Shown here: positions 1 to 64,000 of the stretch, piece by piece
How positions within the stretch are numbered: the first letter of the stretch is position 1
Layout: each line of letters starts with the position of its first letter
DNA from: a virus
Length of the DNA: 64,000 bases
Direction: 5' to 3' (one strand)
Virus record (IMG/VR): IMGVR_UViG_3300017605_000880
Location: 8,978 to 72,977 of that record
Position numbers and translations under genes: made by a program
The notes under the pieces: model-generated
What the model was told of the DNA's origin: nothing
Database searches by the model: none
The model's input: the letters and a program-made list of their open reading frames with translations, nothing else

Positions 1-234
1 TCGAGCGCCCTACGGAAATGGCGCCTGCACATCCCGAACGCGGTCATCGACCCCGGCTGGCGCGGCCCGCTGTTCGTCGGGGTGTGGAACCTCGGCGGGA
101 ACCCCGTCACCGTCAAAGCCGGCGACCGGCTCGGACAGCTGATCCTCATCCCCAACCACCCCGCCCCGATCGAGGTCGTCGCAGCGGTTGAGGACCACCC
201 CCGGGGTTTGAAAGGTTTCGGCTCGAGCGGATGA
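1..234 (+). CDS. dut: trimeric dUTPase-family protein (5' truncated by window)
   Basis: Frame 1 reads SSALRKW...AVIDPGWRGPL...KAGDRLGQL...RGLKGFGSSG*: dUTPase motifs 2-5; stop overlaps the next ATG (ATGA). Confidence 0.85.
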   Translation, partial: SSALRKWRLHIPNAVIDPGWRGPLFVGVWNLGGNPVTVKAGDRLGQLILIPNHPAPIEVVAAVEDHPRGLKGFGSSG

Positions 235-674
235 AACCGAACCACCAATGCCGGGTCTGCGGGCGGTGGCTCGAAGGCGAATGGAACCGGACCACCGACC
301 CAGACCTGCAGGCCGCCCTACAGCGGCAGATGGACCAAGGCCACTGCGACAGCTGCACACCAGACCCCGAACGACCCCACCAATGGCGACCTACCCGGCT
401 CGGCATCACCCGCATCCTGCAGACCGAACGGCTATCCATCCACCGCGTCAACTACCTGTGGTGGTGCGCCTGGTGCGGCCGGCAGACCAGACAACCCGAC
501 TACCCCGGCGGGATGTGCAACCAACACCGGCTCGCAGAGATCACCGGCCGGACCTACACCGCCGACACCAAACCCCCACTCCCAGGAAGGCCACCCAACC
601 GGACATGGCACCCGACTACCACTGCGTGTACTGCCGCCCCCAACCCCACGCACGATTCCACAACGGCACATTGA
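231..674 (+). CDS. Cys-rich hypothetical protein (putative Zn-binding)
   Basis: CRVC, CDSC, CAWC, CNQH motifs; translationally coupled to dut. Confidence 0.6.
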   Translation: MKPNHQCRVCGRWLEGEWNRTTDPDLQAALQRQMDQGHCDSCTPDPERPHQWRPTRLGITRILQTERLSIHRVNYLWWCAWCGRQTRQPDYPGGMCNQHRLAEITGRTYTADTKPPLPGRPPNRTWHPTTTACTAAPNPTHDSTTAH

Positions 675-895
675 TCGAAATCGTTCTGCACCACCTCGGA
701 CGGCGCTGCCACGGCGACATCACCCGGCTCACACCCACCGAATGGGACAGTTACGCACCCGCCCACGTGGATACAGAGCTGCGCCAGAAATGGGTCCAGA
801 ACTGGCAACGCGAACATGCACCCGCCACTGCGACAGCCCGACCGGACCGGCCCCGACCTGCCGGGACCGTCCGACGGCCCACCCCCCGCCGGTAG
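605..895 (+). CDS. hypothetical protein (CxxC)
   Basis: MAPDYHCVYC... within ORF 248-895. Confidence 0.4.
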   Translation: MAPDYHCVYCRPQPHARFHNGTLIEIVLHHLGRRCHGDITRLTPTEWDSYAPAHVDTELRQKWVQNWQREHAPATATARPDRPRPAGTVRRPTPRR

Positions 896-1076
896 GGTGT
901 TGTCCCGCCAGAACCAGCGGTACGATAGACGATCCGCGCCCGCAGACAGGAGCGGGGGGCTGCGCCGCCACGCGCAACCCCCCACCTACCGTCACCGGAC
1001 CCGCAAGAACCACCTGGATCAATCCTAGCACAACCGGCCCCCGACGGCCGCCAACCACCAACAAGAGGGGGGACGA

Positions 1077-3260
1077 GTGGAACGTACCCCGCTGCAGGTC
1101 GTGCTCGACGCCATCACCACCCGCACCGGGACCGGGCAGCTGCAGAACGGCCAGTGGCGGTTGCACTGCCCCGCCCACCCAGACCGGAACTCCAGCCTCG
1201 GCCTCGGCGAATCCCCAGCCGGACACGCCCTGCTGTACTGCCAAGCCGGCTGCCGCACCGAAGACGTCCTCGCATCGGTCGACCTGCAGATGCGCGACCT
1301 GTACCCCATCCCGGTCAGCGACCGTCGTGACGACCCGATCGTCGCCACCTACCCCTACGTTGACGAGACCGGGCAGCTACTGTTCCAAGTGCTACGGACC
1401 GCGAACAAACGGTTCATGCAACGCCGCCCCGACCCCGACCACCACGGCAAATGGATCTACAAACTCGACGAGGTCCGACGGGTCCTGTACCGCCTCCCAG
1501 CTGTGCTGCAAGCCATCCGCGAAGGCCAAACCATCTACCTGGTGGAGGGCGAGAAAGACGTCCACACCGTCGAGTTGGACGGCGGTGTCGGGACTTGCAA
1601 CCCCGGCGGCGCCGGGAAATGGCGACCCGAATATACCGAACAGCTACGCGGCGCCCACCTCGTCATCGTCGCCGACATCGACCCCACCGGGGTCGGGATG
1701 CGCCACGCCCGGACCCTACACCAACAGCTACAACCAGTAGCAGCCAGCCTGTTGTTGACCCAGCCCGCTGCCGGGAAAGACACCACCGACCACCGGCTCG
1801 CCGGGCACCAACTGGACGAACTGACCATCGTCGACCCTAACCCCCCAACCCCCAGCTTGCAGGCCGTCCCGCTGCCCCCGGAGGCCATCGACGGGCCAGC
1901 CGAGCCGGTATCACCCGCCACCATTGATATGGGGAGAGCGAGGATCCGGTTGACCCCCGCCAGCGCATTCACCATCAAACCCGTCCGGTGGGTGTGGGAC
2001 GGGCGGATGCCGCTCGGCGAGATCTGCCTCATCGCCGGCCGCGAAGGCGTCGGCAAAAGCACATTCCTAGCCTGGCTCACCGCCGCCATCACAAACGGTA
2101 ACCTCCCCGGGGTGTACGAAGGCGAACCCCGGGCCGTCCTGTATTCAGCATCGGAAGACGCCTGGAGTTACACCATCGCCCCCCGGATGGTCGCCGCCGG
2201 AGCCAACCTCGACCTGGTCTACCGGATCGACACACTCGACGACGACGGCACCCCCGGGAAGTTGATCCTCCCACGCGACAGCCGGTACCTGCCGGAGATC
2301 GCCGAAGAAACCAAAGCCGCCGCACTCATGTGCGACCCCATCCTCAGCCTCGTCGACGGAAGGATCAACCCCAACCAAGCCCAAGAACTCCGGTCCGCAC
2401 TCGAACCGTTGAAACACGCCGCCGAAACCGCCGGGATCGTCGTCCCCGCACTGGTGCACTTCAACAAAACCCGCGACGTCGACATCCTATCGATGATCGC
2501 CGGGTCGAGATCCTGGTCCGAAGTCGCCCGCGCCGCACTCGCCATCGCCGAGGACAAAGAAGCCGAAGAATACACCTGTGTCGTCTCCCAAGGCAAGAAC
2601 AACCTCGGCCGGAGAAACCTCCCCAACCTGCTGTACACCATCGACGACGTAGCGTTGGAGACCGAGGACGGACCACCCGCCAGGGTCGGGCGGCTGCGCT
2701 GGACCGGCGAGACCGAACTGGAGGCGGAGGAGGTCCTCCAACGGAAACCGGCCAGCCAAGCCAACCGCGACAACGTCAACCGGACCCAGGCGGCGATCCT
2801 GGACTGGCTGGACGAACAAGGCCGCGCCTGCAGCCCCCGCGAGGTCGCTGACGGACTCCCGGACGTCCTGAACTACGAGAACGCGAAGAAAACCCTCGCC
2901 CGGTTGGCGTCACGCGGCGTGATCCAACGCGTAGGGACAGGCTTGTATCGCACTGAACCCGCTGTCCCTGCCGCCGGAGCCGGGTCAACGGCCGCGCGCA
3001 CGCGCGACCCCCTCGGAAACCTGTCCCTGTCCCCCTCCCAAGTCAGGGGGGGTAAAAGGGAGGGACAGGGACAGCAGGGACAAGGGACAGGGACAGGGAC
3101 GGAGGGGGCAGGGGGGTTGTCCCTCGAGGTGGTAAGGAGCTGTTCGGTCTGCTACGGACCGTTAACCCCAGTAGAGCCAGGGCAAACCACCCACCCCACC
3201 TGCCAACCCGAGACGCCCGGTGATACGCTGGGTGCCACGGAAGGAGACACCGCCACATGA
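1077..3260 (+). CDS. DNA primase/helicase (Zn finger + TOPRIM + RecA-like AAA ATPase + C-terminal wHTH)
   Basis: CPAHPD...CQAGC Zn finger; TOPRIM YLVEGEKD and VADID..G; Walker A GREGVGKST; Walker B LMCDP. Confidence 0.9.
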   Translation: MERTPLQVVLDAITTRTGTGQLQNGQWRLHCPAHPDRNSSLGLGESPAGHALLYCQAGCRTEDVLASVDLQMRDLYPIPVSDRRDDPIVATYPYVDETGQLLFQVLRTANKRFMQRRPDPDHHGKWIYKLDEVRRVLYRLPAVLQAIREGQTIYLVEGEKDVHTVELDGGVGTCNPGGAGKWRPEYTEQLRGAHLVIVADIDPTGVGMRHARTLHQQLQPVAASLLLTQPAAGKDTTDHRLAGHQLDELTIVDPNPPTPSLQAVPLPPEAIDGPAEPVSPATIDMGRARIRLTPASAFTIKPVRWVWDGRMPLGEICLIAGREGVGKSTFLAWLTAAITNGNLPGVYEGEPRAVLYSASEDAWSYTIAPRMVAAGANLDLVYRIDTLDDDGTPGKLILPRDSRYLPEIAEETKAAALMCDPILSLVDGRINPNQAQELRSALEPLKHAAETAGIVVPALVHFNKTRDVDILSMIAGSRSWSEVARAALAIAEDKEAEEYTCVVSQGKNNLGRRNLPNLLYTIDDVALETEDGPPARVGRLRWTGETELEAEEVLQRKPASQANRDNVNRTQAAILDWLDEQGRACSPREVADGLPDVLNYENAKKTLARLASRGVIQRVGTGLYRTEPAVPAAGAGSTAARTRDPLGNLSLSPSQVRGGKREGQGQQGQGTGTGTEGAGGLSLEVVRSCSVCYGPLTPVEPGQTTHPTCQPETPGDTLGATEGDTAT
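2933..3125. repeat. GGGACA direct/inverted hexamer array (candidate replication origin iterons)
   Basis: GGGACA at 2934, 3062, 3068, 3077, 3084, 3090; inverse TGTCCC at 2963, 3022, 3028, 3118. Confidence 0.6.
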
Positions 3261-4699
3261 GCCGACGCACCCCCACCCCAGACATCGACCGCATCTGGAC
3301 CACCACCTGGACCACACACCTGTGGCACCAACAATGGCTCGCCCACCTGCACACCCAAACCCGAGCCAACCCCAACCACCCAGGACACGACCACCTCGAC
3401 CACTACCACCAAGCCGCCCAGGCTTACACCGACAACCCCACCCCATGGTTGATCGAACAACAACACCAAGAACAGATCACCCGACACGACCTGCAAGCCG
3501 CACTCGACGTGTTCAACCGGCACGCCGGACACGACACCGCCCACTACGGACTCACCAGCCACGACATCACCGACCCCACCACCCAGATCCAGATCCGAGA
3601 CAGCGCCAACCACATCCTGCGCCAGATCACCGAACTCGCCCACCAACTCGGACAACAAGCCCGAACCTGGCGCCTGCAACCGCTGCTCGCCCGCACCCAC
3701 GGCCAACCCGCCCAGGTCACCAGCTACGGACACCGGATCGCCACCACCATCACCCCGCTGCTCGCGGCCGGGGCCCGGCTCGAGGCCGCGATCCAGAACT
3801 ACGACTTCCGCCCGCCGCACGGCGCGGTCGGCACCTCTGCTGACCTGAACCGCGTCCTACACGGGTGGGCCAGCAGCGGGGACGCCCCGACGACGGCCTC
3901 GGAGGGGTCTCCGAGCGCCTCGGAGCCCCCGACGGGTATTTCGGGCCCCCCTCGGGCTTCGGAGGCCGCCGGAAAGGCTTCCGAAGCCGTCGACCTGTAC
4001 GGCGTTTTGATCGCCAAAGCCGCCGGGTTCCTGTTCGTGATGCCCACCACCCGTCAGATCTACCACCGCAGCTACGACCTGCCGATCGCGTCGGCGATGG
4101 TGGAGGTCGCGGCGGTCGCCCAGACCTGGGCCACCGACCGGCGTCTGGAGGCGATGCTCGGGTTGGGCAACGAAACCCGCGACCCGGGGCAGGTCGGCTC
4201 GTCTGCGATGGCACATAAGACCAACCCTGTCTTGTGCGAGCGGATCTGCAGCCTGGCGTCGGTTACGCGGAGTCACTACACCGGGTTGGCGGAGATCGCG
4301 GGGCAGGGTTGGCTCGAGGGGGATGTGTCGACCTCTGCAGCCCGTCGGTTGTTGCTGCCGCAACTGTTCTCGAATGTCTCGGCGATCCTGATCAACTGGC
4401 GGGACGCGGCCGACCGGTGGGAGCCGGATTGTAAGCGGCTATCCCAGGAGTTGGGGTTATACGCCCAGGAGGTGTCGACGGGTGCGTTGCTGCACTATCT
4501 GGTCGAGTCTGGGGTGCCACGGTCGGAGGCTCACGAGAAGCTGCGCGGGGGGGTGTTGGGGGTCCTGGCCGAGGCGGACGACGACCGTCACGAGCAGTTA
4601 GTGGAGGTGATGGTGGATGCGTCTCGGATCCCGGCGCAGGCGTTGATTGAGGTCGATGTAATTGTGGAGGCAACGGCCCCCCTCGGCCCGTCCAGTTGA
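3257..4699 (+). CDS. purB: adenylosuccinate lyase (fumarase/aspartase superfamily)
   Basis: TRHD, HYGLTSHD, ARTHGQPAQ, GAVGT and the signature GSSAMAHKTNPVLCERICSLA. Confidence 0.85.
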   Translation: MSRRTPTPDIDRIWTTTWTTHLWHQQWLAHLHTQTRANPNHPGHDHLDHYHQAAQAYTDNPTPWLIEQQHQEQITRHDLQAALDVFNRHAGHDTAHYGLTSHDITDPTTQIQIRDSANHILRQITELAHQLGQQARTWRLQPLLARTHGQPAQVTSYGHRIATTITPLLAAGARLEAAIQNYDFRPPHGAVGTSADLNRVLHGWASSGDAPTTASEGSPSASEPPTGISGPPRASEAAGKASEAVDLYGVLIAKAAGFLFVMPTTRQIYHRSYDLPIASAMVEVAAVAQTWATDRRLEAMLGLGNETRDPGQVGSSAMAHKTNPVLCERICSLASVTRSHYTGLAEIAGQGWLEGDVSTSAARRLLLPQLFSNVSAILINWRDAADRWEPDCKRLSQELGLYAQEVSTGALLHYLVESGVPRSEAHEKLRGGVLGVLAEADDDRHEQLVEVMVDASRIPAQALIEVDVIVEATAPLGPSS

Positions 4700-4731
4700 C
4701 ACCCGGGGTGGCACGGTGGTTTCCTGGTGGG

Positions 4732-5214
4732 ATGCCTGAACATAGCCACGCCGATCCGGCTGCTGAGTTCCGACGGTCGATGCAGGACGGGCATCCCTGG
4801 CTGCCCGGCGGCGTCTTCGCCGCCAACCCCGGACTGGACCAGCGCATCCTGGCCGCGCTGGAATCCTGGACCGCTCCGTTGTCCTGGGCAAATAGTCCGC
4901 CGCCGTCGATCCTGGTTGAGTTCGAGACCGACGCGCACAGGGCCGAGGTCGAAGCACTTCGAACGCAGATCGCGGCACTCACCGCCGAACGGGACCGGGC
5001 ACAACGCCTCGCCGGGGAAGCACGGGCGCTGCTGGAGTCCTGGTACCACGACCCGGACTGTTCGGTCGGCAGACGTGAGCTGCAGCACTTCGAAGGCGAG
5101 AAGGTGTGCGCGCACTTCAAAGAGCGGTGGCGGCACCAGTGCGCCGAGGCGCTGCTCGCCGTCCTGGGCGGCGCCGAACCCGACGGGGAGGCTGTTGGCC
5201 CCAGCGAGAGCTAA
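4732..5214 (+). CDS. hypothetical protein
   Basis: ORF with coiled-coil segment, downstream of operator-like site at 4697. Confidence 0.55.
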   Translation: MPEHSHADPAAEFRRSMQDGHPWLPGGVFAANPGLDQRILAALESWTAPLSWANSPPPSILVEFETDAHRAEVEALRTQIAALTAERDRAQRLAGEARALLESWYHDPDCSVGRRELQHFEGEKVCAHFKERWRHQCAEALLAVLGGAEPDGEAVGPSES

Positions 5215-5224
5215 GCTGGGATCT

Positions 5225-5407
5225 ATGCCAGCTGATGTCTTCGCCCGAGTCCGGGTCACCCGAGTATTCAACCTCGAAGAACAACTCCGCGACCAAGTCC
5301 AAACCCTGCAAGGCCAACTCCAAACCCTGCAAGGCCAACTCCAGACCCTGCAGGGTCAGGTCCAGAACCTGAACCAACGAGTCACCGCTCTGGAGAACGC
5401 ACCGTGA
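5225..5407 (+). CDS. small coiled-coil protein with heptad repeats
   Basis: QVQTLQG-QLQTLQG-QLQTLQG-QVQNLNQ encoded by a 21-bp tandem repeat. Confidence 0.6.
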   Translation: MPADVFARVRVTRVFNLEEQLRDQVQTLQGQLQTLQGQLQTLQGQVQNLNQRVTALENAP

Positions 5408-5420
5408 AAGGACAACACCT

Positions 5421-5951
5421 GTGGTAAGCGACGGATATTGGCTGGCCGCCCCCGGCCACGGCTGGCGGCGGGTCAAGCTCGAGGATTACCTGACCGCAGC
5501 CGGCAACGCCGGGCTGTACCGCACCGTCACCGACCGGCCCCCCGAAGCGTTCACCGACATCGCCTCCGGGATCCGAGGCACCACGACCGACCCGAACACC
5601 ACCCCGCAGGAGGTCCCCCGGTTGCACGTGGAAGGCCGGACGTTGAACGAGCAGCTGGGCGATCTGCGCACCGCATGGAGCCAGCTTGGCGAGGCGTTGG
5701 CTGCTGTCGGCCAGGCGTCGCGCGTGATCGCCGAGGCCCGGCAGATCTTCCGGGAGGCTGTGACGGTCAAGAACCAGTCGTGTTCGGCCGCGCTGCCCCA
5801 GGGGGATCCCCGGGTGTGCTATGTCTGGACGACCCACGAACACCCCGACCTGCCCGGGATCAAGATCGAGACCTGCATGCGATGTGGGCAGCCCAACTGG
5901 GAGGCCCTGACCCGGCTGCTGCAGCCAACCGACAAGGAGAACCCCGAGTGA
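5421..5951 (+). CDS. hypothetical protein
   Basis: ORF with C-terminal CMRC. Confidence 0.55.
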   Translation: MVSDGYWLAAPGHGWRRVKLEDYLTAAGNAGLYRTVTDRPPEAFTDIASGIRGTTTDPNTTPQEVPRLHVEGRTLNEQLGDLRTAWSQLGEALAAVGQASRVIAEARQIFREAVTVKNQSCSAALPQGDPRVCYVWTTHEHPDLPGIKIETCMRCGQPNWEALTRLLQPTDKENPE

Positions 5952-6586
5952 ACCGGCCCATCAAGATCCTCACCGCCGCCGTCACAACCGCCGCCATAGT
6001 TGTGACACTGACCGGCTGCTCCAAGACCGAGAACTGGATCGCCGACGCGATGCGCGCGTTGGGCTCCACCCCCGGCACCGTGTACAACTTCGGACCGGAC
6101 GGGCAGCAGGTCTATCAGGCGCACTGCCGCAGCCTGGACTTCGCTCCGGACCACCAGTTCGACGTATATAACGCCAAGGGAGAGAAGACCGGCGACTCAT
6201 CGGTCATCCTGATCTCCTGCGGCGACAACCAGATCCGGACGGTGGGGTTCACCACGGTCTACGTCTCGGACGAGGCCCAGGGGGCTCTGTTCGCCAACTC
6301 GCAGCAGTTCGCCAGCCTGCGGATCCAGAACAACGACCGCAGCATCCCGTTGGTCAACTTTGCGTGGCGGGCGGTTAAGAACCAGTTCGTGGGGACGGCC
6401 GGTGTCGCGCAGGTGTGCGACCAGTGGAACAACCCGATCATGGCTTTCGCGGGGACGATCAACGGGTTCTCCACCGATGTGACGAAGTCGACGATGTTCC
6501 AGGTCAAGTACGGCGACAAGAAAACGGGCTATGTCTGGGTGTCGCGCGGGTCGTACACCGTGACCGACACGGCGCTGCTGGGCTGA
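5948..6586 (+). CDS. lipoprotein, DUF5052-like
   Basis: GTG start after AAGGAG; lipobox LTGC; C-terminus NPIMAFAG...VSRGSYTVTDTALL resembles DUF5052. Confidence 0.65.
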   Translation: MNRPIKILTAAVTTAAIVVTLTGCSKTENWIADAMRALGSTPGTVYNFGPDGQQVYQAHCRSLDFAPDHQFDVYNAKGEKTGDSSVILISCGDNQIRTVGFTTVYVSDEAQGALFANSQQFASLRIQNNDRSIPLVNFAWRAVKNQFVGTAGVAQVCDQWNNPIMAFAGTINGFSTDVTKSTMFQVKYGDKKTGYVWVSRGSYTVTDTALLG

Positions 6587-6648
6587 CGGGGGGGGCAGGG
6601 CGGCGGACGCACCTTGTGTCACACTGGATGTCACGCTAAGATGGTGCC

Positions 6649-7284
6649 GTGGATCTATCGATACGAACCGCCACCGCCGCCCTGACCGCACTCGCCACCC
6701 TCACCCTCACCACCGGGTGTAACACCGACTTCTGGGGCAACCCACAACCCGGCCCCAGCGACGAAGGCACCAGCTGCCCCGTAGGAGAAGGACCCGTGGC
6801 CCCACCCCCGCCATTCGACCCCGCCGCCCAACAGAAGCCCGACGGCGTCACCCCCGGCAACAGCTGGATCGTGTTCGAACTCGAAGTCCGGGCGTTGGAC
6901 GTCGACGGGAACCGCGACTACTGCATCCCGTTCGCCGGGCACGTCTACGCCCGATCCGGCGAAGCCGACACCGTCACCCTCGACGGTGCCGGGCTGCCCG
7001 GCGGGCCGCACGACTTTACCGGGACCACCCCCTGGGCCGGGCGGTACCTCGCGCTGCAGTACAACCCGACCGAGCAGCGGTTCGCCGGCCAACCCCCCGC
7101 CTATGAGGTCCACCTCGACGCGACCTACCTCGCCGATCGGGACGCCCACAACCCGCCCCCGGCGGCGCTGCGCTGTGCGATCCGGCTGCGCGGGGCGACC
7201 GTCGCGCAGGACCTGTCGGTGATCGCCCAGGGCAGCAACGTCCGGTGTGAGCTGCGCAGCAACGACTACTGGATCCACGCATGA
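6649..7284 (+). CDS. lipoprotein of unknown function
   Basis: Hydrophobic signal peptide and lipobox TTGC; Pro-rich linker. Confidence 0.7.
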   Translation: MDLSIRTATAALTALATLTLTTGCNTDFWGNPQPGPSDEGTSCPVGEGPVAPPPPFDPAAQQKPDGVTPGNSWIVFELEVRALDVDGNRDYCIPFAGHVYARSGEADTVTLDGAGLPGGPHDFTGTTPWAGRYLALQYNPTEQRFAGQPPAYEVHLDATYLADRDAHNPPPAALRCAIRLRGATVAQDLSVIAQGSNVRCELRSNDYWIHA

Positions 7285-7367
7285 AGATCTCAATTCTGTT
7301 GGTCGCCCTGACGGCGGCGTTCTGCACCCTCGCGGCGGTCGGATTCCTGGCCGGATACATCCGATGA
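7281..7367 (+). CDS. small membrane peptide (28 aa)
   Basis: MKISILLVALTAAFCTLAAVGFLAGYIR; ATGA overlaps on both sides. Confidence 0.5.
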   Translation: MKISILLVALTAAFCTLAAVGFLAGYIR

Positions 7368-7738
7368 GCCGGGCGTTGTACGGCAACGCCCGAGGCCACT
7401 GGGCGCAGTTGACCTGGCCGACGGGGCTGGTGGCCCCCCCGGTGTTGGGGATGCACCAGCCGCTGGTCGGGCCAGTCGAGTTGACCTATCTCGGGCATCC
7501 CGGCGATGTCATGAGCCGGATCTGCGTGCGGCACGGCGGCGGGAACAAACGTCCGGCGCAGCAGGCGATCGCCCGGCTGCTCGGGGTGACCCAGCAGTCG
7601 GTGTCACGGTACGCTCAGGGGCAGACGTTGCCGCCAACCATCGCCGTGCCGATAATCGTCCGAATGTGGTTCGACCCGCAGTTGGTCGAGGACGCGATGG
7701 CTGCGATCGAGGCGGAGGGGGGCAGCGACGGTGGTTGA
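7364..7738 (+). CDS. XRE/Cro-like HTH DNA-binding protein
   Basis: QQAIARLLGVTQQSVSRYAQG. Confidence 0.75.
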   Translation: MSRALYGNARGHWAQLTWPTGLVAPPVLGMHQPLVGPVELTYLGHPGDVMSRICVRHGGGNKRPAQQAIARLLGVTQQSVSRYAQGQTLPPTIAVPIIVRMWFDPQLVEDAMAAIEAEGGSDGG

Positions 7739-8096
7739 TCTTCACGGCGAGATTCGGGTCCGGATCGAGGCCCGGCAGCAGCGGGCCCGGGAAGCTGCCC
7801 CGACCTGGGGTAAGAGCGTCCGCGATGGCGGGGTCGGTACGACCTTCACCCACCAGGCTGGGCAATGGGAGGCGGCCGAGGCGACGAAGGTGTTCGTCTA
7901 TCATGAGAACCCGACGGTCGTCCTGCGCAACTGTGCCGAGGACCTTGACGTGCTCGAGCGGCATCGGCCGTGCGCCTGCGATCTGGCTCGCGAAGCCCCA
8001 CACTGCGCCACCCACCGGTGCTATGTCGCCCGGCCGCACGACGCGATCCTGTCGCTGGCCCGCCGCTACGGGATCGAGGAGGTCGGCGGTGCCTGA
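7731..8096 (+). CDS. hypothetical protein (DUF6221-like)
   Basis: HENPTVVLRNCAEDLDVLERH...ILSLARRY. Confidence 0.5.
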   Translation: MVDLHGEIRVRIEARQQRAREAAPTWGKSVRDGGVGTTFTHQAGQWEAAEATKVFVYHENPTVVLRNCAEDLDVLERHRPCACDLAREAPHCATHRCYVARPHDAILSLARRYGIEEVGGA

Positions 8097-8475
8097 CGAA
8101 CACCCGCTGCAGTTCCTGGCCGACCATGGTGCGGGCGAAGATCTCAACCCGGGGCCGTTGCAGTTCCTGGCCGACGCACTGCTTGCGAACGGGGTCAGCC
8201 GGTTCCACGCGGCGAACCTGGTCGCCGCTATGGCCGACACGCTCGAGGTCGAACGGAAAGCAGCCGATATGAACGCCTGGCGGCAATGCCGGGCCGAAGC
8301 CGACGCGTGGCGCGACGAACTGGCCGCCAGGATCGGCCGGTCCGAACAGCTGTATGGGGTGCAGATGGAAGCCGCCTGGGAGATGCACGACGTCATAGCG
8401 GCGGTCCGGGCGCGGGGGATGCGCGACGGGCTGGCTGTCGCGGCGGCGATCCTAGCAGAATCGAGGACCCAGTAA
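8089..8475 (+). CDS. hypothetical protein
   Basis: GTG after GAGGAGG; internal repeat PLQFLAD x2. Confidence 0.55.
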   Translation: MPDEHPLQFLADHGAGEDLNPGPLQFLADALLANGVSRFHAANLVAAMADTLEVERKAADMNAWRQCRAEADAWRDELAARIGRSEQLYGVQMEAAWEMHDVIAAVRARGMRDGLAVAAAILAESRTQ

Positions 8476-8996
8476 TGCCCGGCTGGTGGGACCATCTGAT
8501 GCACACTCCGATGCGCGAGCTTGCCTGGTACGACTGGATCGCCGCGATCGTGGTGATCGCGACGTTCCTCGCGGTCCCGATCGGCGCGACGATGGCCATC
8601 CAGCGCTGGCAGCGGCTGCGCCGGGGCAAGCCCACTCCGGAGCAGTTGATCGCCGCGATCAAAGCCGATTATGCCGGCCAGTGGGTAGCCATCCACGGCG
8701 GGCAGGTGTACACCGCCGCCGCGACCGCCGCCGTGGCGTACGCCCGGGCGCAGCGGATACGACATGCCGGGACGATCGTCTATGTCCCCCGCCCGGAGGA
8801 GATCCCCCAATGGGCGGCGAGGTTCGACCGGGAAGGCAGGATCGGCCCGAACGACGAACACGCCACCCGCGAGGGCGCCGAGCGTTGGGCGCGGTCCTGC
8901 GCCCGATCGCGCGGCCCGGCAACGTTGATGCAACGGGTGGACAGCCCGATGCACCTGGGCGGCACCTGGATTGAGATCGGACCGATCGGTGCCTGA
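8475..8996 (+). CDS. membrane protein
   Basis: TM helix WIAAIVVIATFLAVPIGATMAI. Confidence 0.55.
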   Translation: MPGWWDHLMHTPMRELAWYDWIAAIVVIATFLAVPIGATMAIQRWQRLRRGKPTPEQLIAAIKADYAGQWVAIHGGQVYTAAATAAVAYARAQRIRHAGTIVYVPRPEEIPQWAARFDREGRIGPNDEHATREGAERWARSCARSRGPATLMQRVDSPMHLGGTWIEIGPIGA

Positions 8997-9189
8997 CGAG
9001 CAGGACGAGGACGGGATGTTGGTCCTGACCTTCCGCGACGGGGCAGGCCGGGAATGGCTCGCCGCCGCCGCTGTCGGCCCGCTGTCCCGCTACGAGGGCG
9101 CCGACCCCGTCCCGGTCGAGACCATCCCGGTCGGGCTGTTGAAGGATCGCCCGTTCACCCTGTGCCGGATCACGGTGGTCGACCCATGA
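8989..9189 (+). CDS. hypothetical protein
   Basis: Overlapping operon-style ORF. Confidence 0.45.
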   Translation: MPDEQDEDGMLVLTFRDGAGREWLAAAAVGPLSRYEGADPVPVETIPVGLLKDRPFTLCRITVVDP

Positions 9190-9617
9190 CCAGCGGGTGG
9201 CGGAGCGGGCTGTGGAGCCGCGACCGGGAAGCCTACTGGGCCCTGGCCGCCTCCGCTGGACGTTGGCAACGGCGAGGCTGGAGACTGCAGGCCGGGCAGC
9301 ACACGTGGTACCGCGCCGACAGCCGCCGCCGGTTCCGGGTGGTCGCAGCCGCAGCGAAGCTGCCCTACGGACGCGGGATGGGCAAACCCCACACCGACCG
9401 GACTGTGTCCCACGTCGCCGACCTGTGTCTGTTCGCGTGGGAACGGGGCCGGCTGGTCGGGACGATGGCGGTGTGGCTGTGCGGGGCGCACACCTCTGAG
9501 TTCGCCTTAGAGACCGAGATCCTGTCCCGTCCGTGCGGGTTGTGTTTCCTGCGCCGCGACGGGCTCGGGATCCTGATCCAGAACAGCGTCGTGTACATCG
9601 GAGGCGACCGTGGTTGA
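9186..9617 (+). CDS. hypothetical protein (putative Zn-binding)
   Basis: SHVAD...WLCG...PCGLC. Confidence 0.5.
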   Translation: MTSGWRSGLWSRDREAYWALAASAGRWQRRGWRLQAGQHTWYRADSRRRFRVVAAAAKLPYGRGMGKPHTDRTVSHVADLCLFAWERGRLVGTMAVWLCGAHTSEFALETEILSRPCGLCFLRRDGLGILIQNSVVYIGGDRG

Positions 9618-9831
9618 ACCGCGACACCAATGTCCCGGGTTGTGCGGCAACACCGTCCCGAAGCATCTGCTGGCCTGCGGGCCGTGCTGGTGGCGTCTAC
9701 CGGCGCAGTTGAAGCGGGCGGTCGGTCGGGCTTACCACCGCCGGGAGCACGATCCGATCGGGCACCAGGAGGCGGTCGCGGCAGCAGCAGACTGGTACCG
9801 GCAGCAGAAGGAGGGGACAGCGAATGGGTGA
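9610..9831 (+). CDS. small Zn-finger protein
   Basis: HQCPGLC...ACGPCWWRLP. Confidence 0.65.
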   Translation: MVEPRHQCPGLCGNTVPKHLLACGPCWWRLPAQLKRAVGRAYHRREHDPIGHQEAVAAAADWYRQQKEGTANG

Positions 9832-10597
9832 GGCTGAGGTCGATCTGGAGAAGGTAGAGGGCCGTCGGGCGCGGGCAGCTGCCTGGATGAACAACCAGGA
9901 CCCGCCGGAGGGTGCGGGGGAACGTGCGGCGTGGCTGGTGATCACTGGGGATGTCCCGGCGTTGATCGCCGAACTGGAGCAGATCCGGTACGCCCGGGAC
10001 CAGCGGGTCGCGGAGGCCGAGCGGCTCGGCGAGAAAGCCAACGAACTGGTCCAGCGGGCGACCTTCGAACGGGAACGGGCCAACGAAGCCGCCCGGTTGA
10101 GCGCCGAAGCCCGCGACCAGGCCGACGACCTGCGCACGGAGATCGGGACGCTCCGTGAACAGATCGAGATCCTCGAGCAGGACCGGCTGGAACGGGACGC
10201 GTGGGCTGTCAACCTGTGCACCGAACTGGACCTATACAAACACCCGTACGAGGTGGCCAACGAGTTCGGCGCGATCGCGGCCCGGTTGCGCGGGTGCGAG
10301 CGGATGGCGGCGGAACATCACGCGGAGTTCAAACAGTTCGAACGGTTACGCGACGAGGCGATCGCCGAAGCGGAGGAGGTGATCCGGATCCTGCGCGAGG
10401 ACCTACAACGGCACAGCGACGCCCGGATCACCGATACCCACGCCCGGATGCACGCCGAGCAAGTCCAGTTCACCCACTCCATGCTCGCCTACCCCCACCT
10501 GTTCCTGTGGCACGCCCTGTTCGACGGGACCCCGCTGTGCCGGTGCTGGCACAGCCGCGAGATGAGAGGCGACCGCCGTGCGCTGGATGGTGGATGA
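9824..10597 (+). CDS. coiled-coil hypothetical protein
   Basis: GDVPALIAELE motif followed by long coiled coil. Confidence 0.6.
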   Translation: MGEAEVDLEKVEGRRARAAAWMNNQDPPEGAGERAAWLVITGDVPALIAELEQIRYARDQRVAEAERLGEKANELVQRATFERERANEAARLSAEARDQADDLRTEIGTLREQIEILEQDRLERDAWAVNLCTELDLYKHPYEVANEFGAIAARLRGCERMAAEHHAEFKQFERLRDEAIAEAEEVIRILREDLQRHSDARITDTHARMHAEQVQFTHSMLAYPHLFLWHALFDGTPLCRCWHSREMRGDRRALDGG

Positions 10598-10654
10598 ATC
10601 GAACCTATCCCCCCGCCCCATCCGGCACCACCGAACCGATCGAGACCGAGGAGC

Positions 10655-11350
10655 ATGGCAATGGCTGACCTGCCCGATGAGGTGTACCTCAAGGCCGCCC
10701 GCTGGTACGACCACGCGATCAACGCCGCGCTGCGCAACCCGCCCGGGGTGGTCCTCGGGCCGGAGAACCAGCAGAGGCTGGTCGAGATGCCGCATTTCCG
10801 GGCGGCGGTCGAATCCGCCTACGGGGATGGGCACCGGGCCAGTCTCGAGCCCCAACCGGACAACCCGCTGTACCAGGATCTGCGGCAGGCGTTGAACCGC
10901 AACAGCGCCGAGAACGGCAGCAACACCCCCGACTACGTCCTGGCCGATTTCCTGATGCAATCCCTGCGCACGTTCGACTACGCCGTACGGTACCGGGCGT
11001 CCGCGACCCAGCTGTGGGACGGACGGATGGACCCCGGGTCGACCCTGTTCAAGCAGCAGTCCAACCCCGATGACCTGGCCCCGGCCGTCCCGGGGCTCCA
11101 GACGCTGCTCGAGCAGCACACCAAGGCGATGGAGGAGCTGCTGCTGAGGGCAGTGTGCGCGGTGTGCGGCGACCCTGCGGTCGCGCTGTGGCAGGTCAAG
11201 CCGGCGCAATTCTCGGTGCACCGGGATGTGGAGGATAATCCGACGATGAAGATCCTGGAGGAGGTTCGCCCGTTGTGCGCCGCCCACCACCCGGACGCAC
11301 CGGAGCCGGCCGTCCCGTCCGACCCGTACCTGTGGGAGTCGGGGACGTGA
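10655..11350 (+). CDS. hypothetical phage protein
   Basis: Contains LNRNSAENGSNTPDYVLADFL, a motif recurrent in phage proteins; CAVC. Confidence 0.6.
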   Translation: MAMADLPDEVYLKAARWYDHAINAALRNPPGVVLGPENQQRLVEMPHFRAAVESAYGDGHRASLEPQPDNPLYQDLRQALNRNSAENGSNTPDYVLADFLMQSLRTFDYAVRYRASATQLWDGRMDPGSTLFKQQSNPDDLAPAVPGLQTLLEQHTKAMEELLLRAVCAVCGDPAVALWQVKPAQFSVHRDVEDNPTMKILEEVRPLCAAHHPDAPEPAVPSDPYLWESGT

Positions 11351-11620
11351 TCCTGTCCTGGGTCTTGGAGGCCGCCCTGGTCGTCGCCTCTGCCTGCCTG
11401 GGCGGGTTGATCCGCACCTGGTGGTACGAGAACATGGAGGGACACGAGTGAGAATCCCCGAGGGTGTGTACGTCGAAGCCAACCGGGCCCGCAACAGCGA
11501 AGTGCACGGGCTGAACAGCGGCGGGCTGGAACGTCTGATCGTCATCGGCGCCCGGGAGCGCGGATTCCGCGCCGCAGTCGCCGCCGCCTACCGCGCCGGC
11601 CAAGCCAGTACAATGGGTGG

Positions 11621-12541
11621 ATGCACCCACACGTGTGGAACCCCCGGCTGCACCCCCGCGATCGGATCGGCCAGTTCACCGACACCCCCGGCAGCGGATC
11701 GTGGCTCTCCCGGGCTGCCGAGCAGGCCCGGCGCGGGTTCACCGACGCCGAGCTTGCCCAACGCGAGCAGGACGTCAACGACCTGATCGCCGGGAGCCGT
11801 CATCTGGACACCCATCGGGTGCACAAACCGAACGGGCGGTGGTCCGACGAGCGGGCCGCCGCCCACCGGGAGATCCTGGACAGGGTGTGGGCGGAGAAGG
11901 CCACCCGGGTGCCGAACCAACACCGCGCGGTGATGACCGGCGGGTTGATGGGCGCTGGGAAGACCACCGTCCTGGCCGGACACCCGGAGATTGACATGTC
12001 CGACTACCTGATGGTGTCGGCCGACGATATGAAAGAGGAGATCATCCGCCACGGTCTGGTCCCGCAGATCCCGGGCGCGGAGCACCTGTCGCCGATGGAG
12101 CTGTCGGCGATGTACCACGTCGAATCGGCCTACTTGGCGGATGCACTGGCAGAGCGGGCGTACGCCGAGGGGAAGAACGTGATCCTCGACGCGTCGATGG
12201 GCGACCGGACTGCGCCTGCAGCGCGGCTGGCTCGGCTGCGCGATATGGGCTACCAGGTCCGGGGGGTGTTCGTCGACATCCCGGTCGAGACGAGCCTGGA
12301 GCGGGCGTCGGCCCGGTACCGCTCGGGGATGCAGCAGTGGGGCAGCGGGGCGGGTCCCGGCGGGCGGACGATCCCTCCGGCGTTGATCGAGGGGCAACGC
12401 GGCCCGGGTGGAATGACCAAGAACCGGGTCGTGTTCGACCAGCTGCGCGAGGAGGGTCTGTTCGGGGCGGGGTGGGAGGTGCACGACAACACCGGGTCGG
12501 CGCCGGTCCTACTGAAACGCGGAGGGGGAATACAGACGTGA
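11621..12541 (+). CDS. zeta-toxin (PezT)-like P-loop kinase with N-terminal HPR leader
   Basis: WNPRLHPRDRIGQF leader; GGLMGAGKTT, SADDMK, NVILDASM, RASAR...GGRTIP. Confidence 0.8.
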   Translation: MHPHVWNPRLHPRDRIGQFTDTPGSGSWLSRAAEQARRGFTDAELAQREQDVNDLIAGSRHLDTHRVHKPNGRWSDERAAAHREILDRVWAEKATRVPNQHRAVMTGGLMGAGKTTVLAGHPEIDMSDYLMVSADDMKEEIIRHGLVPQIPGAEHLSPMELSAMYHVESAYLADALAERAYAEGKNVILDASMGDRTAPAARLARLRDMGYQVRGVFVDIPVETSLERASARYRSGMQQWGSGAGPGGRTIPPALIEGQRGPGGMTKNRVVFDQLREEGLFGAGWEVHDNTGSAPVLLKRGGGIQT

Positions 12542-12574
12542 CACGGGGTGTTGCACTTAGAGAAGGAGTGTCGC

Positions 12575-12841
12575 ATGGGCAGCAGCAGGACGGTGCAGCA
12601 ACTGGTCGAGGACCTCGCATCTGGCAGGATCAACCTGGACCTGGCGGTGAGGGATTTTGGGACCCGCCGCTGGCCCGGCCCCGCCCCCGAGACCGCGCAG
12701 CAACGCCACGGGGTGCACGACGCGGACCTGCCCGACCCGAACAGTATCGATTGGGTGCAGATGCACCCCGGGCTGTCGGAGCAGCAACGCCGCGCGCTGC
12801 TGCGCGTGTACGACCAACGCACGTCCCGCTCTGGGCGCTGA
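12575..12841 (+). CDS. small protein, candidate partner/antitoxin of the zeta-like kinase
   Basis: Directly downstream; RBS AAGGAG. Confidence 0.55.
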   Translation: MGSSRTVQQLVEDLASGRINLDLAVRDFGTRRWPGPAPETAQQRHGVHDADLPDPNSIDWVQMHPGLSEQQRRALLRVYDQRTSRSGR

Positions 12842-13003
12842 TCGCGGTCCGCGAGCTGTGCTTCGCGGTGATGGTCGCCTCGTGCGGGTGGCTGGCGGTG
12901 TACGCGGTTTGGCCGTGGTCCCCGTTGCCGGCGCTGTTGGTGTTGTGGCTGGGGTCGCAGCTGGTGCCGTGGTTCCGCCAGCTGTCCCACCCCCGCCCCC
13001 GAG

Positions 13004-13033
13004 TTGCACACCGGGTGTCACCTGTGGTACAAT
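13004..13033 (+). promoter_or_regulatory. SigA-type promoter with operator half-site
   Basis: TTGCAC-18-TACAAT with extended TG; near-identical copy at 13537-13566. Confidence 0.75.
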
Positions 13034-13069
13034 AGTGGGGCAAGGGACAACTACAGAGAGGACCCTGCG

Positions 13070-13456
13070 ATGAATGACAGCATCACCACCGCGACCGACG
13101 CGGAGGACGAGGCCACCATCGCCCAGGCCCACCAGGACCTGAGTGAGACCCTCGCCGCCGAGGACGCGGACTGGGACGCCAGGCAGGCCGCCCCCGACGC
13201 CACCTCGCCCGAGTACCGGGCAGGCTGGGCCACCGAGGACGCCCGCCAGCGGGGCGAGGACGGCGCCGCCGCCCCCGCCGACGAGATGAGCGCCTTCACC
13301 GGCCGGCTCGCCGACTGGCTGCGCAGCCAGCCCGACGTCGCTGAGGTGGACGTGGTCGCCGACGGCGGCAACGACAGCCAGGCTCTCAGCACGATCCTCG
13401 GGTTCAGCCTCGCCGGTGTCGGCGGGGTCAGCCTGGGGATGAACCCCACCCCGTGA
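13070..13456 (+). CDS. acidic hypothetical protein
   Basis: RBS GAGAGG; own promoter and terminator. Confidence 0.65.
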   Translation: MNDSITTATDAEDEATIAQAHQDLSETLAAEDADWDARQAAPDATSPEYRAGWATEDARQRGEDGAAAPADEMSAFTGRLADWLRSQPDVAEVDVVADGGNDSQALSTILGFSLAGVGGVSLGMNPTP

Positions 13457-13478
13457 CCTTGTTCCCTCTCTGATGGGC

Positions 13479-13513
13479 CCGGCCCCCCGGCGCGACGACG
13501 CCCGGGGGGCCGG
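13479..13513 (+). terminator. GC-rich hairpin terminator
   Basis: ccggccccccgg...ccggggggccgg. Confidence 0.6.
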
Positions 13514-13536
13514 TGCTTGTCCGGGGCCACGCGCGG

Positions 13537-13566
13537 TTGCACCGAGGGTGTCACCTGTGGTACAAT
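13537..13566 (+). promoter_or_regulatory. SigA-type promoter with operator half-site
   Basis: TTGCAC-cgagg-GTGTCA-cctgtgg-TACAAT. Confidence 0.75.
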
Positions 13567-13625
13567 GGAGGTGTCCGGCCGGACGTCGGCCGGGCGGGTT
13601 GACAACTCCAGAGAGGGAGAACAGG

Positions 13626-14045
13626 ATGTCGGAGACAGTGGCACAGGGCGTCACCGAACAGGGCCGCGACTGGAAGATCATCCAGGGCGTCAAGCCGGAA
13701 AACGGAGGCTACCGCGACCACGTCTGGCAGGAGTTCGCCGGGCTGGCCATCGAGATGGGCGGCTACAGCGACCTGACTGCCATCGACCCCTACAGCGGGC
13801 GCAGGCTCTGGCTGTCCAGCGCGTTCAAGTGCGACACGCACACGGCGATGCTGAGCGCGGCCAAGCCGGGCGAGGAGGCCATCGAGGTCTACCGGTTGTC
13901 GCACGAGTGCGGCGACTGCGGCGACTCGGTCTTCGCAGCGCTCCGGCGGCTGGTGGACGCGATGGAGGCCATCGGGTTCCCGGAGGGATTCCGGGACGAG
14001 GCCCAGGCTGCCGGGGTCGTCGTCCCCACGGCCCACGACCGCTGA
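13626..14045 (+). CDS. hypothetical protein
   Basis: RBS GAGGGAG; followed by hairpin 14057-14087. Confidence 0.65.
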   Translation: MSETVAQGVTEQGRDWKIIQGVKPENGGYRDHVWQEFAGLAIEMGGYSDLTAIDPYSGRRLWLSSAFKCDTHTAMLSAAKPGEEAIEVYRLSHECGDCGDSVFAALRRLVDAMEAIGFPEGFRDEAQAAGVVVPTAHDR

Positions 14046-14286
14046 CCAACCCAACACGACGCCCCCCGGCAACCCCGGGGGGCGTCGCCTTATACCTTGC
14101 CGACGTGCTCGATCAACACCGCGATCACAAACGAGCAGAACCCGCCCCAACCGAACCGCTCCGGGATGATCCCAAACGCGGCCAGCCCCGACAGGACCGC
14201 CGCCAACAGCAGGAACAGCAAAACCAACACGGTTGCCATACCGGGTGTTTACCCGCCGCGACCCTCGAGCATGCTACGCTCCCCAG

Positions 14287-14562
14287 ATGACTGACAACGT
14301 GACACAGCCCGCGCGGCCCGCCCGGCACTTCTCGGTCGAGGAGAAACTGCGCTGGCTCGAACCCAACCCGAACCTGCCGCCGCACCTGCACGTGATCGCC
14401 GCGCAGTTCCAGGCCCTGGCCATGGCGTTGCTGCGGCAGGTCGAGGACAGCCCGCAGCTGACCCTCGCGTTGCAGCACCTGATCGACGCCAAAGACTGCG
14501 CCGTCCGAGCGAAGATCGCCGAACAGCCGCACGTGCTACCCTCGGACCTGGGGTCGCGATGA
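14287..14562 (+). CDS. small helical-hairpin protein, Acb2/Tad1-like fold candidate
   Basis: NLPPHLHVIAAQF...SPQLTLALQHLIDAKDCAVRA. Confidence 0.55.
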   Translation: MTDNVTQPARPARHFSVEEKLRWLEPNPNLPPHLHVIAAQFQALAMALLRQVEDSPQLTLALQHLIDAKDCAVRAKIAEQPHVLPSDLGSR

Positions 14563-14584
14563 CCCCTGGATAGGGAGAGTCGAG

Positions 14585-15115
14585 ATGACCAAACCCGCCG
14601 AAGGTAAACGGCTAAGCGGCAACCCCGTCGGGATCCGGGTCAGTCCCAACAAGGACAGCCTCATCGCCCGCCGGATCCGCGCCGTCGAACTGCGCGTCCA
14701 AGGCATGACCCTCAACGAGGTCTCCAAAGCCACCGGCGTCAACCCCCGGACCGTCCGGATCGACATCGACACGGTGTTGCGTGAGCGGGACGCCGCGACC
14801 ATCCCGCTGCTGCGCGCGTTGGAAGAGGAACGGCTGGATCTGGCCGTCCGGACCGCTGCGAAGATCATCGAAGACCACCCCGGGACTGAACTGGCGTTGA
14901 AAGCCGTCGACCGGCTGATCCGGGCGTCGGCCCGCCGCGCCGGGCTGCTCGGGTTGGACGCCCCGGTCGAGTTGAACATCCGCAGCACCGAGGTGACCCA
15001 GGCGGATCTGGAGTTGGAGGAGCTGATCCGGGAGGCGCAGACCCGCAACGCGACCACCCTCGAGCAGCTGTTAGCGCAGGCAACCGGCGATGACCCAAAC
15101 CCTGCCGCAGCTTGA
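14585..15115 (+). CDS. terS: terminase small subunit (HTH)
   Basis: RAVELRVQGMTLNEVSKATGV HTH; RRAGLLGLDAP; immediately upstream of TerL. Confidence 0.7.
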   Translation: MTKPAEGKRLSGNPVGIRVSPNKDSLIARRIRAVELRVQGMTLNEVSKATGVNPRTVRIDIDTVLRERDAATIPLLRALEEERLDLAVRTAAKIIEDHPGTELALKAVDRLIRASARRAGLLGLDAPVELNIRSTEVTQADLELEELIREAQTRNATTLEQLLAQATGDDPNPAAA

Positions 15116-16703
15116 GCTTGACGCCCCCCCGTCGCCCTGGATCACCGACCCGTACCACTCTGAGGTCAACGCCGAGAACTTCGACCTGTACGGGTATCTG
15201 GCCCAGTTCGACCCCCGGCTGTTCACCCACAGCCGAGGCAGGCGTGAGATCACCCGGTACGACCCGATCCTGTTCGCGATCGTCTACTTCCCGCACCACA
15301 TCCGCACCGACGGGAGGATCTCGTTCGCCGACCCGCACTTCCAGTGGGCCGGCGCCGCCCGCCGGTGGGTCGTCCCTGCCGGGTTGAAACAAGACCGGCA
15401 CGCCTACGTCGCCCCCCGCGACACCGGCAAGTCGACGTGGTGGTTCCTGCTGCTGCCGATGTGGGCCGCCGCGCACGGACACATCAAGTTCGCTGCCGCG
15501 TTCGCCCACTCCGGCACCCAATCCGAAACCCACCTGCACGCGTTCCGGTCGGAGCTGGCCGAGAACCAACGGCTGCGGCAGGACTACCCCGACCTGTGCA
15601 CCCCCGCCCGGAAGCCGAACGGGAAGACCACCGCCGACAACATCCAGATGCTGCGGACCCGGGGCGGGTTTGCGTTCGCCGCCCGTGGGGTTGATGCGGC
15701 GAACCTCGGGCTGAAGGAGAAAGACACCCGCCCCGATCTGATCCTACTGGACGACGTCGAACCGGACGAGGCGAGTTACAGCCAGTACCAGATGGAGAAA
15801 CGACGCGGGACCATCATCGAGGCGATCCTGCCGATGAACCTCCGCGCCCATGTCGTCCTGGTCGGTACCGTCACCATGCCCGGCAGTATCGTCCACCAGC
15901 TGGTCGCAGTCGCCCGGGGTGACACCGAGGTCGAAGGCTGGGTTGGGGAGGAGAACTTCGCTCCGCACCACGCCCTGCCGATCTGCCTACGTGATGACGG
16001 GACCGAACGCAGTATCTGGCCCGCGAAGTGGCCGCTCGAGTTCCTGCAGTCGATCCGCCGGACCCGGTCCTACCTGAAGAACTTCGCCAACGACCCGATG
16101 GGCACCGAAGGCGGGTATTGGACGGTGGACGATTTCACCTACGGCGAGCTGGGCAACCCGACCCGCTGGTTCCTCGCGTTGGACCCGACGATCACCACGA
16201 AAACCCGATCCGACCCGGCCGGGGTGGCGGTCGTCTCCTACGCCCCCGGCTATGTGATCCCGTCCGAGGACCGGCGCAGGTTGCCAGTCAAGGTGCCGAG
16301 CCGGTGTTTGGTGGAGTTCGCGGCGGAGGTGAAGCTGGTCGGGGAGGGTCTGCGGCGGTACCTGTTGAAGGTCCTGCAGCGGTTCCCGAGGGTCAAGGCG
16401 ATCATCGTCGAAGGCAACCAGGGCGGGGAGAACTGGCACGCGATCCTGCACGATATGCCGGTCCGGGTGATTGTGGTGTGGTCGGAGGAGAAGAAGGAGG
16501 TCCGGGCGGCGAACCTGCTGGAGCTGTACCAACACAACCCGCCGAGGGTCCTGCACCCCGAACCTGGGGCGGTGGTTGCGTTGGAGCAGCAGATGGCGTC
16601 GTTCCCCCGGGGCAAAGACGACATGGTGGACGCGGTCGGGTCGGTCTGTCTGCGTGTCCTGGGGAAGCCGGCGAAGAAAGGCCAGACGTTCTTCCCGGTC
16701 TGA
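15090..16703 (+). CDS. terL: terminase large subunit
   Basis: Walker A APRDTGKST, Walker B LILLDDVE, VGT motif, nuclease ALDP, EGNQGG, DDMVDA. Confidence 0.92.
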   Translation: MTQTLPQLELDAPPSPWITDPYHSEVNAENFDLYGYLAQFDPRLFTHSRGRREITRYDPILFAIVYFPHHIRTDGRISFADPHFQWAGAARRWVVPAGLKQDRHAYVAPRDTGKSTWWFLLLPMWAAAHGHIKFAAAFAHSGTQSETHLHAFRSELAENQRLRQDYPDLCTPARKPNGKTTADNIQMLRTRGGFAFAARGVDAANLGLKEKDTRPDLILLDDVEPDEASYSQYQMEKRRGTIIEAILPMNLRAHVVLVGTVTMPGSIVHQLVAVARGDTEVEGWVGEENFAPHHALPICLRDDGTERSIWPAKWPLEFLQSIRRTRSYLKNFANDPMGTEGGYWTVDDFTYGELGNPTRWFLALDPTITTKTRSDPAGVAVVSYAPGYVIPSEDRRRLPVKVPSRCLVEFAAEVKLVGEGLRRYLLKVLQRFPRVKAIIVEGNQGGENWHAILHDMPVRVIVVWSEEKKEVRAANLLELYQHNPPRVLHPEPGAVVALEQQMASFPRGKDDMVDAVGSVCLRVLGKPAKKGQTFFPV

Positions 16704-16715
16704 TACCCTCGACAG

Positions 16716-17276
16716 GTGGATTGGGACCCGGCGAAACACCCGCGCGACCCGGACGACGGGCGGTTCACAGACAGTTGGGTCGGGGCGGCGTTGCGTCGGA
16801 TGCGGTTGCCCAGCTGGATCGAGAAGGTCACCCCGCAGCAAGCCGAGGCCATCCGCGCTGACCTTGCGGGGGAGGACAAGGCCAGGCGGTACATGCGGCT
16901 GGCGTTGACCGACACCGGCCACGGCGGGCAGTACGACGCCGTGACCCATGTGGCCCGTGATGAGCGTGGGCAGGTGGTCGCGGCGGTGTCGACCCGGGCC
17001 TACCAACAGTGGACGGAAGAGTCTGACAGCTTGGTCCCGCTGACCGGGATTGAGTATCTCGGGTCGGTCGCCCCGGGTGGTGGGACTGCGCTGGTGCGCA
17101 ACACCGTCTTGCGGGCCTGGGAAGCCGGCCACGCCGGTGTCTACCTGGAACCGGGGGAAGGTTCGCTGGGGTTTTGGGAGAAGCTGGGGTTCGTACCTGA
17201 CCCGCTCGAGTTCGGAACCGACGCCCATTACGGGTTGACTGCCGACCAGTTCGAGCAGTGGCTTGCCGAGCACTGA
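16716..17276 (+). CDS. GNAT acetyltransferase with HPR leader
   Basis: WDPAKHPRDPDDGRF; IEYLGSVAPGGGTALV...SLGFWEKLGF. Confidence 0.75.
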   Translation: MDWDPAKHPRDPDDGRFTDSWVGAALRRMRLPSWIEKVTPQQAEAIRADLAGEDKARRYMRLALTDTGHGGQYDAVTHVARDERGQVVAAVSTRAYQQWTEESDSLVPLTGIEYLGSVAPGGGTALVRNTVLRAWEAGHAGVYLEPGEGSLGFWEKLGFVPDPLEFGTDAHYGLTADQFEQWLAEH

Positions 17277-17287
17277 GGAGCTGCACC

Positions 17288-18121
17288 TTGGATTGGGACC
17301 CGGCACGGCACCCCCGATGGCCCGCCGACGCGCCCGAACACCGGGGCGGGCAGTTCGCCGACAGCCCCCTCGCGAACGAGTACCGGGCGTTCCAAGCCGC
17401 CGGGCAGGTCTGGCTGCGCAGCCTTTCCCGACGGGCACACCCGAAAGGCCGTTGGAAACCCGGCCGGTGGGCCATGGTCGACCCGCAGGCGTACCACAAA
17501 GAACAGCTGGCGCACATCCGCGACTCGTTCCTGCAGAACGGTGTGCACCCGCACCAGGCCCGGCAGATCACCCAGGAGATCGCCGACAGCACCACCCCGC
17601 CAGCAGTGGTCCTGCAGAACGGACCACACCGGTTGGTGTTCCAAGCCGAACACAGCGACTACGGCGCGGTTACGGAGATGTTCGACCGGCTGCACCACGC
17701 CGCGCCGGTCTCCACCCCGGCCCGGCTGCTGTTCGCCCGCGACATCCCCGACCGGCACCACGGGACCACGTTGATGCCGTCCGCGACGGCGATGTTCGAC
17801 ATGAAGATCTTCCAACCGCCCAGCCAGACTGACGTCGAAACCTCGATGCCGTCAGCCGGGCGGGTCCCGTGGTGGCAGTATGTGATGGCCCACGAGTGGG
17901 GCCACGTCGTCGGCGGCGATAACCGGCAGTTGGACCCGCCGATGCCGATGATGCAAGGACTGTCCGCCTACGTGTACCGGACGGATTGGGCGGACGAGGC
18001 CGAGCGGCGGCGGGAAGCCTACGCCGAGGCGTTCGCGGAGTGGTTCTTCGCCGACGGGCACCCCTCGATCGAGGCGGTCCGGGAGGCGGCGTTGGCGTTC
18101 AGATGGGAGTTCCCGGGATGA
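17288..18121 (+). CDS. zincin metallopeptidase with HPR leader
   Basis: TTG after GAGGAG; WDPARHPRWP...GGQF; HEWGH...SAY...EAYAEAF. Confidence 0.75.
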   Translation: MDWDPARHPRWPADAPEHRGGQFADSPLANEYRAFQAAGQVWLRSLSRRAHPKGRWKPGRWAMVDPQAYHKEQLAHIRDSFLQNGVHPHQARQITQEIADSTTPPAVVLQNGPHRLVFQAEHSDYGAVTEMFDRLHHAAPVSTPARLLFARDIPDRHHGTTLMPSATAMFDMKIFQPPSQTDVETSMPSAGRVPWWQYVMAHEWGHVVGGDNRQLDPPMPMMQGLSAYVYRTDWADEAERRREAYAEAFAEWFFADGHPSIEAVREAALAFRWEFPG

Positions 18122-18270
18122 GCGAACCGATCCTGGTGACGGACAGGTTCGCCGACGGCGGCGGATCGACCCCGATCACCGAACTGGACGAACCGACCTT
18201 GTACCGGCTGGCGGTGGCCGGGTCGGATGAGGCGGTCGAGGAGATCGCACGTCGCGCGAACAGCGACTAA
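18118..18270 (+). CDS. small acidic partner protein
   Basis: ATGA-coupled to the zincin gene; 50 aa. Confidence 0.5.
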   Translation: MSEPILVTDRFADGGGSTPITELDEPTLYRLAVAGSDEAVEEIARRANSD

Positions 18271-18320
18271 CCCCGGGCTTCCTGGTATCCTGGTCGTAAC
18301 CGACAGAGAGGGGGCCGGCG

Positions 18321-20330
18321 TTGACCAGAGCGCTCACCCCGGCCCACGCCGCCCAGCTACAGGTCGGAACCATGACCACCGCAGGCTACGGCACCCCCGC
18401 CCTGGTCAACCCCGGTGGTCCGGTCGAGATCACCGTCACCCCCGACAGCGACGGCGACGGGCAGCACCTCGATACTGGCGCCACCGGGCTGTTGATGCGC
18501 AGCCTCGCCGAACTGGACGCCGCCCGCCCCGAGTACGCCCTAGCCGACGAGATGTACGACGGGACCGTCGAAGAACTACACGTCTCCGATGCGATCGCCC
18601 GGCTGTTGGCCCAATCCGGCGTGAACAACATCGAAAACCTGAACTACGCGAAAGTCCCAGTCGACACCATCGCCGAGAAGCTGCAGATCCGCGCGATCAC
18701 AGTCTCTGCCGGCGACCTGGCCGAGGACGACAGCCACGACCCCGACCGGGAGATCGGCGAAGCCGACCGCGACATCGAAGACGACCCCGAGGTCGACGAG
18801 CAGAAAGAAATCAGCAGCCACGCGCAGGAGCTGCTGGACGACATCCGGAAACGCAACCAGCTCGACGCGGAAGAACCCGAGCTGATGAAAACCTGCTCCA
18901 AATACGGCGAAGGATACCTGTTCGTCTGGCCGGTCGTGGCCGACCCGGAAGGCTACGAAGAAGCCTCACCGCTCGAACCGGACCAACCCGCCCGGATCGT
19001 CGGGGTCGACATGTTCGTCAACAGCCCGTACACCACCCGGGCGTACTACGACGCGGAGAACCCGCTGCGGATGACCCACGTCCTGAAATCGTGGGAGTGG
19101 TACGACGAGGCCAACGACACCGACCGGCTCCGCGCCACCCTGTACTTCCCCGACCGGATCGAACGTTGGGTGGTCAAGCTGCAGGGCGACCCGGCCCGCC
19201 GCGAAGACTGGGAACACTACGTCGAGGGCGACGAGCAGTGGCCGTTGGACAACCCGACCGGTGAGATCCCGTTCTTCCACCTGCGCAACGACCGCCCCTA
19301 CGGCAAACCGGAACACCGGGCAGCGTACGGGCCGCAGCGGTTGATCAACAAACTGGTCAGCACCCACGCGGCGACGATCGACTTCCAGGGCTGGCCCCAA
19401 CGCTATTTCCTGATCGATCCTAAAGCCGACGACCCGATGATGAACCTGCTCGACCCGGACAACCCGGAGGACGATGGGGACGATCCGGAGGGCAGTGGGC
19501 GCAGCCCGTTCCGGGCCGACCCGGCAGCAGTGTGGAAGATGTTCGCCAGCGCGGTCGGGCAGTTCCAGGCCGCCGACCCGCAGGTGTTCATGGCACCGCT
19601 GGACCGGTACATCAAATCGATCTCCGAACTGTGCGGGATCCCGCTGGACCGGTTCGTCGGCTATTCCACCCCGCCGTCGGGGGAGTCGCGGAAGGCCGCG
19701 AACGAACCGCTGTACGAGAAGGCCGGATCCCGGCAGGACTCGTATGGTCCGGTGATGGAGGACGCGTACGAGTTCGCGCTGCAGCTGCTGGGTGTGACCG
19801 ACGTGACGGTCGACGTGAAGTGGAAGCCGCTGCAGGTTGCGGTCGGGCTCGAGGACTGGAACATCATCCAGGCGAAGATCGGCAACGGTGTCCCGGTCCG
19901 GCAGGCGTTGATCGAAGCCGGCTACCCGGAGGACGAGGTCGACATCTGGCTGGTGGATGAGACCGGCGCGGACCTGGTCCGCCGGGTGGCGTTGTTGAAC
20001 TCGATCGGGACCGCGATCCAGGCGATGTCGGCCGGTGTCGCGGTCGGGATGGTCTCCCCGGAGCAGGCCGGCGACATCATCGCCCGGATCATCGGGGCGG
20101 TCGGGGAGAACCTGCCGCGCCTGGCGAAACCGGTCGCGTTGCACCCGCAGATGCAGCAGATGGCGGACCAGATGCAGAAGGACGCCCGGGGTCAGCAGAT
20201 GGCCGAACATATCGCGTCGGCTCCGGCGCAGCCGCAGTTCGACCCGGAGGGGAAGCCTATCCCGCCGCCGCCGGACCGGCCGCTGCCGCCTATGCCACCT
20301 CCACCTCCGCCGGTCAAGGTCGGCAGGTGA
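18321..20330 (+). CDS. portal protein (SPP1 gp6-like)
   Basis: NYAKVPVDTIAEKL, KYGEGYLFVW, NPTGEIPFFHL, QGWPQRY, PSGES; follows TerL. Confidence 0.9.
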   Translation: MTRALTPAHAAQLQVGTMTTAGYGTPALVNPGGPVEITVTPDSDGDGQHLDTGATGLLMRSLAELDAARPEYALADEMYDGTVEELHVSDAIARLLAQSGVNNIENLNYAKVPVDTIAEKLQIRAITVSAGDLAEDDSHDPDREIGEADRDIEDDPEVDEQKEISSHAQELLDDIRKRNQLDAEEPELMKTCSKYGEGYLFVWPVVADPEGYEEASPLEPDQPARIVGVDMFVNSPYTTRAYYDAENPLRMTHVLKSWEWYDEANDTDRLRATLYFPDRIERWVVKLQGDPARREDWEHYVEGDEQWPLDNPTGEIPFFHLRNDRPYGKPEHRAAYGPQRLINKLVSTHAATIDFQGWPQRYFLIDPKADDPMMNLLDPDNPEDDGDDPEGSGRSPFRADPAAVWKMFASAVGQFQAADPQVFMAPLDRYIKSISELCGIPLDRFVGYSTPPSGESRKAANEPLYEKAGSRQDSYGPVMEDAYEFALQLLGVTDVTVDVKWKPLQVAVGLEDWNIIQAKIGNGVPVRQALIEAGYPEDEVDIWLVDETGADLVRRVALLNSIGTAIQAMSAGVAVGMVSPEQAGDIIARIIGAVGENLPRLAKPVALHPQMQQMADQMQKDARGQQMAEHIASAPAQPQFDPEGKPIPPPPDRPLPPMPPPPPPVKVGR

Positions 20331-20333
20331 CCT

Positions 20334-21179
20334 GTGACGTGGGGACCGGACGACGAGCGGAAACACCCGCGCGACACTGAAGGCCGTTGGACTGACCGGC
20401 TCGATGCCCGGCTGCGCCGGCTGCCGGGCTTCCCGGCCGACGGGTTGAAGATGCAAGCGTCGGAGATGGCGTACCGTAAACGCTGGCTGGACGAGCACGG
20501 CCGGTACAGCGGGCTGGAGATCTGGCACCCGAACCAGGGCACCTGGATGGACGCAGCCGACGCCTTCCCGAAGGGCCGCTCCTACGGGCCGGCCGACGAG
20601 GACGACCCGATGAAGGGTATCAAACTGGACGACCCGTACGGGCTCGGGATGGACGCGCACTGGACCCCCTCCGCTCCGATCCACGTCCGCAGGAAACTCG
20701 AGCCGTCCCGCCGGGTCGACCAGACGCGGGAGAAGCCCAACCCGAGGATGGAGTACCTGCACGAGGAGACCGGCGTATGGGTGCCGGGGTCCAGGCTCGA
20801 CGTTGACCCTGACACGGGGATGTGGGATGCGTTCGGCAGTCCGTTCGGTTCGGGGAAGGTCGCCGAACGCCCGCACTACCCGCCGACGAACTTCGACAAG
20901 CAGACCGTCGCTTATGGGTTCACGCAGGAGGACCACGCGTTCAACGGGATGATCCGAACTATCCGCCTGCAGGATGTGGTCGACCAGCCGTCGTACCTGC
21001 AGGGCGGGTACCAGATGCTCGGGGAGGACGGCAACTGGCACACCTTGGAGGAGGTGTACCAGGTCTACCCGGAGCTTGAAGATTCGGATCTGTTCGAGTT
21101 GATCGCGGGGGATCTGCATTTCCCGGAGATCGAGGCGTCGTCGGAGTTGACGGTCCGCCGCACCCCAATGGACTACTGA
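20334..21179 (+). CDS. HPR-leader protein with repeated beta domain
   Basis: WGPDDERKHPRDTEGRW; C-terminus GGYQMLGEDGNWHTLEEVY...ELTVRR. Confidence 0.7.
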   Translation: MTWGPDDERKHPRDTEGRWTDRLDARLRRLPGFPADGLKMQASEMAYRKRWLDEHGRYSGLEIWHPNQGTWMDAADAFPKGRSYGPADEDDPMKGIKLDDPYGLGMDAHWTPSAPIHVRRKLEPSRRVDQTREKPNPRMEYLHEETGVWVPGSRLDVDPDTGMWDAFGSPFGSGKVAERPHYPPTNFDKQTVAYGFTQEDHAFNGMIRTIRLQDVVDQPSYLQGGYQMLGEDGNWHTLEEVYQVYPELEDSDLFELIAGDLHFPEIEASSELTVRRTPMDY

Positions 21180-21193
21180 CAGGAGGAACAACA

Positions 21194-21367
21194 ATGGCAA
21201 CCTACGGAGCGCCCCGGCAGGTGCCGGGCCGTAACAGCACCGGGCGCAGCGGGCAGACGGCCAGCGCGAAGCGTAAGGGCATGAAGGCGCTGCCGCCGCG
21301 ACGGACCGGCGGGTCGAAGATGACCCGCGACGGGTCGAACCCGATGGCCCACGGCGGGAACTGCTAA
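21194..21367 (+). CDS. small basic protein (57 aa, not in ORF track)
   Basis: AGGAGG RBS; MATYGAPRQ...KRKGMK...NPMAHGGNC. Confidence 0.65.
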   Translation: MATYGAPRQVPGRNSTGRSGQTASAKRKGMKALPPRRTGGSKMTRDGSNPMAHGGNC

Positions 21368-21377
21368 GGAGACGGCG

Positions 21378-22232
21378 ATGCGCCGCTGGAATGAGAAGGA
21401 CCACCCCCGCAACCCCGAGGACGGTAAGTTCCGGGACAAGATCGGCGGCGGCGGGTGGGCGCGGCGCATCTCCGACGCGATCGGACGGCGCCGGGGCGAG
21501 CGCGACCAACGCCGCGAGGACGCCCAATTCGAACGCGACCGGCGCGAGCACATGCGCACCCACCCGGGCGCGACTGCCCGGCAGGCTGCGATCCATGCGT
21601 CGATGCAGCAGTCGTTCCGCCGGGAGGACCAGGCCAGGGCGGCGGGCGACACTGCGCGGGCGGACAGGCTGCGGGCCCAGGGGTTCGATTTCATGCAGTC
21701 GTACCACCGGCCGGACCCGGGTGGGCCGTCGCGGCTGTCCCGGATGGAGGACGGCACCGGTTCGCGTGACCCCAGGCAGGTCGGTGGGCGTCCGATCGAG
21801 ATCAACGGCCAGACGGTCGGGTACGAATCGACCGGGCCTGGGATCCGGGGCGTCAACCAGGACGAGGAGGGGCTGCCCCGGGGCCAGTTGGATCGGGAAC
21901 TGGCCGCGCTCGTGTCTGACCTGGACCTGCCGGCGCAGGATGCGCAGGCGTTGAACGAGTCGAAACACCAGATCATCACAACCTACGTCGATGACCTGTT
22001 CGAGGTCGCGGAGGACATCCAGAACGGGGTCTTCCAGCACGATTTCGAGGAGGACCCCGACTTGGAGGATCTGGTGAATGCGATGGCGGATGTGGCGATG
22101 GACCGGCCGGACAACTGGGGCGCGATGCAGACGGCGGCGGAACGCCTACGGAAGTACATCATCCGCAGCGGCTACGCGAATGTGGCGAAGCTGCCGGCAC
22201 GCCCGCCGGAGTCGACCTGGAGGAGAGACTAG
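21378..22232 (+). CDS. HPR-leader protein, unknown cargo
   Basis: WNEKDHPRNPEDGKF...WARRISDAIG; RBS AAGGAG. Confidence 0.7.
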   Translation: MRRWNEKDHPRNPEDGKFRDKIGGGGWARRISDAIGRRRGERDQRREDAQFERDRREHMRTHPGATARQAAIHASMQQSFRREDQARAAGDTARADRLRAQGFDFMQSYHRPDPGGPSRLSRMEDGTGSRDPRQVGGRPIEINGQTVGYESTGPGIRGVNQDEEGLPRGQLDRELAALVSDLDLPAQDAQALNESKHQIITTYVDDLFEVAEDIQNGVFQHDFEEDPDLEDLVNAMADVAMDRPDNWGAMQTAAERLRKYIIRSGYANVAKLPARPPESTWRRD

Positions 22233-22234
22233 GC

Positions 22235-22264
22235 GTGACACACGCGGTGTCACTCTGATAGAAT
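22235..22264 (+). promoter_or_regulatory. promoter with perfect operator palindrome
   Basis: GTGACAC-acgcg-GTGTCAC; GTGACA-18-TAGAAT. Confidence 0.7.
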
Positions 22265-22270
22265 GGAGGT

Positions 22271-22468
22271 ATGGTGCGATATAAGACCAAGCGTACTGGC
22301 GGCACCAGCAGCAGCAGGATGGCCGCCGGGCTCGACCGTCTCGACCCCGTTACCCGATACGCTCTCGGGTACCGCCCCCGGAAGCTGACCTCAACCGGCG
22401 GCCGGATGCGCAGCTGGGTCCCAGGGGACCACCCCCGGGGCCGGGGCGGCAGATTCCGCAAGAAATAG
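22271..22468 (+). CDS. small basic protein with C-terminal HPR motif
   Basis: Ends SWVPGDHPRGRGGRFRKK. Confidence 0.65.
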   Translation: MVRYKTKRTGGTSSSRMAAGLDRLDPVTRYALGYRPRKLTSTGGRMRSWVPGDHPRGRGGRFRKK

Positions 22469-22478
22469 GAGGAGAGCC

Positions 22479-22664
22479 ATGGCAGTCACCGTCAAACCCC
22501 TCGGACGGGTCGGTAAGTACACCGCCCGAGGCCACCACGCCCACACCGCGATCGGCTACCTCAACAGCGGCGCCCCCCTCGCACACGGCGGCAACTTCCG
22601 TGGCGGGACAGCCGCACCCCGCGCCCGTCGCGGCGGCGGCGGACGCCGACGCAGCAGCTACTGA
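22479..22664 (+). CDS. small Arg/Gly-rich basic protein
   Basis: AGGAGG RBS; PLAHGGN shared with 21194 ORF. Confidence 0.65.
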   Translation: MAVTVKPLGRVGKYTARGHHAHTAIGYLNSGAPLAHGGNFRGGTAAPRARRGGGGRRRSSY

Positions 22665-22675
22665 GGAGTAAGGCC

Positions 22676-23563
22676 GTGGCCGATTGGGACCCGGGCAAAC
22701 ACCCCCGCGACCTGCGTGATGGGCAGTTCACCGAGTCGTGGGCCACGGCCATCTCCGACCAGATCGCCGGGGCGGTCGGCAGGGCCACATCCAGCCCGAA
22801 CCTGCCCCGGCTGCAGCCCGGCGGCGGGCTGCCCGCTGACACCCCCGCCGACGGGCGGGTCGACACGATCGCCGACCTGGCCGACGCCACCGCCCACCTG
22901 GACAGCGGCGGCCACGAACGGTTCGAGGGTATCGAATTCTACGTGGGAGACGTTGGCTGGGTCAACGCTGACGAGGCGCGGTTGCTGCCCACCACACGAG
23001 TCGGACCCAACGGCCAGCTCTCTGACATCGGTCCCACTATCGTCCTGGACAACTCGGAGATGACCATCCCCGGCGGGCTGGGCGGAGCAGTCGACGTCAG
23101 CCTCGAGGGCAAAGCTCGGTGGCGCCACGCCGACATCCGGCCAGTCAACATCGACCAACCACCGAACCCCGACTGGGAATACCTGGTCGACTTTTACGAC
23201 GAGTCGGAGTGGATCGACGCCCCGCAGATCGATGTGGCCGACGGGGAATGGGTGTACGACGGGGAGATATTGACCGCCGTCCTGGGGGGTCGTCCGATGA
23301 TCGACCCGCCCGAGATGGAAGGTCTGCACACCCACCCTCAGAAGACCACCGTCGGCGCCCGGCTACTGGACAACCTGCCCGCCTGGACCGGCGGCGGATA
23401 CCAGATCTACAACCCCGACACCGGGACCTGGCACACCATCGAAGAGATCTACCAGGACAACCCGGACGAAGAAGAAATCGAACTGATCGCCGACGGGTAC
23501 CACCTGCCGCACCTGGACACCTCGGACGAGATCATCGTCCGCCCGATACCTGTAGGGGACTAA
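22676..23563 (+). CDS. HPR-leader protein with repeated beta domain
   Basis: WDPGKHPRDLRDGQF; C-terminus GGYQIYNPDTGTWHTIEEIY...DEIIVRP. Confidence 0.7.
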   Translation: MADWDPGKHPRDLRDGQFTESWATAISDQIAGAVGRATSSPNLPRLQPGGGLPADTPADGRVDTIADLADATAHLDSGGHERFEGIEFYVGDVGWVNADEARLLPTTRVGPNGQLSDIGPTIVLDNSEMTIPGGLGGAVDVSLEGKARWRHADIRPVNIDQPPNPDWEYLVDFYDESEWIDAPQIDVADGEWVYDGEILTAVLGGRPMIDPPEMEGLHTHPQKTTVGARLLDNLPAWTGGGYQIYNPDTGTWHTIEEIYQDNPDEEEIELIADGYHLPHLDTSDEIIVRPIPVGD

Positions 23564-23565
23564 CG

Positions 23566-24033
23566 ATGGCCCGCGACTGGCACGAGAAGGACCACCCCCG
23601 CAACCCGGAAGACGGCCAGTTCGTCGACAAGGCCAGCGCCGGACGGTGGGCCAGCAGGATCTCCGACGCGATCGGACGGATGCGAGGCGAGCCCGGCCGT
23701 AGCCGCGAACAGCGTCGGATGGCCGACCCCAACGCGTTCATGCCCGGTCGTGGCGGGACCATCCGACACCCCGACGAGACCCCCGGGTCTGATCCGGACC
23801 CGGGCGACATCCGGTTCGCGCTGCAAAGCCAGGTCCCGTACATCCGCCAAACCGACCTGGACGCGCTGTCGGACGAGATGATCATGGAGGCGATCGACCA
23901 AGCCAAGGAGGACGCCGCGACCAACCCGCCCGAGGGGATCTCGTTCGACGAGTTCGTCGTGGACCAGCTGACCCAACTGCTGCGCCACGCCCACCCCAGC
24001 GAGCTGTGGCCACACCTGTCCGAGGAGGGCTGA
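23566..24033 (+). CDS. HPR-leader protein, unknown cargo
   Basis: WHEKDHPRNPEDGQF...WASRISDAIG. Confidence 0.7.
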   Translation: MARDWHEKDHPRNPEDGQFVDKASAGRWASRISDAIGRMRGEPGRSREQRRMADPNAFMPGRGGTIRHPDETPGSDPDPGDIRFALQSQVPYIRQTDLDALSDEMIMEAIDQAKEDAATNPPEGISFDEFVVDQLTQLLRHAHPSELWPHLSEEG

Positions 24034-24257
24034 TGGCGTACAAGGCGAGCAAGACCTTCCGACGGCAGATCGGGCAGGGCGTGCGTGCGTTGGGCCGCGC
24101 CATCGCCGCCGGGATCCGCCTGACCCGGCAGAAGAGGCTCCAACGGATCCGCACCGGCGAACTGCAGGGATCGGTCCCGCGCCGGCACAGCCGCGCCCGA
24201 GGCCGTGTCACAGCCACCCGGCACGGAATCCGCACCGCCCGCCGTAGACACCGCTAG
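24033..24257 (+). CDS. small Arg-rich basic protein
   Basis: MAYKASKTFRRQIG...RTARRRHR; TGATG coupling. Confidence 0.6.
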   Translation: MAYKASKTFRRQIGQGVRALGRAIAAGIRLTRQKRLQRIRTGELQGSVPRRHSRARGRVTATRHGIRTARRRHR

Positions 24258-24266
24258 GAGCCGAGA

Positions 24267-27200
24267 ATGGCGCGACGCCGATACGGGATGCACCCCGGGG
24301 ATGACGACCAACCCCGCTGGCCTGAAGGCACCCCGGTCCGCCCGGACGGGCACGGGCCGGGCGGTGGGCGGTTCCGTGGTACCGGTGATGTCGGCGGGGC
24401 TGATGTTGGCGACCTCGTGTCCGGGCTACAGGGCGCCTCGAGCCGGCCGTGGTACGAGACCGCAGCCGGGCAGATCGCACAGCAACGCGGCGGCGGACAC
24501 CCCCGGGTGGGGTACAACCTGGCTGTGATCAACGCCGCCCAGGCGCAGTACAACGAGAACCGGGGCGACGGGTACAACGACGACCAGCTGCCGCAGCTGA
24601 TCGGGCAGTACAACGTCGCGGAGGCGCAGGGCAACCCGGCTGGGCAGGATGTCGCGGTCGATCAACTCCGGTCGTGGATCGATTCGCACTACCCGGAGCA
24701 GTGGGCTGGCGCTCTGCCGGCGCGGGTGGAGGCCCGGGAGGCGCCCCGGGCGGCGGACCAGGACCAACGCAACCAACGGATCCTGATCCAGGCGTTGGCG
24801 TTCCAGTCGAATATCGAGGCGAACACCGGCGACCCGGACGACGATTTGGCGATCCGGATCGAAGCACTCGAGCGGCATCTCGGGCGGACTGGGCACCGGG
24901 TGGAGGCGGATCGGGAGGCTGCTGCGCTGCGGCAGTACATGGACAGCGAGATGGACCGGGAGGCGGCGCAGAACCCGGTGTTGCGCCGCCAGGCTGGGCA
25001 GGGCGATCTGGGTGAGATCCAACGGCTGCTCGAGCCGGCCGGGCAGTTTGCTGGGCCGCCGTCGGACCACGACCGGAACCTGCGGCTGGTCAACGCGATG
25101 GAAACCCCCGACGGGGGTGAGGTCACCGCCGTTGAACTGCTCGAACTGGTCGGCAACGGGCACCGGCTGGAGGTGTTGGGCCGGCACGGGTGGGATCGGG
25201 TGGAGACGGTCGACGTCTCCGGCGAGGGTGACCATTTCATCTACCTGGAGAACGACCCGGAGCCGATCTCGATGTCGCCGGATAGCCGGCTGGCGATCCG
25301 GTTCCCCCGGCCGAGCAACGTCGACGATGAGTGGCTGCAACAGCACGCCAACCGGCGGGGCCGGGCTGGCGGGGGTCCGCACCCGCTCGGTTGGGACACC
25401 GGAGATGAACCAGCCGGTGAGCCGGAGTTGGACCTCGGTGGGAACCCGGCCACCGACCGCGACGCATGGAACCGACTGGTCGTATATGTTGCCCGTCGTT
25501 CCATGGCCAGCAACCCCCGGAGCCAATTCGACGACGACATCACCAGACACATCATCCGTGACATTGGGCACCCCGATGTCACCGACGTGCAGGGGGTGGC
25601 CGACAGCAACGCCGAAACCCTGGCAGCGCGGTTGCAGCGGCTATATGGGGCCTCGATCATTGACCCACCAACCCGCCGCGCCGAGCCGCAGTTCACTATC
25701 CCCGAGACTGGGGTCATCTCCGCCGCCGAGGACGTGAACCGCGTCCGCCGGGTGACGGGCCAGGCGGAGGACGCCCACCTGACCGACATGCTGCGGGTGG
25801 TGCGGGGTGAACTCCCGGGCGACCCGCATGGCATGGTGGCGGCGATGCGGCAGCGGCTGCAGCAGATCCACGGCGTGGCCGTTCCTGGCGGCGACGAGTT
25901 GGATGTTTTGAGCGACCGCGACCTGCGCGACCTCGGCATCGAATACGACATCGCAGTCCCCGCACCGCCTCTGGCCCCCGACTACCGCGCCGACCTGATC
26001 GCCCGCATCCGCTACCGGCAGCAAGTCGACGCCGCCAACCGCGCAGTCTCACGAGCTGTCGCCCACAGCAACGTCAACTGGGCCGACACCCACATCAGCC
26101 ACCAACGGCCCGGGTTCTATCGCCAAGCGGTTGACGACTACCAGATGCCGTTGCAGATCCGCGACGCGCAGGGCCAGTGGCGTACCGTCACCTCGATCGG
26201 CCACCCGACCAACGGGCAGTACGAGATCATCCACGACGGACCGACCGGCCGCACGTTCGTCCCCGAGAACCACATGATCACCGCCCGGTTCGGGTCGGAC
26301 CGCAGCGGGCCGGACAGTGAGAACCGGCAGCGGTTCAACCAGCAGGTCGCGGTGGTTGCCGAGTCGATGCTCGAGCAGGTGGCTCCGGAGGACCGGGCGG
26401 ACGACGAAGGCTACACCCGGCTGCGCGCCGCGCTCGACAGCTACAACGACACCACCTCCAACCCGGATGACCAGGAGTCGATCGACTCGGCGGTGGACGA
26501 TCTGGTGAACGAACTGGCCGACTGGGATATCTACTTCGACGTCCCGCCGTACCAGGACTACGACAGCGGCGGCAGCAGCTACCTGCCGCCGAGCCGGTAC
26601 AGCGGCGGAGTCTACACCGGGGACGACCAAGAAGACGACTACGAACTGCCCGCAATCCCAGAACTGTACGGTAACGAACGGCTCGCGGACGTGATGGGCC
26701 AATGGCCGACCGACCACAACGAGGATCTGCCGTCCGGGTACGAGGACCGGGCGTCGGAGATCTGGGACTGGCACGACCGGGTCACCGGGTACCGCGCCGA
26801 GGTCATCGGCGTCAGCGCCGACGGCGACGGGCTGTCTGTCGAAGGCCGGGTGTACGACGGGAACAACGAGATCGGGAAGTTCACCCGGACCATCAGTCCC
26901 AGCAGACCGCACCGGATCTACCACGCCTACTTCAAGATGTACGACAACCAGGGCGGAGGGTTCGCCACCCGATGGCTGGACCAGGTTAAACAGCAATACC
27001 GCGACCAGGGGTTCACCGAGATCGGGGTCTCGGCCAACCTGGACGTCGGCGGGTACGCCTGGGCGAAGATGGGGTTCGATTTTGCTTCTCGCGACAGCGC
27101 CCGGCTCACACTCATAGGGATGATGAGCGAGATCACCGGCGCCCACCGGGCAGGCCGGATCGACGACCGGACGCTGCAGGAGGCGCAGGAGCTGCAACGG

Positions 27201-27380
27201 CGGTTCGACGCGGGGGAACACATCACCCCGTTGGAGATCGCGATGGTCGGGTGGCGGTCCCGGGCCGAGTTCGTCGACCTCGAGGATGCACCGGAGGATC
27301 CGAACGGCGACCCGATCGAGATGTGGTGGGGCAAACGGTTCCTGCTGGGCAGGAGTTGGTCAGGAGTGATGCAGCTGTGA
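24267..27380 (+). CDS. large multidomain (polyvalent-type) protein, QPRWP leader, C-terminal GNAT-like domain
   Basis: DQPRWPEGTP...GGGRF; QGGGFATRW...IGVSANLDVGGYAWAKMGFDF. Confidence 0.75.
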   Translation: MARRRYGMHPGDDDQPRWPEGTPVRPDGHGPGGGRFRGTGDVGGADVGDLVSGLQGASSRPWYETAAGQIAQQRGGGHPRVGYNLAVINAAQAQYNENRGDGYNDDQLPQLIGQYNVAEAQGNPAGQDVAVDQLRSWIDSHYPEQWAGALPARVEAREAPRAADQDQRNQRILIQALAFQSNIEANTGDPDDDLAIRIEALERHLGRTGHRVEADREAAALRQYMDSEMDREAAQNPVLRRQAGQGDLGEIQRLLEPAGQFAGPPSDHDRNLRLVNAMETPDGGEVTAVELLELVGNGHRLEVLGRHGWDRVETVDVSGEGDHFIYLENDPEPISMSPDSRLAIRFPRPSNVDDEWLQQHANRRGRAGGGPHPLGWDTGDEPAGEPELDLGGNPATDRDAWNRLVVYVARRSMASNPRSQFDDDITRHIIRDIGHPDVTDVQGVADSNAETLAARLQRLYGASIIDPPTRRAEPQFTIPETGVISAAEDVNRVRRVTGQAEDAHLTDMLRVVRGELPGDPHGMVAAMRQRLQQIHGVAVPGGDELDVLSDRDLRDLGIEYDIAVPAPPLAPDYRADLIARIRYRQQVDAANRAVSRAVAHSNVNWADTHISHQRPGFYRQAVDDYQMPLQIRDAQGQWRTVTSIGHPTNGQYEIIHDGPTGRTFVPENHMITARFGSDRSGPDSENRQRFNQQVAVVAESMLEQVAPEDRADDEGYTRLRAALDSYNDTTSNPDDQESIDSAVDDLVNELADWDIYFDVPPYQDYDSGGSSYLPPSRYSGGVYTGDDQEDDYELPAIPELYGNERLADVMGQWPTDHNEDLPSGYEDRASEIWDWHDRVTGYRAEVIGVSADGDGLSVEGRVYDGNNEIGKFTRTISPSRPHRIYHAYFKMYDNQGGGFATRWLDQVKQQYRDQGFTEIGVSANLDVGGYAWAKMGFDFASRDSARLTLIGMMSEITGAHRAGRIDDRTLQEAQELQRRFDAGEHITPLEIAMVGWRSRAEFVDLEDAPEDPNGDPIEMWWGKRFLLGRSWSGVMQL

Positions 27381-27613
27381 ACAGACAGGAATACCTGCGT
27401 AGGGCGGCGGAGATTCACACCGCGTGGTCCGCCCGGTACGCTGACCGGATCGAACCGGCGACGGGTGCGTCCAGCCCGCACGAGCCGGGCGGCGAGTCGG
27501 ATTTCGCCGAACATCACCACGATGTGTCGGCGCCGCCGCATTTCGCGGATCTGCTGGACGAACAGCTGCAGGCGTTGACGCAGGAGTACCAGGCTAGTCC
27601 CGACCGGGGGTGA
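27377..27613 (+). CDS. small partner protein
   Basis: GTGA-coupled to the 1037-aa gene. Confidence 0.55.
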   Translation: MNRQEYLRRAAEIHTAWSARYADRIEPATGASSPHEPGGESDFAEHHHDVSAPPHFADLLDEQLQALTQEYQASPDRG

Positions 27614-27672
27614 GACAATGGGCGGGAACAGCCGCCCATCACCCGACGTTGAACCACCGGAGGTTACACACG

Positions 27673-27885
27673 ATGCGCAAGGTGAGGATCCAGACCATCC
27701 CCGAACCCGGCAGCCACGAGAAGCCACAAGAACTCGGGCAGCTGGTCGAGAACAACGGGCAGATCATCGGCACCACCCCCGCTGCTGAGGAAATCCTCGG
27801 CCCCGACCCCGGACAACGCCAAGCCAAGTTCGACCGGTACCACCGTGGCTGGGCCAACGGGTACGTCGAAACCCTGGCAGCGTAG
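27673..27885 (+). CDS. small hypothetical protein
   Basis: GGAGG RBS; ends GWANGYV. Confidence 0.55.
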   Translation: MRKVRIQTIPEPGSHEKPQELGQLVENNGQIIGTTPAAEEILGPDPGQRQAKFDRYHRGWANGYVETLAA

Positions 27886-27887
27886 CT

Positions 27888-28904
27888 GTGCCGGCGCCCC
27901 GCGACCAGCCGCGTTGGCCCCGGGGATCGCCCGACGACCCGGAAGGTAGAGGCCAGGGCGGGCGGTGGCGTGAACGTAACGCCGCCACCATGTGGTCCGA
28001 CCAGCTGTACACCCGGATCGGCGGGATCCCACCATGGGCCGATCGGGGCTACATCGCCCGGTTGGCATTGCTGCGTCCGAAACGGGAAGGCCGCTTGTCG
28101 GGCGGGGCGGTGGCGCAGACCCAACAGCTGGAGTACGACGGCGGCGGGGTGGCCGTCCGCAAGACCTTCTCCGACGACGACGACGGGATACGGGCAGCTT
28201 CGGCCGAATATCTGTCGTCGTTGGTGTCGGACGTGGTCGGGGCGATGGCCCCGGCGGTGGTGAAAGACCCGACCGATCCGGAACACGCGGTGATCATGGG
28301 CCGGGTCAACGGCGACCTCGGGACGTTGCACACCGGCAGCAAAGATGCCACCGAGTGGGGCGAGGCCCGGTATTGGTACGCCGAGTCCGACGCCGGACGC
28401 CGGATCGGGCTGTTGGATGTCCTGATCGCGAACCGCGACCGGCATTCGATGAACTGGATCGTGTCGAACGAACTGGACGCCCCCCATGCGTGGCGGCCGG
28501 ACCAGGGTACGATCCGCCGGCCGATCCCGATCGACCATTCGGAGGCGTTTCAGGACACGTTGATCGCCGGGGCGGGGTTGAAGATCGTCAGCCCGGAAGG
28601 GCAGTACACCGCCCCGATGGAGCTTCTGGCGTACCGTGGGTTCACTGGGGCGTGGCTGCAACGTGCGGGGGAGTTGGCCGACCAGTCGGGGGTGGCGATC
28701 GACGCCTGGTCGTTGGGTGGGACGTTTGCCTACGCCGAGAAGAACCCGCTGCACCCGGACGATATCCCGGTCTTGCGGGCCCGGTTGGAGGCGCTGCGGC
28801 CCAGGTTCGCCGACGAGGATATGCTCGAGCAGTACACGTTGATGATGCGCCGGTTCGAACACCTCGCCCGGCGGGCCGCCGGGACCGAGCGGATGTTCCC
28901 GTGA
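27888..28904 (+). CDS. HipA/PI3-4-kinase-like kinase with QPRWP leader
   Basis: VRK, AEY, LLDVLIANRDRHSMNW, PIDHSEAF. Confidence 0.8.
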   Translation: MPAPRDQPRWPRGSPDDPEGRGQGGRWRERNAATMWSDQLYTRIGGIPPWADRGYIARLALLRPKREGRLSGGAVAQTQQLEYDGGGVAVRKTFSDDDDGIRAASAEYLSSLVSDVVGAMAPAVVKDPTDPEHAVIMGRVNGDLGTLHTGSKDATEWGEARYWYAESDAGRRIGLLDVLIANRDRHSMNWIVSNELDAPHAWRPDQGTIRRPIPIDHSEAFQDTLIAGAGLKIVSPEGQYTAPMELLAYRGFTGAWLQRAGELADQSGVAIDAWSLGGTFAYAEKNPLHPDDIPVLRARLEALRPRFADEDMLEQYTLMMRRFEHLARRAAGTERMFP

Positions 28905-29743
28905 GCCGCGCCTGGGACGAGGCGGAACATCCCCGCGACGAGGATGGGCGGTTCACCGAAGCCTGGGCCGCCTCGCTCGCCGCGACCCTCCCGCACCGGT
29001 TCATGACCCACGCCCAGCTGGCCGACTACGCCGACCGGACCGACTACACCCGGGCGTACTTCCACGGTGGCGGGTCGTCGATCACCGCCGTCCGGACCTA
29101 CAGCGACGGCCGGGAACTGCTCGAGAAGTACCACATCGACACCGACGACCAGGCCGATACTGAGGTTGCGGTCAGCTATATCGGCGGGGTGGTCCGGGCC
29201 CCGGTCCCCCCGGTGGTGCTACTGCCCGAGACCGACGAAGACGGCAACCTCGGGACCCTATCCGAATACATCCACGGCAAAACCGCCGCCCAGGTCCTGC
29301 CCGAGTACACGAGCATCGGGATCCCCGAGTACGAACGGCGAACCGGCGAACTGGCTGCGCAGTACCAGGACGACCGGCTCGGGTTGTTGGACCTGCTGAT
29401 CGGCAACACCGACCGGCACGCCGGCAACTGGATCATCGCCCCCACCGACCCGCACCACCGGGTCCAGACCGGGCCCAGCCGGGTGGTCGGGATCGACCAC
29501 GCGAACGCTGAGTTCCAAGGCCACACCACCAGCCCGTTCGCCGACTACCTGTACGACACGGCGGCGTTCCAGCTTAGGACCGGAACCCACAGCTGGCCAA
29601 CGGCGGAGTTGGATCGAATCCAACGCGGGATCGACGACCTGCACCATGTCGGGATTGTCCCCGCCTGGGAACACCGCAGCATGTCCGCGACACTGCGCGA
29701 CCTGCGCAAGCTCGCCCCGGACGCCCCCGGGAGGGTCCAGTGA
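28901..29743 (+). CDS. HipA/PI3-4-kinase-like kinase with HPR leader
   Basis: WDEAEHPRDEDGRF; LLDLLIGNTDRHAGNW, GIDHANA. Confidence 0.8.
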   Translation: MSRAWDEAEHPRDEDGRFTEAWAASLAATLPHRFMTHAQLADYADRTDYTRAYFHGGGSSITAVRTYSDGRELLEKYHIDTDDQADTEVAVSYIGGVVRAPVPPVVLLPETDEDGNLGTLSEYIHGKTAAQVLPEYTSIGIPEYERRTGELAAQYQDDRLGLLDLLIGNTDRHAGNWIIAPTDPHHRVQTGPSRVVGIDHANAEFQGHTTSPFADYLYDTAAFQLRTGTHSWPTAELDRIQRGIDDLHHVGIVPAWEHRSMSATLRDLRKLAPDAPGRVQ

Positions 29744-30615
29744 CCGACCAGCCGCGCTGGCCCGAAGGCACGCCCATCGCCCCCGACGGGAAAGGACCCG
29801 GCGGCGGGAGGTTCCGCGACAGCGTCCCCGAAGGGTGGGCGTTGCAGACCGCGCTGGTGCTCGGGCAGAAACAACCCTGGAAGCGGATCTCGCGCGGCGA
29901 GCTGAGCCTGGCCGTACGGCGCGGCACCGACGCTGCTGCCGCCGATAAGCTGCACGGCGGGGAGATGGCCCAGACTCAGATCTTCACCTACCCCGACGGG
30001 CAGGCGGTCGTCAGGAAAACCTACGGCCGGATGGACCACGATTCGGTCGATTCGGAATACCTGGTCGGGTTGGTGTCGGAGGCGATCGGCGCACCCACCC
30101 CGGCTGTGGTCCGCGACCCCGGCGGTGACCCGGCCGTGGTGTGGATGCAGTACGTGCCGGGTTCGTTGGCCGCCTCGCAGCTGCCCCGCCGGTTGACCCC
30201 CGACCCGTACGCTTCTGACGACGCGGCGCTGCTCGGGCTGCTCGACGTGCTGGCGTTGAACTGGGACCGCAACGCCGGCAACTGGAAGTACGCCCCCGGG
30301 AACCGGATCGTCGGGATCGACCACGGTGAGGCGTTCAAGCTGTCGGTCCCAGACTTTTCGGACGGATCGCCCGGCATCCCCAGGCAGATGCGCGACTCCG
30401 GGTTCACCAAACTGTACGCCGACCGGGGTGTGATGGGTTGGTCCTGGAAAGACAACGACCTGCACCCCGACGACCTGGAGGCGATCCGACCCCGGCTGCA
30501 GGCGCTGCGGGCACAGTTCGTCCAAGCCCACCTGGGGCACTACCACCAGGAGATGATGCGCCGACTGGGTGAGTTGCAACGCCGCGCCCGGGGGACCCGC
30601 CGGAGGATCCAATGA
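29740..30615 (+). CDS. HipA/PI3-4-kinase-like kinase with QPRWP leader
   Basis: DQPRWPEGTP; VRK, SEY, LLDVLALNWDRNAGNW, GIDHGEAF. Confidence 0.8.
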   Translation: MTDQPRWPEGTPIAPDGKGPGGGRFRDSVPEGWALQTALVLGQKQPWKRISRGELSLAVRRGTDAAAADKLHGGEMAQTQIFTYPDGQAVVRKTYGRMDHDSVDSEYLVGLVSEAIGAPTPAVVRDPGGDPAVVWMQYVPGSLAASQLPRRLTPDPYASDDAALLGLLDVLALNWDRNAGNWKYAPGNRIVGIDHGEAFKLSVPDFSDGSPGIPRQMRDSGFTKLYADRGVMGWSWKDNDLHPDDLEAIRPRLQALRAQFVQAHLGHYHQEMMRRLGELQRRARGTRRRIQ

Positions 30616-31676
30616 CCCTGCCGATCGGACCGACCGACGAACAACTCGACGTCGAACTGCGCGCCGCTGCGATCTTAACCAACGAACTGCGCCAGCAGCT
30701 GGAGGCCGCGACCCGCCAGATCGCCGCGTTGTACATCGGGCTCGCGGGCAGTTTGAGCCAACCACTGCCGCCGCCGGTCCGTCGCCGGTTCGCCGACGCC
30801 GCCGGACGGATCATCGCCCGGGTGGCGGTCGACATCCGGGTCCCGTTGTGGGAGATGGTCCTGCAGGCGTTAGACCTGGGGCAGCAGTCGGCGACCCCTT
30901 TCGTACAGCAGGTCCCGGCACGGCTGCGCAGCTACAGCCAATACACCTACGACCAGCTGATGGCCGGGTTGGAGCAGTTGGAACGCCCACCGGCGACGGT
31001 GCACCAGTGGGTGGTTGCGTTGGCAGCGGCTGCCCAGGCAAGGATCGACGCGCAGTTGTTGTCCGCACAGACAGCCGGGCAGGTCGGTGCCCCTCCGGAG
31101 GACTTCGCGGAGGTGCTAGCGCGGATTATCGCCCCCGCCGAGCAGGCGTTGACTGGGCTCGAACGCGACACCCGGTGGGCGACCAACGCCGGGTTCAACA
31201 TGGGGGTCCGGGAGGTTGCCGACCTGGCGGGGGTGTCGCGGATGTGGATCGCCGAACGCGACGCCTGCCTGCACTGCCTGGCGTTGTCCGGTGAGATCGC
31301 CGGGCCGGGCCAGCCGTACAACGCGAACCTGACGTTCTACATCGGGCCGAACGGGCTGTTCAAACCGCTCCCGGTCTATCCGATCGGCCCGTTGTGGGGT
31401 CCGCCCCGGCATCCGAACTGCCGGTGTTTCCAACGACCTGCGCCGGTCCTGGCGGGATATCCGGTCCAGCCGTGGGAGTCGGGGCCGTACACCCCGGCGG
31501 AGGCGTTGAAACGCGAAGCCCGCCGGTCGGTGCTGCGCGGGGTGAGTGGGTCGGATTCGCTGCCGGCCCGGTTGCGCGCCACGGATGCTTTACTGGCCGT
31601 GGGTGCTGGGTTGCCGGTGTCGGTGGAGCGGCGGGCCCGGCGGGCGGTACGTCGTGGCGGATATGGGGGGAGGTGA
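30612..31676 (+). CDS. MuF / SPP1 gp7-like minor head protein
   Basis: WIAERDACLHCLALSG...PPRHPNCRC. Confidence 0.8.
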   Translation: MTLPIGPTDEQLDVELRAAAILTNELRQQLEAATRQIAALYIGLAGSLSQPLPPPVRRRFADAAGRIIARVAVDIRVPLWEMVLQALDLGQQSATPFVQQVPARLRSYSQYTYDQLMAGLEQLERPPATVHQWVVALAAAAQARIDAQLLSAQTAGQVGAPPEDFAEVLARIIAPAEQALTGLERDTRWATNAGFNMGVREVADLAGVSRMWIAERDACLHCLALSGEIAGPGQPYNANLTFYIGPNGLFKPLPVYPIGPLWGPPRHPNCRCFQRPAPVLAGYPVQPWESGPYTPAEALKREARRSVLRGVSGSDSLPARLRATDALLAVGAGLPVSVERRARRAVRRGGYGGR

Positions 31677-31681
31677 TTGGG

Positions 31682-31774
31682 ATGGCGAAGAAGGGCCGGT
31701 TGGGCAACTTCGGCGGGAAGAAGGCCCCGCCGTTCACGAAGAAGAGCGGCGGCAAGGGCGGTAAGAAGAAGTGA
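31682..31774 (+). CDS. 30-aa Lys/Gly-rich peptide
   Basis: MAKKGRLGNFGGKKAPPFTKKSGGKGGKKK; GGAGGTG RBS; GTGA coupling. Confidence 0.6.
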   Translation: MAKKGRLGNFGGKKAPPFTKKSGGKGGKKK

Positions 31775-32532
31775 CGCAGCAGCGCTGGCCCCGGGGCACT
31801 CCGGTCGCCCCGGGTGGCCACGGCCCGGGTGGCGGGCGCTACCGGGGTGTGTCCAGTTCGGCGTACGGTGATGATGACCATGATGTGTGGGTCAGTACCG
31901 TGTCGGACCGGATGGACCGGATGGAGGTGTTGAAGCGGACCCCGCCGTGGATCTCTGGGCGGGCCGAGTGGAAGCGACACCACCGCGACCAGTGGGTGCA
32001 GAAGGCAGCCGAGACCCTGGGTGAGCTGGGCTACCAGGCGGCGGACGCGCCGAACGGCGGGTTGTTGCCTCGCCCGCAGGGTGCGGCGGGATCCTACCAC
32101 TACCGGTTCTCCCCTGAGACCCTCGGCGAGATCTACGACCAACACGCCTACCGGTACTACCCGCACGACTACATGATCGACGCCATCGGCATCCTCGAGG
32201 ACGGGTCGCCTGAGGGGCTGCCTGAGCTGCGCAACGCCCGAGGCGACTGGCGGGTCTCGATGCGGGCCTACGGCGAAAGCCCGGACACGAAAGAGATCCT
32301 CGGGCATGCCCTGGCCGCCCACCCCGACTACGCCACCTCCGGGGATTTCTCCATCCGGACACCGTCGGGGGAGTGGGCGATGCTGGAGGAGATGTACGTC
32401 GACCCGGAAGACCCGGACACGCTTGAGTTGCACGCTGGGGATCAGGTGTGGCAGATCGACACCAGCGATGATGTTCTGATCCGGCGCAACTGGGAGCCGA
32501 AATACCGCAGCCCCATACTCGGGAAGAGGTAA
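31771..32532 (+). CDS. QRWP-leader protein with repeated beta domain
   Basis: QQRWPRGTPVAPGGHGPGGGRY; C-terminus FSIRTPSGEWAMLEEMY...DDVLIRR. Confidence 0.7.
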   Translation: MTQQRWPRGTPVAPGGHGPGGGRYRGVSSSAYGDDDHDVWVSTVSDRMDRMEVLKRTPPWISGRAEWKRHHRDQWVQKAAETLGELGYQAADAPNGGLLPRPQGAAGSYHYRFSPETLGEIYDQHAYRYYPHDYMIDAIGILEDGSPEGLPELRNARGDWRVSMRAYGESPDTKEILGHALAAHPDYATSGDFSIRTPSGEWAMLEEMYVDPEDPDTLELHAGDQVWQIDTSDDVLIRRNWEPKYRSPILGKR

Positions 32533-32534
32533 CC

Positions 32535-34175
32535 GTGGCCCGCAGGTTCGTCGAACGCGACCACCCCCGGTGGCCGGCTGAGGCGCCGGACAGTAAGGGC
32601 GGGGAGTTCCGCGACAAGACCCCCGAGATCGGCGGGGGCGGCGGAGATTGGGCGGATCGACTGTCCGGGCGGATCGGGGTGCAGCCGGCGGGCCGGCACG
32701 GGTCGGTCGCGACCGGGCTGCGCCAGACCTGCCCGGTGTGTTACCGGCAGGTGAAGGTGGTCGGGTCGGGGAAGCTGTCGACCCACAATGGGCACGACGG
32801 GAAACGCTGCCCCGGGTCGGGGATGCCGGCGACGGTCAAACCACCGGCGGATATCCAACGGGCCCCCACCCGCAGGACCCCCGGTGCGAAACCACCGGCG
32901 AAGAAGGCCACCCGCCGCGCGGCTGGCACGCTGCGGCCCCCGCCGCCGCCGAAGGTCACCCCCGGGGCGTGGGATGCGCCGGTCACGGGTGCGGCCGAGA
33001 TCAGGATGGCCGACTGGCGGTCCCGTACGATGCACCGTCAGGCCGACGGGTCGATGTACCACCCGAACACCGCCGCCACCCGCGCGGCGGAGATCCAACG
33101 GCTACACGACGACATCCAGCAGGAGGAGAAGAACCTGGAGGGCCGGCGCAACCGGGTGATGATCGATGCCGCCAGAGCCGCCCTGGGGTTGAAGCACTGG
33201 GAGTACCTGCCGGTCGGTGTGGCGCTGGACCTACATAAGACCGACGCCGACACTGACCCGCACGTGCTCGCGGCGGAGGCTAAGCTGCGGGCGTTGCGCA
33301 ACCAGCTGGACTACGCCGAGTCGGCGATCAAACAGGACCGGCCGTTCGATCCGACTAACCCGCTTGCCTACTACGGTCCGTTGTTGCATATCGAATCGAA
33401 CGACTGGTTCGCCTACGGTGTCCTGGATCAACTCGAGCAGCGGGTCCCGCCCGCGTTCCACAAAGCAGTAGCGGAATGGCTGGCGTACCAGAGCCGAAAC
33501 AACAACAGCTCCGGGATTTGGGTCGGCAGCACCCACAGCATCCGCGACCTGGACAACCTGAAACGGCAGATCACCAAACCGCCGCGCGGGTGGGGCAAGA
33601 AAGCCACCATGGCCACCTGGGACGACGTGGACGGGGTGGTGTCCGGCAGCGCCGTCTACGCGGTCGTGCACACCGAGAACAGTGAATCGCACCTGCGCAG
33701 CCGGCGCGGGTACCGCAGGATGGCCGGGCAACCGGACGAGCTTGCCGTCGGCGACGCTGGGCTGCACGAGTTCGGCCACGTCCTAGATGCTGCGATGGGG
33801 TTCTTCAACACCAACCGGGCCTACCGGTGGGACGACGCATCGGCCCAGCGGAAGTGGCGTCTGATCCACGGGAAGGTCAAACGCGACTCGCGGACCCTGT
33901 CGCCGTACTACCGGCAGAAAGGCGACGCCGGCCCGGAGGAGTTCTGGGCGGATGCGTTCTTCACCTGGGCGTCAGCCGACCCGGAACTCGACCCGATCGA
34001 CAAGGACGTCGGGTATCCACGGCGGCGGACGATCACGAAGCAGGACCGGCTGTTGGCCGAGACCTACGGGACCAGCTTGGCGTTGGCGCAGGAGATCTCG
34101 GATTACTTCAACGGGCTACACCGGGATCTGGTCAGCGGGCGGCGGCTACCGAGGATCGAACAGAGGAGGCCGTGA
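32535..34175 (+). CDS. HPR-leader protein with Zn finger and zincin (anthrax LF-like) domain
   Basis: DHPRWPAEAPDSKGGEF; CPVC...H...CPGSG; LHEFGHVLD...PYY...EEFWADAF. Confidence 0.75.
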   Translation: MARRFVERDHPRWPAEAPDSKGGEFRDKTPEIGGGGGDWADRLSGRIGVQPAGRHGSVATGLRQTCPVCYRQVKVVGSGKLSTHNGHDGKRCPGSGMPATVKPPADIQRAPTRRTPGAKPPAKKATRRAAGTLRPPPPPKVTPGAWDAPVTGAAEIRMADWRSRTMHRQADGSMYHPNTAATRAAEIQRLHDDIQQEEKNLEGRRNRVMIDAARAALGLKHWEYLPVGVALDLHKTDADTDPHVLAAEAKLRALRNQLDYAESAIKQDRPFDPTNPLAYYGPLLHIESNDWFAYGVLDQLEQRVPPAFHKAVAEWLAYQSRNNNSSGIWVGSTHSIRDLDNLKRQITKPPRGWGKKATMATWDDVDGVVSGSAVYAVVHTENSESHLRSRRGYRRMAGQPDELAVGDAGLHEFGHVLDAAMGFFNTNRAYRWDDASAQRKWRLIHGKVKRDSRTLSPYYRQKGDAGPEEFWADAFFTWASADPELDPIDKDVGYPRRRTITKQDRLLAETYGTSLALAQEISDYFNGLHRDLVSGRRLPRIEQRRP

Positions 34176-34372
34176 TGTCGGTCGGTGAACCGTGGCAGGA
34201 CAAGAATGGCCAGTGGATGGTCCCGACCCGGGTTGAAGGCGGCGACGAGGACGACCAGCGGGTGGTGGGGATGGGTTGGGCTCCGTTGACCCCGGACCAT
34301 CCGTTGTACGAGCAGTGGCTGCAGTACATCCGGGCTGGTTGGGCACGCGAGGTCGACGCCCGGATCAGCTAG
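34175..34372 (+). CDS. small partner protein
   Basis: TGATG coupling; LTPDHPLYEQW. Confidence 0.55.
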   Translation: MSVGEPWQDKNGQWMVPTRVEGGDEDDQRVVGMGWAPLTPDHPLYEQWLQYIRAGWAREVDARIS

Positions 34373-34383
34373 AATGGCGGGAT

Positions 34384-34446
34384 CCCCCGGGATGGGGGGG
34401 CTGGCGTGATGCCGGCACCACGTGGACAGGAGCGGTCGGGATGACC
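34384..34446 (+). promoter_or_regulatory. triple GNGAT-loop hairpin leader of scaffold gene
   Basis: cccc-GGGAT-gggg, ctggc-GTGAT-gccgg, ggtc-GGGAT-gacc. Confidence 0.5.
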
Positions 34447-35229
34447 AGACGAGACGGCGCGATTGTGGCGGGGCCGGACGACGACGACCTGGACCCCAAC
34501 GGGCCGGACGAGGACGACGAGCCTGACGAGGACGAACTGGAAACACCGCCGGCCCAGCAGCAGGGGCCGACCCGTGAGGAGCTTCTGGCGGAGGTCCAGC
34601 GGCTGCGCCGGGGCAACACCCGCAACAACCGGGAGCTGCAGAAAACCCGCCAGGTCACGGCGTGGATGAAGAAAAACGGCATCACCGACCTCGAGCAGTG
34701 GCTGGCCGACCAGCAGGGCCCGTCCGGCAGCCCCGGCGAGGTATCTGGGAGCCCCACGGAGACACTCGGAACGCCACCCGGGCATGTCGATAACCCCCCG
34801 GCCCCCCCAGCGCCTCCGGCGCCGCCCGCGCCGTCTGAGGCGGAGGTCGAACGGCGGGTCCGGCTCGAGTTGGAGCGGCGGCAGGCGCAGGACGAAGAGC
34901 GGGTCGACAAGCTCACTAACTCGCTGCGCGCGAGCGCCATCCAGGCCGCCCTGTCCAGCGCCCGGTTTAGCGGGACCGTCGCGACCGCGTTGAAGGTCAT
35001 CGACCAGTCGAAGATCGAAGTCGATGCCGACGGGAACGTCACCGGGGTCGAGGACGCGGTGGCCGAGTTGCGGGCGGAGATCCCCGAATGGTTCCGCCGC
35101 CCCGCCCAGACGGCACCCAGCCCGACCCGCAACGGCGGTGCGGTTGACGGCGGGGAGAAGCGCCCGCCGCCTGCGAAGCCGCGACGTTGGGAAGACCAGA
35201 TCGTTGACCGGTGGCGAGGCGGCCGGTAA
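34441..35229 (+). CDS. capsid scaffolding protein
   Basis: Acidic N-terminus, coiled coil, IEVDADGNVTGVEDAVAELRAEIPEWF. Confidence 0.8.
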   Translation: MTRRDGAIVAGPDDDDLDPNGPDEDDEPDEDELETPPAQQQGPTREELLAEVQRLRRGNTRNNRELQKTRQVTAWMKKNGITDLEQWLADQQGPSGSPGEVSGSPTETLGTPPGHVDNPPAPPAPPAPPAPSEAEVERRVRLELERRQAQDEERVDKLTNSLRASAIQAALSSARFSGTVATALKVIDQSKIEVDADGNVTGVEDAVAELRAEIPEWFRRPAQTAPSPTRNGGAVDGGEKRPPPAKPRRWEDQIVDRWRGGR

Positions 35230-35367
35230 GATCGGACCTGGGTTCACACCCCCCCTCACCCGCCCCCGCGCAAGACCCTCCGGGGACCTGGACAGCGAGC
35301 CGCCCCCGTGCTCGCCGGTGGTCCGGTCGGCGCGGGGGCGGCTCTATCCCGGGGTGAACCTGTGGGA

Positions 35368-35700
35368 TCAGACGTCCGGCGTGACTTCCTCGTCCGGGGA
35401 GTCGGTCGCCGCGAAACCCTCCGCCGCGCCGGCCGTGACGTTGATCGTGTCCTCGATCACGACCGGGGCGCCGCCGCCGTCCGGGGTGGCCGTGAACGTG
35501 AGCGCAGCCGCGCCGAGCGCGCCGCCGCCGACAGCCGCGATGACCGCGCTGCCGTCACCGTTGTCGGTGACGTTGATCAGCTCCGGGTTGGCGGTGGTGA
35601 ACACCTGGGTGCCGACGAACGGCGCGCTGGCCGGAGCGCCGAACTCGTCGACCGGGGCGTAGGTACGGGTGAACTTCTTGTCCTGGGCGAGGTCACGCAC
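35368..35700 (-). CDS. small Ig-like beta protein (start may extend to 35892)
   Basis: FTTANPELINVTDNGDGSAVIAAVG...TINVTAG; AAGGA upstream of GTG 35700. Confidence 0.55.
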   Translation of the reverse strand: MRDLAQDKKFTRTYAPVDEFGAPASAPFVGTQVFTTANPELINVTDNGDGSAVIAAVGGGALGAAALTFTATPDGGGAPVVIEDTINVTAGAAEGFAATDSPDEEVTPDV

Positions 35701-36095
35701 GGTGTGGATCCTTCCATCTGTGGTGGGTACCGCTGGGGTGCTGTTGGGCACCCGGTCGGATGCGACGGTGTCTCGGTCAGTCCCGTCATGCAGCTGGAAC
35801 TGGGGGCGTCGGCCCTTGACAATGCGTCGCACCTGGAGAAAGGTGTCACCCTCGTCGGTGATCTGCCCCAGCGGGTAGAGGTCGCTTAGCACTGCGCCGG
35901 CTCCCCTCTCTTGTCTCTGGCATCGTACCACCGGCTACCGTCGGCTGCCCGTTCGTATCGGTCGGCCATCCGCCGTTCGGTCACCCGTGGGTACGATTGA
36001 CCTCGGTGTTTACCTTCCGCCCAGCAGAACACCCCCCGGCCCGTCCGCGACGGGCGGTGCAGCCGGGGGGTGTGCAGTCGAGGCATCGGGGGGGG

Positions 36096-36638
36096 TCAGG
36101 CGTACGGTAGGTACCAGAGGCTCGCGCCGCTGCCGAACCCCTCAGCGCAGTTCGTGGTCTGCCTGACGTACGTGCCGAGGCCCGGGTCCTCCTCGGTCAG
36201 GCACTCGTTGGAGTAGGCGTTGCGCAGCTTGAACGTCCCCGGCAGCCCAGCGGGCCCGGGTTCCTGGACCCACTGCTCAGTGAACGAGGACCAGTCGCAA
36301 CTCCACTGGACGATCGTCGAACGGTACAGACTGGCCACGCCCGGCGTCGTGCACCACAGGTTGTGGCCCGGCCGCACGAAGTACATGTTCGAGAACGTCC
36401 CGTCGGAGAACCAGAACTTCTGATTCCACGAACCCGACGTCGGACCGCAGACGCTGACGGTCAACTGCTCGTTCATCTGCATCGACGAGTTCGGCACCTC
36501 CAGGCACAGGCCCGTGTTGTAGTTGATGATCCGGTGCAGGTAGCTCAGCGCGTGGGCCGGTGTCGCGATGGCGACCGCGCCAACGATCCCCACCAGCGCA
36601 GCCGTGAGCAGCGCCGCGACCCTCTGCTTGATCTTCAT
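36096..36638 (-). CDS. secreted ricin-B (beta-trefoil) lectin protein
   Basis: Signal peptide ...TPAHA; NTGLCLEV, NQKFW, VQWSC, EQW, SNECLT. Confidence 0.8.
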   Translation of the reverse strand: MKIKQRVAALLTAALVGIVGAVAIATPAHALSYLHRIINYNTGLCLEVPNSSMQMNEQLTVSVCGPTSGSWNQKFWFSDGTFSNMYFVRPGHNLWCTTPGVASLYRSTIVQWSCDWSSFTEQWVQEPGPAGLPGTFKLRNAYSNECLTEEDPGLGTYVRQTTNCAEGFGSGASLWYLPYA

Positions 36639-36649
36639 TCTCCCCTCCT

Positions 36650-36871
36650 TCACCGGCGGCGCGTCGACCGGCGCTTCTTGCCCCCGACTGCCATGCCCGG
36701 GTACCTCGCCCGGACCGCCGCCGCAACCCGAGCATACACCCCGTTACGCCGGGCGTACGCCAACGCTGTCCTGGCGTGGGCCCGGTCGTGGATCGGGTAC
36801 TTGCGCGACTTCGGATACACGAACGCACTCGCCGGCAGCCTGCGGCGAGAAGCAGCCGTCAACTTCGCCAT
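36650..36871 (-). CDS. small basic protein, DUF6582-like
   Basis: LPASAFVYPKSRKYPIHDRAHARTAL. Confidence 0.65.
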   Translation of the reverse strand: MAKLTAASRRRLPASAFVYPKSRKYPIHDRAHARTALAYARRNGVYARVAAAVRARYPGMAVGGKKRRSTRRR

Positions 36872-36961
36872 ACGACCAACGGTACCCCCGCCGCACCACG
36901 TGTTACAATAGCAGCGGCAGAGCACCTGTTCGACCTCGTGTCAAGTGGCTGCGACCCTGCC

Positions 36962-37035
36962 GGTTCGTGATGAACCCGGCCCCTGCTCGCGATGAGCGAA
37001 TCCCAGTACACCTCGGATCTCGCTGCGACAGCGGG
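36962..37035 (+). promoter_or_regulatory. triple GYGAY-loop hairpin leader of capsid gene
   Basis: ggttc-GTGAT-gaacc, gctc-GCGAT-gagc, cgct-GCGAC-agcg; TACAAT at 36904. Confidence 0.55.
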
Positions 37036-37048
37036 AAGGAGTCTACAC

Positions 37049-38131
37049 GTGAGCAAGACTGCACTGCCCGAATGGGTCATCGGCCTCGACGAGGGACACG
37101 AAGGCCCCACGTATCGCCCTGGCACCATCGTCGGGTTCCGCAAGGACGGCACCCCGCTGTACATGGTGGCTGGTGGCGCTGCCGCGAATGTCGCCGACTG
37201 GATCCCGATCGAGTACGACTCGGAGGTCATCCAGCGGGTCCTGATGGAGTCCGCGATCGAGCGGTTCGGCAGCCGCGTCCCGATGCGGTCCAAGACCAAG
37301 TCGATCCCCCGCTCCGCAGGGATCACGGTCACCGCCGGGACCACCTACGTCGACGACACCTCGACCAACGACGAGGTCACCATCACCGCCCGCCGGTTCA
37401 TCGCCCGGTTCAAGATCGACGAGGACGACCTCGCCGACGCTTCGACCCGCATGGACGTGATCCGGACCAAGGGCATCGACTGGGCGATCTCCTACGCCGA
37501 CGTGTTCGACAACGCGTGCCTGGCGGTCACCGGCGCCGAGAACGGCACCACCGTCCCGTTCACCTCGGTGTACCGGGCGCTGCGTTCGACCAACTCCGAC
37601 ACCAGCTACACCGCCGACGACAACTACCTGCAGTGGGATGACGACCTGATCAACATCCCGGCAACCCCGCTCGGGACGTCGCTGTACGAGAAGCTGTCGG
37701 CCCTGTTCAAGAAGGTCGAGACCGGCAAGTACTGGTCGCCGGCCGACATGCTCGTCATCGCCCACCCAGGGTGGCGTGACGCACTGCGGCTGTGCCTGGA
37801 CGCGCAGGGCCGGCCGATCTTCCAGCCGGGTGTCGGGTTCGGCCTGCCGGGCAACGGCACCCCGGATGCGCTGTTCAACACCCCGATCGTGTGGACCCGT
37901 GGCGCGAAGACCAGCCCGACCAACACCGGCTCGCCGGGCGGCAACGACGTGCTGTTCTTCGCGAACGCCCGGTTCCTCAAGCGCGGTGACCGTTCTGGCC
38001 CGGAGACGCTGACCGACGACGCGCGGGCGCAGGACGACACCGACGACTACGCGATCAAGTTCCGCACCCGTCGCGGGTTCGTGGTCTCGCACGAGAAGGC
38101 GATGGCGGTTCTGGAGCGCATCACCGACTAA
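37049..38131 (+). CDS. major capsid protein (HK97 fold)
   Basis: GTG after GAAGGAG; WIPIEYDSEVI, LDAQGRPIF, LFNTPI, RTRRGFVVSHEKAMAVL. Confidence 0.9.
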   Translation: MSKTALPEWVIGLDEGHEGPTYRPGTIVGFRKDGTPLYMVAGGAAANVADWIPIEYDSEVIQRVLMESAIERFGSRVPMRSKTKSIPRSAGITVTAGTTYVDDTSTNDEVTITARRFIARFKIDEDDLADASTRMDVIRTKGIDWAISYADVFDNACLAVTGAENGTTVPFTSVYRALRSTNSDTSYTADDNYLQWDDDLINIPATPLGTSLYEKLSALFKKVETGKYWSPADMLVIAHPGWRDALRLCLDAQGRPIFQPGVGFGLPGNGTPDALFNTPIVWTRGAKTSPTNTGSPGGNDVLFFANARFLKRGDRSGPETLTDDARAQDDTDDYAIKFRTRRGFVVSHEKAMAVLERITD

Positions 38132-38252
38132 CGGCACCCCCCGTTCTCGGGGGCCGGTGTTTCGGGGACCCCGACCCCCGAGCCCGGCCCCCGAGCCGTA
38201 CCTGGCTGGTACACTGGTGGCGACGGCGGACAACCAAGTCGGGAGGATCACA

Positions 38253-38705
38253 GTGGGAGTGTACGACGATTGGCGGCAGCCGCAGCTGCAGGCCGAGGCT
38301 GCTAAGCGCGGTCTGTCCGGGGGCGGGTCGAACGACGAGATCAAGGCTCGGCTCGAGCAGGACGACGACGAGCAGCGGATCAAGCAGCTTCTCGGCGACG
38401 GCGACGGCGGCGAGCCCGACGCTCAACCAGCCAGCCCACCCGCCGCAACCTCGGCAGCCCCCCCGGAGCCGGAGGCGACCCAGGCTGAGCCGACGCCGCC
38501 ACCGAAGGAGTACACCGCGAAGTTCGAATGTCGCGGCGAGCTGTCGACCGGGACCCACGAAGACAACCGGTTCCGCGCCTACGACCAGGCCGTCCGCGCT
38601 GGGCACACCCCACGCGGCGGGCTCGCTGCGGCGTACCGGTCCGGGTTCGAGGACGTCAACGGGGTCCGGCACGCCGTATACAAGGTGACTCTCACGAAGC
38701 AGTAG
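38253..38705 (+). CDS. SAP/LEM-like DNA-binding protein
   Basis: YDDWRQPQLQAEAAKRGLSGGGSNDEIKARL. Confidence 0.65.
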   Translation: MGVYDDWRQPQLQAEAAKRGLSGGGSNDEIKARLEQDDDEQRIKQLLGDGDGGEPDAQPASPPAATSAAPPEPEATQAEPTPPPKEYTAKFECRGELSTGTHEDNRFRAYDQAVRAGHTPRGGLAAAYRSGFEDVNGVRHAVYKVTLTKQ

Positions 38706-38715
38706 GAGGCCGCCG

Positions 38716-39162
38716 GTGACCGCACCGCTCGAGGCGTGGGCCGACAGCGACGACGTGGACCTGCTGACCGGTGTCACCGTCGGCGACGATGATGTCCTGC
38801 GCGCCCAGGACATCATCGAGATCTTCGCCGGCACCACCTGGCTGGCCACCGATCAGATCTCCGAACGGAACCTGCGGCTGTTGAACCGGGCTGTGGCGTA
38901 CCAGACCGCGTGGATGGCCAGCCGACCCGACATGTACAGCCATTTCGACGTCGACACTGTCTCGCAGGACGGGGCCAGTTTCACCCCCAGCACAGTGAAC
39001 GCCCAGCTTCTCGCCCCCCTCGCGCAGCGGTGCCTGCGCCGGCTTACCTGGGGGCAGAAACCGCTGCGGGTCCGGCACGGCTACAACCAGCCGGACTACA
39101 ACAACCTGGGGCCGCGTGATTCGGCTGTCGCCGACGACAACCGGCCATGGGTGCCGATGTGA
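38716..39162 (+). CDS. head-tail adaptor
   Basis: Position; LNRAVAYQTAW, LLAPLAQRCL. Confidence 0.7.
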   Translation: MTAPLEAWADSDDVDLLTGVTVGDDDVLRAQDIIEIFAGTTWLATDQISERNLRLLNRAVAYQTAWMASRPDMYSHFDVDTVSQDGASFTPSTVNAQLLAPLAQRCLRRLTWGQKPLRVRHGYNQPDYNNLGPRDSAVADDNRPWVPM

Positions 39163-39494
39163 GAGCGGTCGCCACCACCACCGTGTCGATCCTGCGCGGC
39201 ACCGTCACCGACGGCTACGGCGACGCGGTGGACGACAACACCGGCACACCGGCTGCGACCGGGGTGCCAGCGTCGATCCTGGAGCAGAACCGGCGGGTGT
39301 TCCTGCCAGCCGAGCAGGCTTACCGGATCGTCCGGACCTACGCCGGGCGGGTCGGCCCCGAGGTCGACATCCGCAAAGACGACCGGCTGTTGGACGAGCA
39401 GACCAACATCGTCTACCTGGTGACCGACCTGTCGGACCCGCACGCGTCGGTGATGCACCCCGACTACGTACTCCAGCTGTCCCGCACCACCTGA
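39159..39494 (+). CDS. head-tail stopper/closure protein
   Basis: TDGYGD...DIRKDDRL...YLV; position. Confidence 0.65.
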   Translation: MRAVATTTVSILRGTVTDGYGDAVDDNTGTPAATGVPASILEQNRRVFLPAEQAYRIVRTYAGRVGPEVDIRKDDRLLDEQTNIVYLVTDLSDPHASVMHPDYVLQLSRTT

Positions 39495-39585
39495 TGCTAC
39501 AATCGGGCTAGACAGGGGGATCCTCGGACGGGTCGACCGGCCGCCCCTGCAGGTCAGTCCAGCTTGGTAGACAGGCGGGTGAGCA

Positions 39586-39975
39586 GTGGTTGTTATCTAC
39601 GTTGAGAGCCCACTCGCCCAGGTGCACATCGACGGTATCCGCGACGACCTGCGCGAGTGGCTCGCGAAAGAAATCGCCGCCGACGCCCGCCGGTACGCCC
39701 CCGTCGACACCGGCTACCTGTCGACCCACATCTGGCCCAACCACGACTCGAGCCGGGTTATCGCCTCCGGGGCCGGGATGCCCCCGAACGCCGACGCTCC
39801 AGCCTGCGTCGAATACGGAACCCGGCCGCACGACATCCCCAATGCGTTCGGGTGGGGCTTCACCGCCCACCACCCCGGCACCCAGCCGCAGCCGTACCTG
39901 CGGCCAGCCGCGTACACCCGCAGGGTGATCCCGCCGTCGGCGGTCCATTCGATCTCCAACCGGGCGCCGCGATGA
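39586..39975 (+). CDS. HK97 gp10-like neck protein
   Basis: APVDTGYL, VEYGTRPH, HPGTQPQPYLRPA. Confidence 0.8.
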   Translation: MVVIYVESPLAQVHIDGIRDDLREWLAKEIAADARRYAPVDTGYLSTHIWPNHDSSRVIASGAGMPPNADAPACVEYGTRPHDIPNAFGWGFTAHHPGTQPQPYLRPAAYTRRVIPPSAVHSISNRAPR

Positions 39976-40442
39976 GCACCCCGCTGCTGCCCAACGCCGA
40001 ACTGGTCGCCAAGCAGTGGCTGCTCGCCGCCGTGTCCGGGTTGACCGGGAAGGTCTCCACCACCCTGCCTGACTCGCCGTGGACCGACCATGAGTTCGTC
40101 CAGATCATGGCCGTCGGCGGGAGCCCCGACCCGGATGTGCCGATGTTCCACCCGGTGGTGACCGTCAACGTCTTCGCGGAGAAACCCGGCAGCCGCAAAC
40201 CGCCATGGGGACAGGCGTTCCAGCTGGCAATGCGGATCGTGATGGCGACCTACACCAAACGGTGGGCGCCCGACCCGGCGGTCGAACTGACCGGGCTCCC
40301 GGCCAACTACGGCCGGGCGGTGGTCGGGTCAGTGTACCCGGTCAGCGAGATCCGGAAGCTCCCCTCAGACCCGTCGCAGTACGCGGCGTACACCGTCGAC
40401 CTGCAGTTCAACTGGGTCCCCGCGTCGGTGGTGATCGCATGA
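39972..40442 (+). CDS. tail terminator
   Basis: Position; PNAELVAKQWL, VGGSPD. Confidence 0.65.
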   Translation: MSTPLLPNAELVAKQWLLAAVSGLTGKVSTTLPDSPWTDHEFVQIMAVGGSPDPDVPMFHPVVTVNVFAEKPGSRKPPWGQAFQLAMRIVMATYTKRWAPDPAVELTGLPANYGRAVVGSVYPVSEIRKLPSDPSQYAAYTVDLQFNWVPASVVIA

Positions 40443-40684
40443 GCCGCACCATGCCGGACCGGTACGGGCTGGTCGGCGCCTCGTCGGGGCAGCTGCTGAC
40501 CTACCAGGGCCAGGCGATCCTGCACGACAACCGGCGGGAGATGGAGTTCCTGTTCCCGAACACCCGGGTTGTCCGGGTCACCCGGGGCGAGTTGGGCCAG
40601 CCGTGGATGTGGCTTAAACACCACCCGGCGATGGAGCGTACCTCGTTCCCGCTCCAACGGGAGGAGTTCGTCGATGCCCGGTAG
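40439..40684 (+). CDS. hypothetical protein
   Basis: ATGA coupling. Confidence 0.55.
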   Translation: MSRTMPDRYGLVGASSGQLLTYQGQAILHDNRREMEFLFPNTRVVRVTRGELGQPWMWLKHHPAMERTSFPLQREEFVDAR

Positions 40685-40886
40685 ACGTGGGCACCACCGG
40701 GGCAGTCACACCTATCCGGGGTTCCGCAGCAAGAAGCAATGGCGGTGGGCGTTCGCCACCCACCAGAAGTTCGCCCACAAATGGGCCCACGAGACACCCG
40801 GCGGCAAGAAAGTCAGGTACCGGCGGCTGCCAACCCGGGTCGGCCGTCCGACAGCACGAACGCTACGCAGCAAGAAAGGAAGATGA
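40674..40886 (+). CDS. small basic protein
   Basis: GFRSKKQWRWAFA...KWAHETP...LP. Confidence 0.6.
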   Translation: MPGRRGHHRGSHTYPGFRSKKQWRWAFATHQKFAHKWAHETPGGKKVRYRRLPTRVGRPTARTLRSKKGR

Positions 40887-40889
40887 GCA

Positions 40890-41474
40890 ATGGCCGTAAC
40901 CGTGCTGAACCTGATCCAGGGACCCGGCACTCTCTACAAGGGCACGCAGTATTCGAACACGACTGCGTACACCACCACCGCAGAGCCGCTGGACGCGGCA
41001 GTCAACACCACCCCCCAGTCCTCGTCGTGGACCGACGTCGGCGGGACCCGGGACGGTGTGACGATCGAGATCGGTCGGGAGTACTCCGAGCTGGAAGTCG
41101 ACCAGCTGGTCGACACCCCGGACCGGCGGATGACCAAGCGGGAGATGAACATCGCCACCAACCTGGCGGAGGCGACGCTGGAGAACTACGCTCTGGCGAA
41201 CAACGAATCCCCCCCGACCACCGCGTCCGGCTACAAGGTGACCGAGCCGGTGACGACTACGGCGGCGACCCAGCCGACGTTCGTCCCGTTGATCTTCGAC
41301 GGGTTCGCGCCGACAGCGTTCCGACGGCGGTTTATCGGCCGCAGGATGTTGTCGACCGAGCCGGTGCAGGTCGCGTACAAGAAGGACGGGCAGACGGTCT
41401 ACGCGGTCAAGTGGGCGTCGCATTACGTCTCGTCCAGCATCGCACCGTACAAGCTGGTCGATCAGACCTCGTAA
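40890..41474 (+). CDS. major tail protein
   Basis: NLIQGPGTLY, WTDVGGTRDGV, VDQ, TNLAEATLEN. Confidence 0.85.
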   Translation: MAVTVLNLIQGPGTLYKGTQYSNTTAYTTTAEPLDAAVNTTPQSSSWTDVGGTRDGVTIEIGREYSELEVDQLVDTPDRRMTKREMNIATNLAEATLENYALANNESPPTTASGYKVTEPVTTTAATQPTFVPLIFDGFAPTAFRRRFIGRRMLSTEPVQVAYKKDGQTVYAVKWASHYVSSSIAPYKLVDQTS

Positions 41475-41490
41475 CCCAGGAGAGCAGGCA

Positions 41491-41892
41491 ATGACTATGG
41501 TCGGGGAGTCGGCAGGCGGCAGCGGCGGCGGGTTCTCGGTGAACCCGTCGCTGTTGGCCGACGATGAGGAGACAGCAGACGGCGGGCTGCCGGACGGGGT
41601 GTACCTGGAAGGCACCATGGTCCCGCCGGATCGGGAGGAGCTTTTCCGGGTCGAGGGGAAGATCTACACGGTCCCGAAGAAGATCGACCCGGGGATCGCG
41701 TTCCGGTACATGAAGAGCGTGCGCAAGGGCAGGGGCGACCAGGCCGCCGCCGACATGTTGTACGACGTGCTCGGCGAGGCTGTGATCGACGTCCTGGCTG
41801 CGGACAAGCTGGACCAGGACCAGGTGGCGGCGGTGATGAAGGCGACGGAGAAGTACGCCATGTCGGCGATCCGCAAGACCTTGGGAAACTGA
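41491..41892 (+). CDS. tail assembly chaperone (G)
   Basis: Between major tail and tape measure; ends at slippery GGGAAAC. Confidence 0.8.
   Translation: MTMVGESAGGSGGGFSVNPSLLADDEETADGGLPDGVYLEGTMVPPDREELFRVEGKIYTVPKKIDPGIAFRYMKSVRKGRGDQAAADMLYDVLGEAVIDVLAADKLDQDQVAAVMKATEKYAMSAIRKTLGN
41883..41889 (+). other. -1 programmed frameshift site GGGAAAC
   Basis: -1 frame is open into ORF 41910-42215. Confidence 0.8.
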
Positions 41893-42215
41893 TCCAGCGC
41901 GCCGCCGAGATGTCCTGGATGCTGGACCTGGATTACGACATCGAATCCGACCTGCACCGGTTCCACGGGTTGGAGGTCGACCTCGACGAGGACCAGTACG
42001 CCGGGCTACCGGCGGAGCGGCTGTTCAGCCTGATCGAACGGCTCGGCGCCTACGACGGCGCGCTGGCAAGTAGGATCCACCAGCTGGTGGAAGAGCAACG
42101 GACGCAACACCCCAGCGCCCAGGCCCTACAGAAGCCCGGGGCAACCCAGATCGACGCGACCACGGCAGACGTCGCCGAACAGCTGGGTGACTGGGTGGAG
42201 ATCTCGAAGGTGTAG
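41890..42215 (+). CDS. tail assembly chaperone frameshift extension (GT)
   Basis: IESDLHRFHG...RLGAYDGAL. Confidence 0.75.
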
Positions 42216-42229
42216 GCAGGAGGCGGAGG

Positions 42230-44860
42230 GTGGCAGCCGGGTTCAAGGTCGCCGACGCCTACATCGAGGTCCATGTCGACGACGACACCAAAAAGGGCCG
42301 GCGTGACATCGACCGCGACACCCGCCGGTGGGCTGACAACCTCGGTAAAGGGATCGGCACCAGTCTGCTGTCCGGGTTGACCAGCGGGCTGCGCGGGCTG
42401 TTCACAGTGCTCAAAGGCTCGATCATGCTGATCGCCTTCACTGCCCGGATGGCGCTGCTCGGGTTGGTTATCGGCAGCGTCATCTCCGCCGTCGCCGGGC
42501 TGCTCGGCGCCCTGGTCAACCTCATCCCGGTCCTGCACGAATTGGTCGCGGTGATGATACAAGCCGCCGGGGTGTTACTGCTGTACCCAGCGGCGATCGC
42601 GTCGGCGTTGATCGCGTTCGGCACGTTGAAGCTCGGATTCCAGGGGATATCGGCTGCGTTGAAAGCCGGCCTGTCCGGCGACCTGGAGGCGTTGAACAAA
42701 GCACTGGAGAAGCTCGCCCCCAACGCGGCGGCGTTCGTCAGCGAGATCATCAAAGCCAAACCGGCGTTCGACCGGATGCGGCTGCAGATCCAGAACAGCC
42801 TGTTCGAGGACCTGGCCGAGCTGCTCCGGAAGATGTCCATGGTGTACCTGCCGATCCTGACCCACGGGTTGGACACCATGGCGATCGCGTTGAACCAGGT
42901 GTTCAAGAACATCGGGCAGTTCCTGTTGGGCGCCCAGACCCAGAACGACATCGGCACCATCATGCAGAACGCCGCCCGCGCCGCGACCGAACTCGGCGGG
43001 GTGCTCACCCCTGCGTTGGCGATCCTGCGCGACGTGCTGGTTGTGTCGACAAAAGTCCTGGCCGATCTGACCGCCAAACTGGTCCCGGTCTTCCAGGTGT
43101 GGGCCGACTCGATCGAGCGGATGCGCGCCGACGGCTCGCTTGAGAAGCTGATCCTGGACGGTGTTGAGGCGTTGAAGCTGTTCGCCGGTTTGGCCGGCGA
43201 CCTGATCGGGATCCTGGGCGGGCTGTCGCGGGCAGCCGGCGAAGGCGGCGGGCTGTTCAGCTTCTTCGACCGGCTGAACAAGCTGGTCAACTCCGTATCC
43301 GGGCAGAACACCCTGACCCAGCTGTTCACCGCACTCGGCGACGCGGCGGTCGCACTCACACCGGTGCTGCTGGTCCTGCTGCAGGCGTTGGTGCCGATCC
43401 TGCAGGGGATCTCGCAGATCGCGGTCGCGTTCGCCCCCGGGCTGACCGTCGTGGTGACCGCGCTCGGGCAGGCGTTGGCCGCGTTGGTCCCGGCGTTTAT
43501 CGCGTTGGCGCCGCTGCTGGACGTGGTCGCCGAGGGGTTGATGCCGATCGCGAACATCCTGGTCGACCTGGTGGTCAGCGCAGCCCCATACCTGGCCGAG
43601 TTCTTCCGGCTGCTCGCCGACGCCCTGAAACAGCTGGAGCCGGTCGCCGCGCCGCTCGGGAAAGCACTCGGGCTGCTGGTCCTGGTCCTGTCCGACGCGC
43701 TGGCTGGGATCCTGCCAGGGGTGATCGACCTGCTCGGGTTCCTGGCCGACGTGCTGGTCGTGATCTTGACCCCGCTCGAGCCGTTGATCCGGCAAGCAAT
43801 CCCGCTGTTGACGGTGCTGTTCCACCAGCTGTTCGACTCGCTGCAGCCGCTGCTGCCGGCGCTGTTCACGTTCGTGATGGTGTTCGTCACCGAACTGCTG
43901 GCGCACAAAGACGAGCTGATCGTGATGTTCTTCCAGTGGGTGCAGCTGCTGACCACCCTGGCTGAGAAGATGACCGGCGAGTTCATCCAAGCGCTGGCCG
44001 ACATCATCCCGCTGCTGCCGCAGCTGATTGAGAACGGGTTGGCGTTCGCGCAGGTGCTGCTCGAACTGACCCAAACCTTGATGCCGTTGATCCTGCTGTT
44101 CTTCGACGCCACCAACAACAGCGGGCTGTGGGTGGTGGTTATCCTCACGTTGACCGGCTGGTTGAAGATCCTGCAGGTCGAGTTGGAGGGCGCGAAGATC
44201 TGGGTGAACTACCTGATCGCCGAGTTCAAGATCATCATGCAGGTCATCGGGTGGGTGATCGACCAGGTGTCGCGGCTGGTCGGCTGGATCGTGTCCGGGT
44301 TCAGCCAGATCAGCAGCGCAATCGGTGGGGCGTTGCACAGCGCCTACCAGGCGATCCTGAACTTCGGGGTCAGCATGTACAACGCCGGGGCCAACCTGAT
44401 CTCCCAACTGATCGGCGGGATCAAATCGATGCTCGGTCCGGTCGGTAACGCGGTCGGCGCCGTGGTGCAGCGGGTCAAGGACTTCTTCAACTGGAGCCCC
44501 GCGAAACGCGGCCCGCTATCCGGACGCGGCGACATGCGCTACGCCGGGCAGAACCTGGTCGGACGGCTGGTCGAGGGCGTCCAGCAGGGGATGACCGAGG
44601 CGGAGCAGGCCGCCGCGACTCTCGCCGGGCTGTTCGGGGTGGGCGGGGCTGGGCGGTTCGCGTTTGCCGGAGTCGGCGGCGGTGCAGCCGGTGGGCAGCC
44701 TCCGCAGATCTACGCGTTGGTCCAGATCGGCGAACGGCCGGTCAGGGAGATGGTGCAGGCCACGCTCGTGGACAACCCGGAGATGGTCGCGAAGGCAACC
44801 AACGAAGGCAACCGGCAGGACGCGGCTATCACTGGGCGGAAACGGATCGGTGACACGTGA
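42230..44860 (+). CDS. tape measure protein
   Basis: 876 aa amphipathic helical repeats; SPAKRGPLSG C-terminal motif. Confidence 0.9.
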   Translation: MAAGFKVADAYIEVHVDDDTKKGRRDIDRDTRRWADNLGKGIGTSLLSGLTSGLRGLFTVLKGSIMLIAFTARMALLGLVIGSVISAVAGLLGALVNLIPVLHELVAVMIQAAGVLLLYPAAIASALIAFGTLKLGFQGISAALKAGLSGDLEALNKALEKLAPNAAAFVSEIIKAKPAFDRMRLQIQNSLFEDLAELLRKMSMVYLPILTHGLDTMAIALNQVFKNIGQFLLGAQTQNDIGTIMQNAARAATELGGVLTPALAILRDVLVVSTKVLADLTAKLVPVFQVWADSIERMRADGSLEKLILDGVEALKLFAGLAGDLIGILGGLSRAAGEGGGLFSFFDRLNKLVNSVSGQNTLTQLFTALGDAAVALTPVLLVLLQALVPILQGISQIAVAFAPGLTVVVTALGQALAALVPAFIALAPLLDVVAEGLMPIANILVDLVVSAAPYLAEFFRLLADALKQLEPVAAPLGKALGLLVLVLSDALAGILPGVIDLLGFLADVLVVILTPLEPLIRQAIPLLTVLFHQLFDSLQPLLPALFTFVMVFVTELLAHKDELIVMFFQWVQLLTTLAEKMTGEFIQALADIIPLLPQLIENGLAFAQVLLELTQTLMPLILLFFDATNNSGLWVVVILTLTGWLKILQVELEGAKIWVNYLIAEFKIIMQVIGWVIDQVSRLVGWIVSGFSQISSAIGGALHSAYQAILNFGVSMYNAGANLISQLIGGIKSMLGPVGNAVGAVVQRVKDFFNWSPAKRGPLSGRGDMRYAGQNLVGRLVEGVQQGMTEAEQAAATLAGLFGVGGAGRFAFAGVGGGAAGGQPPQIYALVQIGERPVREMVQATLVDNPEMVAKATNEGNRQDAAITGRKRIGDT

Positions 44861-47082
44861 CCGGTGAGATGTACTTCGGGGCCCCCGGGTCGCTGTTCGA
44901 GATCCCCCACCCCCGGGGCGGGGTCCAGACCAGCCGGATCCGGCCGAACTCGACGTTCCAGACCGCGTCGGGTGGGGCCCGGTTCGGTAAGACCGTCAAT
45001 GGTAAACGGAAGTTTACCCTGAACTACGAGCGGCTGTTCCTGGACACCTACGCCGACCTGCTGCAATACGAACAGGGCCACATGGGGCCGGGGCCGTTCG
45101 TCCTGCACGACCCGTCCGCGACCAACTGGTTGACCCCGAACCAGGCCGCCGCGACCTCGCTGCGCAACGACCCGCTCGGGTTCACCATTGACGACTGCTC
45201 CTACACGGTCTACGACAACTACACCCGGTCGGCGGCGTCCGGGTGGGGCACCTCCACCTCCGGGCATGCCTGGAGCACGGTGTTGACTGCCGGGGCGATC
45301 TCGGCAGCGGTGTCGGTCAACGGCACCCAAGGGCAGGTCGCGCACAACGTGGTCGCAGCCGACTACACGTTGCTGCAACCCGGCACCTACATGGACACCT
45401 ACCAGGAGATCGACGTCCAGGTCCCACTGTACGTCACCCAGACCAGCCCGCTGCAGTGGTTCGACGGTGCGCCGACCACCGGCGAGTGCGACACCCTGCT
45501 GTTGGCGCGGTACGTCGACGCGAACAACACCTACCGGGTGTTCTGTTCGTTCCAGTCGAACGGGTTCGTCTCGATCTACCTGGATGAGCTGCTGGCCAGC
45601 GCCAGCACCACCCTGGACAGCGAACTGGACGCGATTGCGTACGAGCCGGGCCGGCCGTTGCGGGTCGCGTTCGAGGTTACCGGCGACACTGCGCGGGCGA
45701 AGGTGTGGGACCCGTCGGCCGGGTCGCCGCCCGAAGCTTGGACGGTCACCTCGAGCCTGGCGACCAGGATCTTCAGCGGCCAGTGCGGGGTCCGGACCCG
45801 GACCAATGCTGGTAACACCAACACGTTCCCGTTCACGGTCTCGTTCGACAACTACGTGTTGAAGCGGTGCGACGCGGCGTTGCTCGCCTACGACAACTAC
45901 ACCCGGACTATCTCCGGGTCGTGGGGGACCGCCGACGACACCGTCCATTCATGGGGGACGTTGGTCGGTGCGCCGAACGCGTTCAACGTCAACGGCACCA
46001 CCGGGCGGATCACATTGATCGGCGCCGCGAACACCACCTACTCGGCTGTGTTCGGGACGTTCTCCGAGTTCAACATGCGGCTGCAGCTGACCAACACCTG
46101 CTCGGCCACTCCGACCGGCGCCAGCATCACCACCAACATCGACTTCCCCTACGTCGACACCAACAACTACTACCGGCTGCAGATCGTCCGGACCACCACC
46201 AACACGGTCACCGCCGAACTGATCAAAGTGATCAGCGGGGTCACCACCAGCCTCGACGGGCCGGACACTATCTCCGGGGTGAACGCCACCTCCAACCTGT
46301 CGATCGAGATGACCCGGGACGCGGATCAGATCGGCGGGCATGGGCAGGTTTTCTGCCGGATCTGGCTCGCCACCGGGACCAAACCGACCGGGATCACCCT
46401 GACCACCACCGACACGACATTGGCCGGGAAGGGCAGCCTGCGGCTCGGGGCGATCCGCAACACCTCCAACACCAACACCAACCCGGTGGTCAGCTTCGAC
46501 AGTGTCACCGTCGACTACCTGGCCACACCGTCGGTGTTGACCTCCACCCCGACCCCGGTCGCCCGGGGGCCCCGGGCGTTGGAGTGGACCCACAACGGGC
46601 TGACCGGGCTGCAGGTCCCCTGGCTCACGATCGACCCGCCGGTCCGGGAATGGCCCGGGATCCCGGTCATCTCCAACCAGGCGATCATCCTGTCGATGCA
46701 GGCCCGGGGCGGCGGGACCGACGCGATCGTCACCCTGACCCCGAAGCTGATCTGGCTGAACTACAACTGGTGCCCGATCTCGATCACCTCCGGCACCCCG
46801 GTCGTGACCTCGACCAGCTACGCCTCCATGACCGTATCCGGGACCCCGCCGTCGGGGGCCGCGTACGTGTCGTGCGTAGTCGAGGCCACCTCCGGGTTGA
46901 CGGCCGGGTCGATCATCTACCTGGACCAGTTCCAGTTGGAACGCGGCTCGAGCGTCACCGAATGGCGACCCGGGACCGGTATCTTCCCAGTGGCGTTGGT
47001 ATCGTTGAACGAACAATGGCCGTGGCAGGCGTGGGACTACCGCGAATCGGCGACGTTGGTGTTGCAGGAGACGGGGCCGTAA
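44857..47082 (+). CDS. distal tail protein with inserted carbohydrate-binding-like domains
   Basis: Follows TMP; duplicated YDNYTR...WGT...W domain. Confidence 0.7.
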   Translation: MTGEMYFGAPGSLFEIPHPRGGVQTSRIRPNSTFQTASGGARFGKTVNGKRKFTLNYERLFLDTYADLLQYEQGHMGPGPFVLHDPSATNWLTPNQAAATSLRNDPLGFTIDDCSYTVYDNYTRSAASGWGTSTSGHAWSTVLTAGAISAAVSVNGTQGQVAHNVVAADYTLLQPGTYMDTYQEIDVQVPLYVTQTSPLQWFDGAPTTGECDTLLLARYVDANNTYRVFCSFQSNGFVSIYLDELLASASTTLDSELDAIAYEPGRPLRVAFEVTGDTARAKVWDPSAGSPPEAWTVTSSLATRIFSGQCGVRTRTNAGNTNTFPFTVSFDNYVLKRCDAALLAYDNYTRTISGSWGTADDTVHSWGTLVGAPNAFNVNGTTGRITLIGAANTTYSAVFGTFSEFNMRLQLTNTCSATPTGASITTNIDFPYVDTNNYYRLQIVRTTTNTVTAELIKVISGVTTSLDGPDTISGVNATSNLSIEMTRDADQIGGHGQVFCRIWLATGTKPTGITLTTTDTTLAGKGSLRLGAIRNTSNTNTNPVVSFDSVTVDYLATPSVLTSTPTPVARGPRALEWTHNGLTGLQVPWLTIDPPVREWPGIPVISNQAIILSMQARGGGTDAIVTLTPKLIWLNYNWCPISITSGTPVVTSTSYASMTVSGTPPSGAAYVSCVVEATSGLTAGSIIYLDQFQLERGSSVTEWRPGTGIFPVALVSLNEQWPWQAWDYRESATLVLQETGP

Positions 47083-49580
47083 TGCAGACCAGTCTGATCA
47101 GCCTCGGGCAGGCGTTGCGAGCCGGCGCAGTCACCTGGGATCCGCTGTTGTTCGCCGACTGGGCCGACGACGGGAACGGCGAACGCGGGTCGATCGACGA
47201 CCTGTCCGGACAGGCCGGCTCCATCCAGGTGTCGCATTCGATGGATGACGGGATGCCGGATGAGGTGTCGTTCTTGTCCGGCGGGGTCCCGACGTTGCGG
47301 ACCAACCTGTCTGGCCGGGAGCCGTTGGACGGCACCGAGTATTTCTCGCCGTTCCGGACCGACTCGCCGATCTACGGGTACGATCGTGACGTCGCCGACG
47401 TAAGGCTGGACATCGCCGCTGTCACGGCGGAAGGCATGGAGAACATCCGGGTGTTCACCGGGATCATGCGCGACACCCCGGTGCAGGGCGGGCGGGCCAC
47501 GTTGCAGGCCGCGTCGGAGGCCCGGCTGTTGATGAGCAAGGTGGTCCAACCGCAGGCGAAGGCCCGCTCGAGTGGCGCCGACTCCGGGATCGTCTACGGC
47601 CTGACCGCGACCCACCCGATCACCTGGGCGTTGCACAAGGCAGACATGGACGCGTCGCCCCCCCACCCCGACGAGGGGGTGATCTTGTGGATGCCGCTGC
47701 ACGGTAGCGGCCACGCCTACCACCCCGACGTCAACCTAGATATGCAGCAGAACGGCGACGGGATGCTGCACGCCTACACCGTCGATGCGTCCGGTGCGTC
47801 GGACCTGAACGCCGAGCCGATCTGGATCCGGGGGCCGTACGTCGGGGCGTCGTTCGCTGAGGTCCAAACCGATGGGGTGCGGGCGTTCTGGGGTGGGACG
47901 TTCAACACCAACACCGCCAACTCCCCCAGGGTGTGCGGGATCGCCGACGACGGCCAGGCGAAGATGATGTCCCAGGGGGCATACGACGCCGCTGCCGTGA
48001 CCCGGCTCGAGTTCTGGGTCCGGGGCGACACCGCCGCGAACGTCAACACCACCCCGTCCGGGTCGGCGATCTTCGCCGACACCCACAGCATCTATACCGG
48101 CAAATCAGCCGCATATGTCAGCCTCAGCATGCGGTACGACTCGTTCCTGTCCGGGTTCGCGATGGGGATCGACTCGAGCCGGAACCTTTACATCTCGACC
48201 TGGGACAACACCGCCCAGAATCACAAACGGACCGGTCCGGCGCTGCCGTCGGATGGGGCGTGGCATTTCGTCGGGTTGGCGTTCGACCCAGCCGGTGCGA
48301 AGGTCTGGTTCAACCTGGACGGTGTGATCACCACCAACACCATCTCCCCGGCGATCGTCCGGGCCAACCTCCCGCCGCTGGACTACACCACCAGCAACAT
48401 CTTGACGATCAACACGTTCCTGCCGGTCGCGGAGTTCCTACTCACCGGCTACCCGGTCGATTCCGACTTCCCCACCATCGCGAACCCGGACACCGGCAAC
48501 CCCTGGCTGAACAACCAGGGTTGGGAGCAACGCTCGCACGTCTACCCGTCGTGCCTACAGCTGGAGACCCTGTCCGACCCGACCCCGAGCGAGGTGTGGC
48601 AGCTGATCGCCTCCTACGCCAGGGCCGAATACGCGGCGATGACCCTCAGCGAACACGACCACTTCTACTACTGGCCACGCGGGTATTTCGCCACCGTCGC
48701 CGGGCAGACGGTCGCGCAGGAGCTGACCTCGGACTACGACACCGCCATCCCGCAGGTCGATCTGGACCACACCCGGATCCGTACCGCGTGTCGGGTGTCG
48801 TACCAGCAGACCCGGGTGGCGCAGATCGTCAACACCGAGGTGGTCGAAGTTCGGGAGTTCGTCGTATTCCCACCCGGTACGACTGAGTTCCAGGTCGCGT
48901 TCGACCACGCCGCCGTCGGGGTGGTAGGCGGGACGATGGAGCTGTTAACCGCGACCCAGGTCGCCGGGGGTGGTTTGAACCCCCAACGCAGCTACCTGTC
49001 GCTGGCGTTGGACGCCGACGCGATCACCGGCTACGCGACATCAGCTGAGGCCCAGGTCACCATCACCGACTGGTGGGGCGGTGGGGCGACGATCCAAATC
49101 GTGAACAGCTACGGCGGGCCGCTGTACCTGTTCAACGATGGCGACACCTACCCACACCTGGGGGTGTACGGCCGGATTGTGTCCTCGAGCCGGCTGGCGG
49201 TGGTCGAATCCTACGACGCGGGGGTCACCGTCCGGGGAGAACGCGGTTTGACGTTGACGTTGGATCGGGTCCAGCGGGAAGAAGACGCCCGCCGGATGGC
49301 CCGGCGGATCGTAGTCCCGCAGTCGTTCCCGATCCCGGTCATCCGTTCGGTGCAGATGTTCGGCGACCCGCGCCGGCAGGTCGGGGATCTGATCCAGTAC
49401 AGCGATGAGTTCAAGACCGGCGCGGCTGGGAAATGGCGGATCCACGCGGTGGGTCACACCGTCGACGGGGCCAGTTACACTCAGGAGGTCGCCGCCCAAC
49501 GGGCGGAGTTGGTCGGGACGTGGGGCGACGGGGTGTCGACCTGGGGCAGCGGCGTCTGGGCCGGGCTGGAGGAGGCGTAA
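47082..49580 (+). CDS. minor tail/baseplate hub protein with LamG-like domain
   Basis: DGAWHFVGL LamG motif; GDPRRQVGD. Confidence 0.7.
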   Translation: MQTSLISLGQALRAGAVTWDPLLFADWADDGNGERGSIDDLSGQAGSIQVSHSMDDGMPDEVSFLSGGVPTLRTNLSGREPLDGTEYFSPFRTDSPIYGYDRDVADVRLDIAAVTAEGMENIRVFTGIMRDTPVQGGRATLQAASEARLLMSKVVQPQAKARSSGADSGIVYGLTATHPITWALHKADMDASPPHPDEGVILWMPLHGSGHAYHPDVNLDMQQNGDGMLHAYTVDASGASDLNAEPIWIRGPYVGASFAEVQTDGVRAFWGGTFNTNTANSPRVCGIADDGQAKMMSQGAYDAAAVTRLEFWVRGDTAANVNTTPSGSAIFADTHSIYTGKSAAYVSLSMRYDSFLSGFAMGIDSSRNLYISTWDNTAQNHKRTGPALPSDGAWHFVGLAFDPAGAKVWFNLDGVITTNTISPAIVRANLPPLDYTTSNILTINTFLPVAEFLLTGYPVDSDFPTIANPDTGNPWLNNQGWEQRSHVYPSCLQLETLSDPTPSEVWQLIASYARAEYAAMTLSEHDHFYYWPRGYFATVAGQTVAQELTSDYDTAIPQVDLDHTRIRTACRVSYQQTRVAQIVNTEVVEVREFVVFPPGTTEFQVAFDHAAVGVVGGTMELLTATQVAGGGLNPQRSYLSLALDADAITGYATSAEAQVTITDWWGGGATIQIVNSYGGPLYLFNDGDTYPHLGVYGRIVSSSRLAVVESYDAGVTVRGERGLTLTLDRVQREEDARRMARRIVVPQSFPIPVIRSVQMFGDPRRQVGDLIQYSDEFKTGAAGKWRIHAVGHTVDGASYTQEVAAQRAELVGTWGDGVSTWGSGVWAGLEEA

Positions 49581-50060
49581 ATGACGATCGTTGCCCCAGT
49601 CGACGGCGACCCGATCGACCCGCAGTGGGCGCAGGACATCACCACGCTGATCAACTCGTTGGATTCAGCCAGCCAAGCCGAATCGGGTGTCTGGACCGCT
49701 TACACCCCGACCTGGACCAACGGCGGCAGTATCGGCAACGGCACCCTGACCGGGCGGTACAAGCAGGTCGGCAAGACCGTCCGGTTGAAGATCTACCTGT
49801 TGGCCGGGTCGACCACCACGTTCGGGGCGGGGGTGTGGTCCTGGAGCCTGCCGGTCACCGCGTTGGTCACCGCACGCGACTGCGGCTCGGTGTACATGTT
49901 GGATGCGGGGACGGCGAACCGCAGCGGGTCGTGCCTGTTGAACACCACCACTTCGCTGTTCGCGATCTCGTCGGCCGACGGCGATGTCAGCCCGACCGTC
50001 CCCCAAACTTGGGCGGTCAACGATGCATTCGTCGCCAGCATCACCTACGAGGCAGCATAG
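49581..50060 (+). CDS. minor tail protein
   Basis: WTAYTPTW...GNGTLTGRYKQVGKTV...TYEAA. Confidence 0.7.
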   Translation: MTIVAPVDGDPIDPQWAQDITTLINSLDSASQAESGVWTAYTPTWTNGGSIGNGTLTGRYKQVGKTVRLKIYLLAGSTTTFGAGVWSWSLPVTALVTARDCGSVYMLDAGTANRSGSCLLNTTTSLFAISSADGDVSPTVPQTWAVNDAFVASITYEAA

Positions 50061-50073
50061 AGGGGAGTCGGGG

Positions 50074-50373
50074 ATGGTCGAGTTTGTCGCCCTGCCAACC
50101 GGGGGGCAGTACATGGCGGACGGGCATGGGCAGGCCGAGAAGGACCTGCGGGACGGGTTGGCTGCTACGCTGGGGGATGTGCAGCAGGCTGGAGCGGCGA
50201 TCTTGGCGGAGGCGTGGTACGCCGACGGGCATGGATTCGGCCACGACTGCGCACTGCACCAGGATGTGGACCAGTCGATGTGGGCGCCGGGTTGCCACGA
50301 CGGGGGGTTCCGGCCGGTGACGGTCGCCACCGTACGGTCGAGCCCGGGGGGAGTGAGGCGGGCAAATGGTTGA
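50074..50373 (+). CDS. hypothetical protein
   Basis: GAGGGGAG RBS. Confidence 0.5.
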   Translation: MVEFVALPTGGQYMADGHGQAEKDLRDGLAATLGDVQQAGAAILAEAWYADGHGFGHDCALHQDVDQSMWAPGCHDGGFRPVTVATVRSSPGGVRRANG

Positions 50374-50599
50374 CCTGCGAGAGCCGACCCAGCTGCGGGT
50401 GGAGATGCTCGACAAGGACGACAGGCTGGTGTCGGAGGTGATCCTCGGCGACGACGAACCGGTGGTCTCGCCAGAACAGGCCGCCTCGATGGCGTTGCAC
50501 GCCGACACGGTGACCCGGGCGAAGGTGTACGACATGGCCGGGGTGCTGCTGCTGGACCGTAGAAAGGACCCGGACGGCAATGGGTATCTGGACGCCTGA
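50366..50599 (+). CDS. hypothetical protein
   Basis: Coupled ORF before lysin. Confidence 0.5.
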   Translation: MVDLREPTQLRVEMLDKDDRLVSEVILGDDEPVVSPEQAASMALHADTVTRAKVYDMAGVLLLDRRKDPDGNGYLDA

Positions 50600-51434
50600 A
50601 GCCACATACGTCGGCCCGACCCCGAACAAGGGCGGGTCGATGCTGGAACAACGCGGGTTAGTGCTGCACGTGATGCAGGGCACCCTGGCCGGTTCGGTCA
50701 GCTGGGGCAAGAACCCAGCCTCGAGCATGTCGTTCCATTTCGGGACCCGCAAATCCGACGGGTTGGTGCAGCAGCTGGTCGACACCAGCATCGCCGCGTG
50801 GACCCAATGCAACGGCAACGGCCGTTGGATCTCGGTCGAGAACGAGGACTACTCGGGGAATCCACTGTCGGACGCCCAGATCGAATCGATCGCCAGGCTG
50901 TACGCCCGGGGCCACCGCGAATACAGCTGGCCGTTCCAGATCGCCGACAGCCCAAACGGCCGGGGTTTGGGCTGGCACGGGATGGGCGGGGTCGATTGGT
51001 GCAACCACCCGACTTGCCCCGGCGAGCCAATCAAGCAGCAACGTCCGGCGATCCTCGCGCGGGCCGAGCAGATCGTGAACGGTGGATCCACACCGGTACA
51101 GCAACTAGAAGGAGCAGACATGTTGATCGCGAAGTCGGGCGCTGGCCCGAACGGCGAGGACACCGACCACAGCCGCTGGTGGTGCGGTACGGGCGTCCAC
51201 TTCGTCGAGATCACCAAGGCGGAAGCCGACACCAGGATCCACGCGCTGCGCAACTTCTACGGCGCCCCGAACGCCACCATCCTGACCTGGGGCGACTCCT
51301 CGCCGGAGGCCGTCCAGCGCAACATCGGCCCGGTTGCGGCCGGGACAGCCCCGGGCGGCGGGCCTGTGCCGTTGACCTACGACCAGACGGTCCAGGCGGC
51401 TCGCGACGGCGCCAACCTAGCCGAAGACAGTTAG
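50580..51434 (+). CDS. endolysin, N-acetylmuramoyl-L-alanine amidase (Amidase_2)
   Basis: VLHVMQG, SFHFG, AWT, SVENE, WH...TCPG. Confidence 0.85.
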   Translation: MGIWTPEATYVGPTPNKGGSMLEQRGLVLHVMQGTLAGSVSWGKNPASSMSFHFGTRKSDGLVQQLVDTSIAAWTQCNGNGRWISVENEDYSGNPLSDAQIESIARLYARGHREYSWPFQIADSPNGRGLGWHGMGGVDWCNHPTCPGEPIKQQRPAILARAEQIVNGGSTPVQQLEGADMLIAKSGAGPNGEDTDHSRWWCGTGVHFVEITKAEADTRIHALRNFYGAPNATILTWGDSSPEAVQRNIGPVAAGTAPGGGPVPLTYDQTVQAARDGANLAEDS

Positions 51435-51503
51435 CCGTGGGCTCCCCCCTGGGAACGCCCCACCCGGCAGAGAGGGAGCACCCGTGGTTGACTGGAACCG
51501 GAG

Positions 51504-51758
51504 TTGCTGAACACCCTGGTCACCGGCGGGGTGATCGCCTCCCTGGTGGGGGCGATGATCACCCTGGTCCGGATGGCGGTCTCAGCGGAGCGGCGCCGCG
51601 CCGACGATTGGCGTACCGCCGCGACGACCTCGGCCGAGGCGAACAAGGTCCTGTCGGGCAACCTCGAGAAGCTGATCAACACGGTGGACCAGATGGCCAA
51701 CGCGCAGCACGAGATGATGCAACTGCTGCGGAAGGTGGCAGACGGGGGCCCGTCGTGA
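51504..51758 (+). CDS. membrane protein (lysis module)
   Basis: N-terminal TM helix plus coiled coil. Confidence 0.55.
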   Translation: MLNTLVTGGVIASLVGAMITLVRMAVSAERRRADDWRTAATTSAEANKVLSGNLEKLINTVDQMANAQHEMMQLLRKVADGGPS

Positions 51759-51973
51759 TCAGGTGGCCCTGGCGCGGGCGGGTGGGGAAACACCGCAACG
51801 GCAGTGCTGCCAAGCAGGCGGTCCAACAGGCTCAGGATTCGCTGGCCAGCGCGACCCGCCAGACCGGACACGCCGACCAGGTGGCGGAACGCGGCCGGGC
51901 TATGGCCGACCGGGCTAGCTGGTTTACTCAAGACATGGAACGGGCGTTGCACCTGAGACGGGGGTCAGCGTGA
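51755..51973 (+). CDS. small protein (lysis module)
   Basis: MIRWPWR...FTQDMERAL; GTGA coupling. Confidence 0.55.
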   Translation: MIRWPWRGRVGKHRNGSAAKQAVQQAQDSLASATRQTGHADQVAERGRAMADRASWFTQDMERALHLRRGSA

Positions 51974-52257
51974 GGGGGGTCCTTACTGCCCTGGTCGTCC
52001 TGTCCATCGCCGTCACGACGTGGTTCGTGCTCCGGTTGGGCAACCCGCAGCGCAGCGCCGACCCGTCGGCGGCGTGGCTGTGGGCTCTGCTCGGCTGGGT
52101 CACGATCGCACTCGATGTCCTGCTGCTGCTGATCCTGCTGCACATCCGGTACCCCGCGTGGGTGGCGGCGGCGGTTCTGACAGCGCAGGACATCATCTAC
52201 GTGTGGCGGTCGGTCCGGTTGGAGAAAGCCCGCAGGGCGGACAGGGAGAACAGCTGA
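51970..52257 (+). CDS. 3-TM membrane protein, putative holin
   Basis: Three hydrophobic segments. Confidence 0.6.
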   Translation: MRGVLTALVVLSIAVTTWFVLRLGNPQRSADPSAAWLWALLGWVTIALDVLLLLILLHIRYPAWVAAAVLTAQDIIYVWRSVRLEKARRADRENS

Positions 52258-52610
52258 TGGATGTCAAGGCGTGGGTTTATGCCGGGTTGCGGACCTTCGC
52301 GCAGGCGTTGTGGGCGTTGCTGGTGACGTTCCTGGCGAAGAAAGGGATCACCCTGCCGGACGCCCTGCAGGGCTGGTTCGTCGACGTGGTGATCCTGTCG
52401 ACGGTGATCGGGGCGGCGACGTCGGGGATCCGGTGGATGGAGACCCGCAAGGGCGACCAGTGGCATGCGAGGCTGCTCCGTGGGATCGCCCACATCCTGA
52501 TGCTCGGCTTGTCGGCGAAACAGCCGACCTATTCGACGTCGGATTCGCGGGCGGCGGCGGTGGAGGTCACCCACGCGAACGGTCAGGTTGTGTCGAGCTT
52601 GCGCGAGTGA
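52257..52610 (+). CDS. putative holin
   Basis: LRTFAQALW...; TM segments; KQPTY. Confidence 0.6.
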   Translation: MDVKAWVYAGLRTFAQALWALLVTFLAKKGITLPDALQGWFVDVVILSTVIGAATSGIRWMETRKGDQWHARLLRGIAHILMLGLSAKQPTYSTSDSRAAAVEVTHANGQVVSSLRE

Positions 52611-52637
52611 TAGCGTAGCTGGAGGCCAGACAAGCAG

Positions 52638-52734
52638 CAGCCCCCCCGACCGACGTCCGGGGGGGCTGATGCTATTCTGGGGGGGTTCCCTCGGTCTGCA
52701 TCGGTGGCAGCCCCCCGCGACCCGGGGGGCTGTC
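52638..52734. terminator. two GC hairpins at convergence of late and leftward operons
   Basis: cagccccccc...gggggggctg; ggcagcccccc...ggggggctgtc. Confidence 0.65.
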
Positions 52735-52859
52735 ATTTAACAACGGGCAGCGGATGGTGATCACCCATTTGCCGAACCGGTACCGGGCCCACATCTGCAG
52801 ACCCGCGACCGCAGCCGGGTCGTCGTACTCCCACTGGAATCCGCCGCCGTAGGGTCGGG

Positions 52860-53204
52860 TCAGTCGTTGCGGATCCACAGCCGGCCGTCGTCCCCCCGGA
52901 TGTGCCCGGTCTCGATGTGCCCAGCACCGAGCAACGTCCCATACATGGACACCATCGCCTGGTGGGCGTTGCGGATCGCAACCAACCGCTGGTACGGGTA
53001 GAAGTCCCGCAGCAGGGTCTTGCCCATGTACTTGTCGTCGATCTGCGACCCGTCGGCCAACGCCATCCGGCCTTGCTGTTGGGCTGCGCCTTTCTCCGCA
53101 GCCTCAGCTTCGTACGCCTCGATCTTGGCCTGGGTCCGTTCGGCCTGGTCGGCGTGCCAGATCATCTTCGCGTGGTTGCTGCTACGGCCGGATATCTTCG
53201 CCAC
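52860..53204 (-). CDS. hypothetical protein
   Basis: GGGAGG RBS upstream of GTG. Confidence 0.55.
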   Translation of the reverse strand: MAKISGRSSNHAKMIWHADQAERTQAKIEAYEAEAAEKGAAQQQGRMALADGSQIDDKYMGKTLLRDFYPYQRLVAIRNAHQAMVSMYGTLLGAGHIETGHIRGDDGRLWIRND

Positions 53205-53541
53205 GGTGGGCCTCCCGGTCGTGTTCGACCAGCAGCTGGCACCAGCCGGGCAGGTCGGGCATGAACATCTTACGGTAGACGTCGCTGCACCGGGCCTGCC
53301 CGTCGCGGCCGTCTTTCAACACCGACACCCCGGCCAGGATGACGTAATCGACCTCCCCGTCGGTGCTGTGGATGGTGACCTCGGTGGGGCGGATCCTGTG
53401 GCTGTGGTGCCGGCGCGGGATCGGCGCCGCACCGATGACCTTGTATTCGGTGGTCCGCTCCCGGGAGGTGAATGTCGTCTCGGCGGTGATCTCCGGGACC
53501 AGGTCGCCGGTTTGGCGCAGAGTGAACGGTTCGCCGGTCAT
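53182..53541 (-). CDS. hypothetical protein
   Basis: Coupled leftward operon. Confidence 0.55.
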   Translation of the reverse strand: MTGEPFTLRQTGDLVPEITAETTFTSRERTTEYKVIGAAPIPRRHHSHRIRPTEVTIHSTDGEVDYVILAGVSVLKDGRDGQARCSDVYRKMFMPDLPGWCQLLVEHDREAHRGEDIRP

Positions 53542-54002
53542 GCCGCTGCCTCCTCGGCCTTCGCCGGGGTGGCCTTGCGGGGCCGCCCGCCGCGACGCTT
53601 CGGCGCCTCCAGCTCCGGCTTGGGCTCGGCGACGATCGGCAGCGGGTAGGCCAGCTGGACCCGGGCGATCTGCGCGGTGGACAACGCCCAGACGGTGTCG
53701 TTGTCGGTCCGCAGGATCAACAGGTCGGAGTTGGATCCGGTGGTGGTGGCGGCGACGGCGACAAGCTCGCCGACGTACTGCTGGTCGCCCATGGCGGCGA
53801 CCCGGCCGAACCAGCGCTCGAGCACGACCCGGTGTCCGACGAACGGGCGCATGATCTCCTTACGGGCTGGGCGCTTCAAACGCCACAGGGGGGTCTCGAT
53901 CGGGTCGAGTTCGCCCCGGACGGGCTTGGTGCCGACGGTCTGGTCGAATAGGGAGATCGGCTCCGCCGGGGCAGCAGGGGCGGTGGTCGTGGGGTCGGAC
54001 AT
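53538..54002 (-). CDS. hypothetical protein with AT-hook-like tail
   Basis: KRRGGRPRK. Confidence 0.6.
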   Translation of the reverse strand: MSDPTTTAPAAPAEPISLFDQTVGTKPVRGELDPIETPLWRLKRPARKEIMRPFVGHRVVLERWFGRVAAMGDQQYVGELVAVAATTTGSNSDLLILRTDNDTVWALSTAQIARVQLAYPLPIVAEPKPELEAPKRRGGRPRKATPAKAEEAAA

Positions 54003-54004
54003 GG

Positions 54005-54181
54005 TCAGTTCTCCTTCTGGTTGAGGTACTGCAGGTAGGCGGATTGGCGGATTCGGAACTGGCGCCCCACCCTAACGCTGGTGATGGCGCCGGTGCTGAG
54101 CAGCCGGAAGACGGTCATCTTCGACACCCGCAGGTCGCGGGCGATCTCGGCGGGGGTCAGGAACGGGTCGTCGTCGTTCAT
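54005..54181 (-). CDS. excisionase/MerR-like HTH (HTH_17) protein
   Basis: FLTPAEIARDLRVSKMTVFRLLSTGAITSVRVGRQFRI. Confidence 0.85.
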   Translation of the reverse strand: MNDDDPFLTPAEIARDLRVSKMTVFRLLSTGAITSVRVGRQFRIRQSAYLQYLNQKEN

Positions 54182-54450
54182 AGCAGTTCCAACCCGGGGA
54201 AGTAGTAGATGTGCTCGTCCAGGACGCGGGGGCCGGTCCGGACGATCGCGGCGAGCAGGTGTGCGTCGCCGACCCCGATGTGGTGTACGGCGGCGAGGAT
54301 CAGCAGCGCGAGTTTCTGTGCCGACCCGACCAGGGCGGGGTGTCCGTTGTGGGCGTGGGTGGTGCGGATCCCGGCGTCGCGGTTCATCGCGAGCCACCGG
54401 TCGGTGTTGACGATCAGGGTGACCTTCTGCTCGTCGGCGGGGGCGGTCAT
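54178..54450 (-). CDS. hypothetical protein
   Basis: Ends IYYFPGLELL; ATGA coupling. Confidence 0.5.
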   Translation of the reverse strand: MTAPADEQKVTLIVNTDRWLAMNRDAGIRTTHAHNGHPALVGSAQKLALLILAAVHHIGVGDAHLLAAIVRTGPRVLDEHIYYFPGLELL

Positions 54451-54662
54451 GGCAGGGCTCCGATGCTGGTCACTTTCAGGACGACCGAGGGCCGTTCGGT
54501 CTGCGGGAACCACATCCGGCCGACCACGTCCCACACCCAACCGTCGATGACCATCAGATCGCCGACGGCGGGGACGTGCTCGAAGCCGAGCCGTGCAACG
54601 TCCCGATGCGGCGGGTTGCCGTCGACCAGCCGCAGCCATATCGCGCCCTGGCTATCGGACAT
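54447..54662 (-). CDS. hypothetical protein
   Basis: HVPAVGD...WDVVGRMW. Confidence 0.55.
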   Translation of the reverse strand: MSDSQGAIWLRLVDGNPPHRDVARLGFEHVPAVGDLMVIDGWVWDVVGRMWFPQTERPSVVLKVTSIGALP

Positions 54663-54849
54663 CGGGACCCCCCCAGGGCTTCGGACCGTTGTCGAATGCC
54701 GTCTGCAGTCGGGCCATCCGGGCGTCCCACTCCGGGGTGTGGACCAGCCCCCGGGCCTTCTCGGAGTTGTAGTGCGCCAGCTGGGAGATCCAGTCGGCGT
54801 TCGCTCGAGCCCACCGGCGGTACTCGGGGTCGGTCCTGCGTCTGAACAT
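54652..54849 (-). CDS. hypothetical protein
   Basis: LAHYNSEKARGLVHTPEW; GAGAGGG RBS. Confidence 0.6.
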   Translation of the reverse strand: MFRRRTDPEYRRWARANADWISQLAHYNSEKARGLVHTPEWDARMARLQTAFDNGPKPWGGPDVR

Positions 54850-54926
54850 CTCGTGCCCTCTCTGTCGGGTTTCACGTGGATCCGGGAATACAGCGAGGGG
54901 GCCGCCGTAGCGACCCCCTCGATGTG

Positions 54927-55763
54927 TCAGACTGCCACCGTCTCAAGCTCGGTGTCCGCCTGGCGCGCAAGTTCGATGGCCTTCTTCGCCGCGCCGCGCC
55001 CACATCCGGTCGCCCGCATCAGCTGTACGAGCGAGATGTCCGGAGCCTGTACGGCCAGTTCGCGTGCCTTCTGGGCTGCCACCATGCGCTGCTTGTTAAG
55101 CTGGCGCTGGTCGACGGTGGGCTCGCTCGTCGCAACCTCGGTCGTGACAACCGCATCGAATCCCCGGGCGAGGTTCGCCTCGGCCTTAAGCTCCATCTCC
55201 TCGATCTTGGCGAAGTTCGGCTCGACCAGAACCTTCAGGATCTGGGCGGCCGGGATCACCCCGACGATGAACCCCGCCAGGACCCGCAGGATCCAGTGGG
55301 GGGCTGGCGCCATCACGTTGACCGCGACGGAAGCCGAGACGGGCAGCACCATGATGTACATGGCGACCTTTTTGGAGCGGTCGGACGCGGCGGGCTCGCC
55401 AGCGATCCGGATGCAGTTGACGATCAGCAGGTCTGCGGCGATCGGGACTCCGCCTACCAGCAGCAGCATTCCCAGGATGTGAGTCAGCTCTTGGAGGAGC
55501 AGGGCGTAGTTGCCCACTGGGGTTGTCACGTGCAGGTATGGGAGGATCAGCCCGAGCAGAAACGCGATCTGGTGGGGCATTGAGACGCCGAGTGCGATCT
55601 TCGTGATGCGAACGCTGTTCTTCGCGATCTCGTCGAGCGCGTCGAGCATCTTCCGTGCCGCGCCCTTCGCGTGTTCCCGTGCGAAGAGCGCCGCCTGGCT
55701 CACCCCGCGAGGGGCGTCATCAGGCGTTGTCTTGGTGGCAGGGGTGGCGGTGTCGGCATTCAT
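54927..55763 (-). CDS. multi-TM protein with C-terminal HTH (SpdA/DUF2637-like)
   Basis: 4 TM segments; LMRATGCGRGAAKK; AAGGAG RBS. Confidence 0.6.
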   Translation of the reverse strand: MNADTATPATKTTPDDAPRGVSQAALFAREHAKGAARKMLDALDEIAKNSVRITKIALGVSMPHQIAFLLGLILPYLHVTTPVGNYALLLQELTHILGMLLLVGGVPIAADLLIVNCIRIAGEPAASDRSKKVAMYIMVLPVSASVAVNVMAPAPHWILRVLAGFIVGVIPAAQILKVLVEPNFAKIEEMELKAEANLARGFDAVVTTEVATSEPTVDQRQLNKQRMVAAQKARELAVQAPDISLVQLMRATGCGRGAAKKAIELARQADTELETVAV

Positions 55764-56014
55764 GCCGATCTCCTTCCGGTTGTGGTTCCGGGCTGACTCC
55801 CGGTGCGGGGGGTGGGTTCGGCGCGGCTCCTGCCGACGAGGTCAGCGCCGGCAGGGCACCCCTGCCGGGCGCCGCGCGCCCCACACCCCCCTGATCGGGG
55901 GTCAGAACCGGGGGCCACTGCCCCCTGCTCTGTCTGTTCCGCTGTGAAGTTCTCAAGGTCCGGGTCTCGCCGGGGTCCGCCCCGGGGGGCGTCCGGTCCG
56001 GCTGGACTGCGTCC

Positions 56015-56044
56015 ATTTTACCACAGTGCCACCGCCCGTGTCAA
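56015..56044 (-). promoter_or_regulatory. leftward SigA promoter with operator
   Basis: Minus strand TTGACA-18-TAAAAT with TGTGG; TGCCAC-N5-GTGTCA at 56027-56043. Confidence 0.75.
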
Positions 56045-56117
56045 GTCCGATTCCACACGACTTGCCACCGGGGGTGTCGGGATGGTTTCCTAGACGCTGG
56101 ATGAGAGGAGCCGGAAC

Positions 56118-56570
56118 ATGGTCAACGACCACAGGGTCAACCACAAGCAGCGCCAAGGCGTCGCCCGCACCAGGTGGACCTCCGAGCAGTACGACCGGTA
56201 CAACGACCCGCTAGTCGACATCGAACTTGCCGCAGCAGACACCGGACGGAGGCCCGAACCGTTGGTCCGGGTCACCATGACCCACCAGACCGCCCGCCAG
56301 ATCATGGTCGCGCTCGGGATCAACTCCACCCGGTACGGGCGGGAGGTCCGGCAGTTCCTGACCGGGCTGAACATCATGCTGATCGGGATGGTCGCCGGGC
56401 CGGAACCGAGCACCCCCCACGGGCCGGGCCACGGCTGCCGCACGTGCCGGATCCTGAAGCCGATCCACCCCGGGTCGGCGTGTTGCAACGCCTGCTTCTG
56501 GGAGAACCCGGAGCAGTTCATCGAGTTCCCGACCGTCTGTGAGCACCGGCTCGAGGCGCTCGATGTCTAG
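56118..56570 (+). CDS. hypothetical Cys-rich protein
   Basis: GAGGAG RBS; CRTC, CNAC. Confidence 0.6.
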   Translation: MVNDHRVNHKQRQGVARTRWTSEQYDRYNDPLVDIELAAADTGRRPEPLVRVTMTHQTARQIMVALGINSTRYGREVRQFLTGLNIMLIGMVAGPEPSTPHGPGHGCRTCRILKPIHPGSACCNACFWENPEQFIEFPTVCEHRLEALDV

Positions 56571-57033
56571 CCACATCGTCCAGGTCCGACCCGCCGAGAA
56601 GATGGACGCGATCGGGCTGTTCGAGGCCGTGTGTCTCGAACCGGGCTGCCCCTACCGGTCCGCACCCGCGACCTCGATGCGGGCGATGAAAGCAGGCACC
56701 GACCATCAGCGCGCCAAGCAGTACCCGGAGCACGTCAAGATGCAGGCGGTCGCAGACCACAGCCAGGCCATCGGGGAGTTCCTGGAGAGCAGCGGTTGGG
56801 CCCTGGCCGAGTGGGCATGCATCCACTGCGGGGCGGCGCTGTCCGGCCCGCGCCGCGACCCTGATCTCCCGCGCGACGGGGACTGCTGCAATAACCCCGT
56901 CCTGCGGTTGTTGGAGGTCGGTTGGCCGCTGCAGCGGGTCCTCGCGCAGTACTTCAAGGTCGACCTGGACCGGCTCGAGCAGGAGAAACGCGCCATGTTG
57001 GGCGCCCTGCGCGGGGAGGCCGGCCGTGGTTAG
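56563..57033 (+). CDS. hypothetical Zn-binding protein
   Basis: CLEPGC, CIHC; YPEHVK...SQAIGEFLE. Confidence 0.6.
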   Translation: MSSHIVQVRPAEKMDAIGLFEAVCLEPGCPYRSAPATSMRAMKAGTDHQRAKQYPEHVKMQAVADHSQAIGEFLESSGWALAEWACIHCGAALSGPRRDPDLPRDGDCCNNPVLRLLEVGWPLQRVLAQYFKVDLDRLEQEKRAMLGALRGEAGRG

Positions 57034-57898
57034 CCTCCGACCGCAGGACCTGCCCCAGCTGCGCGATGAGCTGGCCCGGTTCGGCCAGACCGACATCGGC
57101 GCCGCGATGTTCACCCTGGTCGACCAGTACGACAGCGACACCGCCGCCACCGCAGAGTCGATGACCCAGGCGTTGCAGCTGGCCGACGCGACCCTGTTCT
57201 ACGTCACCCCGGAGATGTGCGAACTGGTCGACGTCGCCGCCCGGACCCTCCCCGAGTTTGCCATGTCACCCGACGACCCGCCATCGCAGGTCGGGCTGGC
57301 CTGGCTGGCCCGCCCCATCTGCGACGTGACGATGGACGTCCCGCCCAGGCCGATCGCCGCCTGCGCGACCTCCTGGATCACCACCGGCGGGACCGTCCGG
57401 CTGTCGCAGCACCTGGAACGCGACACCCTGCCGATCGACCGGCGGATCCGGGACGAACTGCCCGGATTGGGGTTCCCGGTTGTGTTCCCGATGGGCGCCT
57501 GGGATGCCCCGCTGGACGAACAGGGGATGCCGGTCGCGGTGTCGAACGGCGCCACCCGGCACATCCTGGCGGCGATCAAAACCCTGTGGTTGTTGCTGCG
57601 ACAACCGATGACTGAACAGGAGGAGGTGGTCCTGCCTCGGCCGGTCCGTCGCCGGCTGGCGCGGGAGGGCAAGGAACCGCCGCCGGTGCGGGTGATCCGG
57701 CTGCGCCGCCCGCCGGGGCGTAGCGGTGAACCGGGGGAGCCGGTGCAGTGGCACCACCGGTGGATTGTGCGGGGCCATTGGCGGCAGCAGCCGTTCGGGC
57801 CTGGTCGGGGTCTGCGCCGCCCGGTGTGGATCTCGCCGTTTGTTAAGGGGCCGGAGGATGCCCCGTTGATAGGAGGAGAGAAGGTGCATCTACTGTGA
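57026..57898 (+). CDS. conserved phage protein with C-terminal VRGHWR domain
   Basis: HRWIVRGHWRQQPFGPG...VWISPFVKGP. Confidence 0.7.
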   Translation: MVSLRPQDLPQLRDELARFGQTDIGAAMFTLVDQYDSDTAATAESMTQALQLADATLFYVTPEMCELVDVAARTLPEFAMSPDDPPSQVGLAWLARPICDVTMDVPPRPIAACATSWITTGGTVRLSQHLERDTLPIDRRIRDELPGLGFPVVFPMGAWDAPLDEQGMPVAVSNGATRHILAAIKTLWLLLRQPMTEQEEVVLPRPVRRRLAREGKEPPPVRVIRLRRPPGRSGEPGEPVQWHHRWIVRGHWRQQPFGPGRGLRRPVWISPFVKGPEDAPLIGGEKVHLL

Positions 57899-58269
57899 AC
57901 GTCGACTACTCCCAGCCAGATCCGCGTGAGGCCAAGCTGCCGATGTGGGCCCGCCAACGGCTGGCGGGGACGCGCGCCTGGGCAGCGCACGCCCGGGACC
58001 AGCAGCAGGAGGCGCAGGCTGCCGCCCAGCAGGCGATCGCTGGCACCGACCCGTCGGTCACCGACACCGTCTACGTGTTGGAGATGGGGGCGACGGCCAG
58101 CGAGGTGGGGTTGCCGCCGGGGCAGGTGGTCCGGTTCAAGCTGGGCCCGAAGCAGGGGATCGATGCCCAGGTGGTCGCCGGGAGAGTGGAGCTGTCGGCG
58201 CACCGGGGGCAGCAGCTGGTGTTGCGTTCCCGGTTCCAGAACGAGGTGCACGTCCAGGTCGAGCCGTGA
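57895..58269 (+). CDS. hypothetical protein
   Basis: DPREAKLPMWA; GTGA coupling. Confidence 0.6.
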   Translation: MNVDYSQPDPREAKLPMWARQRLAGTRAWAAHARDQQQEAQAAAQQAIAGTDPSVTDTVYVLEMGATASEVGLPPGQVVRFKLGPKQGIDAQVVAGRVELSAHRGQQLVLRSRFQNEVHVQVEP

Positions 58270-58319
58270 CCTGGTCGGAGTTCAGCCATGTATGGTCGGC
58301 GCTCGACAGGAGGATTCTG

Positions 58320-58940
58320 ATGGGAGACAGGAAGATGGAGACACGCAGGTCACAGCTGGACCGGGAGATCGCCCGGCACCGCGACAAGCTCGAACGGGCC
58401 GAGGCCATGCGGGAGCAGCTGGCGGGCATCCCGGACACGGATCCGTTCCCGGACGGGATGGTCCTGGTGTTCGACGCCCATTTTGCTGGCAACGGGCCGA
58501 CCTACTCGTACGCTGCGCTGCGCGCGGCGGGCAAGTGGTACCGGACGGGGCAGGTGGGGGCCCAGGGGCTTGGCGTGCTCTGGGCGGAGTTGGTCGATTG
58601 GTGGCTCGAGCACAAGGTGGACATGGTCGGGTTCTACGAGCAGACCTCGGTGCACAGTCTGGGCGACCTGCCGCAGCCACCGGCACCGCCGGAGGAGGTC
58701 GAGACCCGGGGCGGGCGGGTCCACAAGGACGGCACGCCGATCAGGGAGTTCCCGGTTGTGTTCTGCGGCAACTCGGGCGAGGACCACGACGGGCACATCT
58801 GGCATTCCAGCGACACTGGGACAGCCCGGTGGTGCGCCGGGCAGGGGACGCTGTCCTGCGAGGACACGGGCCGCGCCGCATCCCACGGGCCGCACGTATG
58901 GCACCAGGACGGTCGGCGCCTCCACTGCATGGGCGGGTGA
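58320..58940 (+). CDS. hypothetical protein (alternative start 58266)
   Basis: AGGAGG RBS; YSYAALRAAGKWYRTG; Cys/His-rich tail. Confidence 0.55.
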   Translation: MGDRKMETRRSQLDREIARHRDKLERAEAMREQLAGIPDTDPFPDGMVLVFDAHFAGNGPTYSYAALRAAGKWYRTGQVGAQGLGVLWAELVDWWLEHKVDMVGFYEQTSVHSLGDLPQPPAPPEEVETRGGRVHKDGTPIREFPVVFCGNSGEDHDGHIWHSSDTGTARWCAGQGTLSCEDTGRAASHGPHVWHQDGRRLHCMGG

Positions 58941-58948
58941 CATCCGAC

Positions 58949-58977
58949 TTGACACCGGGTGTGTCATCTGGTAGTAT
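58949..58977 (+). promoter_or_regulatory. SigA promoter with perfect operator palindrome
   Basis: TTGACA-17-TAGTAT; TGACAC-cgggt-GTGTCA. Confidence 0.75.
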
Positions 58978-59029
58978 GGGTTCTGGGGGGAACACACCCC
59001 CCGGCCCCGCCAGAGAGAGGGAACCCGAG

Positions 59030-60184
59030 ATGACTGAGCCCCGCACCCTCACCCGCAACGCCAGCCTCCCCGACATCCACAACCTGCTGCTCGGACAGCA
59101 CGCCCGCAAGATCGACATCATCGCCCCCATCGGCGCACTTCAGGCCGATGGGGGTCGCCTTGTCGTCCGGGGCGAACCGCAGGTCACCACCGACGGAGTC
59201 TCCCCCGACAGCGTGTTCCTCCCGACCGCCCTATGCGACGGCGGGATCGCCGATAGGGTCGGACACGACCTGACCGCCAAGTACCTGTCCACCTGCCGCG
59301 AGAAGGCCATCGACCTGTACGACCAGAACGTCAACACCTGGCTGCAGCACCCCGACAACGCCGGCAAGCGGTTCCTCGTCCGGGGTCTGACCAACGACGA
59401 CGGCACCGCAATCGCCCGCGCGTTCCTGTCCGACAGCTACAAGGTCATCGACAACATCGACGTCCTGATGACCGTCCTGGACGGGCTGCGCGAAGCCGGA
59501 GTCGACGTCGAGGTCACCTCGTGCGATCTGACCGACCGCAGGATGTACCTGCGGGTCAAGTCCGAAGCCGTCGCCCTGGCCGTCCCCGAACTGGTCCGGG
59601 GCTACCGCAGCCCCTACAACGGCAAGACCGGCGAGGAACTGCCGCTGATGTTCGCCGGGTTCGAGGTGTCGAACTCGGAGGTCGGACACGGCGCGTTCTC
59701 GATCGCCCCCCGGGTGATCCTGCAGGTCTGCGGCAACGGCTCGACCCGCCGGTTCGACGCGGTCCGCTCGCAGCACCTGGGCGGGAAGCTCGAAGACGAG
59801 GGGACCATCGTCTGGTCCCAGGCAACCCAGGAGAAGAACCTCGCGCTGATCCGGTCCAAGACGGTCGACGCGGTCAAGGGGTTCCTGTCCAGCGAGTACC
59901 TGCAGAAGGTGGCCGGCGAGATGGCCGCCGAGGCTGGGGTGGAGATCGCGAAGCCGGAGGAGACCATCAAGCACGTCGCGAAGACGATGCGCTACACCGA
60001 GGAGCAGCAGGCCGACATCCTGCGGATGTTCATCAAGGGCGGGTCGACCACCGCGATCGGCGTGATGCACGCGGTGACCGCGTCGGCGCAGGGCCAGCCC
60101 GACGCCGACCTGGCGGCGGACATGGAGGCGGACTCGATGCGGGTCCTGTCGCTGGCTGCCGCGCACGGGCGGGCCACCCGCTAA
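59030..60184 (+). CDS. DUF932-family protein
   Basis: RAFLSDSYKVIDNIDVL; NSEVGHGAFSIAPRVILQVCGNG. Confidence 0.8.
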   Translation: MTEPRTLTRNASLPDIHNLLLGQHARKIDIIAPIGALQADGGRLVVRGEPQVTTDGVSPDSVFLPTALCDGGIADRVGHDLTAKYLSTCREKAIDLYDQNVNTWLQHPDNAGKRFLVRGLTNDDGTAIARAFLSDSYKVIDNIDVLMTVLDGLREAGVDVEVTSCDLTDRRMYLRVKSEAVALAVPELVRGYRSPYNGKTGEELPLMFAGFEVSNSEVGHGAFSIAPRVILQVCGNGSTRRFDAVRSQHLGGKLEDEGTIVWSQATQEKNLALIRSKTVDAVKGFLSSEYLQKVAGEMAAEAGVEIAKPEETIKHVAKTMRYTEEQQADILRMFIKGGSTTAIGVMHAVTASAQGQPDADLAADMEADSMRVLSLAAAHGRATR

Positions 60185-60191
60185 CCGGACC

Positions 60192-60221
60192 GGCCCCCAC
60201 CCCCTGGGGGGGGTGGGGGCC
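60192..60221 (+). terminator. GC hairpin
   Basis: ggcccccacccc...ggggtgggggcc. Confidence 0.6.
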
Positions 60222-60246
60222 TCCTCCCCGTCACGAAGGAGAAGCC

Positions 60247-61023
60247 ATGAGCAAGATAACCACCAACCCGGTCAGCTACAACGGCGAACCTCGGGCCCTG
60301 CCCGACGTGGTCAGCGAGCACTACACCGCGATCGACGGGGTGGAGGTTATCGCCCGCGAGTTGGCGACCTCACCGCACCCCCGGTGGAAAGACCAACACC
60401 CGCAGACCCACCACTTCGTCACCAAGCTGCTGCTGGCAGACAGCCGTGAGATCTACGAGTGCAACCACTGCCACCTGCACGACCCCGTGTTGAAGTCGGT
60501 CACCGCCCACCAGAGCAAGCACCGGCCCAACCCGCCGCAGCCGTTGACCGACCTGGAGACGTTGAAGACGGTCCTGCGGGAGGTCGAGCGGGCCCGCCGA
60601 CTGTACGGGGTGGGCCGGTACGGTAAGTACGCGGTGGAAGCGCTGACCCGGCTCGGGGTCCGCCCGGCGACCGGCGATGAGTGGACGGTGGCGAAGGTGA
60701 CCAGCCTGTACGGTTCCTACAAGGACCGCTACCCGGTCCGGGCGCCGAAGATCACCCCCCGGTCCAAGCCCAAGCCGACTGCTGCCGCACGGCCGGTGCC
60801 GGCCCCGGCTGTTGCAGCGCCGGCCCCCGGTCAGGCGGTGGTGTCCAGCAGCGACCGGGATCTGATGCAGCTGTTGGTTCAGGTCGACGCCGCGATCCAC
60901 CACGCGATGCGTCTGGTCGCGTCGGTGAACGCCCCGGACGAGCAGATCGTGGAGAAGGCCGCCATGCTGGACCGGCTGGTCGCCGGTCTGGGCGAGGACA
61001 CGATCAACAAACTGCTGGCCTAA
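60247..61023 (+). CDS. hypothetical protein with C2H2-like Zn finger
   Basis: YECNHC...VTAHQSKH; AAGGAG RBS. Confidence 0.65.
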   Translation: MSKITTNPVSYNGEPRALPDVVSEHYTAIDGVEVIARELATSPHPRWKDQHPQTHHFVTKLLLADSREIYECNHCHLHDPVLKSVTAHQSKHRPNPPQPLTDLETLKTVLREVERARRLYGVGRYGKYAVEALTRLGVRPATGDEWTVAKVTSLYGSYKDRYPVRAPKITPRSKPKPTAAARPVPAPAVAAPAPGQAVVSSSDRDLMQLLVQVDAAIHHAMRLVASVNAPDEQIVEKAAMLDRLVAGLGEDTINKLLA

Positions 61024-61397
61024 ACCGCATCCTCCGACACCTCTCTGGCCTCGGCCGGGGGGGTGTCGCTGTGTGTGGGTTCGGTGTTGTCCGCCTCGTC
61101 CCGCTGCTGGTCCTGCTCGCCCTTCGGGGCGCGGATGACCACACAGGTTGCCAGGGTGGCGATCGAGTTAGCGTCGACCGACAGGAACACCGGATCCCCG
61201 GTGCGCATATCGGTTGCCCGGTTGAACACCAGCAGCGTCTTGCCCTGCCGGGCTTCGGACCACGTCCGTGTCATGTACTCGTGGACCTGGTCCTCCTGTG
61301 CGTCCGGGTCGGTGTCGTCGGGCAGTTCCATCGAGTCGACCACCTGCGCGCGGTGTCCGCTGACCAGGGTCATGTCAATCACAAACTCAACCTTCAC
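61020..61397 (-). CDS. hypothetical protein
   Basis: AAGGAGAGG RBS. Confidence 0.55.
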   Translation of the reverse strand: MKVEFVIDMTLVSGHRAQVVDSMELPDDTDPDAQEDQVHEYMTRTWSEARQGKTLLVFNRATDMRTGDPVFLSVDANSIATLATCVVIRAPKGEQDQQRDEADNTEPTHSDTPPAEAREVSEDAV

Positions 61398-62095
61398 GGT
61401 GCCTCTCCTTGTGTCTCCGGCGGTGGGGGGCTATCGACATCCCCCCGTGGGGGTCTCAGTGTCTCCGTGACCAGCGGAAGTACCTTCGCGATACCTTCGG
61501 ACGGCGGCCCGTGCGGGTCCAGTGCTGCCATCCGGGCGACGTTGATGAACAGAGCGCCGGTGGGCAGGCCGTGGCTGCGGACCGGGATGGTGTTGATGAT
61601 CGGACGCCACGCTGCTTCGACTGCTTTCCACACCCCGGGTGATCCGGCGACCCGGATCTGGTCGGTCGGGTTGACTAGCCGTTCCAACGGGTTCGGCTCG
61701 GTGTCCCAGATTGGGCTGTACCCCAGGTCGAGTGTCTCGTACAGCCTGGCGAGGTTGTCTAGTTCGGGTTGGGCTATCGGGTGGGTGACGACGGTGGGCA
61801 GTGGCCGGACCCGGATCGGGCCGGTCGCCAGCTGCATCCATGTCAACGGGTCGGTGGGTTGGCATATGAAGATCAGGTCGCAGTAGTCGGCGAGGGTGTC
61901 GAGCCGGCTGGTGGTGGGGATGGTCCACCGGTCCAGCAGGTCCAGCATCTCCGCGTCGGTGTCGGGTGGGGGTGCCCAGACCATCCCGTGGGGGTGGTAG
62001 GCGACCACGGAGTGGTACCCGTAGTCGCGCATCGCCAACGCGAGCGGGATGCCGCGTTCCCAGTCGAGCCCGATGACCCCGATGCGTTGCCTCAC
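61394..62095 (-). CDS. degenerate nucleotide-sugar dehydrogenase-like (Rossmann) protein
   Basis: RIGVIGL..GIPLALAM, DLIFICQPT resemble the UDP-glucose/GDP-mannose DH N-domain. Confidence 0.5.
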   Translation of the reverse strand: MRQRIGVIGLDWERGIPLALAMRDYGYHSVVAYHPHGMVWAPPPDTDAEMLDLLDRWTIPTTSRLDTLADYCDLIFICQPTDPLTWMQLATGPIRVRPLPTVVTHPIAQPELDNLARLYETLDLGYSPIWDTEPNPLERLVNPTDQIRVAGSPGVWKAVEAAWRPIINTIPVRSHGLPTGALFINVARMAALDPHGPPSEGIAKVLPLVTETLRPPRGDVDSPPPPETQGEAP

Positions 62096-62106
62096 GCTGT
62101 CACCTC

Positions 62107-62283
62107 TCAGATTGCCGATGAGAACCCGGACACGGCCTCGCGTGGGTGTTCGACCTCGCGCACCAGCCGGCGCAGGGTGGCCTCCAACGCTGGGTTGCCG
62201 GCCAGTTCGGGCAGCTTTGAGAGGCGTACGCCGTTCAGGTTGACCACCGGGGTGCAGACGCCCACCGGATCTGGGTTCGTCAC
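62107..62283 (-). CDS. FxSxx-COOH (FxsA-like) peptide
   Basis: AAGGAG RBS; MTNPDPVG...VNLNGVRLSKL...ALEATLRRLVRE...EAVSGFSSAI*. Confidence 0.75.
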   Translation of the reverse strand: MTNPDPVGVCTPVVNLNGVRLSKLPELAGNPALEATLRRLVREVEHPREAVSGFSSAI

Positions 62284-62981
62284 CGGGCGTCTCCTTGTCC
62301 CGGGACCCCGGAGGTGTTCCCGCCGTCGGCATGGTACCGCCAGGTCCGCTCCGCCAGGTGCACCATCTGCTGGTTGTTCCTGACCGCGTACTGCGACAAC
62401 CCGACGATGTGGTACCAATCCTCGTTGCCGTATTTCTGGCTGTCTCCCTGGAACGGGTCGTTGATGAACCCGACCGCCTGGGCGGCGTCGGTCCGGACCA
62501 GGAACGTGATCGTGGTGTGGTGCGGGGTGGCCGGGTTGAACGGGATCCCGAAATGACCTAGCGGGTCGTTGTCCTCGGTCATCCACGGGAATACGAACAT
62601 CGCCCCGGTTGCCTCCGCGACCTCCAGACACCGTTGCAGATGCTGCGGCAGCCACTCGTCGTCCGAATCGCACCACGCCATCCACTCGGTCTGGATCTGG
62701 TCGAGGATCTGCTGGCGGGTCCAGCCGGCGCCCCGGGCGTCGCGGTCGTTCACCACCAGGATCCGGTCGGGTTGGCGGGTCTGGCTGATGATCGACCGCA
62801 GCGCCCGCTCGAGCTTGCCGTTGGTGAACCGGGCAGGATGGGCGGCGACGCAGGCGGTGACGGCACCCGGGATCAAGGTCCGGTCCAGGTAGTGCTCCAG
62901 CGAGTACACCGCTTCGGTCTTGGCCTCGATCGCCTCGGTCACGTCACCGATCAACTCACCCATGCCCGCCTCCATGCTCAT
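62280..62981 (-). CDS. glycosyltransferase family 2
   Basis: RALRSI..QT, GAGWTR, WCDSDDEWLPQHL, NEDW. Confidence 0.85.
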   Translation of the reverse strand: MSMEAGMGELIGDVTEAIEAKTEAVYSLEHYLDRTLIPGAVTACVAAHPARFTNGKLERALRSIISQTRQPDRILVVNDRDARGAGWTRQQILDQIQTEWMAWCDSDDEWLPQHLQRCLEVAEATGAMFVFPWMTEDNDPLGHFGIPFNPATPHHTTITFLVRTDAAQAVGFINDPFQGDSQKYGNEDWYHIVGLSQYAVRNNQQMVHLAERTWRYHADGGNTSGVPGQGDAR

Positions 62982-63654
62982 GTAGAATCCACCAGGTCGC
63001 CCACGGCAGGTCCATATTCCACCGGACCGGCGCCGGCCCCAGCTGCGACAGCCGCAGCAACACCGGCAGCGACAGCTGATCCTGATGCGACCAGTTCACA
63101 CACTCGACCCACCACAGATCCGACAGGGCCAACACCGCCGGGGTGTGGCGTCGTACGTTCGCCCCCGTTGCGATCAACCCCCACCCGCCGGGGTGGAACG
63201 AGCGGTACGCCTCGATCTGCCGCAGCACCGACGCCGGGTCGTACCGCCAGGTCAACGTCGCCGAGTACTCCCCCTCGGTGTAGATGCAGTCCCGCCACGG
63301 GTGGCGCATGCAGGACCAATCGTCCTGGCCGAGGGCTTGCAGGCATTTCTCCGGGTAGTCCGGGAACAGCAGCTGCATCGACCCGTCGATCCACAACGAC
63401 ACGTCCACCCCGGGGCAGGCAAGCTCCGGGTGGGTCTTCCACCATTTGTGCGCCAACATCGGCCCGGTCACGGCCGGGTCGCCGTTCAGGGTGGCGATCC
63501 CGTGCCGGACGATCCGGGGTTCCCACCCGGCGGCGGCTGCCTTCTCCGCCGTCACCTCCGAATCGGTGTACAGGTAGGCGGGGATCCCGAGGAACGGCAA
63601 CGGCTTGACCCAATCGTAGCTGCCGTAAACCGCCGTATATAGGGCGAGGTTCAT
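62956..63654 (-). CDS. glycosyltransferase, DUF616 (TOD1/MUCI70)-like
   Basis: YTAVYGSYD, KTHPE, SLWIDGS, HPWRDCIYTE, DQLSLP. Confidence 0.8.
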   Translation of the reverse strand: MNLALYTAVYGSYDWVKPLPFLGIPAYLYTDSEVTAEKAAAAGWEPRIVRHGIATLNGDPAVTGPMLAHKWWKTHPELACPGVDVSLWIDGSMQLLFPDYPEKCLQALGQDDWSCMRHPWRDCIYTEGEYSATLTWRYDPASVLRQIEAYRSFHPGGWGLIATGANVRRHTPAVLALSDLWWVECVNWSHQDQLSLPVLLRLSQLGPAPVRWNMDLPWATWWILHEHGGGHG

Positions 63655-63938
63655 CGGCCCGCCAGGAACCGTTCGACCGTGGCCGAGTTGCGGTCGGTGT
63701 CGGTCAACGCCGTCTCCCGGGCCACCCTACGCAGCCACACCGCGCCGGACGGGCCGACCGGCCGGTTGACCTCAAGCGCATTGGCGTATTCGATCAGCGA
63801 CTTGACCGACGGCGGGTTCGGGACCAGCTGGACCCCCAGCCACCACAACGCCCGGTTGAGCAGCCTCACAGGAACCCTCCCCGGGCGTGCTGGACGGTGG
63901 CGATCGCCTGCAGGTTGACGTGCAGACGCCAGTTCCAC
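63651..63938 (-). CDS. hypothetical protein (start uncertain)
   Basis: ATGA coupling to the GT gene. Confidence 0.4.
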   Translation of the reverse strand: MELASARQPAGDRHRPARPGRVPVRLLNRALWWLGVQLVPNPPSVKSLIEYANALEVNRPVGPSGAVWLRRVARETALTDTDRNSATVERFLAGR

Positions 63939-64000
63939 TCCGCATCCGCCAACGCGTTGTGCTGGTCTTTCGCAGGCGGCAGGATCCCCTCCGGGTCGAC

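What the first reader, a model, noticed from the sequence alone, without database searches (positions are those of the whole stretch)
11621..34372. Leader-tagged effector arsenal in the head module: 13 proteins share one N-terminal HPR/QPRWP address tag
Seen: type A leaders are 11621 WNPRLHPRDRIGQF, 16716 WDPAKHPRDPDDGRF, 17288 WDPARHPRWP..GGQF, 20334 WGPDDERKHPRDTEGRW, 21378 WNEKDHPRNPEDGKF, 22676 WDPGKHPRDLRDGQF, 23566 WHEKDHPRNPEDGQF, 28901 WDEAEHPRDEDGRF and 32535 FVERDHPRWP..GGEF. Type B leaders are 24267 and 29740 DQPRWPEGTP..PDG.GPGGGRFR, 27888 DQPRWPRGSP..GQGGRWR and 31771 QRWPRGTP..GPGGGRYR. A C-terminal copy ends 22271. Many leaders continue with a W-x-x-x-I/L-S-D-x-I-G helix. Cargoes are a zeta-like kinase, 2 GNATs, 2 zincins, 3 HipA/PI3K-like kinases and unknown domains. 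Apart from the 11621 gene, all are interleaved with terL, portal, MuF and scaffold. Known: MuF-fused toxins and polyvalent proteins carry such enzyme domains in phage head modules, and T4 internal proteins use an N-terminal capsid-targeting sequence. Inference: the tag is a modular capsid-loading (portal/scaffold/DNA-binding) signal that packages many stand-alone enzymes for co-injection with DNA, for host takeover or anti-defence.
Basis: partly seen in the sequence, partly recalled or inferred. Interest (0 to 1): 0.95.

Follow-up and report, generated by a model that had tools for sequence, protein, structure and literature searches.

The report
Shared header tag on phage-head cargo genes
Thirteen genes of an uncultured actinomycete phage, mostly set among its head-assembly genes, start with the same short peptide, which in many other phages precedes each enzyme module of giant head-associated proteins and so probably marks proteins carried in the capsid and injected with the DNA, although this has not been tested.

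Summary
Nine "type A" and four "type B" N-terminal leaders, plus one C-terminal copy, are present on the + strand (9 regex hits against 0.06–0.17 in shuffles). The two types are variants of one motif, [W/F]-x-x-x-x-[H/Q]-P-R-x(2–20)-G-x-[F/W/Y].

The motif is not private to this phage. A profile of it finds 713 protein clusters. The best are giant polyvalent proteins (MuF, ADP-ribosyltransferase, NUDIX, GNAT domains) carrying 2–17 internal copies, about one per domain. This phage is therefore a fully split form of such a protein.

In 32 prokaryote genomes the motif lies within 7.5 kb of a portal, MuF or TerL gene in 15. It never shares a contig with a conjugation coupling protein (0 of 32). 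Close relatives gain and lose cassettes at the leaders.

Packaging itself is not shown. The motif also heads chromosomal muramidase/inhibitor cassettes far from any head gene. It was absent from all 8 cultured-phage head regions I checked.

I found no Pfam or NCBIfam model and no paper describing it. This scan has met the same motif on at least nine other genomes.

Verdict: a real, apparently undescribed cargo "header". The loading role is plausible (about 0.5); processing is the main rival.

The parts
11621..12541 (+). Tagged zeta-toxin-like kinase, encoded outside the head module
   Evidence: Leader at residues 6-19. PF06414 E 5.9e-15. The cargo is homologous to internal domains of the multi-motif giants P0103 and P0076.
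15090..16703 (+). Terminase large subunit
   Evidence: 44-47% identical to terminases of Streptomyces phages Zuko, Dryad and Wentworth.
16716..17276 (+). Tagged protein, GNAT-like (lead only)
   Evidence: Leader. Atlas lead 0.89 to acetyltransferase clusters. No Pfam or PDB hit. Absent from relatives L003, L004 and L005.
17288..18121 (+). Tagged protein, zincin-like (HExxH)
   Evidence: Leader of the bridging HPRWP...GGQF type. Peptidase_M48 E 0.018, sub-threshold. Atlas leads to M90/ATLF-type peptidases. Absent from relatives.
18321..20330 (+). Portal protein (SPP1 type), untagged
   Evidence: PF05133. 0 of 120 homologues carry the motif.
20334..21179 (+). Tagged protein of unknown function, starting 3 nt after the portal stop
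   Evidence: Weakest leader (24 bits). Shares a C-terminal module with 22676 and 31771 through P0109.
21378..22232 (+). Tagged protein of unknown function
   Evidence: Leader plus W-helix. The cargo diverges from relatives right after the leader, at w21493.
22271..22468 (+). 65-aa basic ORF ending in a copy of the motif; likely a decayed cassette
   Evidence: The stretch w22273-22476 has no match in L003, L004 or L005.
22676..23563 (+). Tagged protein of unknown function
   Evidence: Leader plus W-helix. Its leader DNA w22685-22707 matches twice in L004 and L005, around an inserted extra gene.
23566..24033 (+). Tagged small protein with a helical cargo domain
   Evidence: AF2 model: core 1-20 with pLDDT 74-82 and a beta-bridge at R12/F19; helix 26-39; disordered 40-77; cargo 79-153 with pLDDT about 90. 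No fold match.
24267..27380 (+). Tagged 1037-aa protein (type B leader)
   Evidence: Residues about 789-879 are homologous to post-motif domains in L038 and L103.
27888..28904 (+). Tagged PI3/PI4-kinase-like kinase 1 (type B leader)
   Evidence: PF00454 E 4.7e-6, 27.1 bits, equal to the cut-off.
28901..29743 (+). Tagged kinase 2 (type A leader)
   Evidence: PF00454 at 19.2 bits, below the cut-off. Paralogue of kinases 1 and 3. The AF2 model is unusable, pLDDT 41.5.
29740..30615 (+). Tagged kinase 3 (type B leader)
   Evidence: PF00454 E 0.078, sub-threshold. Paralogy.
30612..31676 (+). MuF-like minor head protein, untagged
   Evidence: PHROG head-and-packaging hits. 8 of 87 homologues carry PF04233 and 0 of 87 carry the motif.
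31771..32532 (+). Tagged protein of unknown function (type B leader)
32535..34175 (+). Tagged zincin-like protein (HExxH)
   Evidence: Bridging HPRWP...GGEF leader. ATLF E 0.0025, sub-threshold.
34276..35229 (+). Scaffolding protein
   Evidence: PF06810 E 8.3e-11.
36992..38131 (+). Major capsid protein
   Evidence: phrog_10 major head protein, E 7.8e-15.

Best explanation
The 13 genes are the free-standing units of a phage 'polyvalent protein' that has been split into separate genes. Each unit is a short header, a flexible Gly-rich spacer and one cargo domain. The header core is [W/F]-x-x-x-x-[H/Q]-P-R-x(2-20)-G-x-[F/W/Y], predicted to form a small hairpin.

Shown: the header is the same motif that precedes nearly every domain of giant MuF/ART-type polyvalent proteins across many bacterial phyla. 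It is strongly linked to head-assembly genes and not to conjugation genes. Cassettes are gained and lost at the header.

Inferred: the header marks proteins that are incorporated into the procapsid and leave with the DNA. In this split form each enzyme must be loaded in trans, so each keeps its own header. That includes the zeta-like kinase encoded 3 kb upstream of terL. In this actinophage clade the header is followed by a clade-specific amphipathic 'W-A-x-R-I-S-D-x-I-G' helix. I propose this helix is the adaptor for this clade's own head proteins, while the universal core serves a function common to all lineages. The receptor is not identified.
For: The motif is real and far above chance. 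A profile search of 1.84 billion representatives gave 713 proteins at E<=1e-3. Of the best 150, 103 are >=1000 aa with 2-17 regex copies each, and 24 are <500 aa, 19 of them with the His at residue 7-13. All 5 giants scanned carry domains typical of polyvalent proteins: ART-PolyVal, Phage_Mu_F, NUDIX, GNAT and DUF7178. Across 621 copies, P and R are 100% conserved, H 90% (Q 9%) and G 94%; a G/S/A-rich spacer follows, and the median spacing is 257 aa. Two window cargoes, the zeta-like kinase and part of 24267, recur as post-motif domains in multi-motif proteins. Head association: 4 of 7 viral arrays lie next to TerL, portal, MuF or an S78 protease. In 15 of 32 genomes the motif is on the same contig and <=7.5 kb from portal, MuF or TerL. 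A T4SS coupling protein is present in 9 of those 32 genomes and is never on the motif's contig. In G025 a portal domain and a motif lie in what appears to be one 783-aa frame. Conservation is at the protein level: synonymous codons vary at the invariant residues, and the motif persists in loci with G+C from 0.28 to 0.70. The AF2 model shows the core, spacer, helix, disordered linker and folded cargo of a tethered tag. The W-helix follows 8 of 13 window leaders. In helix-blind samples it follows 1 of 14 and 0 of 21 N-terminal tags and 3 of 200 internal copies.
Against: There is no direct evidence of packaging: no virion proteomics exists for any motif-bearing protein. None of the 8 cultured-phage head regions fetched carries the motif, including AXL1, whose MuF-ART polyvalent gp16 is virion-associated without it. 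So the motif is not required for packaging polyvalent proteins. In fused polyproteins, a loading tag in front of every domain is redundant. A near-invariant motif across phyla is hard to reconcile with receptors as divergent as portal (both PF05133 and PF04860 types occur), capsid or scaffold. In genome G024 the motif heads three chromosomal muramidases, at least two of them paired with LprI-like genes and flanked by Mur ligase and BipA, with no head gene within +-9 kb. In 17 of 32 genomes no head gene was found on the motif's contig, though many of those contigs are short. The W-helix contrast is biased by my profile; only one search is unbiased.
Confidence: 0.5

Rival explanations
1. The header is a processing or junction signal and not a loading tag. 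It would mark where polyproteins are cut into units, by a prohead protease, a zincin module or a host protease, or serve as a handle for unfolding and threading each domain through the tail. In this reading the stand-alone genes simply copy the end state of a cut unit.
For: There is about one copy per domain in giants, at domain boundaries, followed by a flexible spacer. Zincin-like modules are among the tagged cargo here and in L092. L077 has an S78 prohead protease next to its tagged ORFs. Stand-alone proteins begin 1-8 residues before the Trp, as a cut product would. Within individual giants the 3-6 residues just upstream of the Trp are conserved.
Against: Free-standing genes have nothing to cut, yet they keep the motif under protein-level conservation in 13 paralogues and across phyla. 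No prohead protease was detected in this window, nor near the G024 cassettes. No conserved P1/P1' position appears in the logo upstream of the Trp across proteins.
Confidence: 0.25
2. The header is a general delivery tag for interbacterial toxins and is used by an export or injection device that need not be a DNA-filled capsid.
For: In G024 three tagged muramidases (two GH108, one phage lysozyme) lie among housekeeping genes, and at least two are followed by opposite-strand LprI-like lysozyme-inhibitor genes. This is the layout of toxin-immunity pairs. The tag sits at the extreme N-terminus in 21 of 40 instances in the genome loci.
Against: The only consistent neighbours found are head genes (15 of 32 genomes), and no T4SS coupling protein is linked. 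G024 itself has a TerL on another contig, so particles made in trans are available. Related Melainabacteria-type genomes G013, G015 and G018 have the tag 2-7.5 kb from TerL. No other secretion system was surveyed.
Confidence: 0.1
3. The header acts in the infected cell. It would bind a universally conserved host molecule (DNA, a chaperone, a prolyl isomerase or a hub protein) to localise, refold or activate each injected enzyme.
For: Near-invariance of W, H, P, R, G and F from Actinomycetota to Bacteroides and Melainabacteria fits a universally conserved partner better than fast-evolving head proteins. One copy per domain fits a need local to each domain.
Against: No partner was identified and no similarity to a known host-binding motif was found (Pfam and NCBIfam give nothing at E<=10 and E<=1). 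This reading does not explain the tight linkage to head genes any better than the loading model does.
Confidence: 0.1
4. The repeated leader is only a DNA-level recombination junction that lets cassettes be swapped, with no function as a peptide.
For: 15 of 42 synteny breakpoints between the window and three close relatives fall in leader zones, against 12% expected (p 6e-5; unique positions 10 of 28, p 1e-3). Extra genes sit between duplicated leader DNA, and L003 keeps a 49-aa leader remnant where two cassettes are missing.
Against: The peptide is conserved in loci with G+C from 0.28 to 0.70 and with varying synonymous codons, so selection acts on the protein. Breakpoints at gene starts are expected for any cassette system.
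Confidence: 0.05

Closest known systems
Phage-type polyvalent proteins (Iyer, Burroughs, Anand, de Souza, Aravind 2017, PMC5512222; passages read)
   Same: The enzyme repertoire is similar (MuF, ADP-ribosyltransferase, zincin peptidase, GNAT, NUDIX, kinases). The genes are encoded with the portal-terminase packaging genes, and the proteins are predicted to be packaged and injected. The window's header is the junction motif of such proteins, and two of its cargo domains recur inside them.
   Different: Here the units are 13 separate genes, not 2-15 domains in one chain. MuF and portal are untagged and separate. The passages searched in the paper contain no 'HPR' or 'linker', so the motif itself appears not to be described there; its supplementary files could not be seen.
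MuF polymorphic toxins of temperate phages (Jamet et al. 2017, PMC5576092; term search only)
   Same: They are variable toxic or enzymatic domains tied to the head protein MuF, with cassette-like turnover. Immunity-like partners occur in some tagged loci.
   Different: None of the 13 tagged proteins has a MuF domain. The link to the head would have to be non-covalent. No conserved pre-toxin motif is mentioned in that paper under the six terms I searched.
Capsid targeting sequence (CTS) of phage T4 internal proteins and Alt (recalled; reviews seen only as listings and abstracts)
   Same: It is a short N-terminal peptide shared by unrelated proteins that are carried in the head and injected. It is portable in principle.
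   Different: There is no sequence similarity. The T4 CTS is removed by the prohead protease, and no protease was found in this window. The present motif is conserved across phyla and also occurs internally, up to 17 regex copies per protein.
Encapsulin cargo-loading peptides (recalled, not checked here)
   Same: They are short conserved peptides on flexible linkers that dock diverse enzymes to the inside of an HK97-fold shell, and they are conserved across phyla.
   Different: They are usually C-terminal, and the sequence differs. No binding to the capsid protein was tested here.

Membership tests
Phage-type polyvalent proteins (Iyer et al. 2017) | Two to 15 distinct effector domains in one polypeptide | tested here: not met
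   Each of the 13 window genes carries one header. Most have one recognisable cargo region. Only the 1037-aa 24267 protein may hold more.
Phage-type polyvalent proteins (Iyer et al. 2017) | Encoded in the portal-terminase head/packaging neighbourhood | tested here: met
   12 of 13 genes lie between terL (15090) and the scaffold gene (34276), interleaved with portal and MuF.
Phage-type polyvalent proteins (Iyer et al. 2017) | Domains homologous to those of recognised polyvalent proteins | tested here: met
   The header matches 2-17 internal copies in proteins with ART-PolyVal and Phage_Mu_F. The zeta-like kinase and a 24267 segment match post-motif domains. The other 11 cargoes gave no such match in my local set.
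Phage-type polyvalent proteins (Iyer et al. 2017) | Packaged in the capsid and delivered with the DNA | not testable with these tools
   This needs virion proteomics. The only proteomics seen (AXL1 gp16) concerns a protein without the motif.
MuF polymorphic toxins (Jamet et al. 2017) | N-terminal MuF domain fused to a variable C-terminal toxin | tested here: not met
   MuF is a separate 354-aa gene (30612-31676). 0 of 13 tagged proteins hit PF04233 and 0 of 87 MuF homologues carry the motif.
MuF polymorphic toxins (Jamet et al. 2017) | Cognate immunity gene downstream of the toxin | not tested
   The small ORFs after the window's tagged genes were not analysed for immunity function. LprI-like partners were seen only in G024.
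T4-type capsid targeting sequence | Short N-terminal peptide shared by unrelated head-internal proteins | tested here: met
   The header occupies the first ~10-45 residues of all 13 proteins.
T4-type capsid targeting sequence | Removed by the prohead protease at a defined site after assembly | tested here: inconclusive
   No prohead protease was detected among the window ORFs scanned, but several ORFs have no assignment, and cleavage cannot be seen from sequence.
T4-type capsid targeting sequence | Sufficient to load a foreign protein into the procapsid | not testable with these tools
   This requires reporter fusions.

The most novel reading that the evidence does not exclude
The header is a portable, pan-bacterial address label with two parts: a universal core and a lineage-specific adaptor element. 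It lets any protein, whether encoded in the head module, elsewhere in the phage (the zeta-like kinase) or even in the host chromosome (the muramidase/inhibitor cassettes of G024), be loaded in trans into phage capsids. That would make capsids a general device for delivering proteins between bacteria, with an arsenal that is reshuffled at the header.
Probability: 0.3. Interest if true: 0.9.

Novelty: new variant of a known kind. Interest (0 to 1): 0.72.

Why it matters
How tailed phages other than T4 choose which proteins to carry inside the head is largely unknown. A short, conserved and apparently undescribed header, found on hundreds of protein clusters from many phyla, would give a sequence handle for three things. 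It would allow injected effectors (anti-defence enzymes, toxins, kinases) to be predicted directly from genomes. It would help explain how polyvalent proteins are built, split and reshuffled. And it would offer a way to engineer capsids that carry chosen proteins. This window is the clearest natural experiment for it: 13 separate genes, two header variants and a clade-specific helix, so the tag, the helix and the cargo can each be tested on their own.

Tried and rejected
Co-folding: I sent portal (residues 60-600), MuF and the 45-aa leader, each as an alignment, to complex prediction. The answer was 'no answer' (score 0.00, controls not run). This is neither support for nor evidence against binding.

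Folds: the AF2 model of kinase 28901 was unusable, with mean pLDDT 41.5. Foldseek of the 23566 model against the PDB gave no match at E<=0.001.

Sequence-level cargo checks: phmmer against PDB sequences gave nothing useful for 16716, the C-terminus of 24267, 32535 or 17288. PHROGs gave no function for the tagged proteins.

Leader searches: tblastn of a 45-aa leader against 50,697 phage records found nothing at E<=1, because the query is too short. The word-indexed search with the leader profile returned only 29 unnamed metagenome proteins. Pfam at E<=10 and NCBIfam at E<=1 returned nothing for the leader segments.

Cultured examples: the 8 phage head regions fetched (Zuko, Dryad, AXL1, Salgado, AVIO78A, Vibrio 1.032.O, RHEph19, RDJL Phi 1) have no motif. 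The idea that AXL1 gp16 would supply virion proteomics for the motif was therefore dropped.

A conjugative-element origin was considered and rejected for lack of any linkage to the coupling protein. Plasmid hits to P0005 covered mostly its MuF region.

Literature: plus term searches inside PMC5512222 and PMC5576092, found no description of the motif.

Public names for 10 giants gave only 'SPP1 gp7 family putative phage head morphogenesis protein' for P0005.

Full report
OBSERVATION. A six-frame regex for the type A pattern gives 9 hits, all leaders. Q.?RWP gives 5 hits, 4 of them leaders. A looser regex gives 9 hits, against means of 0.06 and 0.165 in 200 shuffles of each kind. Two leaders (17288 HPRWP...GGQF and 32535 HPRWP...GGEF) bridge types A and B. 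In the alignment of all 14 copies, R and G are invariant and P nearly so, so the two types are variants of one motif. A profile of the alignment finds 14 places in the whole record, all inside the window and on the + strand. Gene starts are credible: 8 of 13 lie -4 to +12 nt from the upstream stop, and most others have an SD-like motif.

MODULE MAP. terL is at 15090-16703, 44-47% identical to terminases of Streptomyces phages. The portal is at 18321-20330 (PF05133). MuF is at 30612-31676: it has a PHROG head hit, and 8 of 87 homologues carry PF04233, some named from Actinomadura and Acrocarpospora. The scaffold gene is at 34276-35229 (PF06810) and the capsid gene at 36992-38131. In the relatives Zuko and Dryad these genes are nearly contiguous and the motif is absent from the first 25 kb. 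In the window about 14 kb of tagged genes lie between them. No prohead protease was detected among the ORFs scanned. Cargo labels are confirmed only in part; the details are in the observation check.

THE MOTIF ELSEWHERE. The profile searched against 1.84 billion representative proteins gave 713 hits at E<=1e-3 and 76 at E<=1e-10. Of the best 150, 103 are 1000 aa or longer with 2-17 regex copies each, 23 are 500-999 aa, and 24 are under 500 aa with the motif mostly at the very N-terminus (His at residue 7-13 in 19 of 24). All five giants scanned carry domains typical of polyvalent proteins: ART-PolyVal in two, and Phage_Mu_F, DUF7178, NUDIX and GNAT in one each. Across 621 copies the consensus is [W56%/F25%]-D-E-x-x-H(90%, Q 9%)-P(100%)-R(100%)-D-x-x-G(94%)-[R/K]-[F/W], followed by a G/S/A-rich spacer. 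Median spacing is 257 aa (10th-90th percentile 150-517), about one copy per domain, and a domain follows the last copy. The window's zeta-like kinase domain recurs about 80 aa after a motif in the multi-motif proteins P0103 and P0076. Part of 24267 recurs after motifs in L038 and L103. The window is thus a fully split version of a polyvalent protein. Intermediate forms exist: arrays of two to four adjacent tagged ORFs in other viral contigs.

CONTEXT. Of 7 arrays whose neighbours I scanned, 4 lie beside head genes. L103 and L062 follow TerL. L061 lies next to a MuF-like ORF (25.6 bits, below the cut-off). L077 runs TerL, a PF04860 portal, the tagged ORFs and then an S78 protease. For L012, L069 and L092 nothing was recognised.

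The confirmed loci span Actinomycetota, Alphaproteobacteria, Desulfovibrio, Melainabacteria, Clostridia, Bacteroides, Treponema, Verrucomicrobia and Planctomycetes.

In the 32 genomes behind these loci I located the motif and then Phage_Mu_F, Phage_portal, SPP1_portal, TerL_nuclease, Phage_capsid and Terminase_6N. In 15 of 32 genomes a motif is on the same contig and within 7.5 kb of one of these genes: G002, G003, G005, G008, G009, G010, G013, G015, G018, G019, G025, G027, G028, G030 and G031. In the other 17 no head gene was found on the motif's contig, and many of those contigs are only a few kb long. As a control, the T4SS coupling protein PF02534 is present in 9 of 32 genomes and never on a motif contig. 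Both portal families occur next to the motif. In G025 a portal domain and a motif lie in what appears to be one 783-aa frame. None of 87 MuF homologues or 120 portal homologues of the window's own proteins carries the motif.

EVIDENCE THAT DOES NOT FIT A CAPSID-ONLY READING. In genome G024 (G+C 0.31) three paralogous proteins start with the canonical motif at residue 4. They carry Glyco_hydro_108 (two of them) or Phage_lysozyme. Two of them are followed by opposite-strand genes that hit the lysozyme inhibitor LprI (37 and 17.8 bits). The flanks are Mur ligase and BipA, and no head gene lies within +-9 kb. G024 does have a Terminase_6N on another contig, so loading in trans into a resident prophage's particles is possible but unshown. 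In addition, none of 8 cultured-phage head regions carries the motif, including AXL1, whose MuF-ART protein gp16 was found in purified virions (48 peptides; passages of PMC9206674). The motif is therefore not needed for packaging a polyvalent protein.

CASSETTE TURNOVER. Three viral contigs have portals 96-98% identical to the window's and similar tagged arrays. All three lack w16709-18282, which holds genes 16716 and 17288, and L003 keeps a 49-aa leader remnant at that spot. L003 and L005 have an extra tagged gene after the portal, flanked by two matches to w20326-20375. L004 and L005 have another extra gene, flanked by two matches to the 22676 leader. Cargo similarity stops just after the leaders at w21493 and w23679-23714. 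In total 15 of 42 breakpoints fall in leader zones that cover 12% of the region (p 6e-5); for unique positions it is 10 of 28 (p 1e-3). The caveat is that any gene start is a likely cassette boundary.

A BIPARTITE LEADER. Among small proteins found with my profile it follows 34 of 43 tags, against 6 of 520 internal copies in giants, but that sample is biased because the profile included the helix columns. In loci found by the core DNA pattern alone, it follows 1 of 14 and 0 of 21 N-terminal tags, and 2 of 181 and 1 of 19 other copies. The helix is therefore specific to this high-G+C clade. Other lineages show their own conserved stretch after the spacer. In the AF2 model of the 23566 protein (26-row alignment, mean pLDDT 73), the core at residues 1-20 has pLDDT 74-82 with a beta-bridge between R12 and F19. 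A low-confidence spacer follows, then a helix at 26-39, a disordered stretch at 40-77 and a confident helical cargo domain at 79-153. This is the anatomy of a flexibly tethered tag.

MECHANISM. I commit to this reading: header plus domain is the unit of head-borne cargo. In this phage the units are translated separately and loaded in trans, the core serving a function common to all lineages and the clade-specific helix acting as adaptor (confidence 0.5). Shown: homology of the header to the polyvalent junction motif, linkage to head genes, protein-level conservation and cassette exchange. Inferred: incorporation into the procapsid, the receptor, and injection. The main rival is a processing or threading signal (0.25). 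It explains one copy per domain but not why 13 free-standing genes keep the motif. Lesser rivals are a delivery tag that is not capsid-specific (0.1), a function in the infected cell (0.1) and a mere recombination junction (0.05).

KNOWN OR NEW. Polyvalent proteins, MuF-fused toxins and the T4 capsid targeting sequence are known. The window fails the defining feature of the first two: it has one cargo per gene, and no MuF fusion. It shares only position and logic with the third. No Pfam or NCBIfam model matches the header. My literature searches found no description of it, and supplements could not be read. Earlier notes of this scan report the same motif on at least nine other genomes with similar readings. 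They are unchecked AI notes and I do not count them as evidence. I independently reproduced three of their claims: polyvalent-protein homology, cassette swapping behind the tag, and tagged toxin/immunity-like cassettes.

Context counts rest on a few Pfam families and on fragmentary MAG contigs. Distances in the 32 genomes were worked out by hand from the tool tables. The T4 CTS, the SPP1 gp7-portal interaction and encapsulin peptides are cited from recall.

Noticed in passing
L246 (G024:C2:173000-192900), locus coordinates 8849-15250: Three paralogous muramidase genes (two GH108, one phage lysozyme) each start with the canonical header. They alternate with small opposite-strand genes, two of which hit the lysozyme inhibitor LprI. 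The set lies between a Mur ligase gene and BipA and looks like a chromosomal toxin-immunity array.
   Followed up: partly
window 20334-21179, 22676-23563, 31771-32532: The C-terminal ~60-110 residues of these three tagged proteins all match the same C-terminal region (about 209-315) of protein P0109. Its function is unknown and Pfam gives no hit.
   Followed up: partly
P0002 and P0007: Two giant proteins of 7334 and 5313 aa, with 17 profile-confirmed copies mapped in P0002 and 20 and 16 matched stretches in the library search, are each listed on a contig of the same 409,570-base length from NCBI. If that is one contig, it may be a very large phage or element with an extreme fused form of the system.
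   Followed up: no
G008:C9:194595-197902 and G025:C73:81406-82872: Fused head proteins occur next to the tag. In G008 portal and MuF domains share one 1080-aa frame, followed by a tagged 429-aa ORF. In G025 a portal domain and a motif appear to share one 783-aa frame.
   Followed up: no
L003 2608-2754; window 22271-22468: These are headers without cargo: a 49-aa ORF in L003 at the spot where the window has two extra cassettes, and a 65-aa basic ORF in the window that ends in the motif and has no match in the three relatives. They are probably footprints of cassette loss.
   Followed up: partly
loci L174, L147, L187, L213, L218, L228, L237 (Melainabacteria-type) and L184, L214, L065 (Christensenella-type): After the universal core and a variable spacer, each lineage has its own conserved second stretch: a ...[AE]D[IL]LY... 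element in the first group and a DYKYPQYLAR... element in the second. These parallel the W-helix of the window's clade.
   Followed up: partly
window 1077-3260, 3257-4699, 5438-6586: The upstream early region encodes a primase/helicase-type protein (phrog_10729, E 4.9e-40) and two proteins of PHROG families with unknown function. The tagged zeta-like kinase lies between this region and the small terminase-like HTH gene at 14585-15115.
   Followed up: no

Follow-up and report, generated by a model that had tools for sequence, protein, structure and literature searches.

A phage from soil carries a stand-alone gene for a member of the FxsA (FxSxx-COOH) family of precursor peptides, and with moderate confidence we regard it as a mobile accessory gene that lytic actinophages carry, with a product that would mimic the FxsA of the host and engage the host Fxs machinery, most likely in counter-defence. 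The gene lies in a stretch of 64,000 nucleotides (hereafter the window), which comprises bases 8978-72977 of a 72,977-bp IMG/VR record (G000) with 67% GC, rated 93% complete. What is new here is the occurrence of an FxsA family member as a stand-alone gene in lytic actinophages. In the accessible portions of the literature on Fxs, triceptides and phage-encoded RiPP precursors, we found no description of a phage-encoded FxsA.

Fxs systems have been reported from Actinomycetota (PMC7159879; bioRxiv 10.64898/2026.10.19.760177). According to one review, FxsB catalyses cyclophane formation on its precursor (PMC10114670, citing Nguyen et al. 2020), and the three-residue cyclophane enzymes treated in another include one that joins the C4 of Phe to the C-beta of Ser (PMC11002830). 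The actinobacterial systems are composed of a zincin-like peptidase, a small FxSxx-COOH protein and a radical SAM/SPASM enzyme (PMC7159879), and such FxSxx-COOH systems are coupled to vWA-MoxR ternary systems and to TIR-AP-ATPases with TPRs (PMC7159879, eLife 2020). The bacterial FxSxx precursors are described as rapidly diverging, with a conserved C-terminal peptide (PMC7159879). Among the other components, FxsC has been mapped to an active TIR and FxsT to a ParA-TIR protein, both described as functionally uncharacterised (bioRxiv 10.64898/2026.10.19.760177). The FxsAB peptide has been suggested to be an antiviral molecule or a diffusible alarm (bioRxiv 10.64898/2026.10.19.760177), and the processed peptide is predicted to be a toxin, an antiviral or an alarm that is coupled to TIR/NTPase effectors (PMC7159879, bioRxiv 10.64898/2026.10.19.760177). 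Chemically, Fxs is known: FxsB turns the bacterial FxsA into a strained three-residue Phe-x-Ser cyclophane. Its biology in multicellular actinobacteria is only predicted.

The fxsA-like gene is located at 62107..62283 on the minus strand, where translation and the TIGR04268 match define 58 codons followed by a TGA stop. Its GTG start occupies 62283-62281 and its stop codon 62109-62107. The product of 58 aa ends in ...ALEATLRRLVREVEHPREAVSGFSSAI, with the terminus ...EAVSGFSSAI, and F-x-S-x-x is found directly before the stop (...SGFSSAI, then TGA). Three parts can be distinguished on the minus strand, namely a variable N-terminus (residues 1-28, 62200-62283), the conserved leader end plus core (residues 29-58, 62110-62199) and, within the latter, the core F54-S55-S56-A57-I58-COOH (62110-62124). 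In being a short ORF that stands alone, with an N-terminus that varies and a C-terminal peptide that is conserved, the gene agrees with the FxsA family and with the description of the bacterial precursors (PMC7159879). The ribosome-binding site AAGGAGA, read from the sequence at 62290..62296 (minus strand), sits 6 nt before the GTG and within the 3' end of the upstream family-2 glycosyltransferase (GT2) gene, whose stop overlaps the fxsA start (GTGA); in the relative G001 described below, this site is identical. The layout and the strong ribosome-binding site that had been pointed out in an earlier sequence-only reading of this DNA are thus both confirmed.

That reading had also proposed scoring the peptide against the FxSxx-COOH TIGRFAM, and the match is clear. 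TIGR04268.1 (NCBIfam, FxSxx-COOH cyclophane-containing RiPP peptide, equivalog) scores 45.3 bits (E 7e-12) against a curated cut-off of 28 bits, with the full profile (1-44 of 44) aligned to residues 14-58. When all six frames of the whole record were searched with TIGR04268, fxsA was the single place detected (44.5 bits), and the same search gave a match at E<=0.001 in none of 14 control genomes. A Pfam profile search of the peptide returned no match, nor did PHROGs or PADLOC; the newer Pfam family PF27839 (FxSxx-COOH) is precomputed for the fxsA protein in a large protein collection. In an alignment (A1) of five sequences, F54, S55 and S56 are invariant columns; besides the peptide of the window, it comprises two proteins from metagenomes and, standing for the viral records G001 and G003, their proteins or translated loci. 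The GC contents at the three codon positions (0.71/0.49/0.81) are like those of the neighbouring genes. Outside G000, fxsA is conserved in another four IMG/VR records and another five contigs from metagenomes. On these sequence grounds, the ORF is a real gene for a member of the FxsA (FxSxx-COOH) precursor-peptide family, and its likeness to the actinobacterial FxsA/FxsB systems (TIGR04268/TIGR04269) extends to the leader end, the F-x-S-x-x-COOH terminus and a full-profile score above the cut-off.

The gene is part of a minus-strand operon with the order orf95, TOD1/MUCI70-like, GT2, fxsA, 233-aa protein and orf125. The first operon gene within the window, orf95 (63651..63938, minus strand, 95 aa, GC3 0.79), is conserved in G001 and has no match in Pfam, PHROG or PADLOC. 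It is followed by a gene for a TOD1/MUCI70-like glycosyltransferase-like protein (62956..63654, minus strand, 232 aa; PF04765 26.9 bits, cut-off 21.4) and by the GT2 gene (62280..62981, minus strand, 233 aa; PF00535 45.7 bits; phrog_14775 glycosyltransferase 107 bits), the product of which is 42-43% identical to glycosyltransferases encoded by Zuko and KimJongPhill, two phages of Streptomyces. Immediately downstream of fxsA comes the gene of another 233-aa protein (61394..62095, minus strand), which begins with a GTG 12 nt past the fxsA stop. This protein has no match in Pfam, NCBIfam, PHROG or PADLOC, its best PDB sequence match has an E of 0.28, two close homologues were found, and the AlphaFold model has a pLDDT of 34, which is too low for use. 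Feature matches of 0.89-0.93 in the protein atlas connect it with UDPG_MGDP_dh clusters, several of them viral, so it is possibly a short UDP-glucose/GDP-mannose-dehydrogenase-like protein, which we take as a lead only. The last operon gene, orf125 (61020..61397, minus strand, 125 aa, GC3 0.85), is likewise conserved in G001 and without a family match in Pfam, PHROG or PADLOC, and it is convergent with a plus-strand gene ending at 61023.

The element carrying fxsA is a phage, for G000 contains PHROG matches to a large terminase, a portal, a major head protein, a tape measure and a primase/helicase. The virus record ends at window position 64000, which is 62 bases past the last operon ORF. A close relative, G001 (locus L003), is 80,875 bp in length, syntenic with G000, bounded by direct terminal repeats and rated 100% complete; across the fxsA region, the two show roughly 80-95% amino-acid identity. 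Between the sequences matching both ends of G000, G001 has about 7.8 kb (L003:363-8162), which encodes a GT1-type glycosyltransferase, a class-I methyltransferase, an NAD-dependent epimerase/dehydratase, an Rv2179c-like exonuclease-domain protein and several family-less ORFs. It should be noted that the difference in size (80,875 vs 72,977 bp) fits the completeness estimate of 93% for G000. By terminase, the closest cultured phages show 44-47% identity; of the 25 records matched, 14 belong to Streptomyces phages. The host of this soil phage is probably found among Streptomyces-like bacteria.

The serine and tyrosine integrase families PF00239 and PF00589 are absent from G000, G001 and G003. 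Therefore, fxsA would be expressed and act during infection, not from a prophage, and a role as a lysogenic-conversion gene of a prophage is not supported. As a separate observation, G000 encodes a 435-aa protein (L002:1072-2376, minus strand) with a Gp3-like 'recombination directionality factor-like' domain (135 bits).

A survey of phages for further copies had been suggested with the sequence-only reading. With the peptide and three alignments as queries, IMG/VR yielded four viral records in addition to G000, each with one fxsA, whose identity to that of G000 is 78% for G001, 61% for G002 and G003, and 53% for G004. G003 is 104,655 bp long, with 60.5% GC over its locus L005, and G004 is a 16.5-kb fragment; together, the fxsA-bearing viral records represent at least three phage lineages. 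The TIGR04268 scores of the other phage copies are 34.9, 29.7, 29.7 and 24.2 bits, the last of which is below the cut-off of 28. By the patterns used, the frequency is 5 records in 2.9 million IMG/VR contigs, and tblastn of the peptide against 50,697 cultured-phage records gave chance-level matches only (E>=3). A scan of metagenomes returned six fxsA loci, one of which is the G003 contig again. The others are L007, a 5.6-kb contig with 95% DNA identity to G000; L009-L011, which are G004-like metagenome contigs; and L012, a 7.5-kb contig with 70% GC that encodes a 94-aa version of the peptide.

None of these viral records brings Fxs partners along. At E<=1, neither TIGR04269 (FxsB) nor PF04055 (radical SAM) has a match in the whole 72,977-bp record, which extends to the full record the earlier observation that no radical SAM gene occurs in the window. 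In all five viral records (G000, G001, G002, G003 and G004, with one fxsA each), PF04055, TIGR04267 (HExxH zincin-like peptidase/modification domain), PF13676 (TIR), NF040586 (FxsT) and PF13424 (TPR) are each absent at E<=1; among these records, G001 and G003 are each rated 100% complete. For the metagenome contigs, a crude check for the motif CxxxCxxC in open frames of at least 100 aa gave none in L007, L009 and L012. It was found in one 236-aa frame common to L010 and L011, whose kindred record G004 has no PF04055 match. Thus, in contrast to the actinobacterial Fxs systems, the fxsA described here is phage-encoded and has no adjacent FxsB, HExxH peptidase, FxsC or FxsT, and the five viral records have none of them at all. 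The sequence-only reading had allowed for a complete fxs cluster just beyond the window, which would indicate simple host gene capture. With the missing sequence filled in from G001, this is ruled out, since the complete relative has sugar-modification and unknown genes at this place and no radical SAM gene anywhere.

The genes around fxsA differ among the records, and fxsA is the only gene common to all four contexts. In G002/G003, G004 and L012, it occurs without a glycosyltransferase gene alongside. For example, fxsA of G003 adjoins the genes of an unknown protein of 127 aa and an I36-like protein that is secreted, and a protein with a Ricin-lectin domain is encoded nearby; L012 provides yet another context. 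Even between the related phages G003 and G004, fxsA is at different positions relative to shared genes. The association of fxsA with glycosyltransferases is specific to the lineage of G000, G001 and L007. Therefore, the earlier statement that the peptide gene is embedded in a glycosyltransferase operon stands for this lineage, where the TOD1/MUCI70-like and PF00535 GT2 genes are upstream, and does not carry over to the other fxsA contexts. A peptide and a GT2 as conserved neighbours, as expected for a glycocin-type system, were likewise seen in this lineage only.

These contexts bear on the possibility that the neighbouring phage glycosyltransferases use FxsA as a substrate or cofactor, which would give a glycopeptide or a primer of glycan synthesis. 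The overlap of the fxsA start with the GT2 stop suggests translational coupling, the core contains serines, and a long sugar operon is present in the complete relative G001 (GT1-type transferase, methyltransferase, epimerase/dehydratase, TOD1-like and GT2). Such an operon has known counterparts. Virion glycosylation is known in mycobacteriophages. A mycobacteriophage announcement links two glycosyltransferases to capsid glycosylation (PMC11256854). The operon studied here shares with those of other actinophages a GT2 and a TOD1-like glycosyltransferase, to which G001 adds the GT1-type transferase, the methyltransferase and the epimerase. However, fxsA is found without an adjacent glycosyltransferase in G003/G002, G004 and L012, and the homologous glycosyltransferase-methyltransferase-glycosyltransferase operon of Zuko, which is located at the same genome end as here, as is that of KimJongPhill, has no fxsA in either phage. 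In Zuko (gp106-108), a glycosyltransferase is 43% identical to that of G000 and the right-end minus-strand position is the same, and still fxsA is missing. Furthermore, in L007 and in a contig of run X2 (where window 62287 marks a loose end), GT2 and fxsA are separated by an additional ORF of about 92 aa, and the GT2 of 233 aa amounts to the catalytic domain only, with no extra peptide-binding part. Consequently, the proposal that the adjacent glycosyltransferases act on the peptide has lost ground, also because the fxsA stretch is replaced in another relative (see below), and we consider it very unlikely. This additional ORF (L007:546-823, plus strand) encodes several cysteines and, like GT2 in G000, overlaps the start of fxsA by GTGA.

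In that relative, a 6.5-kb soil contig of run X5, both flanks are kept, and window 62088-62278 is replaced by 146 other bases, so that this contig has either a highly divergent allele or no fxsA. As the fxsA stretch is replaced in so close a relative, the gene appears dispensable. Elsewhere in the operon, insertions of 190 or 276 bases occur in relatives at window 62959-62969, the junction of the TOD1-like and GT2 genes, in four soil/rhizosphere runs. It seems that insertions are favoured where two genes of this operon meet, and fxsA itself has the look of a gene inserted at such a junction in a glycosyltransferase operon. Based on the varied contexts, the insertions and the replacement, the behaviour of fxsA is that of a small accessory gene which can move and which settles between other genes, at their junctions.

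The surroundings of fxsA in G003 and G004 look like an accessory region of secreted proteins. The I36-like protein of G003 has a signal peptide and a weak match to Peptidase-inhibitor-I36 (27 bits), and Ricin-type lectin-domain proteins are encoded near fxsA in both G003 and G004. The genes for the I36-like and lectin-domain proteins are at L005:10179-10646, L005:7269-7820 and L006:13370-13927, all on the plus strand. The I36-like protein was also considered as an inhibitor of the host HExxH peptidase. This was rejected, since the secretion signal implies action outside the cell and the match of 27 bits is weak.

Compared with G001, dN/dS is 0.10 for the TOD1-like gene, 0.23 for GT2, 0.42 for the downstream 233-aa gene and 0.58 for the whole of fxsA. 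The two halves of fxsA behave differently, with dN/dS values, from small counts, of 1.15 for codons 1-28 (11.7 non-synonymous and 4.3 synonymous changes) and 0.23 for codons 29-58. In the comparison with G003, synonymous sites have reached saturation, and still no residue differs in ALEATLRRL and PREAVSGFSSA. In the alignment A1, 26 columns are invariant across the five sequences, including ALE-TLRRL and PREAVSGFSSA. The C-terminal half of FxsA is under purifying selection, and its N-terminus varies freely. The gene is therefore very probably a genuine orphan phage fxsA under selection.

By the same data, it is highly improbable that fxsA is passively carried host DNA with no role for the phage. 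Its rarity among phages and the close relative that has lost or replaced this stretch would agree with such carriage. On the other hand, the gene turns up in no fewer than three phage lineages with differing surroundings, its ribosome-binding site is intact, the C-terminal 12 residues are nearly unchanged where synonymous sites are saturated (vs G003), and no close bacterial donor was found among representative genomes and plasmids, as described next.

The phage copies stand well apart from what is found in representative bacterial genomes. With HMMER over 1.84 billion representative proteins, 15 were matched at E<=0.001, of which 12 are small FxsA-like peptides (35-102 aa) and three are long proteins that were set aside, two of them being matched in several stretches (4 and 6). 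A word-indexed search with a profile of 14 sequences returned 34 proteins, of which 32 carry PF27839 and seven are named 'FXSXX-COOH protein' by JGI; the longest contigs carrying these relatives measure 0.65-105 kb. Two scans of 185,579 species-representative bacterial genomes with the C-terminal signature of the phage clade detected no relative, and a search of plasmids for the phage-clade FxsA gave no match. Within the reach of these searches, we read the phage FxsA as a clade of its own on the margin of the family, so far found on phage-like or unplaced metagenomic contigs only. Nothing suggests that the phage fxsA was copied recently from a host gene that has been sequenced.

Because the phage clade is distant from the representative bacterial genomes and scores down to 24.2 bits, it could have drifted to a function unrelated to FxsB. 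FxsA would then act alone, without modification, on a target in the host or the phage that has nothing to do with Fxs, for example as a small helical protein that docks by its free C-terminus, and its ancestry would be history only. The scores of 24-35 bits on TIGR04268 in the other phage records, far from the family centre, are in line with this, as are the lack of a close relative in the 185,579 representative bacterial genomes and of an Fxs partner in any of the five phage records. What argues against it is that the strongest constraint is on precisely the parts that define FxsA, namely the leader end and the FxSxx-COOH core, and that the TIGR04268 match spans the full profile. We therefore hold an Fxs-independent role to be unlikely.

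The intact leader and core would also be expected if the phage borrowed the host FxsB as a maturase, and the finished cyclophane served as a signal between infected cells or as a weapon against competitors. Phage-encoded signal peptides do exist, such as AimP of the arbitrium system, which resembles the phage FxsA in being a short phage-encoded precursor peptide with the active piece at its C-terminus (PMC12360287). However, AimP carries a secretion signal and shares its operon with AimR, a TPR receptor that the phage encodes, and the phage FxsA has neither: no signal peptide is recognised on FxsA from its sequence, and a phage-encoded TPR-type receptor was not found in the five viral records. 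A further difference from arbitrium is that integrases were not found in G000, G001 and G003, so that there would be no lysis-lysogeny decision to regulate. Taken together, a borrowed FxsB that serves signalling or competition seems quite improbable.

The preferred reading is that the phage peptide is directed at the host Fxs proteins themselves. Selection keeps the leader end and the core, and the phage has no gene to modify or sense the peptide; therefore, in the simplest reading, the peptide is made to be recognised by the Fxs proteins of the host. During infection, the phage would flood the cell with a look-alike of the host FxsA. The host enzymes FxsB or HExxH peptidase, or a TPR sensor as the receptor, would bind this look-alike, which would compete with the host FxsA for FxsB or the peptidase, or else occupy the TPR sensor. 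As the outcome, a peptide-dependent suicide or alarm response of the host would be jammed, silenced or blunted. That the phage FxsA works by engaging or jamming the host Fxs system is something we put forward tentatively, at somewhat less than an even chance. In a more specific form, which is possible but less probable, the virus uses FxsA as a decoy for a RiPP precursor of the host, imitating the peptide that gates or amplifies a TIR/NTPase suicide system of multicellular actinobacteria, and thereby switches this system off or saturates the maturase. We infer that the hosts have an Fxs system, that this system binds or modifies the phage peptide, and that the effect is counter-defence. A mimic or decoy, or a substrate of host FxsB, as proposed in the sequence-only reading, would be consistent with all of the findings.

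Phage mimics of host immunity regulators are known from toxin-antitoxin pairs, where the pseudo-ToxI antitoxin RNA of phage phiTE and Dmd of T4 have been shown experimentally. The likeness concerns the proposed logic only, that is, a virus supplying its own copy of a small host-made controller of abortive infection. The difference is that the function of the host Fxs system is itself only predicted. The fact that several lytic phage lineages keep the precursor alone under purifying selection provides indirect genomic evidence that the peptide matters in the conflict between phage and host, and the phage fxsA offers a simple experimental handle on the Fxs system. If the mimicry is true, a RiPP-precursor decoy would constitute a new class of viral counter-defence and the first such viral case, and orphan precursor peptides in phages would be worth mining. 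If the decoy is true, it would be the first functional evidence that Fxs is antiviral and peptide-controlled.

Some other features of the G000 genome may be mentioned. The largest unassigned ORF seen encodes 1,037 aa at window 24267-27380 (plus strand) and has no PHROG match at E<=0.001. To the left of the window, a PurZ-like gene is located at L002:6152-7102 (plus strand; bases 6152-7102 of G000), which matches phrog_1211, '2-aminooxy adenylosuccinate synthetase', with 222 bits and PF00709 with 99 bits. It is followed by a dUTPase/dCTP-deaminase-like gene (L002:8045-9211), which extends into the window (1-234). Judging from these genes, adenine may be replaced by 2-aminoadenine in this phage (Z genome).
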